Assembly (NCBI GenBank): GCA_963771355.1
Contig: CAVYTA010000006.1
Coordinates: 1,184,001 to 1,248,000, forward strand
DNA from: an uncultured Candidatus Rokubacteria bacterium
GTDB lineage: Bacteria > Methylomirabilota > Methylomirabilia > Rokubacteriales > CSP1-6
Direction: 5' to 3'
Length of the DNA stretch: 64,000 nt
In this document: positions 1 to 64,000 of the stretch, one piece after another
Layout of the letters: each line of letters opens with the position of its first letter
How positions within the stretch are numbered: the first letter of the stretch is position 1
Made by a program: the position numbers and the translations under genes
Notes under the pieces: model-generated
What the model saw: only the letters and a program-made list of their open reading frames with translations
Told to the model about the DNA's origin: nothing
Databases searched by the model: none

Positions 1-927
1 GAAGGAGAGCATGGCCCCCATCACGCCCGCGGGCATGAGCCGCTTGGCGAGCCCATGCTGCGGGTGCGAGCCCAGCCCCGGATAGTAGACGCGCGCCACC
101 GCAGCATGCCGCTCGAGGTACTGCCCCAGTGCCAGCGCGGTGGCGGACTGGCGCTCCAGCCGCACCGCCAGCGTGCGCGCCCCGCGGGTGGCGAGCCAGG
201 CGTCGAAGGGACCCAGGTTGGTGCCGGCCCGGATCATGGCCGCGCGCAGCCGCTCCATCGGCTCCTTGCGTCCCAGCACCAGGCCCCCGGTGACGTCCCC
301 GTGCCCGGAGATGAACTTGGTGAGGCTGTGCATCACGACAGTGGCCCCGTGCTCGATGGGCCGCAGCACCGCCGGCGAGGCCATCGAGGAATCCACCACG
401 AGGTCGATGCCTCGCGGCGCCAGGGCCGCCGCCACCGCGGGCAGGTCGACCAGGCGAAGAAGCGGGTTGGAGATGGATTCCACGAACACCGCGCGCGTGG
501 CCGGGCGCAGGGCGCCCAGGATGGCCCCGGTGTCGGTGGCGTCCACGAAGGAGGTCTCCACCCCGAGCCGCCGGCCGTCTCCGGCGAGATAGGCCGCGGT
601 CGTCCCGTAGAGGTCGCGCGCGGCCACCACGTGATCGCCGGCGGACAGGAGCCCGAGCAGCCAGGCGGTGGTGGCGCCCATGCCGGAGGCGCAGGCCACC
701 GCGGCCTCGGCTCCCTCGAAGCTGGCCACCAGGTCTTCGAGCATGGTGTGGTTGCCGGTGCCGTAGCGGCCGTAGACATACCCGGCCGTCTTTCCCTCCC
801 ACACCGACTCCACCGTCTCCATGTCCTCGAACACGTAGACATTGGTCTGGTAGATGGGAGGCGTCAGCGGCCGGCTGGCGGAGGGAAGGTCCCGGCCTCC
901 CCGGGCGGCGATGGTGTCGAACTTCAC
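1..927 (-). CDS. Cys/Met metabolism PLP-dependent enzyme (cystathionine gamma-synthase/methionine gamma-lyase family), 3' end outside window
   Basis: GTG at 927 after GAGGAG. Translation MKFDTIAARGG...PIYQTNVY...YGRYG...ASGMGA...ESISNP...HSLTKFISGHGDV (PLP-Lys motif); frame open to window edge. Confidence 0.9.
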   Translation of the reverse strand, partial: MKFDTIAARGGRDLPSASRPLTPPIYQTNVYVFEDMETVESVWEGKTAGYVYGRYGTGNHTMLEDLVASFEGAEAAVACASGMGATTAWLLGLLSAGDHVVAARDLYGTTAAYLAGDGRRLGVETSFVDATDTGAILGALRPATRAVFVESISNPLLRLVDLPAVAAALAPRGIDLVVDSSMASPAVLRPIEHGATVVMHSLTKFISGHGDVTGGLVLGRKEPMERLRAAMIRAGTNLGPFDAWLATRGARTLAVRLERQSATALALGQYLERHAAVARVYYPGLGSHPQHGLAKRLMPAGVMGAMLSF

Positions 928-946
928 GACGGGCTCCTCCTCTCCC

Positions 947-2482
947 TCAGACCAGCGGCACCGCGAGCTCGGGCTCGCGCGGGGGACGGCTGCCGACCTG
1001 GCGGCCGAGCTCGCGAACAGACTCCGCGAGCCGGCGCACGCCTTCCTCGATCTGCGCCACCGGCACGGCGGAGAACGACAGCCGCAGGGCGCGCGCGCCG
1101 CCGCCATCGACGAAGAAGGCGCTGCCCGGCGTGAAGGTGACCCCGCGGGACTGCGCCCGCGGCAGCAGGGCGGCGGCGTCCATGCCCTCGGGCAGCGTGA
1201 GCAGCAGCGAGAAGCCGCCGCGAGTTTCCGTCCAGGTGGTGCCGGCCGGCATGAACCGCCGCAGGCTCTCGAGCAGCGCGTCGCGTCGCCGTCCGTACTC
1301 CTTGAGCGCCCGCGCCTGGTGGCGATCGAGGAGACGCCGCTGGCAGAAGTGGTAGACGGCGGCCTGGATGAGCGGGCTGGTGTGGATGTCGGCGAGCTGC
1401 TTGGCCATCTCGAGCCGCTCCACCAGCTCGGGCGGCGCGACGATCCAGCCCAGTCGCAATCCGGGGAACAGGATCTTGGAGAAGGTGCCGAGATAGACCA
1501 CGAGGCCCGCCGAGTCGAGCGCCTTCAGCGGCGCGGGTGGGCGCTCGCCGTAGAAGAGCGTGCCGTCGAAGCCGTCCTCCACGATGGGCAGCCGGTGACG
1601 GGCGGCCAGGTCGAGGAGTCGGCGCCGCGCGGGAAGCCCCATGGTCAGTCCGGTGGGATTGTGCGCGCTGGGCTGACAGTAGAGGAACTTGGGCTGCTGC
1701 CGCTCGAGCAGGCGCTCGAGCTGGCCCACGTCGAGACCGTCGGCATCCATGGGCACCGCGAGCAGCTCGGCCCCGAAGGAGCGGAACACCTGCATCGCCC
1801 GCGGATAGGACGGCCGCTCGATGGCCACGTAGTCCCCCGGATCGAGGAGCGTGCGCGCCACGAGGTCGAAGCCCTGCTGCGAGCCATTGACGATGAGGAT
1901 CTCTTCCGGCCGTGCCTCCACGCCGAAGCGGAGCAGATAGCTGGCCAGGTACTGGCGCAGCGGCGGATAGCCCGCGGGCGCGTAGTACTGGAGGAGCTCC
2001 CGCCCTTCCGCGCGGATCACGGCGTTGAGCACCCGGCGAAAGGCGTCGGTGGGGAAGAGCGTGCTGTCCGGCATGCCTCCCGCGAAGGAGATGAGCCCCG
2101 CCGAAGGCCGCGCGACCTGAGCGTGGGCCTGGCGGCGCATGTCGGCCCAGACCACCTGCGCCCGCTTGGAGAGGAGGCCGGCCCAGTCCAGTCTCGGCAT
2201 GGCGGCCGGCGCGGCCGGAGACCCCTGCGGCACGCGGTCCGCCACGAAGGTCCCCTGCCCGACATGGGCCCGCGCCCAGCCTGCCGCCACCAGCTCCTCG
2301 TAGGCCGTGGCCACCGTGGTCCGATTCACCCCGAGCTCGGTCGCTAGCTCGCGGGTCGCCGGCAGCTTGATCCCCGGCGCGAGCAGCCCCTGGGTGATGA
2401 GCCGCTCGATATGGCCCTGGATCTGCCGCGCCAGCGGTAGCCGACCCTCGCCTCCCGGGCTTCGGTCCAAAGGTATCTTCAT
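947..2482 (-). CDS. MocR/GntR-family PLP-dependent transcriptional regulator
   Basis: N-terminal wHTH (KLPATRELATELGVNRTTVATAYEEL) plus aminotransferase domain (GTFSKILFPGLRLGW). ATG at 2482 after GGTGAGG. Confidence 0.93.
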   Translation of the reverse strand: MKIPLDRSPGGEGRLPLARQIQGHIERLITQGLLAPGIKLPATRELATELGVNRTTVATAYEELVAAGWARAHVGQGTFVADRVPQGSPAAPAAMPRLDWAGLLSKRAQVVWADMRRQAHAQVARPSAGLISFAGGMPDSTLFPTDAFRRVLNAVIRAEGRELLQYYAPAGYPPLRQYLASYLLRFGVEARPEEILIVNGSQQGFDLVARTLLDPGDYVAIERPSYPRAMQVFRSFGAELLAVPMDADGLDVGQLERLLERQQPKFLYCQPSAHNPTGLTMGLPARRRLLDLAARHRLPIVEDGFDGTLFYGERPPAPLKALDSAGLVVYLGTFSKILFPGLRLGWIVAPPELVERLEMAKQLADIHTSPLIQAAVYHFCQRRLLDRHQARALKEYGRRRDALLESLRRFMPAGTTWTETRGGFSLLLTLPEGMDAAALLPRAQSRGVTFTPGSAFFVDGGGARALRLSFSAVPVAQIEEGVRRLAESVRELGRQVGSRPPREPELAVPLV

Positions 2483-2509
2483 CGCCTCACCATCAGCCAT
2501 TTTCATCAC

Positions 2510-2560
2510 AATCTGACCACTGTAAAGGGCCAATTGGAGGAATCCCAAGCCATCCAATAG
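2510..2560. promoter_or_regulatory. AT-rich divergent promoter region with TGG/CCA repeats, candidate MocR operator
   Basis: Minus strand reads ATTGGATG...CCAATTGGCCCTTTACAGTGGTCAG, resembling the repeat arrays upstream of MocR-family genes. Confidence 0.45.
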
Positions 2561-2639
2561 CCGGGGGGGTGGGGGCGTGGTATGATCCGGGCTCGTCGCG
2601 GCCGGACCCCACTCCGGCCCCCGAAAGGGACCGCAAGCC

Positions 2640-3371
2640 ATGCCCGGTCTGGTGGTGCTCGAATCCATGTGGAACCGCAAGGGCCGTCTCCTCGAAGACG
2701 AGCCCTCGGTGTTTCCGTATCTCAAGGCCATACGGCAGTCCCTGGCCTGGGAAGGGATCCGGGTCAACCTGGTCTATCGCCGCTTCTACAGCAGCTATGA
2801 CCTGGGCCTCCTCCTGGAAGAGGCGCGCCGGAAGCGGAGCTTCCAGGTCTGCTACATCGCCTCTCACGGTCAGCGGCGGAAGCTGGTGGGCATCGGCAAC
2901 CGGGTGATTCGACTCGAGACACTGGTGGATCACTGCCGGCCCAGCCCGAACCTCGGCTACATCTTCGGCGCCTGCGACTTCGTGGATCCCGACACCGCGA
3001 GCAACTTCCTCCAGGCCACCGGCGCCCGCTTCGTGGCCGGATACCAGAAGCCCATTCCCTGGACGGAGTCCATGCTGGTGGACTGCCTGTTCCTTTCCTA
3101 CCTCCTCGGGGGCACCATGAAGTGGATTCGCACCAAGCACGGCGAGCGCATCCCGCCCCTGCGGGAAAAGGAGGACTTCGAGATCACGCGCTCGGCGAAC
3201 CCTCAGAAAGTCACCGGGCAGCTCTACCGGGACTTTCCCCTCGCCCACGACATCACCTTCTCGCTGTTCACGCTGAACCGCCGGCGGGGACAGGCGCCCG
3301 AGGTGCTGAACTCGTTCGACGCGTACCGTCGTCGGGTGGACCGGGCGCGGCGGCTGGTGCGGGACCTCTAG
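2640..3371 (+). CDS. DUF6642-like protein, caspase/CHAT-like fold
   Basis: LESMW...YIASHG...YIFGAC...TGARFVAGY...PW pattern recalled for DUF6642; His-Gly and Cys at caspase-like spacing. Confidence 0.65.
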   Translation: MPGLVVLESMWNRKGRLLEDEPSVFPYLKAIRQSLAWEGIRVNLVYRRFYSSYDLGLLLEEARRKRSFQVCYIASHGQRRKLVGIGNRVIRLETLVDHCRPSPNLGYIFGACDFVDPDTASNFLQATGARFVAGYQKPIPWTESMLVDCLFLSYLLGGTMKWIRTKHGERIPPLREKEDFEITRSANPQKVTGQLYRDFPLAHDITFSLFTLNRRRGQAPEVLNSFDAYRRRVDRARRLVRDL

Positions 3372-3380
3372 GACGCGCGG

Positions 3381-3560
3381 ATGGCCGTCGGTGAGCCGCC
3401 CCTGAAGGCCGCGATCAAGTGGATCGACGAGCAGTTCCGGGACAACCCGGGCGCCGACCGCGTCAAGCTGCTGGACGAGGCGGCCCGGCGGTTCGACCTG
3501 TCGCCCCTGGAGGAGGACTTCCTCCTGCGGCACCTCGCCGGCCAGCCGGGCCGCCCGTGA
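3381..3560 (+). CDS. Small conserved-looking hypothetical protein (59 aa, missed by ORF track)
   Basis: MAVGEPPLKAAIKWIDEQFRDNPGADRVKLLDEAARRFDLSPLEEDFLLRHLAGQPGRP; stop overlaps next GTG start (GTGA). Confidence 0.75.
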   Translation: MAVGEPPLKAAIKWIDEQFRDNPGADRVKLLDEAARRFDLSPLEEDFLLRHLAGQPGRP

Positions 3561-4333
3561 CCGACGCGCAGAAGGCGCGGGTACGCGAGCAGTTCGGCGA
3601 GAGCGCCGCCGCCTATGTCCAGAGCCCGGGCCACGCGGGCGGGCCCGACCTCGATGCCCTCATCGCGTGGGGCCGCGCGCGCGGCGCCCGCCGGGTGCTC
3701 GACGTCGCCACCGGCGGTGGCCATACCGCGGCCGCCTTCGGCGCCTTCTCGCCCAGCGTGATCGCCACCGATCTCACCGAGCCCATGCTGCAAGCGGCCC
3801 GCGCGCACGCCGCCACGCGAGGCCTCGCCGCTCTCCGCTTCCTGGCCGCCGATGCGGAGGCGCTCCCGTTCCGCGGGGGGAGCTTCGGCGTGGTGACATG
3901 CCGCATCGCCGCCCACCACTTCCCCGCGTTACTTCCGCCTCTCAGAGAAGTCGCCCGCGTGCTCGCGGCGGGGGGCGCCTTCCTCGTGGAGGACATCCTC
4001 GGCCACGAGGATCGTGAGTGCGCGGCGTTCATCACCGAGGTGGAGCGGCGCCGCGATCCCTCCCACGTGCGCGCCTACTCTCACCGCGAGTGGGTGGCGT
4101 TTCTCCGGGCGGCGGGGCTGACGGTGATCGACGAGAAAGTCCTGGAGAAGTCACGGCCCTGGGACGAATGGACCGCGCGCATGCGGATGACGCCGGCCGC
4201 CCGTGCGGAGCTGGAGCGCTTCGTGCTGGGCGCGCCCGCGCACTGCCGCGAGGCCTTCGCCTTCCACGTCCAGGACGGGCGGATCGCGTCCTTTGCCGAC
4301 CGGCTGCTGTTGCTCCGGGCCGATCGCGACTAG
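3557..4333 (+). CDS. Class I SAM-dependent methyltransferase (YafE/UbiE-like)
   Basis: VLDVATGGGHT motif I, DAEALPF, CRIAAHHF, RDPSHVR. Confidence 0.9.
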   Translation: MTDAQKARVREQFGESAAAYVQSPGHAGGPDLDALIAWGRARGARRVLDVATGGGHTAAAFGAFSPSVIATDLTEPMLQAARAHAATRGLAALRFLAADAEALPFRGGSFGVVTCRIAAHHFPALLPPLREVARVLAAGGAFLVEDILGHEDRECAAFITEVERRRDPSHVRAYSHREWVAFLRAAGLTVIDEKVLEKSRPWDEWTARMRMTPAARAELERFVLGAPAHCREAFAFHVQDGRIASFADRLLLLRADRD

Positions 4334-4495
4334 TCCCCCGCTACCCGATCCGCGTGTAAGTTCGCCGCGCCGCGCGAAGATCTTACCTCTGCCTTTCGCC
4401 TCACCTACCGGTGCGCCCTACGGACAGTCCTCGCGACGCGCGTATTCGTGCGGCCTTGCGCTGACGGCCGCCGGCCCTTGCGGTCGGCCCGACGC

Positions 4496-4510
4496 TGGCA
4501 AGTGCATTGC
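4496..4510 (+). promoter_or_regulatory. Putative sigma-54 (-24/-12) promoter
   Basis: TGGCAAGTGCATTGC gives GG-N10-GC, in a 250 bp intergenic region upstream of the 4587 gene. Confidence 0.55.
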
Positions 4511-4586
4511 GTGTGCTCGAGAGTGGGCGCGCGCCCTCCGGAGCCGCGCGCCGTGATGCGCACTCGCACACAAGGAGGACCGGCAC

Positions 4587-4859
4587 ATGGTCAAGCTCAT
4601 CGGGGGAGCCCTGGCGGGGATGCTGATGGGCACGGTGCTGCTGGCGGGCGTCGCGAGGGCGGGAGAGGTCGAGGGCAAGATCAAGTCCGTCGATCCCGCC
4701 ACCCGGTCCATCACGCTCGAGAACGGGACCCAGCTCATGATCCCGATCGGGGCGGTGGTGGATGATCACCGACTGCTGCAGCCGGGCGCCGAGATTCGCG
4801 CGAGCTTCGAGGAGAAGGACGGCCAGAAGATCGTGATAACGCTCGAGCCCGCCCGCTAA
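4587..4859 (+). CDS. Secreted DUF1344-like small OB-fold protein
   Basis: AGGAGG RBS, signal peptide, GKIKSVDPATRSITLENG. Confidence 0.75.
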   Translation: MVKLIGGALAGMLMGTVLLAGVARAGEVEGKIKSVDPATRSITLENGTQLMIPIGAVVDDHRLLQPGAEIRASFEEKDGQKIVITLEPAR

Positions 4860-4924
4860 AAGGCCGGCTCGTTCATCTCTGCCGCGGCGGAAGTCCGGAG
4901 CGGGGACTCCGGGCCGCCGTCGCC

Positions 4925-5281
4925 CTATCCAGGCGATCCGCGGAGGATCACCACGGTGGCGCCCCAGCCGCCGCGCTCGGCCGGCGCGTCCTGGAATGCC
5001 GCCACCAGCGGATGCCCCTGCAGCAGCGTGCGCACCGCCTGGCGCTGCACGCCGATTCCCCGCCCGTGAATGAGCCGCACTTCGCGGAACCCGCGCTGCG
5101 CCGCCACCCGCAGGTATTCGTCCACCACCGAGCGTACGTCGCGCGGCGCGAACGCGTGGAGGTCGAGCGCGTCCTCGATCGGGATCTGGACGGGCGGAGG
5201 TTCGTTGGGTGGAGGGGCGGGGGGCGAAGGCGTGGGGGACGGAGGGGGTCCGGGCGGTGGCTCGGGGGGCCCCGGCGTCAC
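4925..5281 (-). CDS. Smr/MutS2 domain protein
   Basis: LDLHAF...VRLIHGRGIG...GGWGATVV; Pro-rich N-terminus; GTG start overlaps amidase stop. Confidence 0.88.
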   Translation of the reverse strand: MTPGPPEPPPGPPPSPTPSPPAPPPNEPPPVQIPIEDALDLHAFAPRDVRSVVDEYLRVAAQRGFREVRLIHGRGIGVQRQAVRTLLQGHPLVAAFQDAPAERGGWGATVVILRGSPG

Positions 5282-6711
5282 GCGGCAGCGGCGGGCGGGT
5301 CGATGGGAGGCCGGCGGCGGTGCCAGTCCGTCGCCCGCTGATAGGCGTCGGCGACCCGGAGAACGGTGGCCTCGTCGAACGGCCGACCCACGATCTGCAG
5401 CCCCACCGGCAGCCCCCCCGCCGTGAAACCGCACGGGATGGAGGCCGCGGGATGCCCGGACAGGTTGAACACCCGCGTGAACCGGATCAGGCTCGCGCGC
5501 ACCGACACCTTGTCCTGCCCCACCGCGATCTCGCTCTGGCCGACGGCGGTGGCCACCAGCGGAGTGGTGGCGCAGACCAGGACGTCCGCGCTGCCCAGCG
5601 CGGCGTTCACCTCGTCACGGATTCGCGCGCGCGCGCGCTGGCCCTTGAGGTAGTCGCTGCCCGAGACGAAGGCCCCCACGCGCAGCCGCTCCCGCACGTC
5701 GTCGCCGTACTCTTGCGGACGCTCCTTGAGCCAGGCTTCGTGGTAAGCATAGGCCTCGGACCCGATCACCGCGGAGGAGGCACCCGCGGCGTACTTCACG
5801 GTGGCGAGGTTCACTTCCTGCGCGGTCGCGCCCAGCCCCTCCAGCACCTTCAGCGCCTCGTCCACCGCCTGGCGCAGCACCACCCCGGTGGACTCGAGGA
5901 AGAAGGCGCGCAGCACGCCGATCCGGAGCCCCTTCACGTCCCCGGTGAGGGCGGCGGCGTAGTCGGGCACCGGCAGCACGCTGGTGGACGGATCGCGCGG
6001 GTCGTAGCCGGCGATGGCGTTCAGCATGAGGGCGCAGTCCGCGGCGCTCCGGCACATGGGTCCCACGTGATCCATGGACCAGGCCAGGGGCAGCACGCCG
6101 GCGCGGCTCACCCGGCCGTAGGTGGGCTTGATGCCGCTGAGCCCGCACAGCGCGCACGGGATGCGGATGGAGCCGCCGGTGTCGGAGCCGAGCGTGCCCG
6201 CGCAGAGGCCGGCCGCCACCGCCGAGCCCGAGCCCGAGGAGGAGCCGCCGCAGATCCGGTGCGTGTTGGCGTCCCACGGGTTCCAGGCGTTGCCGTAGTG
6301 CTGGTTCAACCCCTCCGGCCCGAAGGCGAACTCATGCATGTTCAGCTTGCCGAGGCTCACCGCCCCCGCGCCGGCGAGACGGGTGACCACGCTGGCGTCC
6401 GCCTCCGGCACCCAGTCGGCGAGGATGCGCGAGCCGCCGGTGGTACGCACCCCCCGGGTGCAGTAGAGGTCTTTCAGCGCCAGCGGCACCCCGTGCAGCG
6501 GGCCCAGGCGCTCGCCGCTCATCACCGCGGACTCGGCGGCCTTGGCGGCGGCGAGTGCGCTCTCCGCGGTCACGGTGATGAAGGCCCTGAGCTTGGGATC
6601 GAGCGCGGCGATACGGTCGAGGTGCGCCTGCACGACCTCGACGGGCGAGACCTCCTTGGCCGCGATCGCGCGCGCGAGGTCACCGATGGACCGCCAGACG
6701 AGATCGCTCAC
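5278..6711 (-). CDS. Amidase signature family enzyme (GatA/AtzE-like)
   Basis: ALKDL, GGSSSGS, GSDTGGSIR (Lys-cisSer-Ser triad). Confidence 0.93.
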   Translation of the reverse strand: MSDLVWRSIGDLARAIAAKEVSPVEVVQAHLDRIAALDPKLRAFITVTAESALAAAKAAESAVMSGERLGPLHGVPLALKDLYCTRGVRTTGGSRILADWVPEADASVVTRLAGAGAVSLGKLNMHEFAFGPEGLNQHYGNAWNPWDANTHRICGGSSSGSGSAVAAGLCAGTLGSDTGGSIRIPCALCGLSGIKPTYGRVSRAGVLPLAWSMDHVGPMCRSAADCALMLNAIAGYDPRDPSTSVLPVPDYAAALTGDVKGLRIGVLRAFFLESTGVVLRQAVDEALKVLEGLGATAQEVNLATVKYAAGASSAVIGSEAYAYHEAWLKERPQEYGDDVRERLRVGAFVSGSDYLKGQRARARIRDEVNAALGSADVLVCATTPLVATAVGQSEIAVGQDKVSVRASLIRFTRVFNLSGHPAASIPCGFTAGGLPVGLQIVGRPFDEATVLRVADAYQRATDWHRRRPPIDPPAAAA

Positions 6712-6721
6712 GGGAGGGTCC

Positions 6722-6901
6722 TCACAGGATATGGAAGTGGCTGGCCGGCTCGTCGTCGCGCGCCAGGAGCGCATCCAGCCCGCCGATCATGCCGCGGCCC
6801 GCCTCCACGAGGGGGAGCAGGCCGGCCAGCTCTCTCTCGGTCAAGTCCAGCCCACGTTCGCGCGCCAGCGCGCCCAATGTCTCCAGGGTGAGCGGTTCCA
6901 T
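6722..6901 (-). CDS. Small GatC/AtzG-like amidase partner protein
   Basis: 59 aa MEPLTLETLGALARERGLDL...DDEPASHFHIL immediately upstream of the amidase. Confidence 0.65.
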   Translation of the reverse strand: MEPLTLETLGALARERGLDLTERELAGLLPLVEAGRGMIGGLDALLARDDEPASHFHIL

Positions 6902-6964
6902 GGCGAGAGAATAGCGGCTCGCCCCCGCATTGACAAGCTTCGGGACGCGGCGATAATGCCCCAC

Positions 6965-7390
6965 ATGCCCGTCCCCGTGCCCGCCGTCGACGAGATCACG
7001 GACTGGATCAGCCGCTTCCAGGCGGCGGTGCGGGCGCGCGACTTTGCCACCGGCCGCGCGCTCTTCGCCCCCGACGCGGTGGCGTTCGGCACCTTTGCCG
7101 CCGCCGTCTCCGGCCTCGACAACATCGAGCGCGAGCAGTGGCGGCAGATCTGGCCGCGCATCCGCGACTTCAGCCTCGACCGGAACGCCACCGTCCGGAC
7201 CGCCGGCGACGCGGCCTGGATCGCCGCGGGCTGGAGCTCCGAGGCCATCGCGCCGGACGGACGGCCCTTCCGCCGGCCCGGGCGCGCCACCTTCGTGCTG
7301 GAGCGCCGCGACGGCCGCTGGCTCGCGGTGCACAGCCACGTCTCGCTGCTGCCCAGCCAGTCCGACGAGGTCCACGGCCGGCGGGCCTAG
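6965..7390 (+). CDS. NTF2/SnoaL-like protein
   Basis: GRATFVLERRDGRWLAVHSHVS; TTGACA-16-GATAAT promoter 7 nt upstream of ATG. Confidence 0.85.
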   Translation: MPVPVPAVDEITDWISRFQAAVRARDFATGRALFAPDAVAFGTFAAAVSGLDNIEREQWRQIWPRIRDFSLDRNATVRTAGDAAWIAAGWSSEAIAPDGRPFRRPGRATFVLERRDGRWLAVHSHVSLLPSQSDEVHGRRA

Positions 7391-7398
7391 GGAGCGGG

Positions 7399-7971
7399 CT
7401 AGCGAAGCTGACGGTAGCGGAAGCAGCTCACGAGGTGGTCGTTGACCATCCCGGTGGCCTGCATGAAGGCGTAGCAGATCGTCGAGCCCACGAACTTGAA
7501 TCCCCGGGCGCGGAGATCCCGGCTCATGGCGTCCGACTGCGCGGTCCGGGCGGGCACCTGACCGGGCGAGCGCCAGGCGTTCCGGCGCGGCCGCCCGTCC
7601 ACGAATTGCCAGACGTACGCGGCGAAGGACCCGTACTCCTCCTTGACGAGCAGGAACGCGCGCGCGTTGGTGACGGCGGCGGCGACCTTGAGGCGGTTCC
7701 GCACGATACCGGGATCGGCGAGCAGCCGGCGCACCTTGCGCGCGTCGTAGCGGGCGATGCGGCGGGCGTCGAAGCGATCGAAGGCGGCGCGGTAGGCGCG
7801 CCGCTTGTTGAGGATGGTCTCCCAGGAAAGGCCGGCCTGCGCGCCCTCGAGGATGAGCATCTCGAAGAGACGCCGGTCGTCACGGAGGGGCACGCCCCAC
7901 TCCGCGTCGTGATAGGCGGTGTGGGGCGGGCGCCCCGCCCAGTGGCAGCGGCGGCGCCCGTCCCGTTTCAC
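7399..7971 (-). CDS. tag: DNA-3-methyladenine glycosylase I
   Basis: YHDAEWG, LEGAQAGLSW, IVRNRLK, GFKFVGSTICYAFMQATGMVNDHLVSC. Confidence 0.95.
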   Translation of the reverse strand: MKRDGRRRCHWAGRPPHTAYHDAEWGVPLRDDRRLFEMLILEGAQAGLSWETILNKRRAYRAAFDRFDARRIARYDARKVRRLLADPGIVRNRLKVAAAVTNARAFLLVKEEYGSFAAYVWQFVDGRPRRNAWRSPGQVPARTAQSDAMSRDLRARGFKFVGSTICYAFMQATGMVNDHLVSCFRYRQLR

Positions 7972-7982
7972 GACGCGTCCGG

Positions 7983-9713
7983 CTAGCCGCGCTCCAGGAT
8001 GTACAGGTGCTGGAACATGTCCACGTAGATGTTGCCGTCCACGACGAACTCGCCCTGCTTGTTCTTCTCGACCCCGCCCACCCAGGGCTTCTTGGCGCCA
8101 TAGCGCACCACCCACGCCACCGGCACGTATCCGACGTCGTCCTGCATGATCTCCTCGGCCTTCTTGTAGTGCTCGAGGCGCTTCTTCGGGTCGCGGGTGT
8201 CGCGCCCGGCCTCGAGCTCCTTGTCGAAGGCATCGTTGACCCAGGCCTGCCGCCTGCCGGTGGTCTTCTTGCCGTAGAAGGTGTCGAAGTACTCGTTGTG
8301 CGGGTCGGGGTAGTCCATGAACCAGCGGATCCACACGAACTGGAGGTCCTGCTTCCAGAGCCGCTCGCGGAACACGCGCGGCTCCAGCACTTCCAGATCG
8401 GTCTTCATGTTGAGGCTGTCCAGCAGCACCGCCTGCACCGCCTCCGCCAGCGGCTTGGAGCCCAGCCCCTCGTCACGCATGCTGAGCGTGATCTTGGGCC
8501 AGTTCTTGCCCCCCTCGAAAGGCGTGCCCTTGAGCTGATCCATGGCGAGCTTCTTGTCGTACTTCTGGATGGCCTTGACCTTGGGGTCGTCGAGCGCGCC
8601 GGGGAAGCCGGGAGGGATCATGGACCACGCCGGAATGGCCAGCCCCTGGCTCACCTTGACGATGTTCTCCCGGTCGATGGCGTGTGCCACCGCCTTGCGC
8701 ACTTTGAGATTGTCGAAGGGGGGCTTGGTCGCCTGCGGGAGCAGGTACCAGGTGCCCGGGAACGGATACTTGAACACGTCCTTGCCCGCACGCGGATCGG
8801 TGCGGAGGCGATTGAGGTCGCCGGCCTGGAGCGCGGTCATGTCCAGCTCGTTGTTCTCGTAAGGGAGCGCGCCCGCGGCGACCGGGATGATGGGGATGAC
8901 CACCCGGGTGAGGTGCACGGTCTTGGCCCCGTAGTAATACGGGTTCTTCCGGAGCACCATCTGCTTGTTGTGCTCCCACGCCTCCAGGGTGAAGGGACCG
9001 TTGGAGACGATATTGCCGGCCTCCGTCCACTTGTCGCCGTGCTTCTCCACCGCCCCGCGATGGGCGGGCAGCGCGGCGAGGTAGGCGGCGAGCACTGGGA
9101 AGTAACCCCGCGGCCCTTCCAGGGTGACCTCGAGGGTCCAGTCGTCCTTGGCCCGCACGCCCACTTCCTTGGGGTCGGTGAGCTGCTTCTTGTTCAACTT
9201 CTCACCGTTCTTGATGTCGTACAGGAAGGAGGCGTAAGGCGCCGCGCTGGCGGGATCGAGCTGCCGCTTCCACGACCACTCGAAGTCGCGCGCGGTCACC
9301 GGCGAGTTGTCCGACCAGCGGGTGTCCTTGCGGATGGAGAACGTCCACACCGATCCGTCCTTGTTGCTCTCGACCTTCGACGCCATCCACGGCACCGCCA
9401 CGAAGTCGGCGTTGAAGACCATGAGCCCGGCGAACAGCGCGGGCACGCCGGAGCAGTAGAGATCCTTGTTGAAGTCGTGGCTGGAGGGTTCGCTCTGGTA
9501 CCAGCCGCCGCCGCCGTAGCGGAAGACCTGCTCCTTGGCCAGCTTCTCGCCGGGCCCGGGCTTGGACGGTGACGACGCCTGGGCGGTGGTGGCGAAGCCG
9601 AGCCCGCCGAAGGCGGCCATGGCGCCAACGACCTTGAGGAAGTCGCGCCGGCCGACGCCGATCGCGGTGACGCGCTCGGCGAAGAGGTCGAGCTGCTCGT
9701 CGGGGATATGCAT
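7983..9713 (-). CDS. Oligopeptide/dipeptide ABC transporter substrate-binding protein with Tat signal
   Basis: GRRDFLK Tat motif; SBP family 5 motifs (WSDNSPVTARDF, SNGPF, PPFDNLKVRKA). Confidence 0.92.
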   Translation of the reverse strand: MHIPDEQLDLFAERVTAIGVGRRDFLKVVGAMAAFGGLGFATTAQASSPSKPGPGEKLAKEQVFRYGGGGWYQSEPSSHDFNKDLYCSGVPALFAGLMVFNADFVAVPWMASKVESNKDGSVWTFSIRKDTRWSDNSPVTARDFEWSWKRQLDPASAAPYASFLYDIKNGEKLNKKQLTDPKEVGVRAKDDWTLEVTLEGPRGYFPVLAAYLAALPAHRGAVEKHGDKWTEAGNIVSNGPFTLEAWEHNKQMVLRKNPYYYGAKTVHLTRVVIPIIPVAAGALPYENNELDMTALQAGDLNRLRTDPRAGKDVFKYPFPGTWYLLPQATKPPFDNLKVRKAVAHAIDRENIVKVSQGLAIPAWSMIPPGFPGALDDPKVKAIQKYDKKLAMDQLKGTPFEGGKNWPKITLSMRDEGLGSKPLAEAVQAVLLDSLNMKTDLEVLEPRVFRERLWKQDLQFVWIRWFMDYPDPHNEYFDTFYGKKTTGRRQAWVNDAFDKELEAGRDTRDPKKRLEHYKKAEEIMQDDVGYVPVAWVVRYGAKKPWVGGVEKNKQGEFVVDGNIYVDMFQHLYILERG

Positions 9714-9731
9714 GGTGGTGATCCTCCTTGG

Positions 9732-10664
9732 TTACTTCATCTTGGGGTCGAGCGCGTCCCGGACCCCGTCGCCGAAGAACGTGAACGAGAGCATGGTAAC
9801 CGCGATGGCGATGGCCGGGAAGACGCAGAGATGCCAGTACGAGCGCAGGAATTGCTGGTTCTCGCCCACCATCTGCCCCCACGAGGGGGTCGGCGGGTTG
9901 ATGCCCACGCCGATGAAGGACAGGGCCGCCTCGTAGAAGATCGCTTCCGGAATGCCGAAGGTGACGGAGACCACGATGGGGGTGAGCGCGCTGGGCAGGA
10001 CGTGCCGGCTCACCACGCGCCAGAATCCCGCCCCCAGCGCCCTGGCCCCCTCGACGAACTCCTTCTCCTTGATGGACAAGACCTGGGCGCGAGTCTGGCG
10101 GGCGATGCCCACCCAGCCGGTCAGCCCGATGGCGATGAAGATGTTCATGAGGCCGGCGCCCAGCATGGACATCATGAGGATGACGAAGAGGAGGCGCGGG
10201 AAGGCGTACATCACGTCCACGAAGCGGGTGACTAGGAGGTCTACCCGGCCGCCGACGTAGCCGGAGATGAGCCCGATGGGGACGCCGATTACCACCACGA
10301 TGATCTGGGAGCCCAGCCCCACCAGCATGGACACCCGCGCGCCGTAGATGATCCGCGAGAGCTGATCGCGCCCGAGCTGGTCGGTGCCGAGGGGGAACTC
10401 GCGCGAGGGGAAGTCGTTGAGCCGCCCGAAGTTCGGCTTGGTATAGGAGAACGGGGCGAGGAAGTCGGCGAAGATCGCGATGAGGCAGAGGAGGACGACG
10501 GTGACGCCCCCCACCACCGCGAGCTTGTTGCGCAGAAGCCGCCGCCAGGCGTCGCGGTAGAGGCTCGTCCCGCGCATCGCCGCCGCCGCGGGCAGCGCCC
10601 CCGCCGGCGCAGCACCGCCCGGGGTGGGCAGCCTAGTATCGGATGCGGGGGTCGAGAGCGCCAT
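9732..10664 (-). CDS. Peptide ABC transporter permease (OppC/DppC)
   Basis: LGTDQLGRD, EAA-type loop FVEGARALGA, PPTPSWG. Confidence 0.93.
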   Translation of the reverse strand: MALSTPASDTRLPTPGGAAPAGALPAAAAMRGTSLYRDAWRRLLRNKLAVVGGVTVVLLCLIAIFADFLAPFSYTKPNFGRLNDFPSREFPLGTDQLGRDQLSRIIYGARVSMLVGLGSQIIVVVIGVPIGLISGYVGGRVDLLVTRFVDVMYAFPRLLFVILMMSMLGAGLMNIFIAIGLTGWVGIARQTRAQVLSIKEKEFVEGARALGAGFWRVVSRHVLPSALTPIVVSVTFGIPEAIFYEAALSFIGVGINPPTPSWGQMVGENQQFLRSYWHLCVFPAIAIAVTMLSFTFFGDGVRDALDPKMK

Positions 10665-11562
10665 AGAGGAGGTCCACCACCAGGTTCATCATGGCGAGGA
10701 AGGCCCCGTAGATGAGCACCACCGCCATGATCATCGGATAGTCCCGCCCCGTCATCGAGAGCACGAAGAAGCGGCCCATCCCGGGGACGCGAAAGATCGA
10801 CTCCACGAAGAAGGACCCCGTCCCCACCGCCGCGAACATCGGGCCCAGCAGCGTGACCACCGGGATCAGCGCGTTCTTGAGCACGTGGCGCAGGATCACC
10901 GGCCGCTCCGCGAGGCCCTTGGCGCGCGCGGTGCGGACGTAGTCCGAGCGGATCACCTCGATCATGCTCGAGCGCGTGAAGCGGGCGATGATGCCCATGG
11001 GCGCGAGCGCGAGGGTAATGGTGGGGAGCACCCACTGGCTCGGGCTCCCCCAGCCGCCGGTGGGGAAGAGCGGGATCACGAAGGAGAAGAGGATGATGAA
11101 GAAGACCGCGAGGACGAAGTTGGGCACGGCCACGCCGAGGGTGGCCACGCTCACCGAGACGTAGTCCCACGACTTGTTCTGGTACACCGCCGCGAGCACG
11201 CCCAGGGTGACGCCCCCGACGACGGCGAGCACGAGCGCCATGCTCCCCAGGAAGAGCGAGGTGGGAAAGGTCTCCCGCATGATCTCCATGACGGTGCGAG
11301 TCTTGTAGATGAAGGACTGCCCGAAGTCACCCCGCACCGCCTTGCCGAGGAAGATGCCGAACTGGTACCAGAGCGGCTTGTCGAGCCCGTAGGCCTCGGC
11401 GAGATTTTTCTGCGCCTCCGGGGAGAGCGGGTTGGCCCCCTCCGCGACGGGGTCGAGGGGGCTTCCGGGGGTGGCGTGCATCACGAGGAACGTGATCACC
11501 GCCATGGCGAGGATCGTCGGGACCAGCCATACGAGCCGATACAGGATGTAACGGGCCACCAA
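10633..11562 (-). CDS. Peptide ABC transporter permease (OppB/DppB)
   Basis: YGLDKPL, DYVRTARAKGL, RDYP; start may be GTG at 11559. Confidence 0.93.
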   Translation of the reverse strand: MVARYILYRLVWLVPTILAMAVITFLVMHATPGSPLDPVAEGANPLSPEAQKNLAEAYGLDKPLWYQFGIFLGKAVRGDFGQSFIYKTRTVMEIMRETFPTSLFLGSMALVLAVVGGVTLGVLAAVYQNKSWDYVSVSVATLGVAVPNFVLAVFFIILFSFVIPLFPTGGWGSPSQWVLPTITLALAPMGIIARFTRSSMIEVIRSDYVRTARAKGLAERPVILRHVLKNALIPVVTLLGPMFAAVGTGSFFVESIFRVPGMGRFFVLSMTGRDYPMIMAVVLIYGAFLAMMNLVVDLLYGALDPRIRY

Positions 11563-11711
11563 CCCCCCCGGAGTGCCGCGGACCGGCCTTGGCGCGCTGG
11601 AAAATCAGGTGTGGCAAATATCGGCCCCCCCTCGTGAGAAGTCAAGCAAAACGTGCGTCTGGGGCCCATTCGAGCCGGTCCAGGATCGCGGCAGTGCTAT
11701 CCTCGGGTCGC

Positions 11712-13571
11712 ATGGCCACCGTGGGCCTCACCGTGCTTCCCGACGCGCGAACCCTCCAGGTCGAGCCGGGCACTACCATCCTCCGCGCCGCCCATGCGGC
11801 GGGAGTGGACATCACCGCCACCTGCGGTGGCCGCGGGCGCTGCACCTCCTGCCGGGTGAAGTTCACCGCCGGCACCGTGCCTCCGCCCACGGTGATGGAC
11901 GAGCTCCAGCTCGGCGACGCCCTCGTGCGCGAGGGCTATCGCCTCTCGTGTCAGTGCCGCGTGCTCGAGCCGATCACGGTGCAGGTGGCGCCCCCGCTCG
12001 ACGAGCGGAGCTTCCAGATCCTCGGCGCGCAGCCGGCGGCGGCCGCGCTGGAGCGCGTGACCATCGACGCGGGCATCCGGAAGGACCTGGTCCACGTGGA
12101 GCTACCCAAGGAGGAGCACCACCAGACCTCCGACCTCGAGGAGCTGCTCCGCGCCGTCGGGCGGCGCGAGGAGGACATTGCCCCGGAAGTGGTCCGCACC
12201 CTGCCCCACGCGCTGCGCGAGCACGCGGGCGAGGTCACCGTCACCAGCTGGGGGCGCCGCATCCTGGCGGTGGACGCGGGCGACACCGCGCTCCTCAAGT
12301 TCGGCCTCGCCATCGACATCGGCACCACCAGCGTGGTCTCGTCCCTGATGGAGCTCGAGTCCGGCGAGCAGCTGGCCTCGGTGTCGAGCCTCAATCCCCA
12401 GGCGGTGTTCGGCGCCGACCTCATGTCGCGCATCGCCTTCGCCCAGTTCAACCCCGGCAATCTCCGCAAGCTCCACACCCGTATCGTGGGGCTGCTCAAT
12501 CAGCACGTGGAGCAGCTCTGCACCGAGTCCGGCGTGCTCGCGAAGTGGATCTACAAGGTCGTGGTGGTGGGCAATACCTGCATGCACCACATCCTGCTCG
12601 GCATCGATCCCTCTCATGTCGGGCTCGCGCCCTACGCGCCCGTGCTCCGGCATCCCCTCGAGCTCGCCGCACGCGAGCTCTTCCTCAAGGTGAATCCGGA
12701 GGCGCGGGTGTGTCTCCTCCCCATCGTAGCCGGCTTCGTGGGCGCCGACGCGGTGGCGGTGGCGCTGGCCACCCGCATCGGCGAGACCCCGGAGCAGCGG
12801 ATCGCGGTGGACATCGGCACCAACGGGGAGGTGCTGCTGGGCTCGCGGGACCGGCTCTGGGCCTGCTCCGCGCCCGCGGGCCCCGCGCTCGAGGGCGCCC
12901 AGCTGCGCTGCGGGATGCGCGCGGCGCTGGGCGCCATCGACCGCGTCTGGCTCGCCGAGGGCGACCTGCGCGTGCACACGCTGGGGGACGCGGCGGCGCA
13001 GGGCATCTGCGGCTCGGGTGTCGTGGACGCGGTGGCCACCCTCCTCGACGCGGGCGTGCTCGACTGGACGGGGCTCATCGACGTGGACGCCCGCTCCCGT
13101 TTGCCCGCCGCGCTGGCCGCGCGCGTGCAGATGCGCGGCGAGGAGCGCCTGGTGATCCTCGCGCGTCCGGGCGAGGCGGGCGCGGAGCGGGAGATCGTGC
13201 TCACCCAGGACGACGTGCGTCAGGTTCAGCTCTGCAAGGGCGCCATCGCCTCCGGGGCCGCCCTCCTGCAGAAGGTGGCCGGGCTCCGCGACGAGGACGT
13301 GACGGAGCTGATGCTGGCGGGCGGCTTCGGCAACTATCTCTCCGTGCGCAGCGCGCTCCGCATCGGCCTCATTCCCGCCCTACCGGAGAGGAAGATTCGC
13401 TATGTCGGCAACGCAGCGGCGCTGGGCGCCCAGCTCGCTCTCATGTCCGAGCCCGAGCGCGCGCGCGCGGCCGCACTGGCCCGGCGCATCGAGCATGTCT
13501 CGCTGGCCGCCCATCCCGACTTCCAGGACATCTTCGTGGACTGCATGAACTTTCCGCTCCGATCCCCGTGA
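11712..13571 (+). CDS. RACo/RamA-type corrinoid reductive activator (2Fe-2S plus ASKHA ATPase, DUF4445)
   Basis: CGGRGRCTSC ferredoxin motif; DIGTT, DIGTNGE, GPALEG, GICGSG, AGGFG, GNAA. Confidence 0.92.
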   Translation: MATVGLTVLPDARTLQVEPGTTILRAAHAAGVDITATCGGRGRCTSCRVKFTAGTVPPPTVMDELQLGDALVREGYRLSCQCRVLEPITVQVAPPLDERSFQILGAQPAAAALERVTIDAGIRKDLVHVELPKEEHHQTSDLEELLRAVGRREEDIAPEVVRTLPHALREHAGEVTVTSWGRRILAVDAGDTALLKFGLAIDIGTTSVVSSLMELESGEQLASVSSLNPQAVFGADLMSRIAFAQFNPGNLRKLHTRIVGLLNQHVEQLCTESGVLAKWIYKVVVVGNTCMHHILLGIDPSHVGLAPYAPVLRHPLELAARELFLKVNPEARVCLLPIVAGFVGADAVAVALATRIGETPEQRIAVDIGTNGEVLLGSRDRLWACSAPAGPALEGAQLRCGMRAALGAIDRVWLAEGDLRVHTLGDAAAQGICGSGVVDAVATLLDAGVLDWTGLIDVDARSRLPAALAARVQMRGEERLVILARPGEAGAEREIVLTQDDVRQVQLCKGAIASGAALLQKVAGLRDEDVTELMLAGGFGNYLSVRSALRIGLIPALPERKIRYVGNAAALGAQLALMSEPERARAAALARRIEHVSLAAHPDFQDIFVDCMNFPLRSP

Positions 13572-13614
13572 AAAACAAGGTCCTGAAGCTCCCCGCGGCC
13601 TTGCCGGCGTCCCG

Positions 13615-14472
13615 GTGGGCGGAGTCGAGACCGAGATCGACGCGCGCTGGCCCATGGCCTATGCGGCGGGCCTCGGCGACACCGACTCCGCGTATCTCGA
13701 TACCCTGCGGCCGGGCGGCATCGTGGCGCACCCGTTGTTCCCGGTGTGCTACGAGTGGCCGCTGGCGGTGGAGAGCCGCGCCCGGCAGCTGGGCGAGGAG
13801 ATCGCGCTGCGCGGCGTGCACGCCACGCACGACCTCGTCCTCCACCGTCGCGTGCGCCCGGGGGACCGGCTCCGCACCACCGCCGCGGTGGTGGCGGTGA
13901 CCCCGCGCCGCGCCGGCGCCTATGTCCTCACCCGCTACACGACGGTGGATGCCGACGGCGCACCGGTGAGCGTCACCGACTACGGCAGCGTCTACCTCGG
14001 CGTGGCCTGCGATCCCGAGGGCGCGCTCCCTCCCGTGCCCACTGCCTCCGGAGGCGAGTCGGAGCGCGCGGCCACGTGGACCGCCGAGGTCCCCATTGCC
14101 GCGACCCTCGCCCACGTGTACACGGAGTGCGCGCGGATCTGGAATCCCATCCACACGGACCCGGAGATGGCCAGGCGCGCGGGGCTGTCCGCCATTCTCC
14201 TGCACGGCACCGCCACGCTCGCGCTCAGCGTCTCCGCCGCGCTCGCGCGGGAGCCCCGCGGCGCCGAGACGCCGGTGGCCCGGGTCGTGTGCCGGTTCAC
14301 CGGCATGGTGAGCCTGCCCTCTCGCCTCACCGTGACCGGCCGGTCCGCGCATGCCGGCGACGGCTCCGTGACCGTCGGCTTTCGTGCCACCACGCCCGAC
14401 GGCCGCGCGGCGCTCAGTGATGGGTGGCTTGCCGTCGGTCCCTCCGATCCGATCCCGAGGAGCCCGCGATGA
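13615..14472 (+). CDS. Double-hotdog MaoC-like dehydratase
   Basis: YAAGL...HPLF...WNPIHTD...ILLHG. The true start may be the overlapping GTG at 13568 with a frameshift. Confidence 0.8.
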   Translation: MGGVETEIDARWPMAYAAGLGDTDSAYLDTLRPGGIVAHPLFPVCYEWPLAVESRARQLGEEIALRGVHATHDLVLHRRVRPGDRLRTTAAVVAVTPRRAGAYVLTRYTTVDADGAPVSVTDYGSVYLGVACDPEGALPPVPTASGGESERAATWTAEVPIAATLAHVYTECARIWNPIHTDPEMARRAGLSAILLHGTATLALSVSAALAREPRGAETPVARVVCRFTGMVSLPSRLTVTGRSAHAGDGSVTVGFRATTPDGRAALSDGWLAVGPSDPIPRSPR

Positions 14473-15479
14473 CCAAGCTCGAGCGCGTGCAGGCCGCCAT
14501 CCGGCGCCAGCCCACCGACCGGACGCCCTATGCCTTCTGGCGGCACTTCCCCGACGTGGACCGCAATGCGGCCGCGCTGGCCCAGTCCACCCTGCGCTTC
14601 CACGAGCGCTACGACTCCGACTTCCTCAAGGTGACGCCCCACGGCGGCTACGCGGTGGAGGACTGGGGATGCGTGGAAGGGAGCGAAGTCCGGCCCGATG
14701 GCCATCGCCCCTGCGCGCGCCACGGCGTGAACGCGCCGGAAGACTGGAAACGCGTGCGCCCGGTGAAGATGGAGTCGACGGGCTGGGCCACCCACCTGGA
14801 GACCATCATCCGTACCGTGGTGGACAAGCGGGCCGATTGCTCCACGGTGCCCACCGTCTTCAGCCCGCTCTCGCTCGCGCGGAAGCTGGCAGGTGATCGG
14901 CTCGCCTACGATCTCAAGGAAAACCCCCAGGCGGTCACCGATGCGCTCACCGCCATCACCGAGACCATCCTCGCCTTCATGGAGGCGTGCTTCCGGGAGG
15001 GCTGCGAGGGCATCTTCTACTCCGTCCAGGCGGCGAGCGCCACCTTCCACACCGAGGAGGAGTACCGGCGCTTCGGCGAGCCCTACGACCGCCGCATTCT
15101 CGAGGCGGTGCGGCCGAAGTCCAAGCTCACCATTCTCCACTGCCACGGCGAGCGGCTCATGTTCGATCGGCTCGCCGTCCTGCCCGCGGACGTGTGGAAC
15201 TGGGATGATCGCCGCGCGGGCCCCACGCTGGCGGCGGGACAGGCCACGGTTTCGGGCGCCGTGTGCGGTGGGCTCGACCAGGGGGGCACGCTCAAGGACG
15301 GGACGGCCGAGCAAGCGAAGGCGGAGGCGCAGGACGCCATCGCGCAAGCCGGAGGACGCGGCCTCATCCTGGGCGCCGGCTGCGTGATCCTGCCCGAAAC
15401 ACCGGATGCCACCATGATCAAGCTCATCACGTCGGTCGGCGGGCGGCCCCGGCTCGGTCTCTTCCGGCCGCAGCTCTGA
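14469..15479 (+). CDS. Uroporphyrinogen decarboxylase / MtaA-CmuA methyltransferase superfamily protein
   Basis: DRTP..FWRHF, TVFSPLS, ILHCHG, LILGAGC. Confidence 0.85.
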   Translation: MTKLERVQAAIRRQPTDRTPYAFWRHFPDVDRNAAALAQSTLRFHERYDSDFLKVTPHGGYAVEDWGCVEGSEVRPDGHRPCARHGVNAPEDWKRVRPVKMESTGWATHLETIIRTVVDKRADCSTVPTVFSPLSLARKLAGDRLAYDLKENPQAVTDALTAITETILAFMEACFREGCEGIFYSVQAASATFHTEEEYRRFGEPYDRRILEAVRPKSKLTILHCHGERLMFDRLAVLPADVWNWDDRRAGPTLAAGQATVSGAVCGGLDQGGTLKDGTAEQAKAEAQDAIAQAGGRGLILGAGCVILPETPDATMIKLITSVGGRPRLGLFRPQL

Positions 15480-15480
15480 G

Positions 15481-16080
15481 ATGGGCGCGAGTCGCTGGCT
15501 CCGCTGGGTCTTGCTCGGCGTCGTGCTGGCCGGCGCCGCGGGGGCGGTGCAATTCTTCACCCGCACCGCGCCGGTGCCGGCCGCCGACGCCCCACCCATC
15601 CTCTCCGCCTACCGCTCCTTCGACGGCGCCAACAAGCTCCAGCGACTGTCCCGTCATGCGGGGGTGGACTTCGGCGCGGCCGCAGGCACGCCGGTGATCG
15701 CGGCCGCCGAGGGGCGCGTGGTCCAGCTCATCGACTACGGGCCCGGCTGCGGGCTCGGCGTCATCCTCGAGCATCCGGAGTTCAAGCGCTACACCGCCTA
15801 CTGCCACCTGCAGGCGGTGCTGGCGCGAATCGGCGAGGAGGTGCCGCGGGGGCGCATCATCGGGCGCGTCGGCACGAGCAGCAATGCCGTGGGCGTGCCC
15901 CACCTCCACTTCGAGCTGTGCACCAGCGCGTGCAGCTCCCACGCCGACGGCGATCTCTGGGGCACCGCGGACCCGATGAAGTTCGCGGCCGGCTGCTTCG
16001 ACCCGCAGCGGAGCTATCCCATCGGCCGGCTCGCCCTCACCTACCCCATCCCCTGCGGCGGCCTCTACCGTGAGCTCTGA
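15481..16080 (+). CDS. M23 family metallopeptidase
   Basis: HAGVDF (HxxxD), YCHL, PHLHFE; N-terminal TM/signal. Confidence 0.9.
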   Translation: MGASRWLRWVLLGVVLAGAAGAVQFFTRTAPVPAADAPPILSAYRSFDGANKLQRLSRHAGVDFGAAAGTPVIAAAEGRVVQLIDYGPGCGLGVILEHPEFKRYTAYCHLQAVLARIGEEVPRGRIIGRVGTSSNAVGVPHLHFELCTSACSSHADGDLWGTADPMKFAAGCFDPQRSYPIGRLALTYPIPCGGLYREL

Positions 16081-16837
16081 TCGAACGGCCGCCCGTCGCA
16101 CGCTCGCGGCCCTGCTCGCGCTGGCGCTCGTGGCGGGCGGCTGCGGCCCGGGCGCCCAGCCCCTCATCGCCGCCGCCGCCAAGGGCGATAACGCGAGCGT
16201 GCGGGAGCTGCTCGGCCGCGGCGCCAAGCCGGGCCGCGCGGGCGCGGAGGGCCTCACGCCGCTCATGGCGGCAGCGCAGGGCGGGCACACGGAGACCGTG
16301 CGGAGCCTGCTGGACGCGGGCGCCGACGTGAACGCGCGACGCGGCGGCAGCGGCAAGGGTCGCACGGCGCTGATCGACGCCGCCGCGGCCGGACACGTCG
16401 AGATCGTCCGGCTGCTCCTCGCCAAGGGCGCCGATCCCAACGCCCGGGCCGAGGGCGAGACCACCGCGCTCATGGGGGCGGCGCTGGGCGGCCATACCCC
16501 CGTGGTGGATCTCCTTCTCGAGCGGAAGGCCGATCCGAGCGCGCGTGCCGCCGACGGGCAGACGCCGCTGCACCAGGCCGCCCGGGGCGGGCACGGCGGC
16601 ATCGCGGAGCGGCTGCTCAAGCGCGGAGCGCCGGTCAACGCCGCCGATGCTGCGGGCCTCACGCCTCTCATGCTCGCCGCCACCGGGGGCCACGCGGAGG
16701 CGGTGACGCTGCTCCTCGCCTGGGGCGCCGACGTGAACTTGAAGGCGGGATCCGGCGCCACCGCGCTCAATGCCGCCCAGCGCGGCGGCCACGCCGGCGT
16801 CGAGGAGCTGCTCCGGGCGGTGGGCGCGAGGGAGTAG
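16070..16837 (+). CDS. Ankyrin repeat lipoprotein
   Basis: Lipobox-like AGGC; repeated TPLMxAAxxGH units. Confidence 0.9.
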   Translation: MSSDRTAARRTLAALLALALVAGGCGPGAQPLIAAAAKGDNASVRELLGRGAKPGRAGAEGLTPLMAAAQGGHTETVRSLLDAGADVNARRGGSGKGRTALIDAAAAGHVEIVRLLLAKGADPNARAEGETTALMGAALGGHTPVVDLLLERKADPSARAADGQTPLHQAARGGHGGIAERLLKRGAPVNAADAAGLTPLMLAATGGHAEAVTLLLAWGADVNLKAGSGATALNAAQRGGHAGVEELLRAVGARE

Positions 16838-16844
16838 CGGGAAG

Positions 16845-17924
16845 CTACTTCGCGACGTTGAAGCGGAAGTGGCAGATCTCCCCGTCCTGGACGACGTACT
16901 CCTTGCCTTCCAGGCGGAACTGCCCGCGCTCGCGCACGGTGGCCATGGAGCCCTCGGCGGCGATCAGCTCGTCGTAGCCCACCACCTCGGCGCGGATGAA
17001 GCCGCGCGCGATGTCCGAGTGGATGGCGCCCGCCGCGTCCTGGGCGCGGGTGCCTCGCGGCACCGGCCACGCCCGCACCTCGTCCTCGCCCACGGTGAAG
17101 AACGAGAGCAGTCCCAGCAGCGCGTAGCAATCGGTGAGCACCCGGCGGATGGCCGGCTCGGCGAGGCCGAGGTCGGCGAGGAAGGCCGCCTGTTCCTCGC
17201 CCGCGAGCTGCGCGACTTCGGTCTCGATCACCGCCGAGACCCATCCGAAGCGCGTGCCCGGCCGCCCGGCGAGGGCGCCGAGCCCGAAGCTCTCGACCAG
17301 AGTGGTCCCCCGCGCGATCTCTTTCTCGTCCAGGTTCAGGCAGTGGAGGATGGGCTTCTGCGAGAGGAAGGTGAAGCCGCGGATGAGCCGCGCCTCCTCC
17401 TCGGTGAAGGACACCGCGCGCAGCGGCGTCTCCGACTCGAGCTCGGGCTTGAGGCGCTGGAGCACCGCCTGCTCCTTCTGCTCCAGCGGATTGGGCTTCT
17501 TCTTCAGCGATGCCTCCAGCCGCTCCAGCCGCCGCTCCACCACCTCGAGGTCGGCGAGGATGAGCTCCGTCTCCAGATCGACCACGTCGGCCCGCGGGGT
17601 GGCGGGCCCGCCGTCGGCGCCGGGAAAGGCCCGCACCACGTGCAGCAGCGCGTCCGCGCTCCGGAACTCCTTGGCGTCGAAGGCGGCGCGCTCGCCCTTG
17701 GTGATGCCGGCGAGGTCCACCACCTCGAACGAGGCGGTGGTGGTCTTCTTCGGCGTGAAGAGCGACGTGAGCCGGTCCACGCGCGCGTCGGGCACCCGCG
17801 CCACCCCCACGTGCATCTCGCCGCGAGTGGCGCCGAACGACGACGTGGCCACGCTCTGCCCGGTGAGGAGGTTGAACAGCGTCGTCTTTCCGCTCTTGGG
17901 AAGCCCGAGGAGCCCGATCTTCAT
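16845..17924 (-). CDS. ychF: Ribosome-binding ATPase YchF
   Basis: GLPKSGKTT, VPDARV, AAGAIHSDIARGFIRAEV, EGKEYVVQDGE. Confidence 0.95.
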   Translation of the reverse strand: MKIGLLGLPKSGKTTLFNLLTGQSVATSSFGATRGEMHVGVARVPDARVDRLTSLFTPKKTTTASFEVVDLAGITKGERAAFDAKEFRSADALLHVVRAFPGADGGPATPRADVVDLETELILADLEVVERRLERLEASLKKKPNPLEQKEQAVLQRLKPELESETPLRAVSFTEEEARLIRGFTFLSQKPILHCLNLDEKEIARGTTLVESFGLGALAGRPGTRFGWVSAVIETEVAQLAGEEQAAFLADLGLAEPAIRRVLTDCYALLGLLSFFTVGEDEVRAWPVPRGTRAQDAAGAIHSDIARGFIRAEVVGYDELIAAEGSMATVRERGQFRLEGKEYVVQDGEICHFRFNVAK

Positions 17925-17950
17925 GCGGTCTCATGCTACCATGGCCGCCG

Positions 17951-18874
17951 GTGAGTTCCCTCCGTCCGCTCGACGTCAAGGGCGCCACCGTCGCCCTCCT
18001 CCTCGCCGCGCTGTGGGGCGGCAATCCGGTGGCGGTGAAGGTCGGGCTCGCTGACGTCCCGCCGCTGCGCCTCGCCTGGATGCGCTTTCTCATCGGCGGG
18101 CTCACCATCCTCGCCTATGCGCTGTGGACGCGCCGGGCCGGTCTCCTCACCGTGCGGCCCGCGGAGTGGCGCGCGATCTGGTCGCTGGGCATCCTCTTCG
18201 CGGTGCAGATCGGCCTCATGAACCACGGCATCGCGCTCACCACCGCGTCCCACAGCGTGGTGCTGACCAGCTCGTACGCGATACACACCGTGCTCCTCGC
18301 GCACTTCTTCATCCCCGGTGACCGCCTCACCATTCCCAAGCTGATGGGCGTGCTGCTCGCCTATGCCGGCATCGTCGTCCTCTTCGCCCGCGACTTCGCG
18401 CAGGGCGGCGGCACCCTCCTCGGCGATCTGATCGTGGCGGCAAGCGCGCTCCTCCTCGGCGAGCGGATCGTGTACATGGCGCGCGCGGTGCAGAAGCTCG
18501 ATCCGGTGAAGCTGCTCCTCGGGCAGTCGGCCATCGGCAGCCTCTGCTTCCTGGGCGCGAGCCTCGTCTGGGAAGCGGACATTCCCTCGCGTTACACCTT
18601 CGCTCTGGCCGGCTCGCTCTTCTTCCAGGGGGTGGTGGTGGCAGGCTTCAACTTCGTGGTCAACGCGTGGCTGCTGCAGGTATACCGGCCCAGCACGCTC
18701 GCGGTGTGGTCGCTCACCTCGCCCCTCTGGGGCATCGTCATCGCCGTCGCCGTCACCGGCGACGAGCTCACCCCGACGCTCCTGCTCTCAGGCCTGCTGG
18801 TCGCGGTCGGCATCGGCGTCGCCACCCGGAAGTGGGGACGCCCCGCCTTGACGGCCGGAGCGAGGCCGCGGTAG
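17951..18874 (+). CDS. DMT/EamA family transporter
   Basis: ~10 hydrophobic segments, LWGGN motif; GTG 17951 preferred over ATG 17933. Confidence 0.88.
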   Translation: MSSLRPLDVKGATVALLLAALWGGNPVAVKVGLADVPPLRLAWMRFLIGGLTILAYALWTRRAGLLTVRPAEWRAIWSLGILFAVQIGLMNHGIALTTASHSVVLTSSYAIHTVLLAHFFIPGDRLTIPKLMGVLLAYAGIVVLFARDFAQGGGTLLGDLIVAASALLLGERIVYMARAVQKLDPVKLLLGQSAIGSLCFLGASLVWEADIPSRYTFALAGSLFFQGVVVAGFNFVVNAWLLQVYRPSTLAVWSLTSPLWGIVIAVAVTGDELTPTLLLSGLLVAVGIGVATRKWGRPALTAGARPR

Positions 18875-18883
18875 CCTGCCCCC

Positions 18884-19249
18884 ATGCCGACCCAAGCGTC
18901 GAAACAGCTCGAAGTCGTGCCCAACGCGCATCCCGATCGAGACTACGAGGTCGATCTCGAGATCCCCGAGTTCACCTGTCTCTGCCCGGTAACGGGCCAG
19001 CCGGACTTCGCGACGTTCCGGGTGCGGTATGTCCCTGACCAGCACCTGGTCGAGCTGAAGTCCATCAAGCTCTACGTCTGGTCGTACCGGAACGAGGGGG
19101 CCTTCCACGAGGCCGTCACCAACCGGATCCTCGACGACTTCGTGGCCGCCGCTCGGCCGCGCTGGATCGAGGTGGTGGGAGACTGGAACGTGCGGGGCGG
19201 GATCAAGACCGTGGTGCGCGCCACCCACGGCAAGCGGCCGGAGCTCTAG
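18884..19249 (+). CDS. queF: preQ0 reductase QueF (type I)
   Basis: [32 protein letters not shown]. Confidence 0.96.
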
Positions 19250-19283
19250 CGCCCGCCCACCTTCACGAGGGGCAGCACGCCCC

Positions 19284-20150
19284 TCAGCTGGCCAGGGAGA
19301 GCAGCACCACGCCCGCCAGCATCACCAGGGCGCCGGGCGCGATATCCCGGACCTTCTGCTTCTCCCCGAAGATGAGCACCCCGATGCCCATGGCGAAGAG
19401 GATCTCGACCTGCTTCACCGCCTCCACGTAGGAGGAGAGCGTCATGAGATAGGCGGTGCCCTGGCTCACCGTGGTCAGCGCGGCGAAGAGGCCGAAGCTC
19501 ACGAAGGCCTTCCAGTGCTTGGGCACCTCCGCGAAGTGGCGTCGCGACGTCACCAGCACGATGGGCGTGACGAGCAGGCTCGCCGCGAGATAGCCGCCGA
19601 GCGTCCCCATGTAGGGATCCGAGCATTGCATGGCCCACTTGATGGTGACCACGGACGGCGCGAAGAACAGCGCGGCGAGGAGCGTGTAGCGGAGACCGCG
19701 GTCGGTGAAGAGCACCGCGAGCGGCGCCCACCACGCGAGGTGGGCGCGGTTGACGTTGAGGAGGTACACGCCCGACATGCTGATGAGGATGCCCAGGATG
19801 CCGAGCGCGCTCGGGACCTCGTGCAGCGTGAGGTAGCCCAGGACCACCAGGACCAGCAGGCTCACCTTCCACAGCGCGGTCACCATCGAGATCTGGCCCA
19901 GCTTGAGCGCCTTCGACAGCGCCATGGTCGAGATGGTCTGGCACGCCGCGAAGGCGAGGCAGGCCGGCACGAAGCCCGGCTTGATCGGCGGCACCCCGCG
20001 CCAGGCCACCATGGCCGCCGCGAACGGGAGCAGGAAGGTGAACCGGCCCCAGACGTTGATGTACTCGTCGAGGCTGTCGCCCAGGCGCTTCATCACCGTG
20101 TTGCGCAGCACCTGACAGAGCGCTGCGACGAGCGCCAGGAGAAACCACAT
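19284..20150 (-). CDS. DMT/EamA family transporter
   Basis: Multi-TM protein with duplicated EamA halves. Confidence 0.85.
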   Translation of the reverse strand: MWFLLALVAALCQVLRNTVMKRLGDSLDEYINVWGRFTFLLPFAAAMVAWRGVPPIKPGFVPACLAFAACQTISTMALSKALKLGQISMVTALWKVSLLVLVVLGYLTLHEVPSALGILGILISMSGVYLLNVNRAHLAWWAPLAVLFTDRGLRYTLLAALFFAPSVVTIKWAMQCSDPYMGTLGGYLAASLLVTPIVLVTSRRHFAEVPKHWKAFVSFGLFAALTTVSQGTAYLMTLSSYVEAVKQVEILFAMGIGVLIFGEKQKVRDIAPGALVMLAGVVLLSLAS

Positions 20151-20160
20151 GCGCGCGATA

Positions 20161-21444
20161 CTACACGAGCACTCCCGGATAGCCGGTCGAATTAGCCCCG
20201 AAACCTGGAAAGAGCGGCGCCTCCGGCGGAATGGCGAGATGGCCCTGCGCGACCTCGGCGAAGAGATGGCGGAAGTCGGTGGTCACCGCGAGATCGCGTC
20301 CCTCGAAGAGCTGGTCGCGGCGGAGGCCCGGCCAGCGCCCGTAGACCTTGCCGCCGCGCACCGGCCCGCCCAGCACCAGCATGGCCGTCGCGCGGCCGTG
20401 ATCCGTGCCCCGATTCCCGTTTTCCCGGACGGTGCGCCCGAACTCCGACATGGTGAGCACCACCACGTCGGCCATGCGGTCGCCCAGATCGCGGTCCAGC
20501 GCGGCCAGCCCCTGGGCGAAGTCGGTGAGCCGGTTCGCGAGCTGCCCTCGCTCGGCGCCCTGGACGGCGTGAGTGTCCCAGCCACCGGTGTCTGCGAACG
20601 CCACCTCCAGCCCCACGTCGGCCCGGACGAGCTGGGCGATCTGCCGCAGGCTCTCGCCGAAGCGCCCCCGTGGATACTGCGCGCCGTTGGCGGGGGCCAG
20701 GCCCTGCGGGCTGGCGCCCCTGAGCATCTTCACCGCCTCGAAGGTCTCGCGGCCGGTGCCGTGGAGGAGATCACGCACCCCGCTCTCGTACATGGACTCG
20801 AAGCCGCGGCGCGCGTTCACCGCCCCCGGCATCGCCGGCCCCGCATCGGATTTCACGTCGAAGTCGGCGATGCTGCTCATCGCCACCGCGCCTGCCTCCC
20901 CGCGGAGCACGCGCGGCAGCCGCGAGCCCATGGCCACTCCGCGGAACGGCGACGCGCCCGGCCGGGACGTGGCCTGGAGCCCGCGCGCCAGCCAGCCGTC
21001 AGCGGTGCTCTTCACTCCGGGCGTTCCTGATTCCATGTAGTCCTGGGCGTCGAAGTGCGAGCGCGTGGTGTCGGGCGAGCCGCAGGCGTGGACCACGGCG
21101 AGCCGGCGCGCGTCCCACAGCGGCCGGATGGGCGCCAGGGCCGGATGCAGGCCGAAGAAGCCGTCGAGGTCGAGCGTGGTCTCGGCGTTCCCCGCGGCGG
21201 GCGGCGCGATGGCGATGCCGCCGCGAGCCGCATAGTAGTCGGGGTCGCCGTGGGGCACCACCATGCTGAGCCCGTCCACCGCACCCCGCTGGAAGATTGC
21301 GATCAGCACCTTGGGGCGCGGGCCGGTGTCCTGGGCGTAGGCGGCGCGCACGAGGAAGCGCGGGACGCCGACGAGCCCGCCGCCCAGCCCCAGCAGGCTG
21401 AGGGCGCCTCCCTTCATGAATGCGCGGCGCGTGCACCCGTGCAT
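20161..21444 (-). CDS. DUF1501 family Tat-exported protein
   Basis: TRRAFMK, RGAVDGL, RSHFDAQ, GGWDTH, SEFGRT, GTDHG. Confidence 0.92.
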   Translation of the reverse strand: MHGCTRRAFMKGGALSLLGLGGGLVGVPRFLVRAAYAQDTGPRPKVLIAIFQRGAVDGLSMVVPHGDPDYYAARGGIAIAPPAAGNAETTLDLDGFFGLHPALAPIRPLWDARRLAVVHACGSPDTTRSHFDAQDYMESGTPGVKSTADGWLARGLQATSRPGASPFRGVAMGSRLPRVLRGEAGAVAMSSIADFDVKSDAGPAMPGAVNARRGFESMYESGVRDLLHGTGRETFEAVKMLRGASPQGLAPANGAQYPRGRFGESLRQIAQLVRADVGLEVAFADTGGWDTHAVQGAERGQLANRLTDFAQGLAALDRDLGDRMADVVVLTMSEFGRTVRENGNRGTDHGRATAMLVLGGPVRGGKVYGRWPGLRRDQLFEGRDLAVTTDFRHLFAEVAQGHLAIPPEAPLFPGFGANSTGYPGVLV

Positions 21445-21448
21445 GCGG

Positions 21449-23179
21449 TCATCTCCTCTGGAACTCGGGCGAGCCGAGGACGAGGGCGGTGAGCTTCTCC
21501 ACGTCGGTGTTCTTCGGGCCGCGGTCGTCGGCGGTGGCGCGGACGATCTCCGGGTTCTCGAGCTGGGCGGCGAGCACGCGCCGGGTCTCCGGGGAGACGT
21601 GGCCGCGGAGCACCACCGCGAACATCCGGTCGAGGACCCGGCCGGGCCGACGGCGGTCCACGCCCTCCAGGAAGGGGGCGAGATCGACGCGCGCGCCCGG
21701 CAACCGGTTATGGACCAGCGCCAAGGCGAAGTTCATGCGGCTCAGCAGCGCGCCCGCGCTCACCCACGCCTCGGCCACGTCGGGATGGCCGGTGGGCGGC
21801 AGGGCCTCGTAGAGCGGCTCACCCAGCGCGGCGACCTGGCGGGCGAGCACGGCGCCTCCGCCCGACACCGCGTTGCGGCCCGGCGTGACGGCATCCGGCG
21901 GCGCGTCGAGCCGGGCCCCCAGCACGCGGGCGGCGCTGGCCACCATCTCCAGCGGCTTCTTGACCTTGGCGTGATGCGCCTCCGCGGAGAGAAACTCGGG
22001 CGCGCCGAAGATGGTGACCAGCACCGCCCGGATGTCGCCGTCCGTGGCCCGGAAGGTTCGGGCCGCGCGCTCGACCAGCGCCGGCGGCGGCTCGTCGCTC
22101 ACGAAGCGCCGGACGAGCTTGGTCGAGATGAAGCGCGCCGTCGACGGGTGCCGGACGAGGAGGTCGATCACGGCCAGGCCGTCCTCCTGCCCGCCGCCCG
22201 CGGGAATCACCGTGCCCAGCACGCGCTTCTCGCCGCGGTCGTGGGTCTGGGGACGGAAGAGGAACCCCCCGCCCTGCTGCGGGCGATCGATGGTCCAGCC
22301 CGTGAAGCAGCGGGCGACCTCCACCACATCCCCCTGGCTGTAGCCGCCGTCAACGCCGAGCGTATGGAGCTCCATCAGCTCACGCGCGTAGTTCTCGTTG
22401 AGCCCCAGCTTGCGGCCGCCCCGCGCCGGCGACAGCGTGAAGCCCTCGCGCGTGCTCAGCCAGTTGTCGAGGTAGTAGAGCATGGCGGGATGCTGGGCGG
22501 TGGCGACCACGAGGTCGCGGAACTGACCGAGCGCGTGGGGACGGAGGGCCTGGCGCTCGTAGTCGGGCACCATCCAGCGCACCGGCCCCTTGAGCGAGTA
22601 GACGTTGAAGTGGTTGAGCCAGAAATCCACCATCACTTCTTCGAGCTGCCGCTCGGAGAGCACCGCCCGGGTGAGCTTGGCCGCCTGGAGCTGCGCGGTG
22701 ATGACCGCGGGACGACGGTCGGGCGGAAAGGCCTCGCGGATCTCCTGCGGTGCCATCAGCCCCGCCTGGAACTTCTCAACATCCTGGGGCCGCGGCGGCG
22801 GATAGTCCCGGTACAGCTCCGCCGCGGTGAGGGGCAGCACGGGGAAGGCCGCGAGCGCCCGCTCGACGGCCTCGTCGGGAATGCGCCCGGGCTCCAGCTG
22901 CCGCTCGATCCAGGCCGCGAGCCCGGCGGCGCGCACGCGCTCGACCTCGCCCGGGCGCGGGCCGTACCCGAGGCGATACAGGACGTGGACCACCTGCTGC
23001 TCCGGACTCAGCGTGGAAGGCGCCAGGGTGACGCGATAGCGGGCGGAGGGATCGGTGGGAGCGGTCACGGGGGACGCGGTCCCTCGGGGACCGGGCGCGC
23101 TGGAGGAACAGGCGGCCAGGCTTCCCGCCACCAGCACGAAGGTGAGGCCCAGGACGAGGCGTCGCATGCGCGGCTCCAA
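21449..23179 (-). CDS. DUF1800 family lipoprotein
   Basis: FWLNHFNV, MLYYLDN, NENYARELMELHTLG; usual partner of DUF1501. Confidence 0.92.
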   Translation of the reverse strand: MEPRMRRLVLGLTFVLVAGSLAACSSSAPGPRGTASPVTAPTDPSARYRVTLAPSTLSPEQQVVHVLYRLGYGPRPGEVERVRAAGLAAWIERQLEPGRIPDEAVERALAAFPVLPLTAAELYRDYPPPRPQDVEKFQAGLMAPQEIREAFPPDRRPAVITAQLQAAKLTRAVLSERQLEEVMVDFWLNHFNVYSLKGPVRWMVPDYERQALRPHALGQFRDLVVATAQHPAMLYYLDNWLSTREGFTLSPARGGRKLGLNENYARELMELHTLGVDGGYSQGDVVEVARCFTGWTIDRPQQGGGFLFRPQTHDRGEKRVLGTVIPAGGGQEDGLAVIDLLVRHPSTARFISTKLVRRFVSDEPPPALVERAARTFRATDGDIRAVLVTIFGAPEFLSAEAHHAKVKKPLEMVASAARVLGARLDAPPDAVTPGRNAVSGGGAVLARQVAALGEPLYEALPPTGHPDVAEAWVSAGALLSRMNFALALVHNRLPGARVDLAPFLEGVDRRRPGRVLDRMFAVVLRGHVSPETRRVLAAQLENPEIVRATADDRGPKNTDVEKLTALVLGSPEFQRR

Positions 23180-23237
23180 AAGGTGAGACGTCTCCCTGTA
23201 TCTTAATGTTTACACGCCCCGGCTGTCCTCCCCGAAA

Positions 23238-24005
23238 TCACAGGAAGCCGTAGGAGGACCACCCCCCGTCCACGGTGAGGATCTCGCCGGTGATGAAGGA
23301 AGCGCCGGGGGTGGCGAGGAAGAGCGCCGCCTCCGCGATCTCGTCGGAGCTCCCCAGTCGCCCCATGGGCGTGCGGCGGGCGAGCTTGGTGGGATCGAGG
23401 AGACCGCGCGCGATGAGGCCCCCGATGAACTCGGTCTCCACGTAGCCGGGGGCGATGGCATTGACCCGGACGCCCCGGGCCGCCCACTCGATGGCCATCA
23501 CCTTGGTCATCATGTTGAGCGCGGCCTTGGACACGCAGTACGCGAGGCGCTGCGGCACCGCGACCAGGCCGAAGATGCTGCTGATGTTGATGATGGTTCC
23601 GCTCCCGCGCGCCAGCATCCCCCGCGCCACGTCCTGGCTGAGCACGAAGTAGCCATTCAGATTCAGGTCGAGGGTGTCGCGGTAGTCGGCCTCGGGCAGC
23701 TCCTCCGAGGGCGCCACCCGGGGCTGGCCCGCATTGTTGACCAGGACGTCGGGGGCGCCGCCCAGCGCCGCCCCCGCCTCGCGCGCCAGCCGGCGCACGT
23801 CGTCCGAGCGCGCGAGGTCCGCCGCGAGAGCCAGCGCGGAGGGGCCCAGCCCGCGCGCCACCGCCTCGCAGTCCGCCGCGTTTCGCGAGTTCACCACCAC
23901 GCGCGCTCCCTCACGGATGAAGGCCCGCGCGATGGCGAGCCCGATGCCCCGAGTGGAACCGGTGACGACGGCGGTTTTCCCCGCCAGCCGTCCCGGCTCG
24001 CTCAC
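23238..24005 (-). CDS. SDR family oxidoreductase
   Basis: TGSTRGIG, NNAG, YCVSK; GTGA overlap with upstream gene. Confidence 0.92.
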   Translation of the reverse strand: MSEPGRLAGKTAVVTGSTRGIGLAIARAFIREGARVVVNSRNAADCEAVARGLGPSALALAADLARSDDVRRLAREAGAALGGAPDVLVNNAGQPRVAPSEELPEADYRDTLDLNLNGYFVLSQDVARGMLARGSGTIINISSIFGLVAVPQRLAYCVSKAALNMMTKVMAIEWAARGVRVNAIAPGYVETEFIGGLIARGLLDPTKLARRTPMGRLGSSDEIAEAALFLATPGASFITGEILTVDGGWSSYGFL

Positions 24006-24811
24006 TTCCTGACGCCCTTGAGGAACTCCAGCAGCGCCCCGTTGAAACGGGGCGCCTCCTCGAGGACGAAGGCGTGCGCCCCGGGCAGGATGCGGAAGCG
24101 GGCGTCGGGGATCATGCCCGCGAGCGCGCGCGAGAAGGCGGGCGGGGTGAGGATGTCTTCCTTCCCCACCAGGACCTGGGTGGGCGCCTTGATGCGGGAG
24201 ATCTCCTTGAGCCGCGTCCCGTTCCACGCGATCAGCCCCTCGCCCTGGCGGGCGAGCGCCTCGGGCCGGGTGGGGAACGGATAGGCGAGCGAGCGCTTGA
24301 GCGCGTCGGCCATCGCGGTCTCGTCGGCGAGGAAGGCCGGACTGTAGAGCCAGGGAAAGAGGAGGTGGCGGAAGCGATCCTCGAGGCTCAGGTGCGGCGA
24401 CAGCGCCATCCACGCGCGGACCACCTGGACGAAGCGGGCGTCGCCATGCGCCCAGCTACAGCAGATGGAGAGGCTGCGCACGCGCTTGGGGTGGCGGATG
24501 GCAAGCTCCATGGCGATGGTGCCGCCCATGGAGGCGCCCACCACGTGAGCCCGCGTCACGCCCAGGTGGTCGAGCAGCACCGCCGCGTCGTCGGCGAGGA
24601 GCGCGGTGGGATAGGACGGGAGGTCGGGCATCTCGCTCTCGCCCACGCCTCGGTTGTCCAGCGTGATCACCTGGTAGCGCGCCGAGAGATCCTTGACCTG
24701 GAGCAGCCACCCCACCGCCGGGCCGCCGAGGCCGCTCACGAGGAGCAGCGGATCTCCCTGCCCGTAGACTTCGTAGTGCGCCCGGTTGCCGTTGAGCGTG
24801 GCGAAAGGCAT
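24002..24811 (-). CDS. Alpha/beta hydrolase (enol-lactone hydrolase-like)
   Basis: DNRGVG, GASMGG nucleophile elbow, GAH. Confidence 0.9.
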   Translation of the reverse strand: MPFATLNGNRAHYEVYGQGDPLLLVSGLGGPAVGWLLQVKDLSARYQVITLDNRGVGESEMPDLPSYPTALLADDAAVLLDHLGVTRAHVVGASMGGTIAMELAIRHPKRVRSLSICCSWAHGDARFVQVVRAWMALSPHLSLEDRFRHLLFPWLYSPAFLADETAMADALKRSLAYPFPTRPEALARQGEGLIAWNGTRLKEISRIKAPTQVLVGKEDILTPPAFSRALAGMIPDARFRILPGAHAFVLEEAPRFNGALLEFLKGVRK

Positions 24812-24821
24812 GAGAACTCCC

Positions 24822-25826
24822 TCAGGGAATGACGGCGATCTTGATGGACCCCGGCGAGCGGTGCGCGTGGAAGGCGTCCTGCGCTTCCGCGAGCGGGAAG
24901 CGATGGGTGAGCAGCCGCTCCGTCCGCACCGCGCCCGAGGCGAGAAGGCGAATTGCCTCCGGAAACTCCGTCTGGTAGATCATCGAGCCGAGGATGGTCA
25001 GCTCGCGGCGCACCACCCAGAAGAACTCCACCGCGGAGGGCTGGTGGGGCAGGCCGGTGAGCACCACGCGCCCGCCCGGCCGCGCCAGCTCCAGCGCCTG
25101 GCTCACCGCCTCTGCGTTGCCCGCGGTCTCGATCACGAGGTCGACCCCTTCGCGGCCGGACAGCGCGCGCGCCGCCGCCCCCGCCGAGCCGGTGACGCTG
25201 CTCACGGCGGCGGCGGCGCCGAGCGCGCGCGCCACCTCGAGGCGCCCCTCGCTCCGGCCCACCGCCAGCACCGAGAGCCCGCGCGCGCGCAGCACCTGGA
25301 CCGCGAGCAGGCCGAGGGTCCCCACTCCAAGCACGGCCGCCGTCTCGCCGGCGGCGGCGGCGCCACGGCCCACCGCCCGCGTCACCACCGCCAGGGGCTC
25401 GGCCAGGAGCAGCTGATCGTCGGACAGGTCCGCGGGTGCGGGCCAGCACACCCGGGCGGGAAGCCGCGCCTGCTCGCCGAGCCCGCCGTCCACGTCGATG
25501 CCCACCGCCGTGCGCGCGAGGCAAAGATTGCGATTCCCCTCGCGGCAGAGCGCGCACCGGCCGCACGAGTAGTTCGGCTCCACCGCGACCTTGGTGCCTG
25601 CGGTGACGCCGGTCACTCCCTCGCCCACCGCCTCCACCCGGCCGATGAACTCGTGGCCCATCACCAGCGGGTAGCGCACCGGACGGTCGCCCGTCCAGAT
25701 GCTGTAGTCGGTGCCGCACAGTCCCACCGCGAGAACGCGCACCACCACGTCGCCGGGGCCGGGCACGAGGTCGGGGACGGATTCCACCCGCAGGTCGCGG
25801 GGACCGTGGAGAAGCGCGGCGCGCAT
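24822..25826 (-). CDS. Zinc-dependent alcohol/polyol dehydrogenase
   Basis: GLCGTD, GHE, CGRCALC..NLC, GVGTLG. Confidence 0.92.
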   Translation of the reverse strand: MRAALLHGPRDLRVESVPDLVPGPGDVVVRVLAVGLCGTDYSIWTGDRPVRYPLVMGHEFIGRVEAVGEGVTGVTAGTKVAVEPNYSCGRCALCREGNRNLCLARTAVGIDVDGGLGEQARLPARVCWPAPADLSDDQLLLAEPLAVVTRAVGRGAAAAGETAAVLGVGTLGLLAVQVLRARGLSVLAVGRSEGRLEVARALGAAAAVSSVTGSAGAAARALSGREGVDLVIETAGNAEAVSQALELARPGGRVVLTGLPHQPSAVEFFWVVRRELTILGSMIYQTEFPEAIRLLASGAVRTERLLTHRFPLAEAQDAFHAHRSPGSIKIAVIP

Positions 25827-25889
25827 GGCGCGTATCCTAGCAGAAGACTTCGTGTTACATTGGCCGTGGATGCGATCGCACTCGCGCAC

Positions 25890-26675
25890 ATGACGACCCC
25901 CGCGTCCTCCTCTTTCGTGAGGGATCAGAAGCCGGCGCCGCTGCCGATCTGGCGGGAGGCGCTGGCCGGGCTCGACTGGGTCTCGCTCCGGACGTCCCCC
26001 CTCTTCTACGGCTGCGGAGTGCCGCGCGGCGACGGTGCCGCGGTGGTCCTCGTCCCGGGCTTCCTCGCCAGCGACTGGTACCTCTTCGAGATCCATGCGT
26101 GGCTGGCCCGGATCGGCTACCGTCCTGAGCTCTCGCGCGTGGGCCGTAACGCGGAGTGCCTCGACGTCATCGCCGATCGCCTGTTCGTCACGATCGAATC
26201 GGCGCGGGCCGCCACCGGGCGGCCGGTGCACCTGATCGGGCATAGCCTCGGCGGGCTGCTGGCGCGCTCCGCGGCGACGCGGCGCCCCGATCTCATCGCC
26301 TCCGTGACGACGCTGGGGGCCCCGTTCCGCGGGATCCGCGGGCATCCGCTCGTGCTCTTCGCCTCCGACCGGGTTCGCGACCGCCTGAGCCGGACGCGTG
26401 AGGGCAAGCCGGACTGCTATACCGGCTACTGCGCGTGCCCGGCGGTGGGTGGACTCACGGCGCCCTTCCCCCCTTCGATCCCGCAGATGGCGGTGTATAC
26501 CCGCTCCGACGGCATCGTGGACTGGCAGTACTGCATCACCGGCGATGCCGCGACGGACTTCGAGGTGTCGGGGACTCACATCGGGCTTGTCGTCAATCCC
26601 GCCGTGTACCGGCTCATCGCGACGCATCTCGCCGCGGCAGGCCGGTCCGCTTCTTCCGCCGGGACCCGCGGCTAG
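25890..26675 (+). CDS. Lipase/esterase-type alpha/beta hydrolase
   Basis: VPGFL, GHSLGG, DGIVDW, THIGL. Confidence 0.88.
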   Translation: MTTPASSSFVRDQKPAPLPIWREALAGLDWVSLRTSPLFYGCGVPRGDGAAVVLVPGFLASDWYLFEIHAWLARIGYRPELSRVGRNAECLDVIADRLFVTIESARAATGRPVHLIGHSLGGLLARSAATRRPDLIASVTTLGAPFRGIRGHPLVLFASDRVRDRLSRTREGKPDCYTGYCACPAVGGLTAPFPPSIPQMAVYTRSDGIVDWQYCITGDAATDFEVSGTHIGLVVNPAVYRLIATHLAAAGRSASSAGTRG

Positions 26676-26686
26676 GGATCGCCCCG

Positions 26687-28147
26687 GTGGGGGCTCGCGA
26701 GCTCAATCGCCGTCTCACCTCCGTCGACGCCACCTTCCTCTACGCCGAGAAGCCGACCCAGCCCATGCACGTGGGCGGCTGCATGATCTACGAGGGGCGG
26801 CTGTCGCTGGAGGCGCTGACCGAGGTGCTGAACGCACGGCTGCACCTCCTCCCGCGCTATCGCCAGAAGGTGGTGTTCCCGCCCTTCGGGCTCGCGCATC
26901 CCACCTGGGAGGACGATCCCGACTTCGACATCCGCAATCACGCCGCCGAGATCACGTTGCCTTCGCCGGGCGACGACCGGATGCTCTCGGAGGCGGGCGG
27001 ACAGGCCTTCGCGGGGATGCTCGATCGGAACCATCCCCTCTGGAAGCTCATCGTGGTACACGGGCGCGCCGACGGGAATACCGCGGTGATCTGGAAGATC
27101 CACCACGCCATGATCGACGGGGTCTCCGGCGTGGACCTCACCATGGTGCTCCACGACCTCAAGCAGGACGCGGCGCCCCCGGAGCCGCCGGCCGCGCCCT
27201 GGCAGCCCCAGCCCGTCCCCGATCCCCTCACCCTGCTGCAGGACTCGGTACGCGACCGGCTCACCGAGGTCGCGCGGATCGCGACCGACGAGACCTTCCG
27301 GCTCCTCCGCCCCACCGAGCTCGAGGCGCGTGTCCGACAGCTCGCCAGCGCCGTCACGTCGACCGCCCCGAACGTGCTCCGCCCGGCGCCGCGGGTACCG
27401 TTCAACGGGACGATCGGGGCGGAGCGGCGTTTCGGCTGGGCGGAGTTCTCCTTCGGCGAGTTCCGGCACGTGAAGTCCGTCCTGGGCGGCACCGTCAACG
27501 ACGTGGTGCTGGCGGTGATCGCGGGGGGGCTGGGCCGCTACCTCCGCGCCCTGGGTCTCTCCACCGACGGTGTGGAGCTCCGCGCGATGTGCCCGGTGAG
27601 CATGCGCCGGCCCGATCAGCGCGGCGCCCTGGGCAATCTCGTGTCCATGATCTTCGCCCCGCTGCACGTGGGCATCCTGGACCCGGTGGCGCGGCTCACC
27701 GCCGAGCGCGAGGCAATGGAGCGGCTCAAGAACCAGGACCAGGCGGGCGGACTCTACGAGATGACGAATCTGCTGGAGCAGGTGCCGCCCGCGCTGGCCG
27801 CGGTGGCCGGGCAGCTCTCGATCCCGAACACGCTGCTCAACACCGTGTCCACGAACGTGCCCGGACCCCAGATCCCGCTCTTCCTCTCGGGCCGGCGGCT
27901 CATCGGCTGGTACCCGCTCCTGCCCCTCGCCGGCGAGGTCGGGCTTTGCAACGCGATCCTCACGTACGACCAGCGGCTCACCATCGGGGTGACCACCGAT
28001 CCGCGCCTCGTCCCCGACGTCTGGCTCTACGTCGAATGCCTGAAGGCGTCCTTCGCCGAGCTCCGCGACGCTGCCGGGCGGCGAGAAGAGTCCAGACGCG
28101 AAGCGGCGCCCGAGAGCCGCCCCCGAGACGTACCCCTGGTACGTTGA
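26687..28147 (+). CDS. Wax ester synthase / diacylglycerol acyltransferase (WS/DGAT)
   Basis: DATFLYAE..PMHVG, HHAMIDG catalytic motif, GTVNDV, GNLVS, TNVPGP. Confidence 0.95.
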   Translation: MGARELNRRLTSVDATFLYAEKPTQPMHVGGCMIYEGRLSLEALTEVLNARLHLLPRYRQKVVFPPFGLAHPTWEDDPDFDIRNHAAEITLPSPGDDRMLSEAGGQAFAGMLDRNHPLWKLIVVHGRADGNTAVIWKIHHAMIDGVSGVDLTMVLHDLKQDAAPPEPPAAPWQPQPVPDPLTLLQDSVRDRLTEVARIATDETFRLLRPTELEARVRQLASAVTSTAPNVLRPAPRVPFNGTIGAERRFGWAEFSFGEFRHVKSVLGGTVNDVVLAVIAGGLGRYLRALGLSTDGVELRAMCPVSMRRPDQRGALGNLVSMIFAPLHVGILDPVARLTAEREAMERLKNQDQAGGLYEMTNLLEQVPPALAAVAGQLSIPNTLLNTVSTNVPGPQIPLFLSGRRLIGWYPLLPLAGEVGLCNAILTYDQRLTIGVTTDPRLVPDVWLYVECLKASFAELRDAAGRREESRREAAPESRPRDVPLVR

Positions 28148-28199
28148 GGGAGTGGCCGAGGGCGCGAACGACGCAGCTGGGCCCTTCTCGGCGGCCGGC
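28073..28199. repeat. ~125 bp palindromic MITE/REP-like element, copy 1
   Basis: Imperfect terminal IRs CCGGGCGGCGAGAAGAGTCCAG / CTGGGCCCTTCTCGGCGGCCGG; core CGTACCCCTGGTACGTTGAG identical to the copy at 43535. Confidence 0.85.
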
Positions 28200-28621
28200 T
28201 AGCGGGCGTAAATTTCGCGCATCCGGTTCACGTACGTGTTGCCGGCCCCCTCGAGCTCCTTCGCCGTCTTCTCCGCGGAAGCCTGGAAGCGCTCGGCATT
28301 GCGCGCGACGATCTGGGCATTGGTCTCGACGAGCTTGGTCGCCCGCTGGGTCCCATCAGCCACTGCCTGGAGGCCCTTGCGGTACCAGGCGAGCGGATCG
28401 CGCCGGAGCTCATCGAGCACGTCGCCCTGGGGAAGGCCCGGCAGGGTGATCTCGCGGGCGGCCTCGAGGGCCGCCGCCTGCAGCTCGAGGTAGGTCTTCA
28501 TGCCCTCGCGGGCCGCCGAAGACCCGAGCTCCACGAGCTCGCCGATCACCCGCTCATTGGCCTGGGCATAGGCCGACACGGCGTCCAGAACCTTGTCCTT
28601 CACGGTGGTGGGGGTCTGCAT
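28199..28621 (-). CDS. Phasin-like protein 1
   Basis: Helical and Ala-rich; paralogue of 50116-50565 (ELVELGSSAAREG..YLELQ, DPLAW/F). Confidence 0.7.
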   Translation of the reverse strand: MQTPTTVKDKVLDAVSAYAQANERVIGELVELGSSAAREGMKTYLELQAAALEAAREITLPGLPQGDVLDELRRDPLAWYRKGLQAVADGTQRATKLVETNAQIVARNAERFQASAEKTAKELEGAGNTYVNRMREIYAR

Positions 28622-28693
28622 TGCGCGTCTCCTTCTCTTCTCCGGCCTCCGCCGGCTTGGGTTTGGACCGGGTCGGTCCCTGTCGTCATGGCT

Positions 28694-28721
28694 AAACTAA
28701 CACAGCGCGTTATACTGTCAA
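28694..28721 (-). promoter_or_regulatory. sigma70 promoter with overlapping palindromic operator
   Basis: TTGACA-16-TAGTTT on the minus strand; TAACAC-AGC-GCGTTA at 28698-28712. Confidence 0.7.
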
Positions 28722-28790
28722 GCAGAATTTAACGCAGAGAGTCATTTACGCTATAGTGCTGATAATGCGCCATATAATTGAGGTCACGCC

Positions 28791-30060
28791 GTGAGCTCCC
28801 CCGCCCCACGCCAGCGTCGGATTGCTCTCATCGTCCTCCTGGCGGCGGTCTTCCTGGCCATCACGTCCTTCCCCTTCCGCGCCTCCTGGTGGGGTGGCTG
28901 GATCCTCGCGATCGCCGAGGCGGGCATCGTGGGCGGGCTCGCCGACTGGTTCGCCGTCACCGCGATCTTCCGCCGCCCGCTCGGACTCCCCATTCCCCAC
29001 ACCGCGCTGATCCCGGCCAACTGGGAGCTGATGGCGGAACGCGTCGGCACCATGGTCGGCGACCGCGTGCTCACCAAGGACTACGTCGCGCGCGAGGTGG
29101 CGCGCTTCGACATCGCCGATCTCCTCGCGCGTGCCGCCGACCGCGTGAAGCCCGAGGATCTCGAGGCCGTGCTGCGCGCGGCCGCGCGCTGGGCGGCGGA
29201 TCAGCTCACGCCCGAAGCCACCGCGGACATCGTGGCCTGGCTGCGCGGACTCCTCCTCGGCCGTCCCCTGGCTCCCCTCCTGGCGCGGGCCATCGAGATC
29301 GCGCAGCGCCAGGGCTGGGACCAGCGCGCGATCGAGGCGCTCGCCGGCGCCCTCGGCGACGCGCTGGATCGCCCCGACTTCCGCGCTGCGGTGGGCGAGT
29401 TGGTGGACGAAGTGCTCGCCGGCTATCGCGAGAAGATGGGCACCTACCCGCGGCTCCTGATCGGGCTGGCCAACGTCTTCGGTCTGATCAACCGGGACCG
29501 GCTCGTCGGCGTCCTCCACGGCGCCATCCGGAAGGTGGCCGCCGACCCCGCCGACCCGATGCGGCGGCGCCTCGTCGAGGTGATCGGTGCCCTCCCAGAG
29601 CGCCTGCGCCGCGATGCCGACCTGGCCGCGCGCGTGGAGACCGCGAAGACGGAGCTGCTCGCGAGCGCGGAGGTGACCCGGCTCATCGAGGACGCGACCG
29701 AGGGCCTCCGGCGCGCGCTCGTCTCGGACCTCGCGAGCGAGCGGTCCGAGACGGTGGCCTGGATCACCGCCCGTCTCGACGGGCTCCGCCGGCAGCTGTC
29801 CACGGACCCGGCCCTCCGCGCAGGCTCTCGACCGGTGGATCAAGACGCGCATCATCGGCCTGATCGAGCGCTACCACGACCGCATCGCGCGCTTCATCGA
29901 GCGGGGCGTCCACGCGCTGGGGCCCGAGGGCGCGGTGCGCCTCATCGAGGAGCACGCGGGGGACGATCTCCAGTACATCCGCGTCAACGGCACCGTGGTC
30001 GGCGGGCTCGCCGGCGGCGCCCTCTACGCGATCCACCTGCTGCTGCGCCTGCTGCTGTAA
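28791..30060 (+). CDS. DUF445 family membrane protein, +1 frameshift near 29820
   Basis: EAGIVGGLADWFAVTAIFRRPLGLPIPHTA at the N-terminus. The C-terminal DLQYIRVNGTVVGG is in another frame, restored by removing one G at ~29820. Confidence 0.88.
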
Positions 30061-30063
30061 GGG

Positions 30064-30121
30064 GGCTGCCACACCTTTCGCCACTCCTTCGGCCACCCAC
30101 CCGCTCGAGGACGGCGCCGAG
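30064..30121 (+). pseudogene. intI: Integron-integrase (tyrosine recombinase) remnant
   Basis: Translates GCHTFRHSF[+1]ATHPLEDGAE, versus IntI box II CHTFRHSFATHLLEDG. Confidence 0.7.
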
Positions 30122-30296
30122 ACTCCTGTGACCCGCCATGCCGACCCCGCCCCCGCAGTCTCCGCCGCGCTACACAGGTCTGCGTATCCCCTCCCGCGCC
30201 CACCCCACCCCATGGCGAACTATGCGCCACCTAGGCTATTCTTGCGACGCAAGGAGGCCACCGGCCATGCTACGCAGCCTTCCCGCGCTACCACCT

Positions 30297-30331
30297 CCGC
30301 GCTACACAGAACTAGATAATTCTAGTTATGC
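30297..30331 (+). other. attI-like recombination site
   Basis: AACTAG-ATAATT-CTAGTT palindrome ending in core GTTATGC (30325-30331), the exact complement of the first attC R'' (GCATAAC). Confidence 0.7.
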
Positions 30332-30365
30332 GGACAGAGGAGGGCGCGAGCCCGAGAGGAGCCAT

Positions 30366-30743
30366 ATGCCTGACGCGCGTAAGCCGGGCGACGTTCATCC
30401 GTTGTTCGTGGCTGCCTTCAACGCAGGCGATCTCGACGCTCTCATGCAGTGCTTTGAGCCTGAGGCCTGCTTCGTATCCAAGTCGGGCCGTATCGCGGCC
30501 GGAGCCGACGCAGTCCGTGAGGCATATCGGCGAACACTCGCGAACAAGCCTCACATGGAGTTGGAGGTACGAAAGGTCTTGCCCGCGGGCCCCGGTCTGG
30601 CGTTGGTCATCGTCCCGTTCACGCAGAAGGCCGTCACGGGGGACGGACCGACGGAATGGCGCAGTGTAGCGACCGACATCGTTCGGCAGCAGCCCGATGG
30701 CAGTTGGCGGCTGGTTTTGGACAATCCGTTCGGTATCGAATGA
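30366..30743 (+). CDS. SnoaL/DUF4440 NTF2-like protein (cassette 1)
   Basis: FVAAFNAGDLDAL...ATDIVRQQPDGSWRLVLDNP; GAGGAG RBS. Confidence 0.88.
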   Translation: MPDARKPGDVHPLFVAAFNAGDLDALMQCFEPEACFVSKSGRIAAGADAVREAYRRTLANKPHMELEVRKVLPAGPGLALVIVPFTQKAVTGDGPTEWRSVATDIVRQQPDGSWRLVLDNPFGIE

Positions 30744-30749
30744 ACGACC

Positions 30750-30837
30750 GCATAACACACGGCTGGAACGGACCGCCGTCAAGCGCCGTTTTGACCTCCG
30801 AGCGTGGTGCCGGCGGCCGCTCAGGCGAGCGTTCGGC
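30750..30837 (+). other. attC site 1
   Basis: GCATAAC-5-GCTGGAAC...GCTCAGG...GTTCGGC with internal palindrome. Confidence 0.85.
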
Positions 30838-30906
30838 GTTTGACAGGTAGCGCTTGCGAGTCGACAGAGCCGTGAGACCCGACTGGCCGCTTCAACGGAG
30901 AACTGC

Positions 30907-31899
30907 ATGCTGAAGACACGTCTCACGGACCTGCTGGGCCTTCGCTATCCTGTCATTTCGGCACCGATGGCGCGCATGAGCGGCGGCCGTCTGGCGGCGG
31001 CGGTCTCCGCGGCCGGCGGCCTCGGGACCTTCGGCGGCGTGGCTCTCGCAACCCCCACCGGACCGGAATACGTCCGTGAGCAGATCGCCACGATTCGGGC
31101 CCAGACGGATCGTCCGTTCGGCGTCGGTTTCATCACGCATTGGTTGTCGCGCGCACCCGAGAATTTCGAGGTCGTCCTGGAGGAGCGAGTACCGGTCGTA
31201 CTCTTCTCTTTCGCCGATCCCCGGCCGTGGATCGGTCGCGCGAGGGATGCGGGGGCCATTACCATCTGTCAGGTTCAGACGATCGACGGCGCCCGAACCG
31301 CCGTCTCGGCAGGCGCTCACGTCCTCGTCGCGCAGGGCAACGAATCCGGCGGCCACACTGGCGCCCTGCACCTGTTGCCGTTCCTCGTCCGCGTCATCGA
31401 GATGTTTCCCGAGTTACCGGTGGTCGCCGCCGGCGGGATCGCAAACGGCCGCTCGCTGGCCGCGGTCCTCGCCGCCGGCGCCGAAGGTGCCTGGGTTGGA
31501 ACGGCTTTCGTAGCAACGCCGGAGAACGAACTCCCCGAGGCCTACAAGGCACGCGTCGTCCAGCATCGGGGAGATGAGTCCGTCTACACCGAAGTGATGG
31601 ATATCGTCCTCACACGGATGCGCGGGTCGCCGGCCTGGCCGACTGGCATCGCCGCGCGCGTCCACAATAACGCTTTCATTCGCACATGGCACGGCCGCGA
31701 AGACGAGTTACGTGCCCAGCTCGACGAGGTCATCCCGATGTACGCCGAGGCCGCGAAGCGCGGAGACCAGGATGTCGTCCCCGTGTTGTTCGGGCGATCC
31801 GCCGATTTCGTCCACGCCGTGCGGCCTGCGGCCGACGTCCTCACCGAGATGTGCGCCGCCGCCGAGCGCCACCTACGCGGGCGCTGGAACGCCGATTGA
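30907..31899 (+). CDS. Nitronate monooxygenase / FabK-like flavoprotein (cassette 2)
   Basis: PVISAPM, QGNESGGH, AAGGIANG, VGTAF. Confidence 0.9.
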   Translation: MLKTRLTDLLGLRYPVISAPMARMSGGRLAAAVSAAGGLGTFGGVALATPTGPEYVREQIATIRAQTDRPFGVGFITHWLSRAPENFEVVLEERVPVVLFSFADPRPWIGRARDAGAITICQVQTIDGARTAVSAGAHVLVAQGNESGGHTGALHLLPFLVRVIEMFPELPVVAAGGIANGRSLAAVLAAGAEGAWVGTAFVATPENELPEAYKARVVQHRGDESVYTEVMDIVLTRMRGSPAWPTGIAARVHNNAFIRTWHGREDELRAQLDEVIPMYAEAAKRGDQDVVPVLFGRSADFVHAVRPAADVLTEMCAAAERHLRGRWNAD

Positions 31900-31914
31900 A
31901 GGTGGCCGAGTATC

Positions 31915-31984
31915 GCCGAACAACGCGCAGCACCCGACCGGGGCTCGCGTTGCTCGCTCCGGCGGGTGAGCGCCGGCGTTACAG
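31915..31984 (+). other. attC site 2
   Basis: GCCGAAC-5-GCAGCACC...GGTGAGC-6-GTTACAG. Confidence 0.82.
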
Positions 31985-32026
31985 ACCGGTGATGGGGGCT
32001 TCGATGATGACGCGTGAGGAACAGCT

Positions 32027-32464
32027 ATGAGACGGCTGCTCAGAGCGATCACGGTCGTCACGGCCATCTTCCTTCTCGTCGTGCCGGCCGCCACTCACGC
32101 GCAGCAACCAGCAATGCCGGTGATCGGTTTCCTCGGCACCTCGACGGCCGCGGCTTGGGCAGGTTACGTGGCCGGGTTCCGTCAGGGGCTCAGCGAGGCT
32201 GGCTATGTCGACGGCCGCAACGTCACGATCGAATTCCGCTGGGCGGAGGACCGATCCGATCGATTGTCGCCGCTCGCGGCTGATTTGGTCGGCCGTCAGG
32301 TGACCGTGATCGTCACAAGCGCTGGAACGGCTCTGGCACTCGCGGCGAAGGCCGCGACTCCGACTATCCCCGTCGTTTTCGTGATGGGGGCCGACCCCGT
32401 CAAGTTCGGTCTCGTCGCCAGTCTCGGTCGTCCGGGAGGGAACCTCACGGGGGTGTCAAGCTGA
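32027..32464 (+). pseudogene. Truncated ABC substrate-binding protein (ABC_sub_bind family)
   Basis: [12 protein letters not shown]...[16 protein letters not shown]...[21 protein letters not shown] then stops; only the N-terminal half is present. Confidence 0.8.
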
Positions 32465-32519
32465 GGCGGAGGCGGAGGGCATCGTTGCTCGTCTACCCCA
32501 TCGGCGGCACTCTTACGTA

Positions 32520-33068
<549 letters not shown>

Positions 33069-33100
33069 CTATCGGGCCTCAGACGGCTCCGAGCGCCGCC

Positions 33101-33135
33101 GCCTAACCCGCCGCTGAACCGCAGTATCGTTAGCC
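33101..33135 (+). other. attC site 3, internally deleted (35 bp)
   Basis: GCCTAAC-CCGCCGCTGAACCGCAGTATC-GTTAGCC; both R boxes retained, central stem missing. Confidence 0.7.
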
Positions 33136-33623
33136 GCTATGATGTGTGACCGATCGGTGCGAGCATGCGCGGGCGCGCCCTGGAAGGCGCGCATGTGTCA
33201 GAACGAGGGAGGTTCCAGGGCTGGCGATGACGGTTAAGACACTGCGCCCCCAATCGCGAGTGGCGCGATCACGGACAGTGAGCGTGAAGTTCGGTCGGCG
33301 CCACGAGGCCGGACGCGCGCTTCGTCATACTGTCGACTCACGCTGCGCGGAGCTAATCGTGCAGGGTGTGCCACGATCGGACACGGCGAGTGCTAAGTGA
33401 CAACGCATCACGCTGGGGCCCGGTAGCGGCCATCGCCGCGATCAGCATGAACAGCAATTGAAGGAGCTCGCGACCCTCGGCATCAAGCGGGTCGGGCTCA
33501 TGATCTGCGAGACGCTTTTGCTTGGCACTGCTGGTCCTCGCGCTCCTGCGCTGGGGCGGCTGAAGGCGCAAGGCACCGCCCCAGATCGCTGCCTGTGAGT
33601 GCGCTCTCTTCAAAGGATAAGGC

Positions 33624-35324
33624 ATGAACGGCTGGAAGCGTTGGCTGCCCGGGCTGCAGATGGCCAGCCGGTACGAGGCCGCCTGGCTGCCGCACGATCT
33701 TATGGCCGGCCTGGTACTGACCACGATGCTGGTGCCGGTTGGAATTGCCTACGCAGTGGCCTCGGGCGTCCCGGGGATCTACGGCCTGTACGCCACCATC
33801 GTCCCGCTGCTCGCCTACGCCCTGTTCGGCCCGAGCCGGATCCTGGTGCTGGGGCCGGATTCCGCGCTCGCCGCGGTGATTCTCGCGGTCGTGCTGCCTC
33901 TCTCTGCCGGCGACCCGATGCGCGCCGTGGCCCTGGCGAGCATGATGGCGGTGGTGTCGGGACTGGTGTGCATTCTGATCGGCGTAATGCGCCTGGGATT
34001 CGTCACCGAGCTGCTGTCCAAACCGATCCGCTACGGCTACATGAACGGCATCGCGCTCGCCGTGCTGATCAGCCAGCTGCCGAAGCTGTTCGGCTTTTCG
34101 ATCGACAGCGTCGGGCCGCTGCGCGACCTCCTGCGGATCGCGCGGTCGATCCTGGGCGGCCAGGCCAACTGGACGGCGTTCGCGGTCGGCGCCGGCACGC
34201 TGGTGGCGATCCTGCTGCTCAAGCCCTGGAAGCGAATCCCCGGCCTACTGATCGCGGTCGTGGGCGCCACGGTCGCGGTAGGCGCGCTCGGCCTGGACGA
34301 GAGCGCCGGGGTGAAGGTGCTCGGTCCGCTGCCGCAAGGCCTGCCGTCGTTCGCGCTGCCGTGGATAGATCTCGCCGACCTCGTCCAGGTGGTGATCGGC
34401 GGCTGCGCCGTCGCCCTGGTGGCGTTTGCCGACACGAGCGTCCTGTCGCGCACGTATGCGGCCAAGACCCGCTCCCAGGTCGATCCGAACCAGGAGATGA
34501 TCGGCCTGGGCGCCGCGAACCTGGCGGCCGGGCTGTTCCAGGGCTTCCCGATCAGCAGCAGCTCCTCGCGCACGCCGGTCGCCGAAGCCGCGGGCGCGAA
34601 GACCCAGCTCACCGGCGTGGTCGGCGCCGCGGCCGTTGCCCTGCTGCTGTTAGTCGCACCCAATCTGCTGGAAGACCTGCCCAGCAGCGCGCTGGCAGCC
34701 GTCGTGATTGCGGCGGCCATCGGCCTGTTCGAATTCGACGACCTGCGCCGCATTTTCCGCATCCAGCGCTGGGAGTTCTGGCTGTCCGTCGTTTGCTTCG
34801 TTGGCGTCGCAGCATTCGGAGCGATTCCCGGCATCTGCTTGGCGATCGTCATCGCCGTCATGGAGTTTCTCTGGGACGGCTGGCGGCCACATTACGCCGT
34901 GCTGGGCCGAGTCGACGGCATCCGGGGCTTCCACGACATCAAGCGCTATCCCGAGGCGCGGCTCGTTCCGGGCCTGGTCCTGTTCCGCTGGGATGCGCCG
35001 CTCTTCTTCGCCAATGCCGAGCTGTTTCACCAGCGCGTGCTCGAGGCCGTGGCGCAATCGCCGACGCCGATGCGCCGGATCATCGTGACCGCCGAGCCGG
35101 TCACCAGCATCGACGTGACCTCGGCGGACATGCTCGCCGAGCTGGAGCATGCCCTGCGCGAATCGGGCATCGAGATGCGCTTCGCGGAAATGAAGGACCC
35201 GGTCAAGGACAAGCTGAAGCGCTTCGAACTGTTCGAGCGCTTCGGTACCGCGAGCTTTCATCCTACCGTGGGCGCCGCCGTCGACGCCTACCTAGAAGAG
35301 CACTCGGTGGATTGGAAACCCTGA
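33624..35324 (+). CDS. SulP/SLC26 anion transporter with STAS domain
   Basis: DLMAGL, GLYA, FGPSR, NQEMIGLG, SSSRT, PLFFANA. Confidence 0.95.
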   Translation: MNGWKRWLPGLQMASRYEAAWLPHDLMAGLVLTTMLVPVGIAYAVASGVPGIYGLYATIVPLLAYALFGPSRILVLGPDSALAAVILAVVLPLSAGDPMRAVALASMMAVVSGLVCILIGVMRLGFVTELLSKPIRYGYMNGIALAVLISQLPKLFGFSIDSVGPLRDLLRIARSILGGQANWTAFAVGAGTLVAILLLKPWKRIPGLLIAVVGATVAVGALGLDESAGVKVLGPLPQGLPSFALPWIDLADLVQVVIGGCAVALVAFADTSVLSRTYAAKTRSQVDPNQEMIGLGAANLAAGLFQGFPISSSSSRTPVAEAAGAKTQLTGVVGAAAVALLLLVAPNLLEDLPSSALAAVVIAAAIGLFEFDDLRRIFRIQRWEFWLSVVCFVGVAAFGAIPGICLAIVIAVMEFLWDGWRPHYAVLGRVDGIRGFHDIKRYPEARLVPGLVLFRWDAPLFFANAELFHQRVLEAVAQSPTPMRRIIVTAEPVTSIDVTSADMLAELEHALRESGIEMRFAEMKDPVKDKLKRFELFERFGTASFHPTVGAAVDAYLEEHSVDWKP

Positions 35325-35329
35325 AAAGC

Positions 35330-35364
35330 AAAAAAGACCGGACCTCTTGCGAGACCGGGTTCTT
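35330..35364 (-). terminator. Degenerate intrinsic terminator (possibly bidirectional)
   Basis: Minus strand ACCCGGTCTC-GCAA-GAGGTCCGGT followed by a T-tract. Confidence 0.6.
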
Positions 35365-35380
35365 CGTCTCGAGTATAGGG

Positions 35381-35433
35381 TGGCGAAAACCTACTTTTGC
35401 AACGAAGGCACACTTTCATCGTCGCAACTCCGT
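35381..35433 (-). pseudogene. rrf: Degenerate 3' half of a 5S rRNA gene
   Basis: Minus strand ACGGAGTTGCGACGATGAAAGTGTG...GCAAAAGTAGGTTTTCGCCA, versus 5S 3' consensus GCGCCGATGATAGTG...GCGAAAGTAGGTCATCGCCA. Confidence 0.7.
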
Positions 35434-35549
35434 CTGCCCCGGATCGGGCGTGCTGGTACGACGGGCCGTCAAGGCGGGTGCTCGAGCCACCGGAAGCGAC
35501 GGAGCCCGTAATCGCGACGGTCGATCATGCTGATATCCGTGGGAGCGTC

Positions 35550-35638
35550 GTCTAACAACCGATTGGTGCGGCCGGCGTCCAGGTTACGGTGACAACCTCT
35601 AGACGTGGTAGCGCCGCCGCTCAACCGGAGCGTTCGGC
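35550..35638 (+). other. attC site 4
   Basis: GTCTAAC-5-ATTGGTGC...GCTCAAC-6-GTTCGGC. Confidence 0.83.
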
Positions 35639-35672
35639 GACTTCGCGAAACTCAACGGTCGGAGGACAGCCT

Positions 35673-36698
35673 ATGCTTGGTCGCACCCCTCATCCTTGTG
35701 CCTGGCTCCTCGCCTCGCGATGCGCGCTTGTCCTTTCCGTGATTCTGGGCATGCTCGCTGCGTCCCTCCCGGCGGCGGCGCAGGCGCCCCAGAAGGTCTA
35801 TCGCGTCGGTCACCTTGCGGCACCGGGTCGAACACCCGACGGTGCCCCGCCGCGCGTACTCCGTGAAGCGTTGCGAGAGCTCGGCTACGTCGAGGGCCAG
35901 AACATCGCATACGAGGCCCGTTTTGCTGAGGGCAAGCTGGAGCGGCTGCCAGATTTGGCGGCCGAGCTCGTCCGGCTCAAGGTCGACGTCATCGTGGCGC
36001 AAGGGGGGGCGTCGACGGAGGCGGCAAGGCGAGCGACATCGACGATTCCGATCATCATGGCGCCGGCCTCGGGGGATGCCGTGGCGGTCGGATGGATCGC
36101 AACCCTTGCGCGCCCAGGCGCGAACGTCACCGGATTGAGCGATGAGTCCATCCAACTGAGTGCCAAGCGGATGGAGCTTCTCAAGGAGGCGCTGCCGAAA
36201 GCAGCCCTGATCGCGATCATCTGGAACGCCAACGATCGTGGTATGACGCTGCGCTACCGCGAGATCGAGAAAGCGGCGCTCACCCTCCGTGTGGAGGTGC
36301 AAGGGCTGGGCGTGCGCGATCCCGAGGACTTCGCGGCGGCATTCGCCACGATGACACAGCGCAGGCCAGACGCGATGTTCCTGGTTGCGGACGCTCTCAC
36401 GAACATCAATCGTAAACGGTTTGTCGAGTTCGCGGCGACCCACCGCATTCCGGCAATGTATGAGTCCAGCGTCATCGTCCGCGAGGGGGGGCTGATGTCG
36501 TACGGGTCCAGCTTCGAGGACGAGTTCCGTGAGGCCGCCCGGTACATCGATCGCATTCTCAAGGGCGCGAAGCCGGCGAATCTGCCCGCCGTGCAGCCAA
36601 CGAAGTACTACTTCGTGGTCAATCTCAAGACGGCGACCACTTTGGGGCTGACGTTTCCCCAGTCCCTGCGCCTCCGGATCGACGAACTGGTCGAGTAG
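35673..36698 (+). CDS. Orphan ABC substrate-binding protein (ABC_sub_bind family, cassette 5)
   Basis: GGAGG RBS; LGYVEGQNI, LARPGANVTG, GGLMSYG, ILKGAKPANLP, NLKTA. Confidence 0.92.
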   Translation: MLGRTPHPCAWLLASRCALVLSVILGMLAASLPAAAQAPQKVYRVGHLAAPGRTPDGAPPRVLREALRELGYVEGQNIAYEARFAEGKLERLPDLAAELVRLKVDVIVAQGGASTEAARRATSTIPIIMAPASGDAVAVGWIATLARPGANVTGLSDESIQLSAKRMELLKEALPKAALIAIIWNANDRGMTLRYREIEKAALTLRVEVQGLGVRDPEDFAAAFATMTQRRPDAMFLVADALTNINRKRFVEFAATHRIPAMYESSVIVREGGLMSYGSSFEDEFREAARYIDRILKGAKPANLPAVQPTKYYFVVNLKTATTLGLTFPQSLRLRIDELVE

Positions 36699-36705
36699 AT
36701 GGATC

Positions 36706-36762
36706 GCCGAACAAGCCGCTGCAGCGGACCGGCTGCGCCAGCCCTGAGCGCCGACGTTAGCC
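36706..36762 (+). other. attC site 5
   Basis: GCCGAAC-5-GCTGCAGC...CCTGAGC-6-GTTAGCC. Confidence 0.85.
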
Positions 36763-36819
36763 GTCGTGCGGCCGGGCGCGGCCGGCGGATAGGCTACAAT
36801 CGGCTCTAAAGGAGGGCCG

Positions 36820-37347
36820 ATGCGGCTCCTAGCCCTTACCCTGCTCCTGCTCTTCGCGTCCCCGGGCTCCGCGCAGATGTCGCCATTCGAATTCAATGGT
36901 GTCGCGCTGGGAACCGATCTCGCGTCGATCGAGCGCACGTCCCGCTTCTCGTGCACGGAGTCGCGGAGCCCGGTCGCGGACCAGCTCTGCCGCCTCAAGT
37001 CGGGTGAGCGCGAGACCATCGGCGACGCCCCGGTGAAGGGGCTCTTCCTCTACTTCTATTCGGGCAAGCTCGAGATGATCTCCCTCACCCTCGAGCCAAA
37101 GCACTTCCCCGACGTCGTGGGCGCCCTGACGAAACGGTATGGCACGGGAAGCATAGAAACCGAGACCGTGCAGAATCTCACCGGCGGAACGTTCGAGAAC
37201 AAGATCTATTCCTGGCGCCGAAACAAGGCAACGCTCGAAGCGCAGACCTACGGCAGGAACCTCGAAACGTCGTCCCTGATCTATCGCACCGACTTTTCCC
37301 TGGAGGAGTATACGCGGCGGAGCAGCGCGAATCCGGCGGGCCGCTAG
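36820..37347 (+). CDS. Secreted hypothetical protein
   Basis: AAGGAGG RBS, signal peptide, two Cys; no recognised domain. Confidence 0.75.
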   Translation: MRLLALTLLLLFASPGSAQMSPFEFNGVALGTDLASIERTSRFSCTESRSPVADQLCRLKSGERETIGDAPVKGLFLYFYSGKLEMISLTLEPKHFPDVVGALTKRYGTGSIETETVQNLTGGTFENKIYSWRRNKATLEAQTYGRNLETSSLIYRTDFSLEEYTRRSSANPAGR

Positions 37348-40300
37348 CCCGAGGCCCACACGTCCACGAGATACCGGTTCCGCGCGACGAGATCGTCGAG
37401 CCATGCCTCCGCCTGCGCCGCCGTCCCGCCGGTCTTCGCGCGGTGGATGGCGGCGAAGGCGCGCCGCACGTCGGGAGCCATGCGGGTGGCGTCCCCGCAG
37501 ACGTAGACGATCGCGCCCGCCTCCAGGAGGGTCCAGACGTCGTCCTTCCGCTCGACAACCTCGTCCTGCACATAGACGCGCGCCCGGTCGGCCACCCGCG
37601 AGAAGCAGGGATAGAGCGACGCCACCCCTCCCTCGGCGAAGGCGCGCAGCTCCCCTGCGTAGATGAAGTCCTGCTCGGGATGTCGGCAGCCGAAGAAGAG
37701 GAGGGCGGGGCCGATGGGCCGGCTCTGCGCACGCAGAGCGGCGCGCTCCTGGAGGAAGCCGCGGAACGGGGCCAGGCCGGTGCCGGGGCCGATCATGATG
37801 AGGGGCGTCGTCGGATCGTCGGGGAGGCGGAACGCCGACCGGGTGTCCTTCACGAACGCCTGGACGAGGCTTCCCTCCCCCTGGCGGAGGAGGTGATTCG
37901 AGCACACGCCCTCGAAGACCCCGCGGCCGGACCGCGCCTCGCCCGCCACTACCGCCACCGTGATGCTGCAGCGCCGCGCGTCGTGGAGCGGCGACGACGA
38001 GATCGAGTAGTAGCGCGGGCGGAGCGGCGGGAGCATCTCGAGATACACGTTGAACGGGAGCTGGCAGGCCGGGTACTCCTCGAGGAGGTCGAGCACCGAC
38101 TTGCGGCGCGCCATCACCTCGTCCTTGTAGCGTGCCTCGTCAGCCGCCAGCGCGGCCAGCCGCGGCCGCGTCCACGGGCATTCCGTGTGCTCGACCATGG
38201 TCTGGAGGTGGCGGCGCGAAGCGACCTCCTGGAGCTCCAGGTAGTCGCCGAGGAGGCGCGCGAGCGCGATCGGCGCGTCCACGGGGAGGAAGCCCGGGCG
38301 CCCGCCCTCGCGGTGGAGCCGCACGTGACTGGCCGGATCCAGGCCGAAGCGCGCGGTCACCCGGGCGACAAGCGCGTGGGGATTCCGCGGCGCCACGCCC
38401 AGATGGTCGCCTGCGCGATACGCCACCCCCGCAGGAAGCTCGAGCTCGAGGTGGCGGGTCGAGCGCTCCGACGGGAAGGGGCCGCGCCTTGGTGTGGAGC
38501 TCACGGTTAACGGCCACGCGCATGGGGCGGGCGCCATGGCCGTCCTCGCGAGTGCCCGCATCCGGCCCCGCCACGATCTCGACGGTGAGGTGCGCCGGCT
38601 CGGCGGCTTCGGCGGGGGTCAGCTCGACCCCCAGCGTGGTGGCGACGGCGCCCCAGAGCGGCTCCTGCCAGGCTTCGAACTGAGCGTCGAAGTCGTCCCG
38701 CGCGTCGCCTTCACCACGTGGGTGTAAACGCTGGGCGCCCAGCGCCTCGAGCCGAGCATCGATCAGGCGCGGGATGGCCTGGAACGTCGCCGCCCAGTCG
38801 CGGTTGCCGCAGCCGAACACCGCATAGCGGACGCCGGCGAGGGCGCCGGGGGCGAGCCCGCCGTCGCGCAGCCAGTCGCAGAAGCGCCCGGCATTGTCGG
38901 GGGGCGTGCCGTTGTAGGACGCGGTGGTGATGAGGACGGCACCCTCGCGGGGCAGCCGGCCGGCGTACTCGTCGAGGGACGCGACGGTCACTGCGAAGCC
39001 TTGCCCCTCGCCTGCCTCGGCGATGCGCCGCGCGACCTCCTCGGCGGTGCCGAGGTTCGACCCGTACAGCACGATGGAGCGGGGTCTGGTGGCCTGGGCG
39101 AGAGGCGCGCGCGGCCGGCGCGACGCGGGCGGCCACCGCCGCGCCCGTGCTCGTGGTGGCGACCGCACGTCCCGTCGCCGCGCGATCGCGGTCGGTGCGG
39201 CGCCGGACCTTGATGCGGAACTGGTCCGGCTTCACCGTGAGGGTTTCCTTGAGGGTAAGCCGGTAGCGCGTGTGATCGATGAGCTTGAAGCGCTGGAGGA
39301 TCATCCCGAGGACGAGCGCCGCCTCCTGCAGGGCGAACTGCCGGCCGATGCAGGCCCGCTGGCCATTGCCGAAGGGCTTGTACGCGTTGGCGGGACGCTG
39401 TCGCTCCGCCTCACGGCTGAAGTTGTCGGGGTTGAAGACGTCGGCCTGCTCGCCCCACACCTTCCGGTCGCGGTGGAGCATGGGACTCAGCACCACGATC
39501 TGGTAGTTCTTCCGCATCCGGTACAATCCGCCAATCATCTCGTCCTTGTACGGCGACAGCGCGAACACCGGCGCGGTGGGCCAGAGCCGGAGCGATTCCT
39601 TCAGGATCTGCTCGAGGTAGGCGAGCTGATTCACCTGGGCGTAGGTGGGTAACACCCCCGGATCCGGCCCGAGCACGCGATCCACCTCGGCGGAGGCGCG
39701 GGCGAGCACGTCGGGATTGTTGAGGAGATAGTAGACGGCGAAGGAGAGGAGCCCGCTCGTGGTCTCGTGGCCGGCGATGAGGAAGGTGATGACCTGGTAG
39801 CGGATATTGAGGTCGTCGAGCCGTTCGCCCGTCTTCCGGTCGACGCCGGAGAGCATGTGGCTGAGGAGATCGGGCTTGTCGGCGAGGTCGTCGCCGCTCT
39901 CCCGCCGCTCCCGCACGATCCGGTCCACCATCTCGTTCATGTAGCGGATGTCGGCGCGGAGCTTCCGCTCCCGGTCCTTCTTCACGATGCTCTCGAGCGG
40001 GAGACCCCGGGTCTCCATCGACGTGCCCAGCGCGCCGATCATGGCGCCCACGAAGGGGTGCGGCGACTCCCGGTAGAACGAGTTGAAGCGGTAGCCGAAG
40101 CCGCAGAGGCCGATGGTGTCGAGCGTCAGCGACGTCATGTCATGGGTGACGTCGATCTCGTCGTCGGCGTTGAGGCGGTCCCACTTGAGCACGAGCTGCT
40201 CGGCGATGTCGAGCATCATGGGGTGATAGCCCTGCATCGCGCGCTGGCCGAAGCTCGGCAGGAGGATGTTGTGCGCTCGGGACCAGTTGGGCTCCTGGGT

Positions 40301-40585
40301 GTAGGCGGTGAAGAGCCCGTCGCCCGCGAAGTCGCGCAGCCGGCGGAGAGCTCCGCGCACGCTCTTGTCGAAGCGCGACTCGTCACAGAGCTCGTCCACG
40401 AGGTCGAATCCCGAGACGATCACCACCGGCTTGCCGAGCATGTCGAGCCAGTAGATCGGACCGTACTCTTGGGCCAGCTTCATCATGTCCTGCACGGGCG
40501 AGATGGTGGTGAGCGAGAGGAGATTGCCCAGGACGAAGGTCCGCGGCGGATGGGGGATCGGGGTGAGGGCATTCTTCTTCGCCAT
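37344..40585 (-). CDS. Bifunctional cytochrome P450/NADPH-P450 reductase (CYP102, BM3-like), two apparent +1 frameshifts
   Basis: AGHETTSG and FGNGQRACIG (heme); YGSNLGT and ASYNG (FMN); RYYSISS and GPGTGLAPFRG (FAD/NADPH). Split over three frames at ~39076 and ~38486. Confidence 0.9.
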
Positions 40586-40648
40586 CTCGCTCACCCGCCC
40601 CGCGGGCCGGTGCTGCCACGGACCTGCCTCAGCGCCATCGCGCCGGAC

Positions 40649-41065
40649 TCAGGCCCGCGGGCCGCCGCCCGGGCGTAGCGTCTCTCCCGCGCGGACGAGG
40701 GCCTCCATCCACAGCTTGTAGGCCTTGCCCTGGGCCTGGGTGAGGCGGGAAATGGCGTCGGAGAGTTCGGTGGGGGAAGCGCCGGTGGCCAGCGCCAGGG
40801 GCAGGCGCATCCAGGCCTGCCCGGCGGCAAAGGCAGCCTCGTGCAGCTCGCGGAGCGCCGCCGCCCCCTCCGCGGAGATCCCGGCGCCGGCGCGCGGGAG
40901 CTGGGCCGTCCACGCGCCCGTCACCTCGCCCAAGCTCCGCGCGGTGTTGTTCCAGAACTCTTGCGCCTGGCGGAACCCTTCGAGGAGCGAGCGCGAGCCC
41001 GTCTCCCACATCTGGCGCATTTCTTCCGGATTCATGCCGGGGGGTGTGCCGGGCGGCGCGGCCAT
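40649..41065 (-). CDS. Hypothetical helical protein, PhaE/phasin-like character
   Basis: AGGAGG RBS; Trp-punctuated amphipathic helices (RQMWE, QEFWNN, KLWME). Confidence 0.6.
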   Translation of the reverse strand: MAAPPGTPPGMNPEEMRQMWETGSRSLLEGFRQAQEFWNNTARSLGEVTGAWTAQLPRAGAGISAEGAAALRELHEAAFAAGQAWMRLPLALATGASPTELSDAISRLTQAQGKAYKLWMEALVRAGETLRPGGGPRA

Positions 41066-41083
41066 GGGGTACCTCCTTTGCGG

Positions 41084-41662
41084 CTATTCCACGAACTCGG
41101 TCAGTCCCGTGACGTCGTAGGCCATGACCACGAGGTCGCGCGTCCGTCCCGCGTGATCCACCACGAAGTCCTGGAGCAACGCCTCCGGCTTGAAGCCGAG
41201 CCGCTCGAAGGTGGCGATGGCCCCCTTCTGGTCGGTGGTCATCTGGGCGACGATCTTCCGCAGACCCCGCTCGCGCCCGATGGAAAAGATCTCGCCGGCG
41301 AGGGCGCGCCCCAGGCCACGGGATCGGTACGGGAGGCCAACCTGAGTGCGGATCTCGCCGAGATGGCGTTGCCAGGCGACGCGGTTCTGGACCAGGGAGG
41401 CGTAGCCCGCAGTCTCTCCATTCGCCTCGGCGATCACGGTGGTGGCAAGCCCGGCCTCGAGATTGCGCACCCACAGCGCCACCGCGCCGGGGTCCGTGAT
41501 GTCCATCCGGAGAAAGAGGAGGTCGTCTTCGGGCAGATTCCGCGCGAAGGTCGCGATGCGCGCCGCGTCCGCCGCGGTCATGAGGCGCAGGCTCACCGGC
41601 GTTCCGTCCCCCAGCCGCACGGTGTGCGGATACGCGCGCGCAGTCGCGCGCGGCGGGGTCAT
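41084..41662 (-). CDS. GNAT family acetyltransferase
   Basis: LGDGTPVSLRLM, YRSRGLGRAL, FERLGF. Confidence 0.88.
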   Translation of the reverse strand: MTPPRATARAYPHTVRLGDGTPVSLRLMTAADAARIATFARNLPEDDLLFLRMDITDPGAVALWVRNLEAGLATTVIAEANGETAGYASLVQNRVAWQRHLGEIRTQVGLPYRSRGLGRALAGEIFSIGRERGLRKIVAQMTTDQKGAIATFERLGFKPEALLQDFVVDHAGRTRDLVVMAYDVTGLTEFVE

Positions 41663-41775
41663 GGAGAATCCTTCTGGTGGCGCATTGGCGGGTAACGCAT
41701 GGGGAGCCAGTATAAACGAGCCCTCCACGCGACACCACCGCCGACGGGGAGCGGGCACGGTACAGTGGCAGGAGC

Positions 41776-43500
41776 ATGAGCAGGATCGTCGCGACGAGCC
41801 GCGGACGGCTGGAGGGCAGCGAGGAAGGCGGTCTCGTCGTCTTCCGCGGCATTCCGTTCGCGCGGGCGCCGGTGGGCCCGCGCCGCTTCCGCCCGCCCGA
41901 GCCGGCGGAGCCGTGGGACGGCGTCCGTGAGGTCCGGCGCTTCGGTCCAGCGGCTCCGCAGAACGCCGCCGAGATGGGGCCGATCTTCCGACTCGGGATC
42001 GGCGAGACCAGCGAGGACTGCCTCTACCTGAACGTGTGGACCCCCGCTCCCGACGGCGCGCGGCGGCCGGTGCTGGTGTGGATCCACGGGGGCGCCTTCG
42101 TACTGGGCGCCGGCTCGCAGCTCCTCTACGACGGCTCCACCCTCGCCCGGCGCGGCGACGTCGTGGTCGTCACCCTCAACTACCGGCTCGGCACCCTCGG
42201 GTTCCTCCACCTCGCCACGCGCTTCGGGACGGACCTGCCCGCCACCGGCAATGAGGGGCTGCTCGACCAGATCGCCGCGCTCCAGTGGGTACGCGACGAG
42301 ATCGCGTCCTTCGGCGGCGATCCCGGCAACGTCACCATCTTCGGCGAGTCGGCGGGGTCCATGAGCTGCGCCACACTACTAGGGACCCCGCGCGCCCAGG
42401 GTCTCTTCCACCGCGCCATCCTCCAGTCCGGGGCCGCCAACTACGTGTGGTCCCGGGAGACCGCCGCGGCCGTCGCCGAGGCGGTCCTGGTCGCGCTCGA
42501 CATCGGGACGGCGGAGGCGCTATCCGCAGTCCCGCCCGAGCGGCTGCTCGCCGCCCAGCGCCGCATCTTCCTCGCGCTCGTGCTCGGCCGGGAGCACCTC
42601 CTCAATGACCTGTCCCCGGGGGGACAGCGAGTGGTGGGCGCGGCCTTCCTCGGCCTGACGCTGGCGCGCCGACCGCTCGGCGGGGCGGCCGGCGCGCTCA
42701 CGCGCGGCCTCGTCGGCGTGCTCCGGCGGCGCCAGCGGGCGCGCGCGTCGAGATCGACGCCTTCCGAGACGCCCCCCCTGCTCGTCGGGCTCCGCACGCG
42801 GGGACTGCCGTTCCAGCCGGTGGTGGACGGCCAGCTCCTGCCGCGGCCGCCCCTGGAGGCCATCGGGGGCGGGATGGCGCGACGGGTCCCCGTGCTCGTG
42901 GGGACGAACCGCGACGAGTCGAAGCTCTTTCTCTTCCTCGATCCCGAAGCCGGCGCGCTCGACGCGGCGGGCCTCGAGCGGCGCTGCGTGGAGATTCTCG
43001 GCGAGCACGCCGCGCGGGCGGTGGCGGTGTACCGGGCGGCGCGGCAGGCGCGCGGCGAGTCGATCGAGCCGGCCGAGCTCTGGGCCGCGATCGAATCGGA
43101 CCGGACCATGCGCCATCCCGCCATGCGGCTCGCCGAGCGGCAGCGGGCGCATCAGTCGCGCACCTACGCGTACCTCTTCACCTGGCCTTCACCCTTCATG
43201 GGCGGCATCCTCGGCGCCTGCCACGCCCTCGAGCTCCCCTTCGTCTTCGGCACCCTGGGCCATCCGTTGCTCCGCCCGTTCGCGGGCAAGGGGCCCGCCG
43301 CCGAGGCGTTCGCCGCAAAAATCCAGGACGCCTGGCTGGCTTTCGCACGCACCGGCGATCCCTCCCACGGAGGGATCGGAGACTGGCCCGCCTACGACGC
43401 GACCCGCCGGGCCACCATGGTGCTCGACCGCGAGTGCCGGGTGGAGCTCGCCCCCCGCGAGCCAGAACGCGCCTTCTGGGACTCGCTGGGTTCGGACTAG
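41776..43500 (+). CDS. Type B carboxylesterase/lipase
   Basis: SEDCLYLNVW, WIHGGAF, GESAG, GTNRDE, GACHALE. Confidence 0.93.
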   Translation: MSRIVATSRGRLEGSEEGGLVVFRGIPFARAPVGPRRFRPPEPAEPWDGVREVRRFGPAAPQNAAEMGPIFRLGIGETSEDCLYLNVWTPAPDGARRPVLVWIHGGAFVLGAGSQLLYDGSTLARRGDVVVVTLNYRLGTLGFLHLATRFGTDLPATGNEGLLDQIAALQWVRDEIASFGGDPGNVTIFGESAGSMSCATLLGTPRAQGLFHRAILQSGAANYVWSRETAAAVAEAVLVALDIGTAEALSAVPPERLLAAQRRIFLALVLGREHLLNDLSPGGQRVVGAAFLGLTLARRPLGGAAGALTRGLVGVLRRRQRARASRSTPSETPPLLVGLRTRGLPFQPVVDGQLLPRPPLEAIGGGMARRVPVLVGTNRDESKLFLFLDPEAGALDAAGLERRCVEILGEHAARAVAVYRAARQARGESIEPAELWAAIESDRTMRHPAMRLAERQRAHQSRTYAYLFTWPSPFMGGILGACHALELPFVFGTLGHPLLRPFAGKGPAAEAFAAKIQDAWLAFARTGDPSHGGIGDWPAYDATRRATMVLDRECRVELAPREPERAFWDSLGSD

Positions 43501-43534
43501 GGGCTGTAGCTGGCGCGAGCTAGACGAACGGCAA

Positions 43535-44924
43535 CCGGGCGTCGAGAAGGGTCCAGATGCGAGGCGGCGCCCGAGATCCGCCTGCGAGGCGTACCCCTGG
43601 TACGTTGAGCAGTGGGCTTGCCCCGCTTTCGTGGACACCCCCCGCACAAACGTGCGATAGGAGTGGTCCATGAGCGAGCGACGGAAGCGGCGGACGTTTA
43701 GCGAGGCCTTCAAGGCGGAAGCAGTGCGGCTCGTGCGGGATGAGGGCAAGACCGTGGCCGCGGCGGCGCGGGCGCTCGATCTCGCGCGAGTCGGCGTTGC
43801 GGCTCTGGGTCCGCGATGCCGAGCGCGAGGCGCGGCACACCGGGGCGCTGAGTAACGGCGGAGCGCAAAGAGCTGGAGCAGTTGCGGCGAGAGAACCGCA
43901 CGCTCCGGATGGAGCGCGACATCCTGAAAAAAAGCGACGGCCTTCTTCGCCAAGGACCACGCGTGAGGTTCGCGTTCATCCAGGCGGAGAAGGCCACCTT
44001 CCCGGTCACGGTACTCTGCCGGGTGCTGGGGGTCTCCCGTGCGGGCTTCTACGCCGCTCAGAGCCGCCCGGTGCCGCCGCGGGTCACGGCGGATGCCCGG
44101 CTGGCGGTGCAGATCGCCGCGATCCACCGGGCGAGCCGACGGTGCTACGGCAGCCCGCGCGTGCACGCCGAGCTGCGGGCCCGCGGGCAGGGCACCAGTC
44201 GCAAGCGGGTGGCGCGGCTCATGCGGCGCGCCGGGTTGGCGGCCCGCCGCCGCCGGGCCTTCCGGGTCACCACCCAGTCGCGGCATACCCACCCGGTGGC
44301 CCCGAACCGGCTGGCCCGGCAGTTCACGGCCCCAGTCCCGGATCGCGTCTGGGTGACCGACATCACGTACCTGGCGACGGTCGAGGGCTGGCTGTACCTG
44401 GCGGTGGTGCTGGATCTGTTTTCCCGCCGGGTCGTCGGTTGGGCCGCGAGCGACCGCCTCGGCGAAGGCGTCGCGCTCGAGGCGCTTGGGAATGGGGCTG
44501 GCCCGGCGCCGGCCGCGGCCCGGGCTGCTGCATCACTCGGATCGGGGCTCGCAGTATGCCAGTGCGGAGTATCGCGCGGTCCTGGCCGGGCACGGGATGG
44601 ACACCGCAGCATGAGCGCGGGTGCGGCCAGCTGCTGGGACAACGCCGTGGCCGAGAGCTTCTTCGCCGACGCTCAAGGTCGAGCTCGACCACGACGGCGC
44701 CTGGCGGACGCGGGCGGAGGCGCACCGCGCGGTGTTTGACTACATCGAACTCTTCTACAACAGCGCACGCGGCGGCACTCGACGCCTCGGCTATCTCAGC
44801 CCGCGTGGCCGTTCGAACGGCAGTGGCAGCACACCGCGTAGTGAACCTGTCCACGGAATCGGGGCAAGTCCAGCAGGCGGACGAGTGGCGCCAACGAAGC
44901 AGATGGGCCCTTATCGGCGCCCGG
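43535..44924. repeat. MITE/REP-like element copy 2, split by IS3 (43535-43612 plus 44877-44924)
   Basis: Flanks join into a homologue of 28073-28199; IRs CCGGGCGTCGAGAAGGGTCCA / TGGGCCCTTATCGGCGCCCGG. Confidence 0.85.
43613..44872 (+). mobile_element. IS3-family insertion sequence (1260 bp), transposase broken by multiple indels
   Basis: TG...CA ends; IRs TGGGCTTGCCCCGCTTTCGTGGACA / TGTCCACGGAATCGGGGCAAGTCCA; GCAG target duplication; orfA HTH; A7G slippery site 43927-43934; WVTDITY, LDLFSR, CWDNAVAESFF. Confidence 0.95.
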
Positions 44925-44926
44925 CG

Positions 44927-45688
44927 CTAGCCGGCGGTGTGGCCGCCGTCCAGAAAGATCGTCTGCCCCGTCATGTAGGACGAGGCGGACGAGGCCAGGT
45001 AGACCGCGAGGGGACCGATCTCGGACAGCTCGCCCGTCCTCCGCATGGGCACATCGCGCAGGAGCCGGTCGCGGACCTTCGGGTCCGCAAAGGCCTCCGC
45101 GTTCATGTCGGTGACGAACCAGCCCGGCGCGATGGCGTTGACCTGCACGTCGTAACGCGCCCACTCCACGGCGAGGCACTTGGTGAACGCGATGACGCCG
45201 CCCTTGGACGCGGCGTAGGACGTGTAGCCGGCCAGCCCGGCGGTCGCCATCACCGACGCCATGTTGATGACCTTGCCGGACATCTGTCCGGTGAGCTGCG
45301 CGGCGGCGGCGCGGCAGCCGTTGAAGACTCCCACGAGATTGACCTGGATGGTCCGGACGAACTCCTCCGGCGGCATCTCGAGCACCGGTCGCACGCCGGC
45401 GATCCCGGAGTTGTTCACGACGATGTGGAGACCGCCCAGCCCGCCGATGGTCCGCGCGACCAGGGCCTCCACCTGCGCGTACTCGGCCACGTCGGTGCGC
45501 ACCGCGAGGGCCCGCCGCCCGAGCTTCTCCACCTGGTGCGCGGTCTCATCGATCTCGGCGGTGGAGCGGGCGGCCACCGCCACATCGGCGCCGGCCTCCG
45601 CGAGAGCCAGGGCCATCGCCCGCCCCAGCCCGCGGCTGGCCCCCGTGACGATCGCTATCCTGCCGTCGAGATGAAACGGGGTCCCCAT
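44927..45688 (-). CDS. SDR oxidoreductase (KduD/gluconate 5-DH-like)
   Basis: TGASRGLG, YAASK, NAIAPGWF. Confidence 0.9.
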   Translation of the reverse strand: MGTPFHLDGRIAIVTGASRGLGRAMALALAEAGADVAVAARSTAEIDETAHQVEKLGRRALAVRTDVAEYAQVEALVARTIGGLGGLHIVVNNSGIAGVRPVLEMPPEEFVRTIQVNLVGVFNGCRAAAAQLTGQMSGKVINMASVMATAGLAGYTSYAASKGGVIAFTKCLAVEWARYDVQVNAIAPGWFVTDMNAEAFADPKVRDRLLRDVPMRRTGELSEIGPLAVYLASSASSYMTGQTIFLDGGHTAG

Positions 45689-45693
45689 CAGTC

Positions 45694-47487
<1,794 letters not shown>

Positions 47488-47497
47488 GGTTGTCTCC

Positions 47498-49009
47498 TCA
47501 CACCTGTGTGCGGAGCTCTTTGCGCAGGACCTTCCCGATCGGGCTCTTGGGAAGGGCCTCCACGAAGCGCACCTGCTTGGGGCACTTGTAGCGGGCCAGC
47601 CGGGTCTGGCAGAAGGCCATGACCTCGTCGGCGGTGGCGTTCTGGCCGTCGCGGAGCACCACGAAGGCGAGGACGTCCTCGCCCATGAGGGGATCCGGCA
47701 TCCCGATCACCGCGGCCTCCGCCGTCTTCGGAAACGCGTAGAGGGTCTCCTCCACCTCGCGGGGGTAGATGTTGAAGCCGCCGCGGATGATGAGATCCTT
47801 CTTCCGCTCGACGATGTAGAGGAAGCCGTCCCCGTCCAGGCGCCCCATGTCGCCGGTGTGGAGCCAGCCGCCCCGCACCGTGCGCGCCGTCTCGTCGGGA
47901 TCGCGGTAGTAGCCGAGCATCACGTTCGGGCCCTTCACGCACACCTCGCCCACCTCGCCCGGGGGCAGCGGCCGGTCGGCGTCGTCCTGGATGGTGACCG
48001 ACACCCCCGGGATGGGCTGGCCCACCGAGCCCAGCTTGCGCACCCCGGACAGCCGATGCGCCGATACCACCGGCGCGGCCTCGGTGAGCCCATAGCCCTC
48101 CATCATCTTGCCGCCGAACTTCCGCTCGAAGGGCTCGACCACCTCCACCGGGAGCGGCGCCGCCCCCGAGCCCCAGACCCGCATCGACGAGGTGTCGAAG
48201 CGGTCCGCCTCGGGATAGTTGAGGAGGTAGAGGAACATGGTGGGAACGCCCGACATCGCGCTGGCCCGGAATTTCTGGATGGTCTCCAGCACCGCCTCCG
48301 GGTTGAACCAGCGCAGCAGCACCGCGCGGGTGCCGAGGATGCTTCCCGCGTTCATGAGGGTGAGCCCGTACGAATGCGACAGCGGCAGCACTGCCACCGC
48401 CCACTCGCGCCGGTCCAGCTCGTAGAGCTCGGCGGCGGCGCGGGCGTTGGCGGCGAGGTTCGCGTGGGACAGCGCCACCCCCTTCGGCCTCCCCGTGGTG
48501 CCGGAGGTGTAGAGGATCACTGCGACCTCGTCGTCCTCGCGGTCGATGGTCTCGAAGCGCTCGTGCTCCCCCGCCGTCTCCGCGGCGAAGGACCGGGTGC
48601 GGCCGTCGGGGTCACCCTCGCCGTCCACCACCAGCACGTGGCGGAGCGTGGGGAGCACTCCGATCTGGTCCTCGACCTTCCACACCATGTCGGGGGACGT
48701 GATCACCACCTTGGCCTCGGAGTGGGCGAGGATATGCGCCACCTCGGCGGATCCCAGAAGGAAGATCACCGGCACGATCACCGCGCCCGCCTTGAGAATG
48801 CCGCCGTAGCTCTGGGTGACCTCGGGGCAGTTCGGGAGCATCACCGCCACCCGGTCGCCCGGCTCCACGCCCAGGCGCCGGAGGGCGTTGGCGAGACGGC
48901 GCGACGCGCGATCGGCTTCGACATTGGTGATCTCGCGCCCCTCGAAGGACAGCGACACGAACTCGCCGTACTTGCCGAGGCTGTCCTCCCCGAGCCGGGC
49001 CAGGTTCAT
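47498..49009 (-). CDS. Long-chain fatty acid-CoA ligase
   Basis: YTSGTTGRPKG, EGYGLTE, GWLHTGD, LPKSPIGK. Confidence 0.93.
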   Translation of the reverse strand: MNLARLGEDSLGKYGEFVSLSFEGREITNVEADRASRRLANALRRLGVEPGDRVAVMLPNCPEVTQSYGGILKAGAVIVPVIFLLGSAEVAHILAHSEAKVVITSPDMVWKVEDQIGVLPTLRHVLVVDGEGDPDGRTRSFAAETAGEHERFETIDREDDEVAVILYTSGTTGRPKGVALSHANLAANARAAAELYELDRREWAVAVLPLSHSYGLTLMNAGSILGTRAVLLRWFNPEAVLETIQKFRASAMSGVPTMFLYLLNYPEADRFDTSSMRVWGSGAAPLPVEVVEPFERKFGGKMMEGYGLTEAAPVVSAHRLSGVRKLGSVGQPIPGVSVTIQDDADRPLPPGEVGEVCVKGPNVMLGYYRDPDETARTVRGGWLHTGDMGRLDGDGFLYIVERKKDLIIRGGFNIYPREVEETLYAFPKTAEAAVIGMPDPLMGEDVLAFVVLRDGQNATADEVMAFCQTRLARYKCPKQVRFVEALPKSPIGKVLRKELRTQV

Positions 49010-49021
49010 GGCGGCAGTATC

Positions 49022-49348
49022 TTAGCGGGGCGTCACGCGGAACGCCTCGATGGAATTCGAGCTGGCGCGGTAGACCCCTTCCACCTCCACCGGCGCCCCC
49101 GGCCGCGCCGGGAAGGCTCCCGGCGCCACCACGTCCACGCTCATCCCGCCCGACATGAGGGTGAAGCGCTGGCTGGCTCCGCTCGGCACGCCCGCGATGC
49201 CCACCGTGCCGGTGACGATCACCTGCTGCTGGTCGAACCGGCCGCGCTCGGTGAACAGCACCGAGAGGGGAACCGGCTGGGCCAGGGCGGGAGATCCCGT
49301 CACCACCATCGCGAACGCCAGCAGCAACCCCGTCAGCAATCTTTTCAT
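49022..49348 (-). CDS. Secreted small OB-fold-like hypothetical protein
   Basis: Signal peptide; beta-rich VIVTGTV...VEVEGVY. Confidence 0.7.
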   Translation of the reverse strand: MKRLLTGLLLAFAMVVTGSPALAQPVPLSVLFTERGRFDQQQVIVTGTVGIAGVPSGASQRFTLMSGGMSVDVVAPGAFPARPGAPVEVEGVYRASSNSIEAFRVTPR

Positions 49349-50037
49349 GAGCAGTCCTCCTTGATCGCCTCGAGCCGCGCGATGGGGCTCGGGTGCGTCG
49401 AAAGCCAGTTGAAGTATTCGGGCCGCCGGCTCTCCCGCGCCAGGCGCCGGAGCAGCGCGGCGAGCGCGCGACAGCGGGTGCCGTCGCCCGGCAGCCGGTT
49501 CAGCAGCTCCACCGCGTAGCGGTCCGCTGCGCGCTCCTCGTCGCGGTCATAGGCGCGGAACTTGGCCAGCTCGGCGGGCTGGCGCGAGAGCATGGGCCCC
49601 GCGCCGCGCTCCTCCTGCCGGCGGGCCCGGCGCGCCACCGCGTGCTCCAGCTCCACATGTCCCAGCTCGTGCGCGAGCGCGGCGCGCAGCTCCTCAGGGG
49701 GAAGCTGCGCCAGCGCGCCTTCGGTCACGAGGAGGCTGAAGCGGCATGACGGGTGCGGCGCCACGCCGAGGTTGATGTGCTTCATCGGCAGGATCCCGAG
49801 GCCCACCGCGCAGCCGTCTTCCGGGCCCCGCCATACCCCGGAGGCGCGCAGGAGCGGGGCCAGGGCCGCCGAGATACGGAACCGGTCGTCCTCCGTCGGC
49901 GCCCGGGGTTGTACTGCCGGGCGGACGGGCGGCTTCTGCTTCTGCTGAGGGGCCTGGGAGGCACAGCCGGCCAGGAACGCCAGGGCGAGGAGAGCAATGG
50001 CTCCCAAAGGCCGACACCTTGACGCAATATAGCGCAT
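49345..50037 (-). CDS. M48 family metallopeptidase lipoprotein (start uncertain)
   Basis: LAGC lipobox, LAHELGH, EERAAD, STHP. Confidence 0.85.
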   Translation of the reverse strand: MRYIASRCRPLGAIALLALAFLAGCASQAPQQKQKPPVRPAVQPRAPTEDDRFRISAALAPLLRASGVWRGPEDGCAVGLGILPMKHINLGVAPHPSCRFSLLVTEGALAQLPPEELRAALAHELGHVELEHAVARRARRQEERGAGPMLSRQPAELAKFRAYDRDEERAADRYAVELLNRLPGDGTRCRALAALLRRLARESRRPEYFNWLSTHPSPIARLEAIKEDCS

Positions 50038-50048
50038 TGCGTTATCAT
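50019..50048 (+). promoter_or_regulatory. sigma70 promoter with overlapping palindromic operator
   Basis: TTGACG-18-TATCAT; TAGCGC-ATT-GCGTTA at 50030-50044; also ACGCAAT-7-ATTGCGT. Confidence 0.7.
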
Positions 50049-50115
50049 GACTCCATGGTTACGCCGCACTGTGACAACGGCGTCACGAATGCTTCCGAGA
50101 CGGAGGAAACGATCA

Positions 50116-50565
50116 ATGACGATGGCCACCCCAGGAACTGACCTCTTCGCCCAGATGACCGGCACCGCCGTGGAGATGTTCACCCTCTACGCCGACATGA
50201 ACCAGAAGGTTCTCCGCGAGCTGGTCGACCTCTCCGCCAGCGCCGCCAAGGAAGGCGTCCGCCTTTACGCGGAGCTCCAGTCCTCGGCGGTCGAGGCGGT
50301 GAAGGATGGCCAGGCCTATGCCCTCCGACGCCAGACCGACTTGCAGGACCCGCCGACGGACCCGCTCGCCTTCTGCCAGCGCGGCATGCTGGATTCGACG
50401 GAGGGCGCGCAGCGAGCCTTCAAGCTCTTCGAGGACAATGCCCAGGCGGTGACGCGGTCGGCCGAGCGGCTCCAGGTCAGCGCCGATCAGGCCGGCAAGG
50501 AGATCCAGGCCACCTTGGCCCACCTCTCGGATCGGGTGAAGTCGCTCTACGCACCCCTCGCCTAG
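50116..50565 (+). CDS. Phasin-like protein 2
   Basis: GGAGG RBS; helical; adjacent to phaR; paralogue of 28199-28621. Confidence 0.72.
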   Translation: MTMATPGTDLFAQMTGTAVEMFTLYADMNQKVLRELVDLSASAAKEGVRLYAELQSSAVEAVKDGQAYALRRQTDLQDPPTDPLAFCQRGMLDSTEGAQRAFKLFEDNAQAVTRSAERLQVSADQAGKEIQATLAHLSDRVKSLYAPLA

Positions 50566-50609
50566 CACCATCGAGTGGTGGACGCGGGCCGGGCCGTCCC
50601 GGCCCGCGA

Positions 50610-51116
50610 TCACTTCTCGCGTCGCTTCTCCAGCCGCTCCTCCAGCGCGCGCAGCTGCTCGCGGAGCGCCGCCACCTCGTCCCGCAGCGCCTCCGCCTCG
50701 CCCGCTCCCTCAGCCTTGCGCTCGGACGCCCCCGCCGGCGGCGCGGCCTTCGGGGCCGTCGCCCAGCCCGCGCGCGACGCCCATTCGCGGAACACGCGGT
50801 CGGCCTCGCGCTGGCTGGTCATGATGGCGTCGAGACTCGACTTCATCGTGCCCTGCACGAAGTCCTGCCAGGCCTGGCCGTGCTTGATGAGCTGGTGGAG
50901 GAAGGCGGTGGGGAGCGCGGCGCGGTGGTTGCGCTCGTTCTCGAGAATGATCTGGGCCAGCGTCACCGAGGTGAGATCCTCGCCGGTGGACACGTCCACC
51001 ACCGAGATCTCCTTGCCGGCGCGGATCAGCTCCTCGAGCTCCTCCAGCGTGACGTAACGGCTCTCCTGCGTGTCGTAAAGCTTACGGTTGGAGTACCGTT
51101 TGATCACGTACGCCAT
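50610..51116 (-). CDS. phaR: PHA synthesis regulator with PHB_acc_N DNA-binding domain
   Basis: IKRYSNRKLYDTQESRYVTL...TGEDLT..TLAQII. Confidence 0.92.
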   Translation of the reverse strand: MAYVIKRYSNRKLYDTQESRYVTLEELEELIRAGKEISVVDVSTGEDLTSVTLAQIILENERNHRAALPTAFLHQLIKHGQAWQDFVQGTMKSSLDAIMTSQREADRVFREWASRAGWATAPKAAPPAGASERKAEGAGEAEALRDEVAALREQLRALEERLEKRREK

Positions 51117-51122
51117 GGCGGG

Positions 51123-51141
51123 AGTCTAACACCGCGCGTCA
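51123..51141 (-). promoter_or_regulatory. phaR -10 with overlapping palindromic operator
   Basis: TAGACT 6 nt before ATG; TAACAC-CGC-GCGTCA at 51127-51141. Confidence 0.7.
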
Positions 51142-51214
51142 GGGCCCACAAGCCGCCACCCCCTCGCCCTGATATACTGGCGCACCCTTCACGACCTCGT
51201 CAGGAGGACGCGCC

Positions 51215-51958
51215 ATGTTGCTCGAAGGACGCACCGCGCTCGTCACCGGAGGCTCCCGCGGCATCGGACGCGCCATCGCGCTCGCGCTCGCCGAGGAGGG
51301 CGCCGACGTCGCCATCAACTACGTCTCCAGCGAGGCCACCGCCCGCAGCGTGGCGGACCAGGTCCAGAAGCTGGGTCGCCGAGTCATGCTCGCCCAGGCC
51401 GACGTGGCCGATTACCCCGACACCTATCGGATGGCGCAGGACGTGCTGAAGGAGTTCGGGCACGTCGACATCCTCGTCAACAACGCCGGCATCACGTCGG
51501 ACAAGAGCTTCGTGAAGATGGACCACGCCTCCTGGCGCCGGGTGCTGGCCATCAATCTCGACGGGGTCTTCAACTGCACCAAGGTGTTCATCGACCAGAT
51601 GCTCAAGCAGAGCTTCGGCCGGGTGGTGAACATCACCTCGGTCATCGGTCAGATCGGCAACTTCGGGCAGGCCAACTACGCCGCCTCCAAGGCGGGCGTG
51701 GCCGCGTTCACCAAGTCCCTGGCCAAGGAGCTGGCGGGCAAGGGCATCACCGTGAACTGCGTGGCGCCGGGCTTCACCGAGACCGACATGGTCACCGCCA
51801 TTCCGGAGAAGGTGCGCGCCAAGCTGCTGGAGCAGATTCCCATGCGGCGCTTCGGGAAGGCGGAGGAGGTGGCACGCGCCTGCGTCTACCTCTGCTCCAA
51901 GGACGGCGACTACGTGACGGGGGCGGAGCTCTCCATCAACGGGGGGCTGTTCATGTAG
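51215..51958 (+). CDS. phaB: Acetoacetyl-CoA / 3-oxoacyl reductase
   Basis: TGGSRGIG, GNFGQANYAASK, INGGLFM; located in the pha cluster. Confidence 0.85.
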   Translation: MLLEGRTALVTGGSRGIGRAIALALAEEGADVAINYVSSEATARSVADQVQKLGRRVMLAQADVADYPDTYRMAQDVLKEFGHVDILVNNAGITSDKSFVKMDHASWRRVLAINLDGVFNCTKVFIDQMLKQSFGRVVNITSVIGQIGNFGQANYAASKAGVAAFTKSLAKELAGKGITVNCVAPGFTETDMVTAIPEKVRAKLLEQIPMRRFGKAEEVARACVYLCSKDGDYVTGAELSINGGLFM

Positions 51959-52005
51959 GGCGAGCCGAAGAGCACCCTGTGCTCTGAGGCGAGCAATACG
52001 AAAAT
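51959..52005 (+). repeat. Short REP-like element
   Basis: GGCGAGCCGAAG...GAGGCGAGCAATACGAAAAT; homologous to 55479-55519 on the minus strand. Confidence 0.6.
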
Positions 52006-52613
52006 CAAGGGCGTCGCCTCACCGCCGCGGCACCGATAGCAGGATCCCCTTGAAGGCGCCGAGGCGCCGCAAGCGCGAGCGCGCTGAGGCTCAGCATCCC
52101 CATCATGGCCGCGCCCTGGGCCGCCCACGCCCACGGGCTCAGCGCCCAGAGCGTCAACAGCGCGGCGGGATCCGCCACCCGCTCGTAGCGCACGGGGGTG
52201 CGCGACGGCATCACCAGGGCCTCGCCGCCGAGCACTTCCTCGCCGCGCTGATTCACACACACGGTCCGGAGCCGAACTCGATTCTTCTCCAAGATGATCT
52301 CGGTCACCTCCACCCGCGCGGTGACGGTGTCGCCCAGCTTCACCGGCCGGAGGAACTTCAGGTCCTGCGAGAGGTAGATGGTACCGGGGCCCGGCAGGCG
52401 CGTGCCGATCACCGCCGACACCAGGCCGGCCGTCCAGATCCCCGGCGCGATTCGCTCCTTGAAGAGCGTGCCGGCGGCGTAGGCCGGATCGGAGTGGATG
52501 GGGTTGTAGTCCCCCACGGAGTCCACGAAGCCCGCGATGTCTCCGTCGGTGGCCACGCGCGTCACCTCCGCGCGGTCGCCCACCTCGATGCGGTCGATGG
52601 TGACTCCGATCAT
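52005..52613 (-). CDS. phaJ: MaoC-family (R)-specific enoyl-CoA hydratase with C-terminal extension
   Basis: GDYNPIHSD, LPGPGTIYLSQDLKFLRPV; ATGA overlap with phaE. Confidence 0.85.
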   Translation of the reverse strand: MIGVTIDRIEVGDRAEVTRVATDGDIAGFVDSVGDYNPIHSDPAYAAGTLFKERIAPGIWTAGLVSAVIGTRLPGPGTIYLSQDLKFLRPVKLGDTVTARVEVTEIILEKNRVRLRTVCVNQRGEEVLGGEALVMPSRTPVRYERVADPAALLTLWALSPWAWAAQGAAMMGMLSLSALALAAPRRLQGDPAIGAAAVRRRP

Positions 52614-53131
52614 GCCGAGCCCACCGGGCCCCGCCCACCCGCCTCCAGACGGCGGAGCACGGCGTCCACCTTGTCCTCCACACCCTCGAGCTTCTCCTCG
52701 AGCTGGATGAGCTGCTGGGCCACCGCGATGAGCTGGCTGCGCGACGCGAGCCCCAGGCCCGCCAGCGACGCCTCCAGCTGCTGCTCGGCCGCCTTCTTCA
52801 CCGGGCTCGCCGCGTTGAGGAAGCCCTCCATCTGCTTGCCGAGGGTCTTGGCGAAGGCCTCGGTGCCCATGGCCTGCTCGAGCACCTTGGACCAGGCGGC
52901 GATCCACTGGTCGAGGAACTGCTTCCACTGGACCATGAGATCCGGCGAGGCCTGCCCCTGCGTCATCACCTTGGACCAGGCGGCGACGCCCTGGTCCATG
53001 AAGGGGCGCCAGAAAGCCTGAGGGTCCATCGGCGCCGCCTGCGGGGTGCCCAGCATCTTGAGCCAGGCCTGGCTCCCCTCCTCCACCTGCTTCTTCCACA
53101 TGTCGAACAGCTGGTTGCTCGCATCCGCCAT
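52610..53131 (-). CDS. phaE: Short PHA synthase accessory subunit (PhaE-like)
   Basis: Directly downstream of phaC; W-rich helices; GLASRSQL...LIQLEEKL coiled coil. Confidence 0.75.
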   Translation of the reverse strand: MADASNQLFDMWKKQVEEGSQAWLKMLGTPQAAPMDPQAFWRPFMDQGVAAWSKVMTQGQASPDLMVQWKQFLDQWIAAWSKVLEQAMGTEAFAKTLGKQMEGFLNAASPVKKAAEQQLEASLAGLGLASRSQLIAVAQQLIQLEEKLEGVEDKVDAVLRRLEAGGRGPVGSA

Positions 53132-53143
53132 TGGATGTTCCTC

Positions 53144-54247
53144 CTACGACCTGGCCGCCAGCCAGGACGCGACCTTGGGCCAGCAGTGCACCGAGGCGCC
53201 GCGTCCCGCGATGAGGGAGATGTGCCCGCCCGGCAGCTCCACGTACTCGCGGTCGGCGCTGGAGACGGCGGTGATGAGCGGCTTCACGCAGGCGGGCGGC
53301 GCGATATTGTCTTCCTTGGCGCCCACCGCGAGCACGGGGGCGTGGATGTTCCGCAGGCTCACCGGACGGCCTCCCATGCGCAGCTCGCCCCGGACGAGCC
53401 GGTTCTGCTGGTAGAAGTCCTTCACCCACTGGCGGAAGAACTCGCCGGGAAACGGGAGGTACTCGTTGGCCCACTTGTTGAGCGCATTGAATCCCGAGAC
53501 GTACTCGGGATTCCACAAGTTCCACCAGAGATTGATGTTGGTGGAGAGATCCATGGTCGGCTTGAGGAGCTTGAAGCCGGCCTTCACCATGTCGGCGGGA
53601 ATGCTGCCCATGGTGTCCACGTACTTGTCCACGTCGAAGTAACGCGCGTCGAGCCACTGGGCGAAGAGTCCCGCGTGGGCGAAGTCGATGGGCCCCGCCA
53701 TGTCCACGAAGTTCTTCAGCGGGAACTCGGGTGTGGAGCCCAGGAAGCTCGCCGAGATGGGCGCGCCCATGCAGTACCCCAGCACGGAGATCTCGCGCGC
53801 GCCCGAGGACTCCAGCGCCTTGCGCGCCATCCGAGGCAGGATCTTGGTCACGACGTCCTCGAAGGTGAGGCCGTTGTCCTCCGGCCCGAACACGCCCCAG
53901 TCCACCAGGTACATGTCGAACCCCTGCTGCGTCATGTGCTCCATGAACGAGCCCCGGCGCATGAGGTCGAAGATGTAGGGCCGGCTGATGCCGAGGTTGG
54001 GGACGAACAGCACCGGGGTCCGGTGCGTCCGCTTGGACTCGTACCGGTACAGGCGCGACTTGTTCTTCCGGTAGATCTCCTGGCGCGGCGTGGGTCCGAG
54101 CTCGGGCTCCTTGGGATTCATGACCATCTCGGAGAAGTGCTTCATGCGGAGGAAGTTCCGATTGACCTCCTCCTGCCAGCGCGCCCGCACCTCGGGGGAC
54201 ACCCCGGGCATCTCGGGCACCACCATGGTGAACAGTTCGTCCTTCAT
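53144..54247 (-). CDS. phaC: Class III/IV-type PHA synthase
   Basis: 367 aa; GPTP, RPYIFDL, LVDWG, GYCMG catalytic Cys, DNIAPP Asp, GGHIS His. Confidence 0.93.
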   Translation of the reverse strand: MKDELFTMVVPEMPGVSPEVRARWQEEVNRNFLRMKHFSEMVMNPKEPELGPTPRQEIYRKNKSRLYRYESKRTHRTPVLFVPNLGISRPYIFDLMRRGSFMEHMTQQGFDMYLVDWGVFGPEDNGLTFEDVVTKILPRMARKALESSGAREISVLGYCMGAPISASFLGSTPEFPLKNFVDMAGPIDFAHAGLFAQWLDARYFDVDKYVDTMGSIPADMVKAGFKLLKPTMDLSTNINLWWNLWNPEYVSGFNALNKWANEYLPFPGEFFRQWVKDFYQQNRLVRGELRMGGRPVSLRNIHAPVLAVGAKEDNIAPPACVKPLITAVSSADREYVELPGGHISLIAGRGASVHCWPKVASWLAARS

Positions 54248-54264
54248 GTGTGACCTCCTCCCCT

Positions 54265-54294
54265 ATCCTACGCGGGCCTGACGCTTCGCGTCAA
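54265..54294 (-). promoter_or_regulatory. phaC promoter with perfect palindromic operator over -35
   Basis: TTGACG-18-TAGGAT; TGACGC-TTC-GCGTCA at 54279-54293. Confidence 0.72.
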
Positions 54295-54312
54295 GAAGGG
54301 GCCCGCAGCGGA

Positions 54313-54339
54313 CCTCTCCCCCCCGCCGGGAGGGAGAGG
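54313..54339. repeat. GC hairpin, REP/terminator-like
   Basis: CCTCTCCC...GGGAGAGG downstream of the SCP2 gene. Confidence 0.5.
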
Positions 54340-54350
54340 GAACGGGAAGG

Positions 54351-54671
54351 CTAGACAGAAAAGAGGGACCCGACCTTCATGGCGAGGCCCATGTCCCCCT
54401 TCAGCTTGAGCTTGCCCGACATGAAGGCCATCTGGCCGGAGAGCTTGCCGCCGATCATGTCGAGCCAGTCCTGGGACGACATGCTGAGCGTGAGGTTCGG
54501 CGCCGCCGCCGCCCCCTCGTTCACCGCGCAGGTCCCGTCCTTGATCACGGCATGCCAGGTGCCGCCCTGGTCGCCGGTGATGTCGTACTGGATGGTGGAG
54601 TTGACCCCGGTCGCCTTGCTGGGCTGAAACCGGCTCGCCATTGCGTCGAAGGTTTCCTTCACTGTGGGCAT
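54351..54671 (-). CDS. SCP2 sterol/lipid-binding domain protein
   Basis: AFMSGKLKLKGDMGLAMK. Confidence 0.92.
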   Translation of the reverse strand: MPTVKETFDAMASRFQPSKATGVNSTIQYDITGDQGGTWHAVIKDGTCAVNEGAAAAPNLTLSMSSQDWLDMIGGKLSGQMAFMSGKLKLKGDMGLAMKVGSLFSV

Positions 54672-54704
54672 GATTGATCCTCCTGGTTGGTGCGCTGGCC
54701 TCGG

Positions 54705-55454
54705 TTAGAACGTGAACAGGTCCATTCCGCCCGTCACCGTGAGAATGGCGCCGGTGATGTAGCGGGCGCGCTCGGAGCACAGGAAGGCGATGGCATTGGC
54801 CACGTCCTCCGGCTGCCCTTCCGTCTGCATCGCGACGCGCTTGACCATCCGCTCGTACAGCGGCGAGAGGTTGGCGTTGGGGCCGATGATGCCGGGGGCG
54901 ATCACATTGCTCGTGATGTGATAGCGCGCGCCTTCGAGCGCGACCGACTTGGCGAAGCCGATCACGCCCATCTTGCTCGTCGAGTAGGCGGTCTGCCCGA
55001 AGCCCCCCATGAGGCCCGCGATCGAGGCCATGGAGATCACGCGGCCCCAGCTCCGCTCACGCATGCCCGGGAACACTGCCTTGGTGACATTGTACGTGCC
55101 GGTGAGATTCACCTGGAGGTTGAGGTCCCAGGCCGCGTCGTCCATGTCCTTGAGCTGGCCCAGCGTGTAGATGAGGCCGGCGTTGTTGACGCAGATGTCC
55201 ACCGGGCCCACGTCGGCCTGCGCGCGGCGGAGGACCTCGGCGAGGCCCGGACGGTCGGTGATGTCCACCTCGTAGCCGCGCGCGACCCCGCCGCCGCCGG
55301 CGATCTCCTTGGCCGTTTCCGCGGCCCCCTCGCCGTTGAGGTCGAGGACGATGACCCGGCAGCCCTCTGCGGCGAGGGTGAGGCAGTCCTGGCGGCCCAG
55401 GCTCCGGGCTCCCCCCGTGACCAGCGCCACCTTGTCCTTCAGGCCGAGATCCAT
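54705..55454 (-). CDS. SDR oxidoreductase (FabG-like)
   Basis: TGGARSLG, NNAG, GQTAYSTSK. Confidence 0.9.
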   Translation of the reverse strand: MDLGLKDKVALVTGGARSLGRQDCLTLAAEGCRVIVLDLNGEGAAETAKEIAGGGGVARGYEVDITDRPGLAEVLRRAQADVGPVDICVNNAGLIYTLGQLKDMDDAAWDLNLQVNLTGTYNVTKAVFPGMRERSWGRVISMASIAGLMGGFGQTAYSTSKMGVIGFAKSVALEGARYHITSNVIAPGIIGPNANLSPLYERMVKRVAMQTEGQPEDVANAIAFLCSERARYITGAILTVTGGMDLFTF

Positions 55455-55478
55455 TGCTAGCTCGCTCCGCTCGCAACC

Positions 55479-55519
55479 ATTTCCATATTCGCTCGCCTCG
55501 CCTCCGGCTGCGGCTCGCC
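55479..55519 (-). repeat. Short REP-like element
   Basis: GGCGAGCCGCAG...GAGGCGAGCGAATATGGAAAT immediately after a TAG stop. Confidence 0.6.
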
Positions 55520-56293
55520 CTACTTTCCCTTGAACTCTGGCGCACGCTTCTGGAAGAAGGCCTGCAGCCCCTCGCCCGCGTCCTCCGTACGGATGACCTT
55601 CTCGAAGGCGCGGATCTCGATCTCGATACCCTTGTCGATGGGCTCCTCGAGCCCGTCGTCCACCGCCTCGATGATGAGCCGGGTGGCGATGGGCGGCCGC
55701 TTGCCCAGCTCGCGCGCGAGCCCCTTGGCGTCGTTGAGCGTCTCGCCGTCCTTGGCCACGCGGTTGACGAGCCCGATCCGGTGGCACTCCGCCGCGGAGA
55801 TCTGGGTGCCCAGGATGAGGTGCTCGAGGGCCAGCCCGCGCCCGATGAGACGGGGCGTGCGCTGCGTGCCGCCGTAGCCGGGAATGATGCCGAGGTTGGA
55901 CTCCGTCTGCCCCATGCGCGCCGTCTCCTTGAGGATCCGGATGTGGCAGCCCATGGCGATCTCACACCCGCCGCCCAGCGCGTGCCCGTTGATGGCGGCC
56001 ACCACCGGCTTGGGGAAGCGCTCGATGCGCCGCACCACGCTGTTGCCAAACCGGAGAAAGGCCGCGATGTCCGGGCCCGAGAAGGCGGAGCCGAGGTCGG
56101 CCCCCGCGCAGAAAATCTTGTCGCCCGCCCCGGTGATGATCAGCGATCGCACGGCGTCGTCGGCCTGGAGCTCGGAGAGCGCGGCATTGAGCTCGCGCAT
56201 CAGGTCTTCGCTGATGGCGTTGGCGGGGGGCCGGTTCAGGGTGATGACCGCGAAGGATTCCTCGCGCGTGACGACGATGTTCTCGTACGGCAT
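55520..56293 (-). CDS. Enoyl-CoA hydratase (crotonase)
   Basis: FCAGAD, GGGCE, ESNLGIIPGYGGTQR. Confidence 0.93.
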   Translation of the reverse strand: MPYENIVVTREESFAVITLNRPPANAISEDLMRELNAALSELQADDAVRSLIITGAGDKIFCAGADLGSAFSGPDIAAFLRFGNSVVRRIERFPKPVVAAINGHALGGGCEIAMGCHIRILKETARMGQTESNLGIIPGYGGTQRTPRLIGRGLALEHLILGTQISAAECHRIGLVNRVAKDGETLNDAKGLARELGKRPPIATRLIIEAVDDGLEEPIDKGIEIEIRAFEKVIRTEDAGEGLQAFFQKRAPEFKGK

Positions 56294-56321
56294 CGGTGGA
56301 TGGCTCCTTGACGCGCGCGGC

Positions 56322-56903
56322 TCAGCGGGGGGCGAGGCCGCGGAGGAAAAGGTCGGCGAGGGCCTCCGCGGTGTCGGCGAGGCGATAGCCGCGCTTGCCC
56401 AGCACCCACGAGGTGGCCATCTGGTCCATGGCGCCGAAGAGGGCCTTGGTGGCGACCTTCACCGGCAGGCCCTTCCGGAAGCGACCCTCCGCCACGCCCT
56501 CTTCCAGGACGGAGGTGATGAGGGCGAAGTAGGACGCGATCTCGTGCGCCGAGGCCCCCCGGAAGAACTTCTGTCCCTGCCGCTGCTCCACCTGGACCAC
56601 CTCGGCCAGCTGCGGGTCTTCCTCCAGCATCTCGAAATGGAGACGGATGAGCCGGGAAAGCTTCGCCACCGCGTCCGGCTCGTCGGCGATCGCCTTGCGC
56701 AGGCTCCCCACGAACTGCGCCATCTTGTCGCGGAAGAGAGTGACGAGGATGTCGTCCTTGGTGCGGAAGTAGAGATAGATGGTCCCCGCAGCAATGCCGG
56801 CTTCCCTGGCAATGTCGGAGACGCGCGAGTTGTAGTAGCCCTTGCGGGCGAAGACCCGGACGGCCGCCTCGATAATCTGTTGGGGCTTCTCAGGATCGCG
56901 CAT
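56322..56903 (-). CDS. TetR-family regulator, FadR(YsiA)-like
   Basis: IIEAAVRVFARKGY...IAREAGIAAGTIYLYF; heads fatty-acid genes. Confidence 0.9.
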   Translation of the reverse strand: MRDPEKPQQIIEAAVRVFARKGYYNSRVSDIAREAGIAAGTIYLYFRTKDDILVTLFRDKMAQFVGSLRKAIADEPDAVAKLSRLIRLHFEMLEEDPQLAEVVQVEQRQGQKFFRGASAHEIASYFALITSVLEEGVAEGRFRKGLPVKVATKALFGAMDQMATSWVLGKRGYRLADTAEALADLFLRGLAPR

Positions 56904-56908
56904 GGGGG

Positions 56909-56955
56909 ATGACTGAACCGCCATTCATCTTAGTCAGGCCACCCGGTCCTGTCAA
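56909..56955 (-). promoter_or_regulatory. sigma70 promoter and FadR-type operator
   Basis: TTGACA-17-TAAGAT followed by ATGAATG-GCGGTT-CAGTCAT (56909-56928). Confidence 0.8.
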
Positions 56956-57002
56956 ACGCAAAGTCGGCTCGGCTCGCCCGCCGGCGGAGGGCTGATCCGC
57001 GG

Positions 57003-57644
57003 TCAGGGATCGAGAAGCGCCGACACGAAGCGCGTCAGGCGCTCGAAGTCCGGCGCTGGCACGTTCACGAAGACGAGCGCGGCGCTCCGATCGTTCACCT
57101 CCCATACCACCGCGCGGAGTAACAGCGGCGCGGGGTCGCCGTCGGGCGGGAGCCGCACGTCGACCTGCTCTCCCGCGCGCAGGACGAGCCCGGTGGTGAT
57201 CCGCGCACCGAACGCGCTGAGGTCCAGCGTCTCCGCGGGCACCTGCGCGCCCCCCGCGTGACCGAGGGTCACCACCACCGGCACGTACGCGCGCGGCGAG
57301 CGACGGCGGGTCTCCCAGGGATCGAGGCGGGGACGTTGACGGCGGATCGCGCGCTCGGGCAGGCTGCCGCCCGCGCTGACGAGGTCCACCGTGATGCCCT
57401 CCGGGTCGCTCCGCACCACGCGTCCCGCCACCGCCACTACCTCCATGCGGTCGGGCGGGCCGGGCAGGGTCAAGCGCAGGACCACCGGGGTGTCGGCGGC
57501 GAGCTCGATGGGCACCCTGACGCGAACGCCCGAGGTGCTGACATCGAAGACGTGTCCGCTCACCGTCTCGCCCTGCGGCGTCTGGAGCTGGACCGGCCAG
57601 TCGGCCCGGGCGCGCTGGGCGCCACGCCGATCCTCGCGCGCCAT
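57003..57644 (-). CDS. Tandem PilZ-domain protein
   Basis: RRGAQR/DVSTSG and RRRSPR/DLSAFG. Confidence 0.85.
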   Translation of the reverse strand: MAREDRRGAQRARADWPVQLQTPQGETVSGHVFDVSTSGVRVRVPIELAADTPVVLRLTLPGPPDRMEVVAVAGRVVRSDPEGITVDLVSAGGSLPERAIRRQRPRLDPWETRRRSPRAYVPVVVTLGHAGGAQVPAETLDLSAFGARITTGLVLRAGEQVDVRLPPDGDPAPLLLRAVVWEVNDRSAALVFVNVPAPDFERLTRFVSALLDP

Positions 57645-57658
57645 ACCGGTGGCCGGCC

Positions 57659-58285
57659 TCAGCTCCCGCGCTCGACCAGACGGCCCACGTACTGGCTCAG
57701 GCGCGCAAAGTCGCTGCTGCGGAGATTGGCGAAGACGAACACGGCCCCGCGGTCCGCCAGGGTCCAGACCACCGCGGACAGGTGCAGCGGATCTCCGTCA
57801 CCCTCCGGCTGGAACTCCAGCCTGGCGGTGTCTCCCGGCTGCAGCTTCAGGTCCGTGGCGATCCGCGCCCCGAAGGCGCTGAGGTCGAGCGTCCTGCCGC
57901 TGACCGCTTCGCCCCGCCCCACGCGAATGCTCACCGGCAGCGGCCGCGTGACACGCGGACCGCGGCGGCGCGCGTCCCAGCCGCCCACCAGCGGCTCGAC
58001 CCGGCGGGCCTCGGTCTCGGGCAGCCCGATGAAATCCAGTGCCAGGCCGTCGGCTTCTCGCCGCGCGACCCGCGCCACCACCTCCAGCCGGTTGGCCCCG
58101 CGCGGCAGCGTGATCCGGAGCGTGACGGCGGCGCCCACCGGGAGATCGCCGGACACGCGGACGCGCACGCCGGAGGTGCTGATGTCGAGGACGTGGCCCT
58201 CGAGGACCCCCCGCTCGAAGGTCTCGAGCGTCACCGGCCAGCTGGCTCTGGCCCGTGCCGCTCCGCGTCGGTCTCGCCCCTTCAC
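57659..58285 (-). CDS. Tandem PilZ-domain protein
   Basis: RRGAAR/DISTSG and RRRGPR/DLSAFG; GTG start after GAGGA. Confidence 0.85.
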   Translation of the reverse strand: MKGRDRRGAARARASWPVTLETFERGVLEGHVLDISTSGVRVRVSGDLPVGAAVTLRITLPRGANRLEVVARVARREADGLALDFIGLPETEARRVEPLVGGWDARRRGPRVTRPLPVSIRVGRGEAVSGRTLDLSAFGARIATDLKLQPGDTARLEFQPEGDGDPLHLSAVVWTLADRGAVFVFANLRSSDFARLSQYVGRLVERGS

Positions 58286-58394
58286 CCTTGCGTCCTCATG
58301 CCCGCACCAACTTGCGTCCCGGGCCCGGCCGGTGTCAAGTCCGCTGTCGCTCCCCGCGCAGCGAGCCCCCGCCGACTGAGGTAAGATGGCGCCC

Positions 58395-59330
58395 ATGACG
58401 ATCAAGTACCGCATCGGCATCATGCCGGGCCCGTGGCCGCCGGGCCGCGAGGGCGCCGACTTCCTCTGGAGTCTCTGCGACCTCTGCGAGCGCACCGAGG
58501 TCGACTCGATCTGGCTCTCGGACCGTCTTTCCTCGCCGGTGCCCGTTCCCGAAGTGATGACGACACTGGCCGCCATCGCCGCGCGGACCACCAGGCTCAA
58601 GTTCGGGCCGAGCGTGATCGTGCTGCCCTATCGCACGCCGGTGGTGGCGGCGAAGGAGATGGCCACGGTGGACTGGCTCTCGCGCGGGCGCCTCTTCCCC
58701 GCGGTGGGCGTGGGCGTGGAGCTCCCGCGCGAATTCGAGGCCTCGGGGGTGGCGTTTCGCGAGCGGGGTCGGCGCACCGACGAGGCCATCCGCGTGATCC
58801 GCATGCTCTGGACGCAGGACGAGGTGACGTTCCAGGGCGAGTTCTACAAGCTCGACCGGATCAGCGTGCTGCCCAAGCCCTGGCAGAACCCGCCTCCCAT
58901 CTGGATCGGCGGCAAGAGCGAGGCCGCGCAGAAGCGCACCGCGCGGCTCGGCGACGGCTGGATGCCGTCCTTCATCACCCCGGACGAGTTTCGGACGGGT
59001 GTGGAGCGCGTGCAGGAGCTCGCGGCCGCCGAGGGGCGCGCGGTGCCCGTGGATCACTTCGGCACCCTCATCAACTTCGCGCTGGCGGACTCGCCCCAGG
59101 CCGCCGCGGCCCTGGCCGGCCCCTTCATCCCGCGCGGACGCGTGGACGAGGCGACCATCCAGCAGTGCACCGCCTTCGGGCCCGCGGAGGTCGTGGCGGA
59201 GCGCATCGAGGAATACGTGAAGGGCGGCGGCTCGAAGTTCATCCTGCGGCCCCTGGGCCCGCCGGACACGATGCTCGACCAGCTCGCGCGGCTCGCCGCC
59301 GAGGTCATTCCCGCCTTCCACGCGCGCTGA
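58395..59330 (+). CDS. LLM class flavin-dependent oxidoreductase
   Basis: DSIWLSD, LSRGRL, PPIWIGG, RLGDGW. Confidence 0.9.
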   Translation: MTIKYRIGIMPGPWPPGREGADFLWSLCDLCERTEVDSIWLSDRLSSPVPVPEVMTTLAAIAARTTRLKFGPSVIVLPYRTPVVAAKEMATVDWLSRGRLFPAVGVGVELPREFEASGVAFRERGRRTDEAIRVIRMLWTQDEVTFQGEFYKLDRISVLPKPWQNPPPIWIGGKSEAAQKRTARLGDGWMPSFITPDEFRTGVERVQELAAAEGRAVPVDHFGTLINFALADSPQAAAALAGPFIPRGRVDEATIQQCTAFGPAEVVAERIEEYVKGGGSKFILRPLGPPDTMLDQLARLAAEVIPAFHAR

Positions 59331-59334
59331 GCCC

Positions 59335-60324
59335 ATGCCCATCCCCCTCCGCCCCCCTCGCCGCGCCGTCTTCGCGCTCGCCGCCACCCTGCTTCTCGGC
59401 GGCTGCTCCTCACTCATCTCGATCGACTTCACGCCGCGTATCAAACCGCTCGAGGAGGAGACGGTCGAGGGCTCGCGCTTGAGCTCGAGTAAGATCTTGC
59501 TCCTCGATCTCTCCGGCCTCCTCCAGGAGGACACGCCCAGCCTCTCGCTGACCACCCCGCCTCCCCACGTGCCCCTCCTCGCCCGCGTGCGCGAGGAGCT
59601 GCGCCGCGCCTCGGAGGACAACAAGGTGCGCGCGCTGGTGGTGCGCATCAACAGCCCGGGCGGGACCATCACCGCCTCCGACGTGCTCTACAAGGAGATT
59701 CGCGAGTTCAAGCAGCAGCGGAAGGTGCCGGTGGTGGCGGCCATCATGGACGTGGGCGCCTCCGGCGGCTACTACGCCGCCCTGGCCGCGGATCAGATCC
59801 TCGTGCACCCCACCACCATCACCGGCAGCATCGGCGTGATCATGGTGACCCTGAACGCCCAGGGCCTTCTGGAGAAGATCGGGGTGGCACCGCTCGCCAT
59901 CAAGTCGGGTCCACTCAAGGATGCGGGTTCGCCGTTTCGCGGCCTCACCGACGAGGAGCGCGGAGTCTTCCAGGGGGTCATCGACGACATGTATGGGCGC
60001 TTCGTGCGCCTGGTGGCGGAGTCGCGGAAGATCCCCGAGGCGCGCGTGCGGGCCTTTGCCGACGGGCGCATCTACACCGCGGAGCAGGCCCGCGGGCTGG
60101 GGCTGGTGGATCGCGTGGGCTATCTCGACGAGGCGATCGAGATGGCGAAGCAGGCTGCCGGCCTCACCGAGGCGCGCGTGGTGATGTACCACCGGCCGCG
60201 CGAGTACCGCGCCAACATGTACTCCGCCGCCCCGGTCACCCCGGGCGCGGACGCCTTGCTCGGCCAGCTCGCCGGCGCCCTGGGGGGTCCGGGGACCCGC
60301 TTTCTCTATCTCTGGTGGCCCTGA
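59335..60324 (+). CDS. sppA: Signal peptide peptidase SppA (S49) lipoprotein
   Basis: INSPGG, ASGGYY, GSIGV, KSG..K, DGRIYT. Confidence 0.92.
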   Translation: MPIPLRPPRRAVFALAATLLLGGCSSLISIDFTPRIKPLEEETVEGSRLSSSKILLLDLSGLLQEDTPSLSLTTPPPHVPLLARVREELRRASEDNKVRALVVRINSPGGTITASDVLYKEIREFKQQRKVPVVAAIMDVGASGGYYAALAADQILVHPTTITGSIGVIMVTLNAQGLLEKIGVAPLAIKSGPLKDAGSPFRGLTDEERGVFQGVIDDMYGRFVRLVAESRKIPEARVRAFADGRIYTAEQARGLGLVDRVGYLDEAIEMAKQAAGLTEARVVMYHRPREYRANMYSAAPVTPGADALLGQLAGALGGPGTRFLYLWWP

Positions 60325-60388
60325 TCCCCGGCTCGACGCCACCAAATCCTTCCGGGGCGAGGGTCCCCGGTGCTAGCGTGAACGGGCC

Positions 60389-60790
60389 ATGCCTCTTCGG
60401 TCCCTGAGCGTCACGAAAGCGGGCAATCGGCGTGGATTCACCCTCATCGAGCTGATGGTAGTCGTCGCGGTGATCGGCATCCTCACCGCCATCGCCATCC
60501 CGCTCTACACCAACATGCAGCTCCGCGCGCGGGTGGCCAAAGCGCAGGGCGACGCGCGGGCCCTCGTCTCCGCCATCAGCCTCTACTCCGCGCACATGCA
60601 GTCGCTGCCGCCCAACTTGGCCGCGCTCAACTCGGCCGCCGTCAATAACCTGGGCGCCACCGCAGGGCCCTTCATGGCCTCCACCCCGAACCCGCCCGAG
60701 GGCTGGACCACCTACGGCTACACCTCGACGGCGGGGGGCGTGTACGTGGTCTCGACCACCGGCGATAGCTTCGTCGTCAGCCTGCCCTGA
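60389..60790 (+). CDS. Type IV pilin / pseudopilin
   Basis: RRG|FTLIELMVVVAVIGIL prepilin cleavage motif. Confidence 0.9.
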   Translation: MPLRSLSVTKAGNRRGFTLIELMVVVAVIGILTAIAIPLYTNMQLRARVAKAQGDARALVSAISLYSAHMQSLPPNLAALNSAAVNNLGATAGPFMASTPNPPEGWTTYGYTSTAGGVYVVSTTGDSFVVSLP

Positions 60791-60803
60791 CGGGCGGCCG
60801 CCC

Positions 60804-61487
60804 TCACTTCGGCTCCGGCATCCCGTAGCCCGCCATATCCTGCTGCTGGTTCCAGCGTAGCCAGCCCGCCTCGCTCTCTTCCCGGGTGAGCGGGCGATTG
60901 CCGCCCGGTGTGCCCGTCGCCGGAACCAGCAGCTCCTCGCCCGGCCGGACCGTGCGCTCCCACTTCGCGCCCTCCCCCGACGCGCGCGCCAGCGCCAGAC
61001 CGTGGAAGACCCGCACCAGCACCGAGCCATCGGGGGAGACCCGGATGCCGGTGCCGCCGCTCCGCACCGCCACCGTGACCGGTCCCGCCTCCACCTCGAC
61101 CGCGGTCCGTGTCACGGACAGGGGCAGCACCGCCACCCAGATCCACCCGCCGTCCTGCTTGATGCGCACGGCGCGATCCGACGCGGGCGCCCCCGCCCCC
61201 GGCTCGGCGACGAAGAGCTGGGTGAGCTGGGCCATGCGGATGGCGTGCCCGCTCGTCGTCCGCAGCACGAACCGGCCGCCCGGGAGCGCGCGGGCGCCAT
61301 CGCCCTCGGCCACCTCATCGCGGAGCTTGGCCTTGACCCATGTATTGCTTCCCTTCTTGAGGATCTCGGAGGGCCCGTTGATGGTAGAGGCTACCAGGGG
61401 GGTCTCCTTGGGCTGGGCGAGCGCGGGCGCCGTGACACACGCGAGCGCGGCGAGGACGAGGGGGATCAGCAGCGCCTTCGACTTCAT
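60804..61487 (-). CDS. Secreted FecR-like domain protein
   Basis: Signal peptide; beta-rich, VAVRSGGT...VRVFHG pattern. Confidence 0.65.
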   Translation of the reverse strand: MKSKALLIPLVLAALACVTAPALAQPKETPLVASTINGPSEILKKGSNTWVKAKLRDEVAEGDGARALPGGRFVLRTTSGHAIRMAQLTQLFVAEPGAGAPASDRAVRIKQDGGWIWVAVLPLSVTRTAVEVEAGPVTVAVRSGGTGIRVSPDGSVLVRVFHGLALARASGEGAKWERTVRPGEELLVPATGTPGGNRPLTREESEAGWLRWNQQQDMAGYGMPEPK

Positions 61488-61519
61488 CCGTCGAGTCCTT
61501 TCTATCGGGGGCCGGCCGG

Positions 61520-62302
61520 TCAATGGCCGGTCCAGCGGGGCGCGCGCTTCTCGAAGAAGGCGGTGACGCCTTCCCTGGCATCGTCGGAGAGGAAGACCAG
61601 CGTGGTCAGCTCACGCAGATAGCGAAGGGCGGCGCCGTACTCCATCTCGGTGGCCGTCGCCGCCGCCTCCTTGGCGAGCCCCAGCGCGGTGGGCGAGAGC
61701 CCGGCCAGTCGCGCGGCCAGCGTGCGCACCTCATGCTCGAGGTCGCCCCGAGCCACTACCCGGCTCACCAGGCCCATGTCGAAGGCCTCCCGCGCGGACA
61801 CCGGCTCGCCCGAGAGCACCATGAGCATGCCCCGCTTCCGGCCGGCGGCACGAAGGACGGGGGCCATCACGACGAGCGGGAGCAGGCCGAGCGTGATCTC
61901 GGGGAGCCCGAAGACGGCGTCGTCCGACGCCACCACCACGTCGCACCCCACCGCGAGCCCGCAGCCACCGGCCAGGGCGAATCCGTGCACCTGGGCGATC
62001 AGCGGCGTCCGCATCCGCGCCATGGCCTCGAGGATGCGCGGCAGACCGCTGAAGGACTCGCGTGCCTGCAACGCGGTGCCGCGGTCGCCCACGCCCTTCA
62101 GGTCCGCGCCCGCGCAGAAGGCCTTGTCCCCCGCCCCGCACAGCACGATCACGCGCGCGGCGGGATCGGCCTCGAGCGAGATCAACGCCTGCTCCAAATC
62201 GAGGAGCAGAGCCGGGTTGAGCGCGTTCCGCACCTCGGGACGATTGAGGGTGACGGTGGCGATGCCGTCCCGCGTCTCGACCAGCACCGTCTCCCCGCTC
62301 AC
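61520..62302 (-). CDS. Enoyl-CoA hydratase/isomerase family protein
   Basis: LNRPEVRNAL, FCAGADL, AGGCG, FGLPE. Confidence 0.92.
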   Translation of the reverse strand: MSGETVLVETRDGIATVTLNRPEVRNALNPALLLDLEQALISLEADPAARVIVLCGAGDKAFCAGADLKGVGDRGTALQARESFSGLPRILEAMARMRTPLIAQVHGFALAGGCGLAVGCDVVVASDDAVFGLPEITLGLLPLVVMAPVLRAAGRKRGMLMVLSGEPVSAREAFDMGLVSRVVARGDLEHEVRTLAARLAGLSPTALGLAKEAAATATEMEYGAALRYLRELTTLVFLSDDAREGVTAFFEKRAPRWTGH

Positions 62303-62886
62303 GCGGCGCCCTCCGCCCCATCCACCAGCTCGAGGAACTGCTTGAGGATGCGCGCGGTGGCGCCCCACACCACGTCCTCCACCGAGACCTGATAGAAGTG
62401 TACGGGATGGGGTTCGCCGCCGCGCTCCCAGATCTCGGTGCGAAAGATCGAGGGATCGCGAAGGAGGTCCAGGGGCACCTCGATCACCCGCTCGATCTCG
62501 CGCCCGTCGGGCTTGAACTCCACCGGGCCGCGGATGATCCCCACCACCGGGGTGATGACGAACGGGGTGGCCCGCGTGGCGGTGTCGTCGAGGAGCCCCA
62601 GCACCTCGACGGACTCCGCCGGGATCCGCGCCTCTTCCCAGGCCTCGCGCAGCGCGGTCTCCACCCGGGAGGCATCGCGCTCCTCGCAGATGCCGCCGGG
62701 AAAGGAGAACTGCCCCTTGTGATGCGGCACCGCCTCCGATTTCTTGGTGAACAGGATGTGCGGGCCGCCGTGATCGGTGATGGGCAGGAGCACGGCGGCG
62801 GAGACGAGATCGCTCCGGTCCAGCGCCACGCGCGGGTGGCGGGACAGCGCCGTGTCCAGCCGCCGGCGCAGGGTCTCCAGATCCAA
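62299..62886 (-). CDS. Nudix CoA pyrophosphatase
   Basis: AAVL, HKGQFSFPGG, ALREAWEE, VWGATA. Confidence 0.92.
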   Translation of the reverse strand: MDLETLRRRLDTALSRHPRVALDRSDLVSAAVLLPITDHGGPHILFTKKSEAVPHHKGQFSFPGGICEERDASRVETALREAWEEARIPAESVEVLGLLDDTATRATPFVITPVVGIIRGPVEFKPDGREIERVIEVPLDLLRDPSIFRTEIWERGGEPHPVHFYQVSVEDVVWGATARILKQFLELVDGAEGAA

Positions 62887-62902
62887 ATCCAGGCGGCTCC
62901 GC

Positions 62903-63685
62903 CTACCGCGCCTGGAAGCTAGGCTTCCGCTTCTCCGCGAAGGCCTTGGGGCCTTCCACGGCGTCCTCGGTGCCCCGCAGCGTGCCGGACAGAAAGGCCT
63001 CGAGCCGGAGCCCGTCGTCGAGCGGCATGGTGAGCCCGCGCAGAACCGCTTCCTTGGCGGCGCGGACGGCGAGCGGTCCGCGCTCGCAGATGGTCTCCGC
63101 CCACTCGCGCGCCGTCCCCATCAGCTCCGCGGCGGGCACCACCGCGTTCACCAGGCCGTAGTGGAGCGCCTCCGCGGCGGTCAGCGTCTTCGCCATGAGG
63201 ATCAGCTCCATCGCCTTGGCCAGCGGAATGGTGCGCGGGAGGCGCTGCGTGCCGCCCGCGCCGGGCATGATGGCCCAGCGGACCTCGGGCAGGCCGAAGG
63301 TGGCGTGGGGCACCGCGATACGCAGGTCGCAGGCCAGCGCCAGCTCCATCCCACCGGCCAGGCAGTGGCCGTTGATGGCGGCGATCATGGGCTTCCAGAG
63401 GGGGAGCCCGCGCGTGATGCCGCCGAGCCCGTAGTCGTTGTGACCGCGGCGCCGCGCGCCCTTGCCGAAGGCGGCGGGAATCATCTTCTTGAGGTCGGCG
63501 CCCGCGGAGAAGGACTTGTCCCCCGCCCCCGTGAACAGCGCCACCCAGGCTTCGTCGTCGTCGCGGAAGCGCGTCCACGCCTCGATGAGTGCGGTGTGCG
63601 TCTCGGGGTCGATGGCGTTCATCGCCTCGGGACGGTCGATGGTGATGGTGACGACGTGGCCGGCCTGCTCGTAGCGAACGGTCAT
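62903..63685 (-). CDS. Enoyl-CoA hydratase family protein
   Basis: FSAGADL, AGGMEL, PEVRW, GGTQRL. Confidence 0.92.
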   Translation of the reverse strand: MTVRYEQAGHVVTITIDRPEAMNAIDPETHTALIEAWTRFRDDDEAWVALFTGAGDKSFSAGADLKKMIPAAFGKGARRRGHNDYGLGGITRGLPLWKPMIAAINGHCLAGGMELALACDLRIAVPHATFGLPEVRWAIMPGAGGTQRLPRTIPLAKAMELILMAKTLTAAEALHYGLVNAVVPAAELMGTAREWAETICERGPLAVRAAKEAVLRGLTMPLDDGLRLEAFLSGTLRGTEDAVEGPKAFAEKRKPSFQAR

Positions 63686-63703
63686 GAGATCCTCCGACCG
63701 ATC

Positions 63704-64000
63704 CTACGACATGACGAACCCGCCGTCCACGTTGATCCCCTGGCCGGTGACGCCGCGGGACTCCGGCAACGCGAGAAAGACGGCGGCGCTGGCAATCTCC
63801 TCGGCTTCGATCATGCGACGCTGCGGCACCCGGCGCTTGATGTGACGCTCGAACACCTCCTCGCCCCCCACGTCCTCCATCACCCCCTCGCGGCTCCGGA
63901 CCTTTCGCGGCGCCAGTCCCATGCCCGCGCGCACGTAGCCGGGGCAGAGCGCGTTCACGGTGATGCCGGGATAGCCCTGGGAGGCGAGCTCGGTGGCCAG
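63704..64000 (-). CDS. SDR oxidoreductase, C-terminal part (5' end outside window)
   Basis: ITVNALCPGYV...TGQGINVDGG. Confidence 0.85.
   Translation of the reverse strand: MATELASQGYPGITVNALCPGYVRAGMGLAPRKVRSREGVMEDVGGEEVFERHIKRRVPQRRMIEAEEIASAAVFLALPESRGVTGQGINVDGGFVMS

Follow-up and report, generated by a model that had tools for sequence, protein, structure and literature searches.

The window analysed here is a 64,000-nucleotide stretch of an uncultured Candidatus Rokubacteria genome, and the genes between positions 25890 and 56955 (Table 1) fall into three layers: an order-wide class III-type PHA locus, an add-on block (lipase-WS/DGAT, a phasin paralogue, DUF445, CYP102 and GNAT), and about 8 kb of unrelated insert plus IS3. 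The explanation that we regard as moderately probable is that the PHA locus of the order is accompanied, in a few genera, by an optional neutral-lipid block, with both likely served by one shared acyl-CoA pool. Judging from the sequence, PhaCE likely makes short-chain PHA and WS/DGAT triacylglycerol, and a common fatty-acid pool likely feeds the cell's stores of both bioplastic and oil. This explanation builds on direct observation of the gene content with its intact catalytic motifs, of gene distribution and synteny, of the operator-like palindromes and of a pattern of joint loss.

Table 1. Features of the span (positions within the window; a dot marks features given without strand)
Feature	Position	Strand	Remarks
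Lipase-type alpha/beta hydrolase	25890..26675	+	GHSLGG; first gene of likely lipase-WS/DGAT pair
WS/DGAT acyltransferase	26687..28147	+	Intact HHAMIDG motif (H139)
phasin1 (phasin paralogue)	28199..28621	-	Convergent with WS/DGAT; amphipathic helical hairpin
Two PhaR-type palindromes	28697..28745	.	17.3 + 13.0 bits; predicted sites
DUF445 membrane protein	28791..30060	+	One extra base at 29819 vs two relatives
Lineage-specific insert	30100..36750	.	SnoaL, NMO, ABC_sub_bind x2, RibD_C, SulP; outside the system
Conserved hypothetical	36820..37347	+	Signal-peptide-like start; among loci examined, genus g1 only
CYP102 (P450-reductase fusion)	37344..40585	-	Two one-base insertions here; intact in relatives
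orf138	40649..41065	-	Conserved amphipathic three-helix protein, no known family
GNAT acetyltransferase	41084..41662	-	Most constant companion of the WS/DGAT subfamily
Carboxylesterase	41776..43500	+	COesterase; GESAG
IS3-type insertion sequence	43601..44874	+	One copy; contigs of runs X5, X9 lack it
SDR1	44927..45688	-
Long-chain acyl-CoA ligase FadD1	45694..47487	-	FadD11/15-like
Acyl-CoA ligase FadD2	47498..49009	-	PRK06187 over cut-off
PhaR-type palindrome	50029..50045	.	25.3 bits; top-scoring site of the genome; member of training set
phasin2	50116..50565	+	Order-wide phasin adjoining phaR
phaR	50610..51116	-	PHB_acc_N DNA-binding domain (PF07879)
phaB acetoacetyl-CoA reductase	51215..51958	+	TIGR01829 303, cut-off 302
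phaJ, MaoC-fold (R)-enoyl-CoA hydratase	52005..52613	-	DYNPIH
Short phaE, 173 aa	52610..53131	-	PF09712 30.2, cut-off 25.7
phaC, class III/IV size	53144..54247	-	Cys159-Asp313-His342
PhaR-type palindrome	54278..54294	.	11.6 bits; overlaps predicted phaC -35
SCP2 lipid-binding protein	54351..54671	-
SDR2	54705..55454	-
Crotonase	55520..56293	-
FadR-type TetR regulator	56322..56903	-	NF053878 202, cut-off 200; second ATG is the likelier start
Conserved palindrome	56913..56928	.	Just after predicted fadR -10

Most of the gene list in the initial annotation stands: family searches confirmed the lipase-type hydrolase, WS/DGAT, the two AMP-binding ligases and the carboxylesterase, and phaR, phaB, phaC, short phaE, phaJ, SCP2, the SDRs, crotonase and the FadR-type TetR were likewise confirmed in place. 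The exceptions are an ORF listed as PhaE-like (orf138), which is not PhaE, and the phasins, neither of which matches a phasin family over cut-off. The lineage was rightly suspected to be uncultured, as close relatives are all MAGs with titles mostly naming Ca. Rokubacteria or Methylomirabilota.

Across the 145 genomes of the group, phaC is present in 127 and full-length WS/DGAT in 15 (phaC was also scored in 14 of these). The WS/DGAT side is dispensable, since 112 of the 127 phaC-positive genomes are without a full-length copy of this WS/DGAT; subtracting the 14 WS/DGAT genomes in which phaC was scored gives 113, G102 among them carrying a fragment only. Comparison of synteny bore out the proposal that the clustering is conserved among relatives: of the 15 genomes with WS/DGAT, 8 have it on one contig with phaC at a distance of 14-25 kb, and in another 6 it sits on a short contig among the same neighbours. 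The single unlinked case is G148, where WS/DGAT-GNAT-orf138 and phaC are on different contigs, at least ~100 kb apart. In the present genome, which is 99.8% complete, both genes are single copy and lie in one neighbourhood. The insert (about 6.6 kb, including a nitronate monooxygenase, NMO, and ABC-binding proteins, ABC_sub_bind) has 65.6% GC against about 70.6% on both flanks; together with the 1.27-kb IS3 it is absent from three genomes (G001, G004, G006), in which phaC and WS/DGAT are ~16 kb apart. Further afield, the same WS/DGAT subfamily adjoins class III-type phaC in contigs labelled Deltaproteobacteria and Dehalococcoidia; of 17 divergent metagenome loci of at least 6 kb, 7 have this arrangement, loci with these two labels among them, and phaC was not seen in the other 10. 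Because the linkage recurs in several gene orders and three differently labelled lineages, it exceeds chance, though related genomes are not independent observations.

The order fadR-crt-SDR2-SCP2-phaC-phaE-phaJ-(phaB)-phaR-phasin2-FadD-SDR1-ADH recurs across the order, and the palindrome following the fadR -10 is likely FadR's own operator. PhaC (367 aa, ~40 kDa) has the G-x-C-x-G box, and its C159, D313 and H342 align with C. necator PhaC. Its best family is class III TIGR01836 (class I 109, class II 40), but the score of 281 bits is under the curated cut-off of 365, and for this reason PhaC is best filed as class III-type rather than as a class III member. PhaE, though over the PF09712 cut-off, scores under those of the curated families (TIGR01834 34, cut-off 155; class IV PhaR TIGR02132 32, cut-off 148). 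PhaJ combines a MaoC fold and a D-x4-H dyad with greatest similarity to solved PhaJ structures, the closest being 5cpg, an (R)-specific enoyl-CoA hydratase (E 3e-35; 1iq6, E 4e-24). In genus g34, 16 of 18 genomes carry phaC but only 1 of 18 the phaB orthologue, which makes PhaJ a plausible monomer route; to call its channelling of beta-oxidation intermediates into PHA established goes too far here, as PhaJ1 of the haloarchaeal phaJ1-phaRPEC cluster acts in degradation according to the available part of PMC9049629. Profile searches for PhaZ, for a PHB esterase and for a 3HB dehydrogenase gave nothing over cut-off, and PhaJ may therefore have a role in PHA breakdown. It is true that the window holds no phaA thiolase, but little should be read into this, because a search of the rest of the genome, as the initial annotation had proposed, found three full thiolases, and a thiolase-hbd-acyl-CoA dehydrogenase run lies on contig C5.

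WS/DGAT scores 403 bits on TIGR02946 (cut-off 310), has both Pfam domains and the HHxxxDG motif, and matches PDB 6chj and 7nxg (E 4e-41). An alcohol dehydrogenase gene (ADH) is divergent from the lipase gene. Searches of the genome for fatty-alcohol reductases found no full-length FarA/AcrB, no FcrA and no AAR: PF07993 gave partial matches of 52 bits at best, NF005539 nothing over cut-off, and PF00368 and TIGR04058 none. The genome encodes many SDRs, none distinguishable as an Acr1-type reductase. As no known fatty-alcohol reductase was found, the product of WS/DGAT is likelier to be triacylglycerol than the wax ester suggested earlier. Five PF01553 acyltransferases and five PAP2 proteins exceed cut-off in the genome; hits of this generic kind do not demonstrate that diacylglycerol is supplied. 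Least probable among the alternatives weighed here is that the cell makes wax ester with a reductase that the searches failed to recognise, so that an Acr1-like SDR together with the neighbouring zinc alcohol dehydrogenase would supply fatty alcohol to WS/DGAT. Besides the divergent ADH, this idea draws on SDR3, an SDR whose gene separates orf138 from CYP102 in other g1 genomes and immediately precedes WS/DGAT in loci L184 and L217, and which aligns at 169 bits with the C-terminal part of PRK07201. That score is, however, far under the 549 cut-off and typical for SDRs; moreover, SDR3 is absent from g34 loci and from this genome, where an X9 contig covers the place with no gap, while ADH is order-wide and also found where WS/DGAT is absent.

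CYP102 is present as first noted, but in this assembly it is split over three frames by one-base insertions at about 38484-38488 and 39074. In G003 it is one 1079-aa ORF, a single-chain P450-diflavin reductase fusion; one of the two insertions is contradicted by a short-read contig, and both frameshifts are probably assembly errors. The neighbouring orf138 has no Pfam or NCBIfam match and was rejected as PhaE (hhalign probabilities 0.9% and 0.3%); a language model gave a weak lead to PhaE (0.92), with recognition below threshold, and in G148 orf138 occurs in a neighbourhood without phaC. GNAT is found in 15 of 15 WS/DGAT genomes and CYP102 in 14 of 15. The suggested tie between CYP102 and WS/DGAT gains from their history: together with GNAT they were jointly lost at least five times while the DUF445 gene between them was retained, a pattern proposed here to reflect service in the same long-chain fatty-acid traffic. 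Eight g34 genomes carry all three genes, and the other 10 are without intact copies of any of them yet keep DUF445 and the esterase; positive and negative genomes are interleaved in the trees, whether these were built from flanking genes, from DUF445 or from genes of the pha core.

CYP102 enzymes hydroxylate sub-terminally, and the acceptor range of WS/DGAT is broad. It is conceivable, if very unlikely, that CYP102 supplies the alcohol by hydroxylating fatty acids near the methyl end, where WS/DGAT would esterify acyl-CoA to form estolide-type esters with GNAT as a dedicated partner. The joint losses and the failure to find a known reductase are what such a route would lead one to expect. However, CYP102 does not accompany WS/DGAT in G148 or in 26 of 31 divergent loci (of which many are short), G116 has CYP102 without WS/DGAT, the run at the Dehalococcoidia-labelled locus has a PlsC-type acyltransferase in place of CYP102, and a literature search turned up no paper on such a route. 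An extended version, in which WS/DGAT-CYP102-GNAT estolide bodies carry a dedicated phasin under PhaR and one granule sensor splits carbon between two stores, is given the same low probability.

The two phasins are 37% identical and are small, amphipathic, all-helical proteins whose hydrophobic moments exceed those of 300/300 shuffles. AF2 predicts a hairpin (pLDDT 83) that matches the 5ip0 phasin (Z 9.7, rmsd 5.3, 103 aligned), at rank 6 amid generic hairpins, and 8 of 43 phasin alignment members match Phasin_2, weakly (E up to 1, best 0.0019). Upstream of phasin1, the two PhaR-type palindromes enclose a TTGACA (28716-28721) that reads in the direction of phasin1. Their core agrees with YGCRNYGCR, the PhaR motif of S. 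meliloti, described in PMC12542648 with two copies flanking the -35 of phaP promoters. A predicted site of at least 12 bits precedes 56 of 57 phasin1 genes (shuffles < 1%), and 51 of 57 upstream regions have two. No PhaR-type site was found upstream of lipase-WS/DGAT (0/56 regions), GNAT (0/37), CYP102 (0/40) or orf138 (0/14), nor a FadR-type site before any of them; with no operator found that the WS/DGAT and pha transcription units share (0/56), a single co-regulated storage operon or regulon is not supported. The linked regulation envisaged in the initial annotation is thus partial, because PhaR-type palindromes precede both phasins and phaC but not WS/DGAT, CYP102 or GNAT.

In the phylogeny, the phasin1 sequences, some of them encoded next to phaE2-phaC2, form one clade with support of 100/98. 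G010 and G116, as well as four metagenome loci, still carry phaE2-phaC2-GNAT2-phasin1. We infer that the block arrived as an island with these genes and that the second synthase was later lost in g1 and g34; given its grouping with the phasin of that synthase, phasin1 may coat PHA rather than oil. Two genomes (G002, G097) keep phasin1 without WS/DGAT. It is also possible, although unlikely, that a mobile lipid island with a second phaEC and phasin merely landed beside the native pha genes, leaving phasin1 as a remnant and WS/DGAT independent of PHA. The phasin1 phylogeny and the lack of a PhaR or FadR site before WS/DGAT agree with such a landing, as do the unlinked cases (G148, and G116, whose block is without WS/DGAT and away from the main phaC), the acceptance of unrelated DNA at the site (the 6.6-kb insert and IS3) and the absence of the block from most Rokubacteriales. 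Against it, phasin1 still directly adjoins WS/DGAT in 48 of 49 g1/g34-type metagenome loci after loss of phaC2 and has kept its predicted operators; of the 10 g34 genomes that lack an intact WS/DGAT, 8 have no phasin1 either; and the proximity of WS/DGAT to phaC is seen again in other gene orders and in lineages with different labels.

Under the preferred explanation of a PHA locus with an optional neutral-lipid block, fatty acids freed by the esterase or lipase would be activated by FadD1 and FadD2, and enoyl-CoA would come from beta-oxidation or from thiolase-Hbd-crotonase. PhaCE would receive (R)-3-hydroxyacyl-CoA through PhaJ from enoyl-CoA or through PhaB from acetoacetyl-CoA, while WS/DGAT would take long acyl-CoA with diacylglycerol as acceptor, its product being mobilised by the lipase. 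PhaR would repress both phasin genes and, to a lesser degree, phaC for as long as granules do not titrate it; the coat protein on the WS/DGAT side would then track PHA status, with WS/DGAT itself outside PhaR and FadR control. CYP102 and GNAT may act in the same long-chain traffic, through disposal or hydroxylation of free fatty acid and through acetylation control, respectively.

The enzyme families are all known, and class III PhaC has already been published for Rokubacteria, PMC8312272 giving 15 Ca. Rokubacteria genomes that encode it. The locus resembles phaJ1-phaR-phaP-phaE-phaC of Haloferax mediterranei, as presented in the accessible text of PMC9049629, in its 40-kDa Cys-Asp-His PhaC, short second subunit, clustered PhaJ, phasin and PhaR, and thiolase elsewhere; here, however, PhaR is of the bacterial PHB_acc_N type, the phasins have no Pfam family, phaB is optional, and the WS/DGAT block, the FadD ligases and a fadR-crotonase-SDR-SCP2 run are attached. 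Unlike in class III PHA synthase loci, PhaC and PhaE are under curated cut-offs. The YGCR-N-YGCR core with AT-rich arms, the two copies around the phasin -35 and the weak site at phaR/phaB are shared with the circuit of PhaR (AniA) and phasins in Sinorhizobium meliloti and Cupriavidus necator (PMC12542648, PMC12849132), whereas the core here is mostly CGCR-N-YGCG, a site lies over the phaC promoter, and one phasin with PhaR-type sites is tail-to-tail with WS/DGAT. Rhodococcus jostii RHA1 also has PHA synthase, WS/DGAT (HHxxxDG) and lipases in one cell, but with three phaC-phaZ loci and 14 atf genes, and no joint cluster is described in the available part of PMC2667194; here a single phaC and WS/DGAT are neighbours. 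Wax-ester routes through FarA, AcrB, Acr1+FALDR or FcrA (PMC11948995) share the WS/DGAT last step with the genome studied, in which the searches gave no full-length FarA/AcrB, no FcrA and no AAR, and in which one of the many SDRs may be of the Acr1 type. CYP102 resembles CYP102A1 (P450 BM3) as a heme-FMN-FAD fusion (residues 10-1077 aligned at E 0; FGNGQRACIG and AGHETT motifs), differing in its place in a storage-lipid block and in its ORF broken in this assembly.

A literature search found no description of the joint locus, of a PhaR-type operator on the WS/DGAT-side phasin, of repeated WS/DGAT-CYP102-GNAT co-loss, or of a mostly phaB-less phaC-phaE-phaJ genus. If the proposed explanation is true, the locus would offer a compact, expressible system for how a cell splits acyl-CoA between PHA and oil, and a way to ask whether phasins coat oil bodies in Gram-negative bacteria. 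It would also predict a PhaR operator and a new phasin family for Rokubacteria and indicate an uncharacterised GNAT as a partner of WS/DGAT; were the estolide reading true instead, it would mean a dual-storage switch in an abundant uncultured soil lineage.

Among the 145 genomes of the order with a completeness of at least 80%, phaC was scored in 127 and a phaB orthologue in 103 (18 candidates scored per genome). The PHA genes recur, with small changes, in the order fadR-crotonase-SDR2-SCP2-phaC-phaE-phaJ-(phaB)-phaR-phasin2-FadD-SDR1-ADH; in 64 phaC loci, many of them partial, phaE was found in 61, phaJ in 54, phaR in 44, SCP2 in 38 and FadD1 in 37. WS/DGAT was scored in 18 of the 145 genomes, 15 of which encode full-length members of the window's subfamily (the source genome G000, five other members of genus g1, eight of genus g34, and G148), the remaining matches being one fragment (G102) and two members of other subfamilies. 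The initial annotation had proposed a joint storage supercluster for PHA and wax ester or TAG, and synteny in related MAGs bears out the clustering at the genus level: in 8 of the 15 genomes, WS/DGAT and phaC share a contig and lie 14-25 kb apart. Six more carry WS/DGAT on contigs that end before phaC would be reached, with flanks identical in gene content, and in G148 the two are unlinked. The joint locus is real and conserved at genus level; in both g1 and g34, the WS/DGAT block sits between SDR1 and ADH.

ORF lists and family scans confirmed that the enzymes named in the initial annotation are present in the window, with catalytic residues C159-D313-H342 in PhaC, an HHAMIDG motif in WS/DGAT and a DYNPIH motif in PhaJ. 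The source genome (5.5 Mb, 99.8% complete), in which the window spans G000:C6:1184001-1248000, contains one copy each of phaC, phaE, phaR and WS/DGAT. PhaC and PhaE fall below curated class III cut-offs and are therefore classed as class III-type; the closest PhaC relatives (60-97%) come from MAGs whose titles mostly name Ca. Rokubacteria/Methylomirabilota, followed by Vicinamibacteria, on which basis G000 is treated as belonging to the Rokubacteriales, and class III PhaC has already been reported from 15 Ca. Rokubacteria genomes (PMC8312272, available part). The window does lack phaA, as first observed, but this says little because G000 encodes three thiolases on other contigs, one of them BktB-like and in a run with a 3-hydroxybutyryl-CoA dehydrogenase and an acyl-CoA dehydrogenase. 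In a Vicinamibacterales locus (L055), a related phaC (61%) comes after a KAS III-like protein of 652 aa, phaB and a PhaE-N-like ORF, an arrangement that could supply acetoacetyl-CoA without a thiolase. Many Rokubacteriales have a pair of family III CoA-transferases separating SCP2 from phaC, which is absent from G000.

The ORF called PhaE-like in the initial annotation (orf138) did not prove to be PhaE: profile comparisons with PhaE and phasins were negative, and its AF2 model (pLDDT 69) matched generic hairpins only. A role of the GNAT as a Pat-type protein acetylase was not borne out, its best PDB matches being generic GNATs (E 1e-8). FadD2 carries PKSPIGK, a motif of the acetylation-site type.

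Several irregularities in the window concern the assembly or inserted DNA. CYP102 is split by two one-base insertions compared with G003 and G005, of which G003 encodes one 1079-aa BM3-like fusion; the second extra base is absent from a contig of sequencing run X5, and DUF445 has a similar extra base. We infer that long-read error fits these three isolated +1 differences better than decay. Contigs of runs X5 and X9 skip the IS3 element, and the stretch at 30.1-36.75 kb, absent from G001, G004 and G006 and partly present in a metagenome locus (L200, 97% identical), is a real, recent and unrelated insert.

Positions of features in the window, the source genome and related loci
Feature	Sequence	Position	Remark
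DUF1800 gene, then Tat-signal-like ORF	window	20164-23179	conserved where the SDR1-ADH run ends
Short repeat 3' of WS/DGAT	window	28086-28195	13 genome copies of 50 nt or more
Extra base in DUF445	window	29819	
Insert	window	30.1-36.75 kb	
Extra bases in CYP102	window	near 38486; 39074	
Further copy of the repeat	window	43547-43609 / about 44875-44925	interrupted by IS3
IS3	window	about 43601-44874	
C-terminal extension of PhaJ	window	52005-52200	conserved, hydrophobic, ~50 residues past the MaoC domain
Two tandem double-PilZ proteins	window	57003-58300	just upstream of fadR; many relatives have a single copy
fadR-palindrome copy, strong	G000:C6	1341277	at ORF downstream of a FadD homologue
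fadR-palindrome copy, strong	G000:C6	2004791	before acyl-CoA dehydrogenase-like pair (named from N-terminal sequence)
KAS III-like protein, phaB, PhaE-N-like ORF	L055	5498-9755	
Family III CoA-transferase pair	L077	6986-9888	
Family III CoA-transferase pair	L103	4721-5881	
Family III CoA-transferase pair	L106	10840-13778	
orf186	L094 (G010)	4809-5366	directly before WS/DGAT in G010-type loci; also in G116
Second phasin-phaC-phaE unit	L124 (G049, genus g29)	6614-8418	65% to PhaC; different type from phaC2

A different arrangement suggests where the block came from. In G010 (genus g4; 79% complete and thus outside the 145-genome set), the block genes lie between phaC and SCP2 together with phasin1, a second GNAT and a second synthase pair, phaE2-phaC2, whose PhaC2 is 41% identical to PhaC. 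This arrangement also occurs in four other loci (L197, L202, L204 and L206) and, lacking WS/DGAT and away from the main phaC, in G116; orf186 of these loci had no Pfam or NCBIfam match. A tree built from 40 phasins places the phasin1 copies in one clade (100/98), with two branches, one beside phaE2-phaC2 and one beside WS/DGAT; the tree is midpoint-rooted and does not test the origin of phasin1. The block is probably an island that once carried its own PHA synthase. Among 80 metagenome WS/DGAT loci, 31 are less than 75% identical, with a phaC-type gene in 7 and GNAT in 19; the phaC-type gene is found in 7 of the 17 divergent loci of 6 kb or more. One of these loci (L217, 59% GC, cluster members labelled Deltaproteobacteria) reads phaC-orf138-SDR-WS/DGAT-GNAT-lipases, plus a weak Phasin_2 match, while in another (L207, labelled Dehalococcoidia) WS/DGAT lies tail-to-tail with phaC, followed by a PlsC-type acyltransferase and GNAT. 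Long WS/DGAT loci without phaC also exist (L188 and L193).

GNAT is present in all 15 WS/DGAT genomes, with homologues in three genomes without WS/DGAT (G116, G013 and G079), and CYP102 occurs in 15 of the 145 genomes, namely 14 WS/DGAT genomes and G116. Within g34, eight genomes have WS/DGAT, CYP102 and GNAT, and the other ten have none of them intact while retaining the esterase and DUF445, which is positioned between the two gene groups; G097, G100 and G102 keep differing remnants of the block. The three genes were also lost in G002 of g1. Block-positive and block-negative genomes are interleaved in FastTree trees of the flanking genes, DUF445 and the pha core genes (four genomes with insufficient sequence dropped from the last). 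Judged by eye from these trees, in which several nodes are weak and G096 is in one analysis represented by 170 residues only, there were at least five separate joint losses. Spread of one reduced allele by recombination is not favoured as their cause, as the DUF445 tree matches the core tree and the junctions differ. Repeated joint loss with DUF445 kept in between supports a shared function of WS/DGAT, CYP102 and GNAT, which does not imply a substrate-product relation between them. The losses also show that PHA synthesis does not need these genes.

The initial annotation had further proposed linked regulation. By eye, a 17-bp palindrome adjoins TTGAC in both phasin promoters, and its core fits the PhaR motif YGCRNYGCR of S. 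meliloti, a species in which the -35 of phaP promoters lies between two such copies (PMC12542648, available part), as well as the C. necator PhaR motif (PMC12849132, available part). A matrix trained on 30 sites upstream of phasin2, its seed pattern taken from both window promoters and hence not fully blind, placed a site of at least 12 bits upstream of 56 of 57 phasin1 genes (68 less 11 canonical copies of family f4), with two sites in 51, and of phaC in 10 of 53 (median 9.6 vs -4.8 shuffled), the sets containing close kin. At this threshold, no site was found upstream of lipase-WS/DGAT (0/56), GNAT (0/37), CYP102 (0/40), orf138 (0/14) or fadR (0/33). A 13.7-bit site at the distant thiolase run was dismissed as evidence of PhaR control, given that the 24 genome-wide matches of at least 12 bits lie within the range of permuted matrices (8-176). 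In 29 of 33 loci, a second palindrome lies just downstream of the fadR -10; none of the other upstream regions in the cluster has it. Linked regulation therefore extends to the coat gene phasin1, through its predicted operator, and not to WS/DGAT, CYP102 or GNAT, which have neither PhaR- nor fadR-type sites; the PHA and WS/DGAT genes are not a single regulon. Low-depth contigs of RNA run X15 cover CYP102, GNAT and the esterase and are in themselves no sign of expression.

The predicted operators are also the best support for phasin1 and phasin2 being phasins; other indications are an amphipathic hairpin and weak family and fold matches, and Foldseek with the phasin model gave no match at E 0.001. 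A C. necator phasin can reportedly bind TAG inclusions in Rhodococcus. Judging from gene content, TAG is the likeliest product of WS/DGAT, because PlsC-type and PAP2 genes are present in G000 and profile searches found no known fatty-alcohol reductase there (full-length FarA/AcrB, FcrA/HMGR or AAR; for the FcrA wax-ester route, see PMC11948995, available part). The same result counts against the wax ester initially suggested, unless it is formed via an Acr1-like SDR; hydroxy-fatty-acid esters, formed via the jointly lost CYP102, are the other rival to TAG.

Overall, the locus resembles a class III PHA locus controlled by a PhaR-phasin circuit, with a lipase-WS/DGAT unit attached. PHA and TAG/wax are also both stored by R. 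jostii RHA1, with no joint cluster described in the available part of the report (PMC2667194), and a literature search, largely without subscription papers, found no publication on a joint PHA-WS/DGAT locus. No new enzyme family was shown; the enzyme families in the locus are known ones.

PhaJ may act in PHA synthesis or in breakdown: PhaJ1 of H. mediterranei works in degradation (PMC9049629, available part), and profile searches for PhaZ, PHB esterase and 3HB dehydrogenase gave nothing above cut-off. In g34 (G096-G113), where phaR directly follows phaJ (phaC-phaE-phaJ-phaR-phasin), phaC is present in 16 of 18 genomes and a phaB orthologue in one, which favours PhaJ as a monomer source there, although a FabG-type SDR could stand in for PhaB. 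Genus g34 thereby offers a natural test of PHA synthesis independent of PhaB.

Follow-up and report, generated by a model that had tools for sequence, protein, structure and literature searches.

Genes and Proteins of the Storage Locus

The window, a stretch of 64,000 nt from contig CAVYTA010000006.1 of the 5.5-Mb assembly GCA_963771355.1 (an uncultured Candidatus Rokubacteria bacterium, Methylomirabilota), carries the PHA storage genes and promoter features collected in Table 1. The synthase unit is of class III type, since both the lipase-box cysteine (GYCMG in PhaC) and the PhaE subunit are present; PhaE lies above its family cut-off (PF09712, 30.2 vs 25.7), and the best family for PhaC is TIGR01836 with 281 bits, below the cut-off of 365.

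Table 1. Coordinates of the storage genes, palindromic boxes and neighbouring features in the window
Feature	Position	Strand	Remark
WS/DGAT	26687-28147	+	convergent with phasin-like gene 1
Phasin-like gene 1, 140 aa	28199..28621	-	paralogue of gene 2, 39% identity
Proximal box, phasin-like gene 1	28698..28712		over predicted -10 (28694-28699, minus strand)
Distal box, phasin-like gene 1	28730..28744		32 bp from proximal box, beyond -35
Proximal box, phasin-like gene 2	50030..50044		between TTGACG (50019) and TATCAT (50043-50048)
Phasin-like gene 2, 149 aa from likely start	50116..50565	+	ORF opens at 50047
phaR-like regulator	50610..51116	-	PHB_acc_N DNA-binding domain; the genome's sole such gene
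Box, phaR/phaB intergenic region	51127..51141		register of predicted phaR promoter
phaB (acetoacetyl-CoA reductase-like SDR)	51215..51958	+	divergent from phaR; TIGR01829 303.1, cut-off 302.1
phaC-phaE-phaJ, class III-type synthase unit	52005..54247	-	from profile searches and sequence
phaJ-like hydratase	52005-52613	-	
phaE	52610-53131	-	
phaC	53144-54247	-	
Perfect palindromic box	54279..54293		over predicted -35 (TTGACG) of phaC promoter
TetR/FadR gene	56322-56903		NF053878 202.5, cut-off 200
FadR-type box upstream of TetR/FadR gene	56910..56927	-	separate motif

The phaR-like protein matches PHB_acc_N (PF07879) with 95.8 bits against a cut-off of 25 and is encoded by a single gene in the genome. 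Its alignment to TIGR01848 covers residues 4-104 and falls short of the equivalog cut-off (94.1 vs 109.45), and the second domain, PHB_acc (PF05233), gave no match at E <= 0.001; granule binding by this protein is therefore less secure. The region where PF05233 would be expected is helical in the structural model (pLDDT 75) and may represent a diverged form, and the N-terminal domain is folded as beta-beta-beta-alpha-beta-alpha. A Foldseek search with this model returned no match at E <= 0.001, the best Z score being 4.5, which does not imply a new fold, and the profile search for solved PhaR relatives yielded nothing meaningful, its best match being a designed repeat protein.

The two phasin-like proteins of the window match no phasin profile of Pfam or NCBIfam above cut-off, and the label of phasin is tentative for both. 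Phasin_2 is the commonest weak match of the family, found at E <= 0.1 in 19 of 78 members, and the best phasin score among 60 further homologues is 21.6 bits against a cut-off of 24.9. The model of phasin-like protein 2 is a two-helix hairpin (H6-77/H83-148, pLDDT 87.5); its comparison with the solved PhaP 5IP0 (Z 8.7, rmsd 4.9, 105 aligned residues) ranks 24th among generic helical hits, and a PDB profile search gave no match. The Atlas neighbours are unnamed, and among named clusters the nearest (PhaE, PhaP_Bmeg, PHB_acc and Phasin_2; 0.84-0.88) serve as leads only.

A Rare Palindrome at the Storage Promoters

The initial annotation had pointed to a 15-base palindrome, TRACRC-N3-GYGTYA, at four storage promoters. 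A pattern search confirmed these sites, three of them perfect (28698, 51127 and 54279) and one with a single mismatch (50030), and added a further single-mismatch copy at 28730. Five matches in the window stand against 0.91 expected, and this number was reached in none of 100 shuffles. The shared register was also borne out: at 28698, 50030 and 51127, the final TA of the box forms the first two bases of the predicted -10 element, and the phaC site covers the -35 element. The predicted -35 (TTGACA) of phasin-like gene 1 lies at 28716-28721, and the predicted phaR promoter comprises a -35 at 51146-51151 and an extended -10 at 51123-51128 (minus strand). Among the additional partial sites that had been proposed, only that at 28730 holds, with a matrix score of 14.7; in 7/7 orthologous loci, an equivalent box (scores 13.2-17.8) lies 32-33 bp away from the proximal one. 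The 28730 site shares bases with the predicted -35 of a divergent DUF445 promoter (28729-28757, plus strand). The sites at 28746 (-15.8) and 28763 (3.7) are unconserved, score at background level and were rejected.

The whole genome contains four perfect copies, three of which lie in the window. Of the 2342 genes that have an upstream gap of at least 60 bp, 20 carry a perfect or single-mismatch copy, and a matrix score of at least 14 occurs at only 3 of 182 genes with a TTGAC..TANNNT promoter. When the matrix was trained without this genome, its top four hits were phaC, a formate dehydrogenase gene (fdh), phasin-like gene 1 and phaR, in that order, and 11 of the 13 best hits are intergenic in a genome of which 13% is intergenic. 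As for the other hits, C6:834872 (0/1 orthologue) and C6:1560708 (0/3 orthologues having upstream DNA) are not kept; C6:1723718 is kept in 2/5 orthologues, C5:152466 is weakly kept (11.9) in a single close orthologue, and no orthologue of C6:1268633 was found in the five genomes searched. Across 61 genomes, 156 perfect copies were counted, compared with 20 for the reversed pattern.

Conservation in Related Genomes

In 73 related loci, which share kinship and are not independent, a perfect or single-mismatch copy is found before 67/67 phasin-like genes, 59/71 phaR genes and 46/57 synthase units, so that a good site is missing at 12 phaR genes and 11 synthase units. The box is perfect at phasin-like gene 1 (proximal) in 8/8 loci (L073-L080) and at phaR in 28/30 loci. 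Two boxes surround the phasin -35 with a spacing of 31-33 bp in 64/67 loci, with at most two mismatches in 58/67; this layout is present at phasin-like gene 1 of the window and absent at gene 2, which is without the distal box common in relatives. By contrast with the storage genes, the five neighbour genes carry the box in 1 of 218 cases (TetR 1/34, ECH 0/40, SDR 0/43, SCP2 0/44 and phaJ 0/57). Plasmid homologues were less than 60% identical and contributed reference proteins only.

At the synthase unit, the box stands before phaC (27) or phaE (19) and never before both. The inclusion of phaC-phaE-phaJ in the regulon, as originally proposed, is thus supported by a box at the unit, but the phaC-side position is a feature of one clade; other clades have the box before phaE, and a promoter with this box lies between phaC and phaE in a sister clade. 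The distant phasin-like gene, also assigned to the regulon beforehand, is indeed boxed, but the adjacent WS/DGAT gene is convergent and not under this promoter. In other orders of Methylomirabilota, sites scoring at least 14 occur in 14 of 20 phaR loci (16 genomes) despite altered gene order, and the remaining 6 loci are without a site. No genome combining an intact pha locus with a true loss of phaR was found; three candidates with phaC and no phaR hit (G020, G025 and G037) were rejected because their contigs break off inside phaB or phaJ, and at the end of a different contig G025 carries a phasin promoter with two boxes.

Separation of the Box from Promoter Elements

At every site, one half of the palindrome coincides with a -35 or -10 element; in phaR sites, the T at +3 belongs to the TG of an extended -10. 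The motif could hence be a mere overlap, in a GC-rich genome, of sigma-70 elements (TTGAC, extended -10 TGnTA), a caveat of the initial annotation that failed three tests and is now extremely improbable. The spacer half, which no hexamer requires, is near-invariant (GCGTCA positions at 93-100% in 27 phaC sites), and the distal phasin boxes lie outside both hexamers of the phasin promoter. Moreover, two natural rearrangements, each to be counted as a single event, separate the box from the -35 and -10 elements: ten loci that have lost phaB retain the -35 and extended -10 of phaR and have lost the palindrome, while, by visual reading, the register has shifted at about 17 of 60 phaR promoters, where the box lies on the -35 with both halves retained. 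The rarity of the motif at similar promoters argues in the same direction.

In the symmetrised matrix, the GC-N3-GC core columns are conserved at 87-98%, and the box carries 17 bits of information. The R/Y at ±3 is mostly due to the extended -10 TG at the phaR and phasin-1 promoters, and C at +3 occurs in 94-100% of sites at the other promoter classes. Positions ±4 are C/G at 94%, not T/A as in the TGC..GCA triplets of Rhodobacter, Ralstonia and Herbaspirillum; A at +4 is found in 40% of sites of the distal class only.

Candidate Binding Proteins

A FadR-type TetR protein encoded near the synthase unit might bind the palindrome and link the storage genes to acyl-CoA levels. It exceeds the NF053878 cut-off (Table 1), and in most Rokubacteriales loci its gene shares synteny with the pha genes. 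Its own promoter, however, bears the palindrome in 1 of 34 loci and instead has a conserved TGAAY..TTCA box that is like the Bacillus FadR consensus WTGAATGAMTANTCATTCAN; the storage-gene motif departs from the Bacillus-type operator form (TGAATGA..TCATTCA). Because of its separate box, TetR was assigned to that other motif, and no tetR match was found in the 20 motif-survey loci of other orders (stretches of 5-10 kb rather than whole genomes). Binding of the palindrome by TetR is thus very improbable.

The palindrome, summarized as T-R-A-C-G-C-N3-G-C-G-T-Y-A, is very probably, judging from sequence, the operator of the neighbouring PhaR at the storage promoters: it is defined in position, rare, conserved across the phylum, independent of the hexamers and similar to published boxes. 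We infer PhaR binding, repression and release by PHA from the family members of Ralstonia, Herbaspirillum, Bradyrhizobium and Sinorhizobium. In the proposed mechanism, a single PhaR protein would occupy the palindrome over the -35 or -10 element and block RNA polymerase, and growing PHA granules would draw PhaR off the DNA to lift the block. The two boxes around the phasin-like -35, with their spacing of 31-33 bp, could form the tightest switch, the single box at phaR may serve autoregulation, and the single box at the synthase unit may provide positive feedback on polymer synthesis.

The fourth perfect copy, outside the window, precedes a selenocysteine formate dehydrogenase gene, whose product is Tat-exported; all 7 orthologues examined in the genus retain it. 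Measured from its centre to the first base of the -35, the box stands about 29 bp upstream, an activator-type position. An RNA hairpin at this site was rejected (folding of one site gave -2.8 kcal/mol; A/C mismatch in 4/7). The copy suggests that an unlinked regulator, for example of redox or formate metabolism, could bind the motif or share it with PhaR. Of 31 loci, 6 have a partial core, ACGC-N3-GCG, adjoining the -35 of the fdh promoter, and two of the six belong to genomes in which both phaR and phaC went undetected (G016, 95% complete; G026, 92%). The eight genomes without phaR and phaC still have eight perfect copies (1.0 each). Nevertheless, most of these eight copies lie inside coding sequence, 146 copies (2.9 each) occur in the 50 genomes with phaR, and the autoregulatory placement and the published core favour PhaR, so that an unlinked regulator is considered unlikely. 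With PhaR as the binding protein, it is conceivable, as a tentative proposal, that PhaR of this genus reads the PHA store for respiration as well as for granule genes, tying formate oxidation to stored carbon, and that PhaR of the sister clade gates the synthase by rationing PhaE.

Comparison with Known PhaR Systems

At the level of titles and the beginnings of abstracts, no account of this operator was found. The description of the box as a new operator is not supported, although the site is conserved and most likely that of PhaR; its core, the T/A at ±7 and its promoter layout are those of published PhaR boxes. According to the reports on Bradyrhizobium diazoefficiens (PMC6201568, PMC10888616), PhaR recognizes the GC-N3-GC core TGCRNYGCASMA, two footprinted sites flank the phaP1 -35 at a distance of 6 bp on each side, one site lies over the -35 of phaP4, and the active synthase gene phaC1 is outside PhaR control. 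The core and the two sites around the phasin -35 are common to B. diazoefficiens and Rokubacteria, whereas its T/A at ±4 is replaced by C/G in Rokubacteria, with mostly A/T at ±5, giving a longer box with few sites per genome.

For Sinorhizobium meliloti, PMC12542648 describes a PhaR/AniA core YGCRNYGCR with AT-rich arms at about 50 promoters, two copies of which flank the -35 of phaP1 and phaP2, with no phbC site and weak binding at phaR. This core is matched exactly by 121 of 133 Rokubacterial phasin-gene sites (58/66 proximal, 63/67 distal) and by none of the phaR and synthase sites (0/51, 0/27 and 0/18). Unlike in S. meliloti, as described there, phaR and the synthase unit of Rokubacteria have strong sites. 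The DNA-binding domain residues of the two PhaR proteins are conserved, with 37% overall identity.

Ralstonia eutropha PhaR (PMC12849132), with the palindrome YTKNTGCRNYGCANMAR, and Herbaspirillum seropedicae PhbF (PMC3206438), with the consensus TG-N-TGC-N3-GCAA, repress phasin genes and their own genes; R. eutropha PhaR also activates phaP3, and PhbF also shifts phbC promoter fragments. These systems and Rokubacteria have in common a palindrome in which positions 1-4 and 7 are conserved. Rokubacteria differ from them in the base at ±4, the class III-type PhaC/PhaE, the phylum and the targets, which form an unclassified helical family. Under the Ralstonia 17-mer rule (at most three mismatches), 26 of 67 distal sites qualify, as do only 11 of 162 sites in the proximal, phaR and synthase classes taken together.

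The Rokubacterial box is thus most likely, on sequence grounds, a longer lineage version of the Proteobacterial PhaR switch, and the known PhaR circuit is not overturned. It provides a testable short carbon-storage regulon for an abundant soil phylum known almost only from genomes, and the paired boxes single out a family of helical proteins, so far unclassified, as likely phasins. The longer box with C/G at ±4 forms, together with the published box, a natural pair for locating the DNA-reading residues of PhaR, and both the core and the phasin promoter with two sites around the -35 are common to Proteobacteria and Methylomirabilota.

Genes of the locus

The product of 50610-51116 carries a PHB_acc_N domain and is the sole such product in the genome by profile search, in which it did not reach the TIGR01848 cut-off. 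For its N-domain, a small alpha/beta fold is predicted, for which structure and profile comparisons gave no clear match among solved structures; PhaR papers name a helix-turn-helix instead. Named relatives belong mostly to Ca. Rokubacteria/Methylomirabilota. The two helical genes are paralogues of each other; neither protein reached the phasin profile cut-offs, the commonest weak profile match of the family is Phasin_2 (19 of 78 members), and the fit of the predicted hairpin to solved PhaP is no better than for many coiled coils, and both are called phasin-like here on context. Gene 1 is syntenic with WS/DGAT and DUF445 in six genomes of the genus, and its product may serve as a coat for wax-ester or fat bodies. 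Past about residue 345 the DUF445 frame is odd, possibly through a frameshift or assembly error.

Coordinates of the features (window positions unless a contig or locus is given; G000, source genome; C, its contigs; L, related loci; G078-G089, related genomes)
Feature	Position	Remark
Boxes of phasin-like gene 1	28730; 28698	distal; proximal
Box of phasin-like gene 2	50030	proximal
Box of phaR	51127
Box of phaC	54279
Fourth perfect box	G000:C6:1161508-1161522 (L001)	~22.5 kb before the window
Weaker candidate sites	G000:C5:152466; C6:1723718	precede 132-aa unknown gene and MalK-type ABC ATPase; partly conserved in relatives
PhaC-like	53144-54247	profile search
PhaE-like	52610-53131	profile search
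PhaJ-like	52005-52613	profile search
Acetoacetyl-CoA reductase-like SDR	51215-51958	profile search
WS/DGAT, phasin-like gene 1, DUF445	26687-30131
DUF445 promoter overlapped by distal box	28729-28757
Region of ligase and phasin-like gene 2	47498-50030	distal box absent
Bacillus FadR-type operator	56910-56927	ahead of TetR-hydratase-SDR-SCP2 genes; kept in listed orthologues
GGTC-N-GACC palindrome	L001:3963-3973; L123-L152, L106, L114	fdh promoters
phaE-type loci	L170-L219	19 loci
Family f8	G078-G089; L262-L265, L277-L281	two PF07879 genes in 10/12 genomes
Loci without phaB and phaR box	L155, L157-L159, L161, L163, L165, L166, L168, L225	promoter hexamers kept

Conservation and specificity of the box

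All four 15-mers (TRACRC-N3-GYGTYA) proposed in the initial annotation were recovered by sequence search of the window, which holds five matches at up to one mismatch against 0.91 expected, a number reached in 0 of 100 shuffles. Because the pattern was derived from the same sites, this figure alone is circular, and conservation and specificity were therefore assessed on DNA other than the sites defining it. Of three further partial sites claimed, 28730 is the fifth match, with one mismatch, whereas 28746 and 28763 have background matrix scores (-15.8 and 3.7) and lack conservation. The source genome (5.5 Mb, 70% GC) contains four perfect copies, three of them in the window, and 50 one-mismatch copies; 20 of 2342 comparable upstream regions carry the box at up to one mismatch. 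With a scoring matrix derived from the named loci, the source genome left out, phaC, a formate dehydrogenase gene (fdh), phasin-like gene 1 and phaR rank first to fourth and phasin-like gene 2 sixth.

Among 73 named loci, counting only genes with enough upstream DNA, the box at up to one mismatch is retained ahead of phasin-like genes (67/67), phaR (59/71), phaC (27/57) and phaE (19/59), as against 1/218 control genes (TetR 1/34, ECH 0/40, SDR 0/43, SCP2 0/44, phaJ 0/57). The intergenic regions ahead of phaB (56/57) and acyl-CoA ligase (40/53) are the same as those of phaR and the phasin-like gene, respectively. In the best 30 genomes out of 50 that are phaR-positive, the phaR box is perfect in 28, source genome included; the named and handle-bearing genome sets overlap within one collection, and kin among them are not independent. 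A hand tally of 61 genomes gave 156 perfect copies, versus 20 for the reversed pattern. Of 170 genomes from the phylum, 136 have PF07879, and of 20 phaR loci from 16 genomes of other orders, 14 have sites scoring at least 14, often paired 31-33 bp apart ahead of small helical genes, in differing gene orders. The six siteless loci comprise four of family f8 away from pha genes, three of which belong to genomes where phaR is present twice, and two of family f7 without other pha genes. In f8, the PF07879 copy remote from the pha genes is mostly without a strong box.

Promoter architecture

Phasin-like promoters have the order distal box, TTGAC and proximal box extending into the -10, with the boxes 31-33 bp apart in 64 of 67 loci. 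Both boxes are present at window gene 1, and only the proximal one at gene 2. A promoter on the other strand, that of DUF445 here and of an acyl-CoA ligase in most relatives, is overlapped by the distal box, so the divergent genes may be co-regulated. In the source genome, phasin-like gene 2 and the ligase are separated by two genes, an M48 peptidase and one of 108 aa.

The initial annotation noted that the half-sites resemble TTGAC and extended -10 elements; three results separate operator from promoter. Ten loci without phaB retain the phaR -35 and extended -10 and have lost the palindrome; the nine of these in a quick tree (57 loci plus two outgroups) form one clade, which indicates a single loss, and two other phaB-less loci retain the site. 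Reading 60 phaR promoters by eye gave about 17 in which the box is shifted to begin on TTGACG with both halves retained (14 of these are in the tree, where they make up a single clade). Finally, of 182 similar promoters in the source genome, only 3 carry the motif. The palindrome is a real operator. In the phaB-less clade, autoregulation would be lost, or go via the phaC promoter.

At the synthase unit, the box sits over the -35. In line with the proposal that the regulon includes phaCEJ, it precedes phaC here; across 57 loci it precedes phaC in 27, phaE instead in 19, neither in 11 and both in none, the two placements being mutually exclusive. In the phaE-type loci, the boxed promoter lies in the phaC-phaE gap. 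In the tree, 23 phaC-type loci form one clade (SH-aLRT 100), and the sister clade holds every phaE-type locus plus four phaC-type rows.

A perfect box ahead of formate dehydrogenase

The fourth perfect copy begins at the stop codon that ends a 100-aa gene and lies 19-21 bp ahead of the TTGAC of fdh. The fdh gene, for a Tat-type, selenocysteine-type formate dehydrogenase-N alpha, has an in-frame TGA at a position where homologues have Cys codons. The box is perfect in 7/7 loci of the genus, which come from six genomes and differ in the spacer (six triplets), and a stop-anchored site scoring at least 12 occurs at only 1 of the 5088 called genes of the source genome. Against PhaR acting at fdh, a one-mismatch copy occurs there outside the genus in only two near-identical loci, and two genomes without phaR also have a partial core next to the -35 of fdh. 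From these sequences, fdh can be placed only tentatively, and with some doubt, under PhaR control. A second palindrome between the fdh -35 and -10 (22 of 31 loci) may be akin to operators of the GntR/FadR family.

Candidate binder and proposed mechanism

The locus TetR, a Bacillus-type FadR, could alternatively bind the box; however, its own promoter carries another conserved palindrome, similar to the published FadR consensus (PMC5397183). Since the box also keeps the core of published PhaR boxes, these sequence features make PhaR the likely binder. On the model of the PhaR family, as outlined in a review (PMC9049629), PhaR over the -35 or -10 would silence the coat genes, phaR and the synthase unit when PHA is absent, nascent granules would titrate PhaR, and phasin coating would send it back to DNA.

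Comparison with known PhaR systems

By title or start of abstract, the literature searched contained no account of this operator from Methylomirabilota; supplements or regulon databases could contain one. In S. meliloti the synthase promoter has no box, unlike here, and in B. diazoefficiens phaC1 is not under PhaR regulation (PMC10888616). In H. seropedicae, PhbF is described as shifting phbC fragments (PMC3206438), which provides precedent for a synthase-promoter box. The published boxes are CTGCNNNGCAG in Rhodobacter (as cited in PMC12542648), YGCRNYGCR in Sinorhizobium, in two copies around the phaP -35 (PMC12542648), YTKNTGCRNYGCANMAR in Ralstonia (PMC12849132), TGCRNYGCASMA in Bradyrhizobium, footprinted on both sides of the -35 at a distance of 6 bp (PMC6201568), and TG-N-TGC-N3-GCAA in Herbaspirillum (PMC3206438). 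The suggested new lineage PhaR box thus stands as a conserved operator, most likely that of PhaR, but is new only in part: GC-N3-GC and T/A at +/-7 are common to it and the published boxes, from which it differs at +/-4 and +/-5. The Sinorhizobium core matches 121 of 133 phasin-gene sites exactly, as against 0/51 for phaR, 0/27 for phaC and 0/18 for phaE (3, 24 and 16 within one mismatch).

Follow-up and report, generated by a model that had tools for sequence, protein, structure and literature searches.

Integron without an intact integrase at the locus

The locus between positions 30066 and 36762 of the window (the whole stretch of 64,000 nucleotides that was analysed) raises the question of how an ordered set of imperfect palindromes and co-oriented genes came to lie between conserved chromosomal genes, with no intact integrase gene beside it. 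The first-pass annotation had proposed a cryptic integron composed of an attI and five attC sites. This overall reading is borne out, and none of our results refutes it: the locus is a chromosomal integron that has a real attI and lacks an intact integrase.

All five palindromes were located where the first-pass annotation had placed them, on the + strand. A covariance model derived from two relatives' attC sites (18 in all, with the window contributing none) independently matched four of the five on the + strand (31–42 bits, E 2e-7 to 6e-5): attC1 (30750–30837, 31.1 bits), attC2 (31915–31984, 40.1 bits), attC4 (35550–35638, 41.9 bits) and attC5, the final site of the array (36706–36762, 41.1 bits). 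attC3 (33101–33135) remains at background level (13.2 bits vs 12.8 bits, E 0.77); it retains R'' and R', its hairpin is gone, and it is probably dead, while the RibD cassette of the relative G010 carries an intact 58-nt site with an identical start. The expected bottom-strand folding was found only in part. In attC1, 2, 4 and 5 the boxes are paired (R 3/3, L 6/7) with one extrahelical base each, and the R/L hairpin is the minimum-energy fold of attC1, attC4 and attC5, but attC2, whose R' core is damaged, prefers a non-canonical fold by 6 kcal/mol and attC3 is collapsed. The folding energies of attC1, 4 and 5 are not unusual compared with shuffled sequences (z of -0.7, -1.0 and +0.35), and a strict attC pattern scan of the whole genome gave 8 matches vs 3 in the reversed control. 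A genome-wide half-site matrix at threshold 12 was uninformative, the reversed control alone giving 113 matches, and an Rfam scan of the window returned a single weak, irrelevant match. All cassette genes are on the + strand, and four of the five end at most 32 nt before their attC (gaps of 6, 15, 32, 225 and 7 nt for sites 1 to 5, the 225 nt being those after the SulP gene).

In integrons generally, IntI recombines attC, as a folded bottom strand, with double-stranded attI at G|TT, and the opening core of a cassette therefore complements the R'' of that same cassette. The match counts for cassettes 1 to 5 (7/7, 7/7, 4/7, 6/7 and 7/7) agree with those that the first-pass annotation gave for cassettes 1, 2, 4 and 5. 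The window alone makes a modest case, with 16 of 20 variable bases matching vs 12.4 expected (p=0.038). The rule holds over 52 cassettes from five arrays, in which the four variable bases are perfect to the cassette's own R'' in 32 and to its own R' in 9; the observed total was reached by 0 of 20000 shuffles.

attI and its module

The attI simple site (30314–30331, + strand) comprises an L box (30314–30320), a 4-bp spacer and an R core (30325–30331), with the crossover at G30325|T30326. In the accessible part of PMC12614218, attI is defined by L and R boxes 4–5 bp apart; here they head the array with a 4-bp spacing. The R core is the exact complement of attC1 R'', a perfect match (7/7) that recurs in each of the five attI-led arrays compared, and the site occupies a position homologous to that behind the intI of the congener G002, two observations that confirm the proposed attI. 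It closes a module of about 180 bp (30150–30331, + strand) that is 69% identical to DNA downstream of the G002 intI and present in four copies in the genome; the window copy most resembles the resident C4 module (77%; 64–77% across the genome's other modules). Core-like heptamers occur in the module at 30169 (with an inverted partner at 30182), 30269 and 30301, and spacers contain 102 such heptamers vs 30 +/- 6 in shuffles, for a pattern picked after the sequences had been seen. To judge from its sequence, the hexamer at 30237 is a possible -10 element; a TATYCT hexamer stands at the same place in six of ten aligned modules, and a promoter scan found 0 sites with the sigma-70 consensus. An exact search of named genomes with the 18-nt attI palindrome gave 39 matches, mostly in low-GC taxa, which we take as chance; among them, L071 and L100 belong to one Acidobacteria MAG, and L100 has an attC nearby.

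Remnants of intI and orientation of the array

A 69-nt stub of the 3' end of intI (30066–30134, + strand) begins 5 nt past the DUF445 stop codon. It consists of a 55-nt piece spanning the box II H-x-x-R motif (87% identical to the G002 intI over these 55 nt, 91% to that of L218), an internal deletion and the stop-codon region, and it contains a 1-nt insertion. It lies on the cassette strand, so oriented that intI was transcribed toward attI. The stub and this co-oriented layout had both been missed by the first-pass annotation. No intact intI was found in this assembly: the best TIGR02249 score is 82 bits vs a cut-off of 265, and the IntI of a relative used as query reached at most 63 bits. 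At E<=1e-100, no intact intI was found in any of the eight genomes of the genus, the only full-length copy being that of G002, which has three frame breaks; an enzyme acting in trans is thus not in hand. Elsewhere in the lineage, L022 carries an open intI.

The remnants differ between loci (box II in the window, the last ~20 codons at C4, scattered pieces in G003, both ends in G148, where an internally deleted intI heads the array), which indicates that erosion of intI was repeated and independent. DNA resembling intI is absent upstream of 10 of the 13 modules tested, which is also compatible with spread without intI. At the intI loci of relatives, attC sites lie downstream in 35 of 56 (19/30 and 16/26) and upstream in none (0/56). 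The nearest named IntI found, from Gemmatirosa kalamazoonensis (64%), is likewise co-oriented; Kovacikia IntI (61%) has attC on its 5' side. The available text of Cury et al. (2016; PMC4889954) calls the co-oriented integrase group paraphyletic.

Cassettes

Three of the five units are simple. Cassette 1 (30326–30831) carries a SnoaL-like/DUF4440 gene (30366–30743) and is also found, at 87% identity, between two attC sites in G091, a member of another genus. Cassette 2 (30832–31978; core 7/7) carries a nitronate monooxygenase-family gene (30907–31899, PF03060); a DNA comparison with 182 other genomes of the order gave nothing close to it. Cassette 5 (35633–36756; core 7/7) carries the gene of an ABC substrate-binding protein (35673–36698, PF04392). 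Cassettes 3 and 4, which had been taken for clean single cassettes, are both damaged composites. In cassette 3 (31979–33129), an ABC substrate-binding cassette is represented by its 5' part (ORF 32027–32464), which a deletion has fused to a RibD_C cassette (32520–33068) now lacking its start; intact versions of the fused parts exist in G105, G148, G010 and G002. Cassette 4 (33130–35632) is made of a leader of ~490 bp in which no gene was recognised (two short pieces without a Pfam match), a SulP anion transporter gene (33624–35324, PF00916/TIGR00815; 95% to G148) and an IS110-like remnant. The latter (35438–35543, - strand) is a fragment from the non-coding downstream end of an IS110-family element and is 79–94% identical to copies in relatives, where the element is located at attC R' cores. 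All five cassettes are on the + strand, and none of their six genes matched a resistance or toxin family in two libraries.

Cassettes are mobile as units and differ between relatives, SnoaL being shared with G091, RibD with G010, G002 and G148, and ABC with G105 and G148; one cassette was found at two loci of G002 (96.7%). Cassette content is variable, and an identical gene order across distant relatives was not found. The ABC–RibD adjacency also occurs in G148 (98% and 89%, respectively), as does SulP, so that a portion of the array may have been acquired in one piece; cassettes 1, 2 and 5 are absent from the 33 kb of G148 compared. The idea that ABC substrate-binding paralogues elsewhere are dispersed cassettes was rejected, as the attC left arm is present in 0 of 34 outside arrays vs 5 of 5 inside (39 of 45 matches scored, 6 pieces without a 3' end being left out).

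Chromosomal site, sister arrays and docks

The left flank is a DUF445 gene (28791–30060, + strand, PF04286) with orthologues in congeners, here in two frames with a break near 29830. The right flank is a conserved hypothetical gene (36820–37347, + strand) that directly follows DUF445 in G001, G004, G005 and G007 (65–71% identity), so that four of the six congeners have nothing inserted there. Insertion inside a gene region is hence borne out, and the empty-site comparison revealed no target duplication or recombination scar. The 36820–37347 gene was considered as a sixth cassette and rejected, since it is chromosomal in congeners; an atlas search with it returned unnamed clusters only. The lipid-storage setting proposed for the integron stands in so far as WS/DGAT is in the neighbourhood, but the link looks incidental, because sister arrays adjoin unrelated genes. 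A P450 gene of the window also has a frame break. As the window has no read check, this break and that in DUF445, the collapse of attC3 and the 1-nt insertion in the stub could be assembly errors.

The genome contains four attI-led arrays, including that of the window, and 17 of the 18 best genome-wide model matches (E<=0.012) lie inside them; the three sister arrays were absent from the first-pass annotation. In relatives, the same module is found in at least nine chromosomal contexts, mostly without intI. G000, G002 and G003 all have the dock at a FAS1-domain locus, each with an opening core of its own, and two metagenome contigs (L227 and L228) share an intI-less junction (96% identical) followed by unrelated first cassettes. 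Such orphan docks, with a shared intI-less junction and differing first cassettes, suggest that cassettes were turned over by an integrase supplied in trans, as far as sequence comparison can tell; these differences could also predate the loss of intI, if each lineage lost it separately. The module also occurs on contigs that match G000 flanking sequence at 94% identity, at two sites that lack it in G000. In all aligned copies, homology starts within ~25 nt of the first motif, with a ragged left edge.

For the C4 sister array, near-identical contig pieces from four DNA runs cover the module and first cassette (in record 17 without any difference), and two C4 contig records depart from or join the array at attC sites, which is no more than a weak hint of rearrangement. 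Of the words sampled from the stretch, more than half were present in each of 14 DNA runs from five studies; one RNA run had 0.30 of the window's words, a word count that is no evidence of expression.

Origin of the locus

We consider it probable that the locus is an integron dock with five cassette units and an intI stub, likely a copy of a resident co-oriented integron that landed between conserved genes and likely lost intI by deletions, and that would now change only through IntI provided from elsewhere. The dock would have arrived with a working intI; deletions would have removed the gene, while selection would have kept the ~180-bp module as an IntI-binding site and probably a promoter. 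The orphan docks of the lineage would have been serviced in trans, and the array would now be decaying, as the fused cassette 3, the collapsed attC3 and the IS debris suggest. An alternative without any integron, in which the palindromes would be terminators or GC-rich hairpins arising by chance, is almost certainly wrong: the energies of attC1, 4 and 5 do not beat shuffles and the strict pattern does little better than its control, but the matches to an independent model, the core rule, the intI stub, the shared cassettes and the concentration of the best matches in arrays refute it.

Two other histories deserve more consideration. The module might spread alone as a non-autonomous unit, a distant IntI filling the docks and the stub being dragged-along DNA, an explanation that we regard as unlikely. 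It accounts for the many contexts within a narrow lineage, for the modules without upstream intI-like DNA, for the two sites that are bare in G000 and for the constant start of homology; however, the C4, G003 and window loci retain stubs and G148 an internally deleted intI, the left edge is ragged and not sharp, no terminal repeats or target duplications were seen, and no mechanism of module movement is evident. A distributed integron is likewise unlikely; in it, the module would copy itself to new chromosomal sites without intI, and a single IntI, whether resident or visiting, would fill and reshuffle the docks in trans from a common cassette pool. Slightly less probable than either is horizontal transfer of the complete segment in its present form, integrated by illegitimate recombination with its left end cut within intI, in which case IntI would never have acted here. 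The stub's start 5 nt past DUF445, the ABC-then-RibD order of G148 with ABC and SulP 98% and 95% identical to those of that other genus, and the recurrence of the stretch in DNA runs, suggesting a stable array, would fit such a transfer, but the module resembles the genome's other modules and has no real match in the G148 platform, cassettes 1, 2 and 5 are missing from the compared G148 region, and RibD is only 89% identical.

Comparison with known systems

The dock is a variant of known things, CALINs and co-oriented integrons, and a single array is ordinary by itself. With at least two attC sites and no intact intI nearby, it is a CALIN; it has several attC sites in five units, but it keeps attI and the upstream module, a stub remains, and this one genome has four attI-led arrays. 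In the portion of PMC4889954 available, intI loss is one origin of CALINs, half of them are in genomes without intI, their mean is five attC sites, and recognisable intI pseudogenes lie near only 15 of 279, by a test requiring >50% profile coverage that the window stub would fail. The same portion of this defining survey leaves open the origin of CALINs and whether they are dead. Here, a conserved, searchable module marks many intI-less arrays of a single lineage, in which filled sites, empty sites and several stages of intI erosion stand side by side, so that one can directly test whether such arrays arise through intI loss and are serviced in trans.

The layout, with intI toward attI and cassettes on the same strand, is that of the Treponema type in the sections of Wu et al. 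(2013; PMC3607928) at hand, by whose coordinates the T. brennaborense core lies ~215 bp past intI, much as here. Unlike it, our arrays are from a high-GC soil lineage, the layout is general (the classical one was seen at none of the 56 loci) and the spacer has repeated core-like heptamers; they add a phylum-level group with the co-oriented layout as a rule. A search of the literature on integrons paired with candidate lineage names found no relevant paper, although survey supplements may list these genomes. Frequent independent intI decay and several integrons per genome recall the pseudo-integrons in the available text of Nemergut et al. (2008; PMC2426708), in contrast with the near-total intI deletion and the dock kept at many loci here. 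Finally, the IS remnant is akin to the IS1111-attC group as presented in the accessible parts of PMC11187229 and PMC11089894, an IS with a DEDD transposase and a downstream non-coding region, found at attC sites, but the transposase of our element scores as IS110 family (NF033542) and the element's end abuts the R' GTT.

Structure of the array and of its attI

We found that the array is, with near certainty, an integron relic that keeps a true attI, in agreement with the first-pass annotation, which had read a cryptic integron with an attI and five attC sites inside a lipid-storage gene region. All five attC sites lie where they had been reported (30750, 31915, 33101, 35550 and 36706). A covariance model trained on 18 attC-like sites of the congeners G002 and G003, found first by a pattern scan, recovers sites 1, 2, 4 and 5 (31–42 bits, plus strand) but not site 3, which scores at background level (13.2 bits). 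The 18-site alignment covaries: 91% of its cells are paired, and two-sided changes number 48 versus 17 in shuffles, pairing having been among the selection criteria for these sites. Sites 1, 2, 4 and 5 have 3/3 R pairs, 6/7 L pairs and an extrahelical C on the bottom strand. On that strand the R/L hairpin is the minimum-energy fold for sites 1, 4 and 5 but not for site 2, and the folding energies of sites 1, 4 and 5 are unremarkable compared with shuffles. The GC content of the array is 65.6%, versus 71.6% and 70.6% in the flanks.

The proposed complementarity between each cassette's opening core and its own R'' is complete (7/7) in cassettes 1, 2 and 5 and nearly so (6/7) in cassette 4, but breaks down in cassette 3 (4/7); its significance for the window cassettes alone is p = 0.038. 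In five arrays, the four variable bases match perfectly the cassette's own R'' in 32 of 52 cassettes versus its own R' in 9 of 52, and the total core match across the 52 cassettes was reached by none of 20000 shuffles. The first core lies directly 3' of a conserved AGATA-TTCTA-G motif and matches R'' at 7/7 in all five arrays, which places the crossover at G30325|T30326, within the attI (30314–30331). With its L box and R core separated by a 4-bp spacer, this attI agrees with the attI description in PMC12614218.

Core-like heptamers are enriched in the 240 nt behind intI stops (102 versus 30 ± 6 in shuffles; present in 40 of 44 loci), as counted with a pattern that was picked post hoc from the sequences and that the R core also fits. 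Window positions of these heptamers are 30169 (with an inverted counterpart at 30182), 30269 and 30301. The attI1 site carries direct repeats, and by analogy we infer that the upstream heptamers might be accessory IntI sites. A consensus promoter scan found none. In two genomes of another family (L196 and L197), very short, apparently gene-less first cassettes follow an intact intI and attI.

Lack of an intact integrase

The search for an intact intI found none in the source genome (assembly 99.8% complete, 8 contigs): the top TIGR02249 score of 82 bits falls below the cut-off (265), and a relative's IntI used as query gives at most 63 bits. At E<=1e-100, intact intI is found in 0 of 8 genomes within the genus, versus 49 of 158 other genomes of the family. 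What remains in the window is a stub (30066–30134), in which 30066–30120 encodes the box II motif, read across a 1-nt insertion, with 87% identity to G002 intI; the 180 bp that follow match DNA behind the 3' end of G002 intI, which puts the stub before attI and on the same strand as the cassettes. Such a co-oriented layout is general among relatives: attC sites, searched in flanks of up to 1.5 kb, lie on the 3' side of intI, on the same strand, in 19 of 30 loci and on the 5' side in none (the 5' flank reached 1 kb or more at 21 of these loci, two weak members of the set possibly not being intI), and a phylum-wide search added 26 loci, with attC 3' in 16 and upstream in none, sides being taken from coordinates. 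Co-oriented integrons are described in Treponema (PMC3607928), and form a paraphyletic group according to PMC4889954. A Gemmatirosa replicon carries the nearest named IntI, which is likewise co-oriented, whereas the second nearest, of Kovacikia, has the classical layout.

Erosion of intI is visible at other loci. At the DUF2277 locus, G002 carries intI at full length, interrupted by three frame breaks, together with 26 attC matches, G003 has scattered pieces, and the source genome keeps only the last ~20 codons; in G148, of another genus, an array is headed by an intI without its middle.

Cassette contents

The SnoaL-like cassette 1 has an 87% counterpart between attC sites in the relative G091. 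Both G105 and G148 have a complete ABC cassette, with the RibD cassette immediately after it in G148; cassette 3 is a fusion of the ABC and RibD cassettes, joined by a deletion, and its opening core is damaged. The RibD cassette attC is an intact 58-nt site in G010, and its hairpin is lost in the window. Genes for ABC substrate-binding proteins (PF04392) are common in cassettes, and often occupy the opening position of an array; their scattered paralogues were considered as dispersed cassettes and rejected, none of 34 copies having an attC remnant. The SulP gene of cassette 4 is 95% identical to a G148 gene situated in the tail of the G148 array, with no attC within 1.5 kb.

Cassette 4 also carries a remnant (35438–35543) of an IS110-family element that has a downstream non-coding region; before it, after SulP, lies a short stretch (35380–35405) that may resemble an insertion-sequence end. 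Relatives' copies (L166, L170–L189) end in an identical GTT-containing junction in 20 of 22 examined, and the attC model match ends at this junction in about ten copies (a recognisable attC R' being present in about half). The IS1111 group includes known attC-targeting elements (PMC11187229, PMC11089894), and this element is possibly an RNA-guided, attC-targeting element of the lineage.

Origin of the array

The related-genome comparison proposed in the first-pass annotation showed the array to be absent from all six congeners compared. In G001, G004, G005 and G007, DUF445 is followed within ~30–70 bp by the orthologue of 36820–37347; the site has a different gene in G006 and is rearranged in G002. 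Neither attC nor the ~180-bp attI-bearing module (30150–30331) was found at the DUF445 site in these six (G001, G002 and G004–G007), and no target duplication is visible at the insertion site.

The source genome holds four module copies, each heading an array: that of the window and three without intact intI, after a DUF2277 gene (G000:C4:240801, 10 attC matches), a FAS1-like dehydratase gene (G000:C6:2498449, 8 matches) and a LuxR gene (G000:C8:125033, 3 matches), the last array including a cassette that presumably resembles a small toxin–antitoxin addiction module. These four arrays hold 17 of the 18 best attC matches genome-wide (150 candidates scored). Elsewhere in the genome, a lone attC match (32.7 bits; G000:C5:1000227–1000280) lies ~2.6 kb from a tyrosine-recombinase fragment.

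We favour, as somewhat better than an even bet, a history in which a resident co-oriented integron would have been copied to the DUF445 site, its intI then lost and the remaining dock serviced in trans. Spread of the module on its own is unlikely. The module is present in at least nine chromosomal contexts, with other copies in G002:C3, in G102, on four metagenome contigs and, in partial form, in G004. Of 13 modules tested, intI-like DNA lies upstream of 3 and is absent from 10. The search pattern was narrow, matching 5 of the order's 183 genomes, and covers modules of this type rather than any that other genera may have of their own. Arrival of the array as a ready-made block is less probable again; the ABC–RibD order and the SulP gene in common with G148 suggest that part of it may have come in this way.

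Returning to service in trans, sequence comparisons give signs of cassette turnover without a local intI. At the FAS1 dock, the source genome, G002 and G003 have three different opening cores, which match their own R'' at 7/7, 6/7 and 7/7, and the intI-less junction is common to the source genome and G003; the module has no match there in the other five congeners. Two metagenome contigs (L227 and L228) have a 96% identical junction and unrelated first cassettes. Cassettes repeated at different loci are 92–97% identical versus 84–93% for flanking DNA, a difference so slight that identity alone dates them weakly. The lack of intact intI in the genus counts against turnover in trans. The array works like a CALIN but with its dock kept, and does not qualify as a complete integron; a literature search that mostly stopped short of subscription journals found no paper describing this integron system.

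Immediately upstream of the G102 module (L125) lies a tRNA-like fragment, in which ARAGORN calls no tRNA. In the FAS1 array of G003, the opening cassette ends in a second collapsed attC (19 nt, with R'' nearly abutting R'; L114:4466–4485). In the window, DUF445 (28791–30060), a P450–reductase fusion (37344–40594) and an IS-like transposase (43500–44900) are each split between frames, which may reflect long-read indel errors.

Follow-up and report, generated by a model that had tools for sequence, protein, structure and literature searches.

Evidence in a Rokubacteria genome for the head of a co-oriented integron with little of its integrase gene left, and for the probable use of this head as a cassette docking site served in trans

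Genes and features at the DUF445 locus

The window, that is, the whole stretch of 64,000 nucleotides that was analysed, lies in a genome (G000) that is 99.8% complete. Within it, an array of same-strand attC hairpins with R/L boxes and extrahelical bases (five attC, one of them eroded) follows a host gene of the DUF445 family, whose stop codon is the TAA at 30058-30060. The covariance model used for attC was built from 21 sites including 4 from the window, so the model matches of these four are by construction; independently of the model, the cassette ends are exactly complementary in three of five cases. The features are as follows.

28791..30060, + strand, DUF445 host gene (Pfam PF04286), left border of the insertion, homologues in six congeners
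30064..30121, + strand, intI remnant of 58 bp, box-II region with the H-x-x-R-H motif, IntI residues about 272-289
30122..30131, + strand, join of a second deletion, with last codon and TGA (30129-30131, likely the intI stop), placed by alignment with the 3' end of the G002 intI and with allele L335
30169..30188, no strand assigned, distal dyad: half-site GCTACACAG (30169-30177), 2-nt spacer, inverted half-site CTGCGTATC (30180-30188)
30237..30269, + strand, candidate cassette promoter and leader ORF: -10 TATTCT (30237-30242), Shine-Dalgarno (30251-30257), ATG (30267)
30269..30277, + strand, half-site GCTACGCAG at -56, the position -55/-56 being occupied 16 times among 47 leaders
30283..30291, + strand, third copy of CCGCGCTAC, identity 0.51 against a background of 0.54
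30301..30309, + strand, half-site GCTACACAG at -24, conserved within the genus
30313..30331, + strand, attI simple site: L box 30313-30319, 5-nt spacer, R box GTTATGC 30325-30331
30366..30743, + strand, cassette 1 gene, SnoaL-like/DUF4440
30750..30837, + strand, attC1 (88 bp), covariance model
30907..31899, + strand, cassette 2 gene, nitronate monooxygenase family
31915..31984, + strand, attC2, covariance model
32027..33068, + strand, truncated ABC substrate-binding gene (32027-32464) continuing into a RibD-C cassette gene (32520-33068)
33101..33139, + strand, internally deleted attC (39 bp), read from the sequence, no covariance-model match
33624..35324, + strand, SulP-STAS gene
35550..35638, + strand, attC4, covariance model
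35676..36698, + strand, last cassette gene, ABC substrate-binding (PF04392), start approximate
36706..36762, + strand, attC5 and array end, covariance model

In four of the six congeners with DUF445, this gene directly abuts the homologue of 36820 (the empty site), and ~30061-36790 is therefore a lineage-specific insertion of 6.7 kb between DUF445 and the next host gene, with host sequence starting again at about 36790. In the other two of the six, DUF445 is flanked differently, without a visible leader. A different insertion, with a methyltransferase-like gene, follows DUF445 in the congener G006 (L149), and the DUF445 site may therefore be an insertion hotspot.

The junction between DUF445 and the remnant is bridged by public contigs out of five studies. 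A base at 29820 within DUF445 is absent from contigs of three of four runs, and the frameshift near this position is an assembly error. The P450-reductase region of the window (37344-40594) is likewise split into frames. There is also a broken IS3-type element (HTH_21 and rve) at 43600-44870, within a repeat whose other copy lies at 28074-28199.

The window array is now decaying in G000, as seen in the truncated cassette, the 39-bp attC and attC1, most of which (30763-30843) is skipped by contigs of two runs from two studies; the skip could reflect a fixed-cassette allele or, alternatively, an artefact of assembly at the hairpin. The RibD-C cassette gene is common to arrays of G010 (91%) and G002 (87%), and the stretch 33297-33412 upstream of the SulP-STAS gene is also found in the metagenome allele L335. 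Members of PF04392 recur as cassette cargo (window 32027-32464 and 35676-36698, the C4 and C6 arrays of G000, L330 and L019); about 7 of the 49 matches to this family in G000 are in or at the edge of arrays, which make up <1% of the genome, and the expansion of the family may be partly cassette-borne.

Identity of the integrase remnant

The original prediction read the 58 bp after the DUF445 stop, on the strand of the cassettes, as a piece of an integrase, and this reading was confirmed in the sequence: GCHTFRHSF and ATHPLEDGAE are encoded on the + strand, separated by a single extra base at 30091. The extra base is covered, with no base left out, in contigs of seven of eight runs, although one of the runs behind the support for the junction and for 30091 is possibly the source of the assembly. 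Unlike the DUF445 frameshift, it was ruled out as an assembly error by the public-run contigs. In the orthologous allele L335 the remnant is in frame.

Comparison of the gap DNA with 159 family genomes gave matches in 68. The 28 loci listed (29 were examined beyond the window's own) comprise 25 IntI, two weaker Xer-like genes and one without a reading; the integron-specific insertion is visible in the printed frame of nearly all of the 25, and most of them have an attI-like GTT site 150-280 bp downstream. At the DNA level the remnant is most similar (87-91% over about 55 nt) to full IntI genes with the specific insertion, followed by attI and co-oriented cassettes, and not to Xer or phage integrases devoid of a linked attC array. 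The nearest intact homologues also have this insertion and score 448-463 bits with TIGR02249 against a cut-off of 265. As the insertion region lies outside the 58-bp remnant, the assignment is made on DNA identity and on the attached leader.

An origin of the 58 bp from XerC/XerD, a phage integrase or another non-IntI recombinase, lying near the array by chance, could be argued from the motif H-x-x-R-H-S-F-A, which is common to tyrosine recombinases, and from the top match to the remnant within G000 itself, which is an Xer-like gene (86% over 42 nt). However, in the 159 family genomes the best matches fall to IntI that have the specific insertion, and the top identity of the remnant is 92% among 39 IntI box-II segments and 83% among 20 from Xer and other proteins. 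The states C-H-T-F and L-E-D are moreover of IntI type, with the C present in 20/39 IntI and 2/20 others and the D in 33/39 IntI, and the 200 nt behind the remnant align with the leader 3' of the intI of G002, a member of the same genus. The chance origin was thus counted as refuted and is considered extremely improbable; judged by these comparisons, the 58 bp are assigned to an integron integrase and not to Xer. The intI of G002 carries three frameshifts and is followed by a leader 69% identical to that of the window; two frameshifts also occur in nearby host genes of G002, so that error and pseudogene are indistinguishable for this intI. Intact IntI of 326-327 aa, 86-93% identical to the G002 tail, are present in public data.

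A second, internal deletion of ~110 bp (about 37 codons) separates the remnant from the last codon and stop in the alignment with L335, and the TGA at 30129-30131 is likely to be the stop of the same intI. A join at a CGCCGA microhomology was considered and dropped, as in the L335 alignment the join comes further on, immediately ahead of the last codon. A near-complete deletion of the integrase presupposes that a full intI was once present at this locus, but an intact intI was found there in none of six congeners and, within the flanks available, in none of 20 metagenome matches to the DUF445 end, and the 3' fragment may therefore have arrived already cut.

Orientation of integrase and array

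The proposal that this was an inverted-type integron is borne out by its relatives. Among the family intI matches, of which 40 of 110 were examined, downstream attC were found in 32 loci, all co-oriented with the integrase and none opposite, and one locus also has upstream attC; the count excludes four rows from the window and nine weaker matches that repeat the same palindromes on the opposite strand. The stretch is almost certainly the head of a co-oriented integron whose integrase has been nearly erased. Outside the family, attC matches were found in 34 of 80 IntI loci of other lineages, 26 of them co-oriented and eight canonical. In a quick tree, whose long outgroup branches make the root unreliable, the canonical integrases group together (support 96) and the co-oriented ones are unresolved, in line with the paraphyly reported in PMC4889954. 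In two loci (L013:1858-1928 and L197), a truncated intI is preceded by an attC on the same strand. The possibility that intI itself travels as a cassette was rejected as a general explanation, upstream attC being limited to 1/40 loci and L013.

The attI site and its leader

The crossover of attI falls after 30325, and the R box GTTATGC is the exact reverse complement (7/7) of the first attC R'' GCATAAC. The same geometry is found in 20 validated relatives, and the R box equals the reverse complement of the first R'' in all four G000 arrays and in both alleles of the locus (L335, L330). In 21 of 32 relatives the first R'' is exactly complemented 116-254 bp after intI. A search for the attI pattern in viral contigs found none.

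In the window, the leader ORF crosses attI and is fused in frame with the cassette 1 gene. A -10-like TAT(T/C)CT, a Shine-Dalgarno sequence and an ATG are present in six of seven genus leaders examined (Shine-Dalgarno and ATG at about -74/-58), with the Shine-Dalgarno weak in two of these six; in the wider family a Shine-Dalgarno with a start was seen in just 4/47 leaders. The leader shows no match to a sigma-70 consensus, and the RNA runs searched contained at most 0.24 of the sequence words. By its sequence, this stretch is a candidate promoter and start for cassette 1, and the overlap of its ATG with the half-site at -56 may explain the conservation of the ATG.

Repeats and half-sites in the leader

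The direct repeats named in the original prediction are where it had placed them, with CCGCGCTACACAG at 30165 and 30297 and CCGCGCTAC additionally at 30283. Among 2000 dinucleotide-shuffled versions of the gap, 7 contained an exact repeat of 13 bp, as did 45 of 2000 268-mers drawn at random from the contig; such a repeat is above chance and modest on its own, and it is conservation that gives real support. For this, 47 leaders out of 59 non-redundant loci were aligned, among which kin leaders are not independent in the half-site counts. A 9-bp half-site, G-N-T-A-N3-W-G, occurs 53 times in these leaders against 8.0 +/- 2.7 in 60 shuffles and three in cassette controls, and is present in 38/47 leaders; its inverted form occurs 28 times against 10.5 expected. 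The positions cluster at -24, -36, -47, -55/-56 and -68, in roughly helical steps from the L box. The enrichment of the -24 site and L box is partly circular, as both belong in part to the rule by which attI was located. The window's distal dyad lies at -156/-145 from the crossover, and distal dyads in the 47 leaders have a spacer of 10 in 15 cases and of 2 in six, against <=0.2 per spacer in shuffles. Within the genus, columns of the half-sites and L box match the window at 0.83 against 0.54 elsewhere. The copy at 30283 is not conserved and is probably a local duplication.

A similar arrangement is known from attI1 (PMC8946536, PMC8876359), where a simple site is likewise accompanied by upstream direct repeats (GTTACGCAG, compared with GCTACGCAG/GCTACACAG here) and where, in ORF-11 (PMC8876359), a Shine-Dalgarno sequence and ATG lie upstream of the crossover, which the candidate leader ORF of the window recalls. 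In attI1 of a class 1 plasmid (NC_006671), GTTACGCAG lies at -32 and GTTATGGAG at -51, and the half-site agrees with DR1 of attI1 at 7-8 of 9 bases and shares its G-N-T start with IntI boxes. The DR1/DR2 repeats are reported to favour attI1 x attC recombination (PMC8946536). The offsets differ, however, being -24/-56 (also -156) here, where an inverted pair near -150 is found in addition; the leader follows the stop codon of intI, and the Shine-Dalgarno and ATG are mostly confined to the genus.

The suggestion that the repeats are accessory integrase-binding sites is made likely for the 9-bp half-site motif, which is conserved at phased positions beside intact integrases, but not for the copy at 30283. 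We rather favour the view that the phased half-sites would serve as accessory IntI-binding sites. The same stretch could instead be read as an integron head whose repeats are operators of a host regulator, acting on a cassette promoter or on access of the integrase. The distal dyad, with its fixed spacer of 2 or 10 nt some 150 bp from the crossover, is operator-like, and the distal pair shares GTATC with the box found upstream of intI and competence genes (see below). Against this stand the roughly helical spacing from the L box, the G-N-T start and DR1 match just described, and the matrix built for that box, which at >=10 bits is found in two and three of 47 leaders on the two strands as against 36/50 intI promoters. 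The operator reading is regarded as unlikely. With about 47 aligned leaders, the geometry of accessory sites outside attI1 is now directly testable.

Other integron heads in the genome

No TIGR02249 match above the cut-off and no intact intI were found in G000, and with a close intact IntI as query only the C4 tail and other recombinases were recovered. The genome has four copies of the leader, each heading an array with attI, and 16 of its 17 attC matches (among 150 candidates scored) are inside these arrays, which on closer search hold 3-8 attC each. With two or more attC and no intact intI in the vicinity, the G000 arrays are CALIN. A solo attC lies at C5:1000227-1000280, with no leader match nearby.

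The C4 copy is syntenic with the G002 intI and has half a promoter box joined to the last intI codons, and it is a true deletion in place. The C6 orphan head has syntenic counterparts in G002 and G003; the sequence behind attI is different in each of the three genomes, and the counterparts in G002 and G003 are without an intI remnant. In the stretches examined, leader matches number four in G000, three in G002, two each in G003, G004 and G007, and one in G001; leader-like heads thus occur in six of eight genus genomes, as against intI in one.

Alleles of the locus and cassette loading after integrase loss

The 20 metagenome matches to the DUF445 end consist of two with the window junction and leader (L335, L330), one empty site (L338) and 17 with other neighbours. 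The leaders of L335 and L330 are 97% and 93% identical to that of the window. Behind the shared junction, the first cassette of L335 is an O-methyltransferase gene with an exact joint (GTTCGGC/GCCGAAC), and L335 rejoins the window array distally, after three attC (its distal array being known over 2.2 kb). In L330 the remnant is eroded to about 12 nt and the first cassette is an ABC-binding gene, again with an exact joint (GTTATCC/GGATAAC). The exact joints in three alleles suggest attI x attC recombination of the kind catalysed by IntI. Since the lesion is older than the three distinct exact joints, IntI would have acted in trans, unless different arrays each received a copy of the deletion allele. 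In public runs, loose ends behind attI also carry other first cassettes; these contigs could not be assigned to the locus and were excluded as evidence. To call the locus a relic understates the site: its first cassette was exchanged once the integrase had gone, and the attI was likely still being loaded by IntI made elsewhere.

On these data, the inverted-integron head with its intact attI and leader is probably a satellite docking site that would be served by IntI in trans. The 3' end of an integron of the genus (intI tail, stop, about 200-nt leader and attI) would have been copied and fixed behind DUF445. Because the co-oriented integrase gene points into attI, its loss would leave the leader and attI untouched, which offers a simple explanation for an orphan attI. 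IntI from another locus or from incoming DNA would bind the L/R boxes, with phased 9-bp half-sites helping as DR1/DR2 do in attI1, and cassettes would be inserted or excised at G|TT. The first cassette may be expressed by the leader promoter and its Shine-Dalgarno and ATG, or by read-through from DUF445, and in G000, where no intI is left, the array would now be decaying.

Several findings speak against this satellite reading: G000 itself is without a source of IntI and shows the signs of array decay, the sole intI found in the genus (G002) has three frameshifts, the offsets do not match those of attI1, and the leader is without a promoter consensus. The empty-site allele L338 is in addition the closest to the window in DUF445 (95.8%, as against 92.3% for L335 and 91.8% for L330), which suggests loss or horizontal replacement of the region and weakens a simple vertical reading.

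The same observations could be arranged differently, as a frozen relic: an intact integron at DUF445 diversified, after which one deletion allele (the DUF445 end, remnant and leader) swept through the strains by transformation, with no IntI acting in trans. Such a sweep would account for the closeness of L338 and for an identity between the window and L335 that is higher in the leader (97%) than in DUF445 (92%), and it would suit a genome with comEA-, comM- and radC-type genes and a decaying array. On the other hand, it requires an intact integron at a locus where 0/6 congeners and 0/20 metagenome matches have an intact intI; a second locus, without an intI remnant, repeats the pattern of an orphan head with different first cassettes; and leader-like heads are found in six of eight genus genomes with intI in only one. 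A sweep is considered quite unlikely, and service in trans remains the preferred reading.

Comparison with known integron systems

Inverted integrons and CALINs are already known. The arrangement seen here, with intI on the attC strand and attI at its 3' side, is that of the inverted integron-integrase group (Treponema denticola; PMC4889954, PMC3607928). It differs in occurring in Methylomirabilota/Rokubacteria, where it holds across the whole family sample, in the reduction of the gene to 58 bp and in the four heads per genome. The lineage is taken from the names carried by cluster members, which are Methylomirabilota for RecA and, for one IntI match, Rokuibacteriota. Of 279 CALIN, 15 are reported near intI pseudogenes (PMC4889954).

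An attC cluster without a functional nearby intI is also what has been described for CALIN and for Xanthomonas integrons with inactivated intI (bioRxiv 10.1101/2025.06.18.660453), which, as here, occur several per genome at loci conserved in the lineage and are stated to be mobilisable in trans. The action of IntI in trans on CALINs is likewise stated in PMC9668308. In contrast to the Xanthomonas case, attI and leader are conserved here, and alleles with a common lesion differ in the first cassette. Xanthomonas strains with a common intI lesion usually have identical arrays (bioRxiv 10.1101/2025.06.18.660453), which counts against the satellite reading.

The usual view of arrays without an integrase is that they are frozen or act as donors of cassettes. 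One dead junction with three exact first-cassette joints suggests that in nature an orphan attI can go on accepting cassettes, which would change the reading of many CALINs in soil genomes.

A box shared by integrase and competence-type promoters

The motif YGTATC is present upstream of intI in 38 of 50 family regions (shuffle mean 3.7), as against six on the reverse strand and 8/68 in other lineages, and the box YGTATC-N8-NAC sits just before the -35. When extended to abut TTGA, the box has eight strict matches in G000, with none in a 3-Mb Markov control, and ten loose ones where 3.7 are expected. Its targets in G000 are recA, radC, YifB/comM, comEA, a pilin-like gene, four Uma2 genes and a WD40 gene, and similar targets were found in four of five other genomes. 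Sites of the box in G000 include C7:366262, C6:675641, C6:2088361 and C6:2679136; others lie upstream of intI in L167-L206 and elsewhere. A matrix trained on 20 non-intI sites, with a threshold of >=10 bits, matched 36/50 intI promoters, compared with 10/50 on the reverse strand, 4/68 in other lineages and 10/400 controls. The genes comEA, comM and radC are typical of competence regulons. The box is a candidate mark of a competence or DNA-uptake regulon, a label taken from gene names; against it, many of the targets are Uma2 nucleases. A variant of the box is found at three genes in G000 (C7:774741-776171, C7:797268-798809 and C6:2357010), two of which appear by sequence to be IS91-type transposases.

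Like integrase promoters under LexA control (PMC3108266), those of the intact relatives carry a conserved palindrome-like box, which some recA promoters share. The box of the relatives, however, matches neither the LexA motifs tested nor the local lexA palindrome. Three known LexA motifs (in part from PMC8565304) gave 0/50 in intI upstream regions, as did the palindrome of the local lexA promoters with one mismatch allowed. The lexA promoters of five genomes (L234-L238) were read and carry CTCAAC-N4-GTTGAG or close variants; this palindrome is a candidate LexA box of the family, and a scan of G000 with one mismatch returned just two other sites. An SOS reading of the intI box was rejected, as only 4 of 32 recA upstream regions (all in this family) match the strict box and the lexA promoters carry another palindrome. 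A reading of YGTATC as the end of a mobile platform was also rejected, with one shared host locus in genus g34 and the motif preceding recA as well. Cambray et al. (PMC3108266) describe only E. coli-like LexA boxes at intI and leave the control of soil integrases open. Searches for literature on integrons in Rokubacteria/Methylomirabilota, on Rokubacteria and LexA, and on integrases within a competence regulon gave nothing on the integrons of this lineage in the openly accessible main texts.

The presence of the box in 36/50 intI promoters and at comEA, comM, radC and some recA provides a concrete candidate regulon, and ties in with the cassette shuffling driven by transformation that is reported in PMC12614218. 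It is possible, though doubtful, that Rokubacteria run a distributed integron, in which one integrase, switched together with competence genes and not by LexA, serves several satellite attI. If so, cassettes on soil DNA taken up by the cell would be captured at several expression sites, and strains without intI could be reloaded when an intact intI passes through.

Many recA genes of the family (L230, L231 and L263-L266) match their profile in two parts, with ORFs of about 490-840 aa, as an intein or a similar insertion would give.
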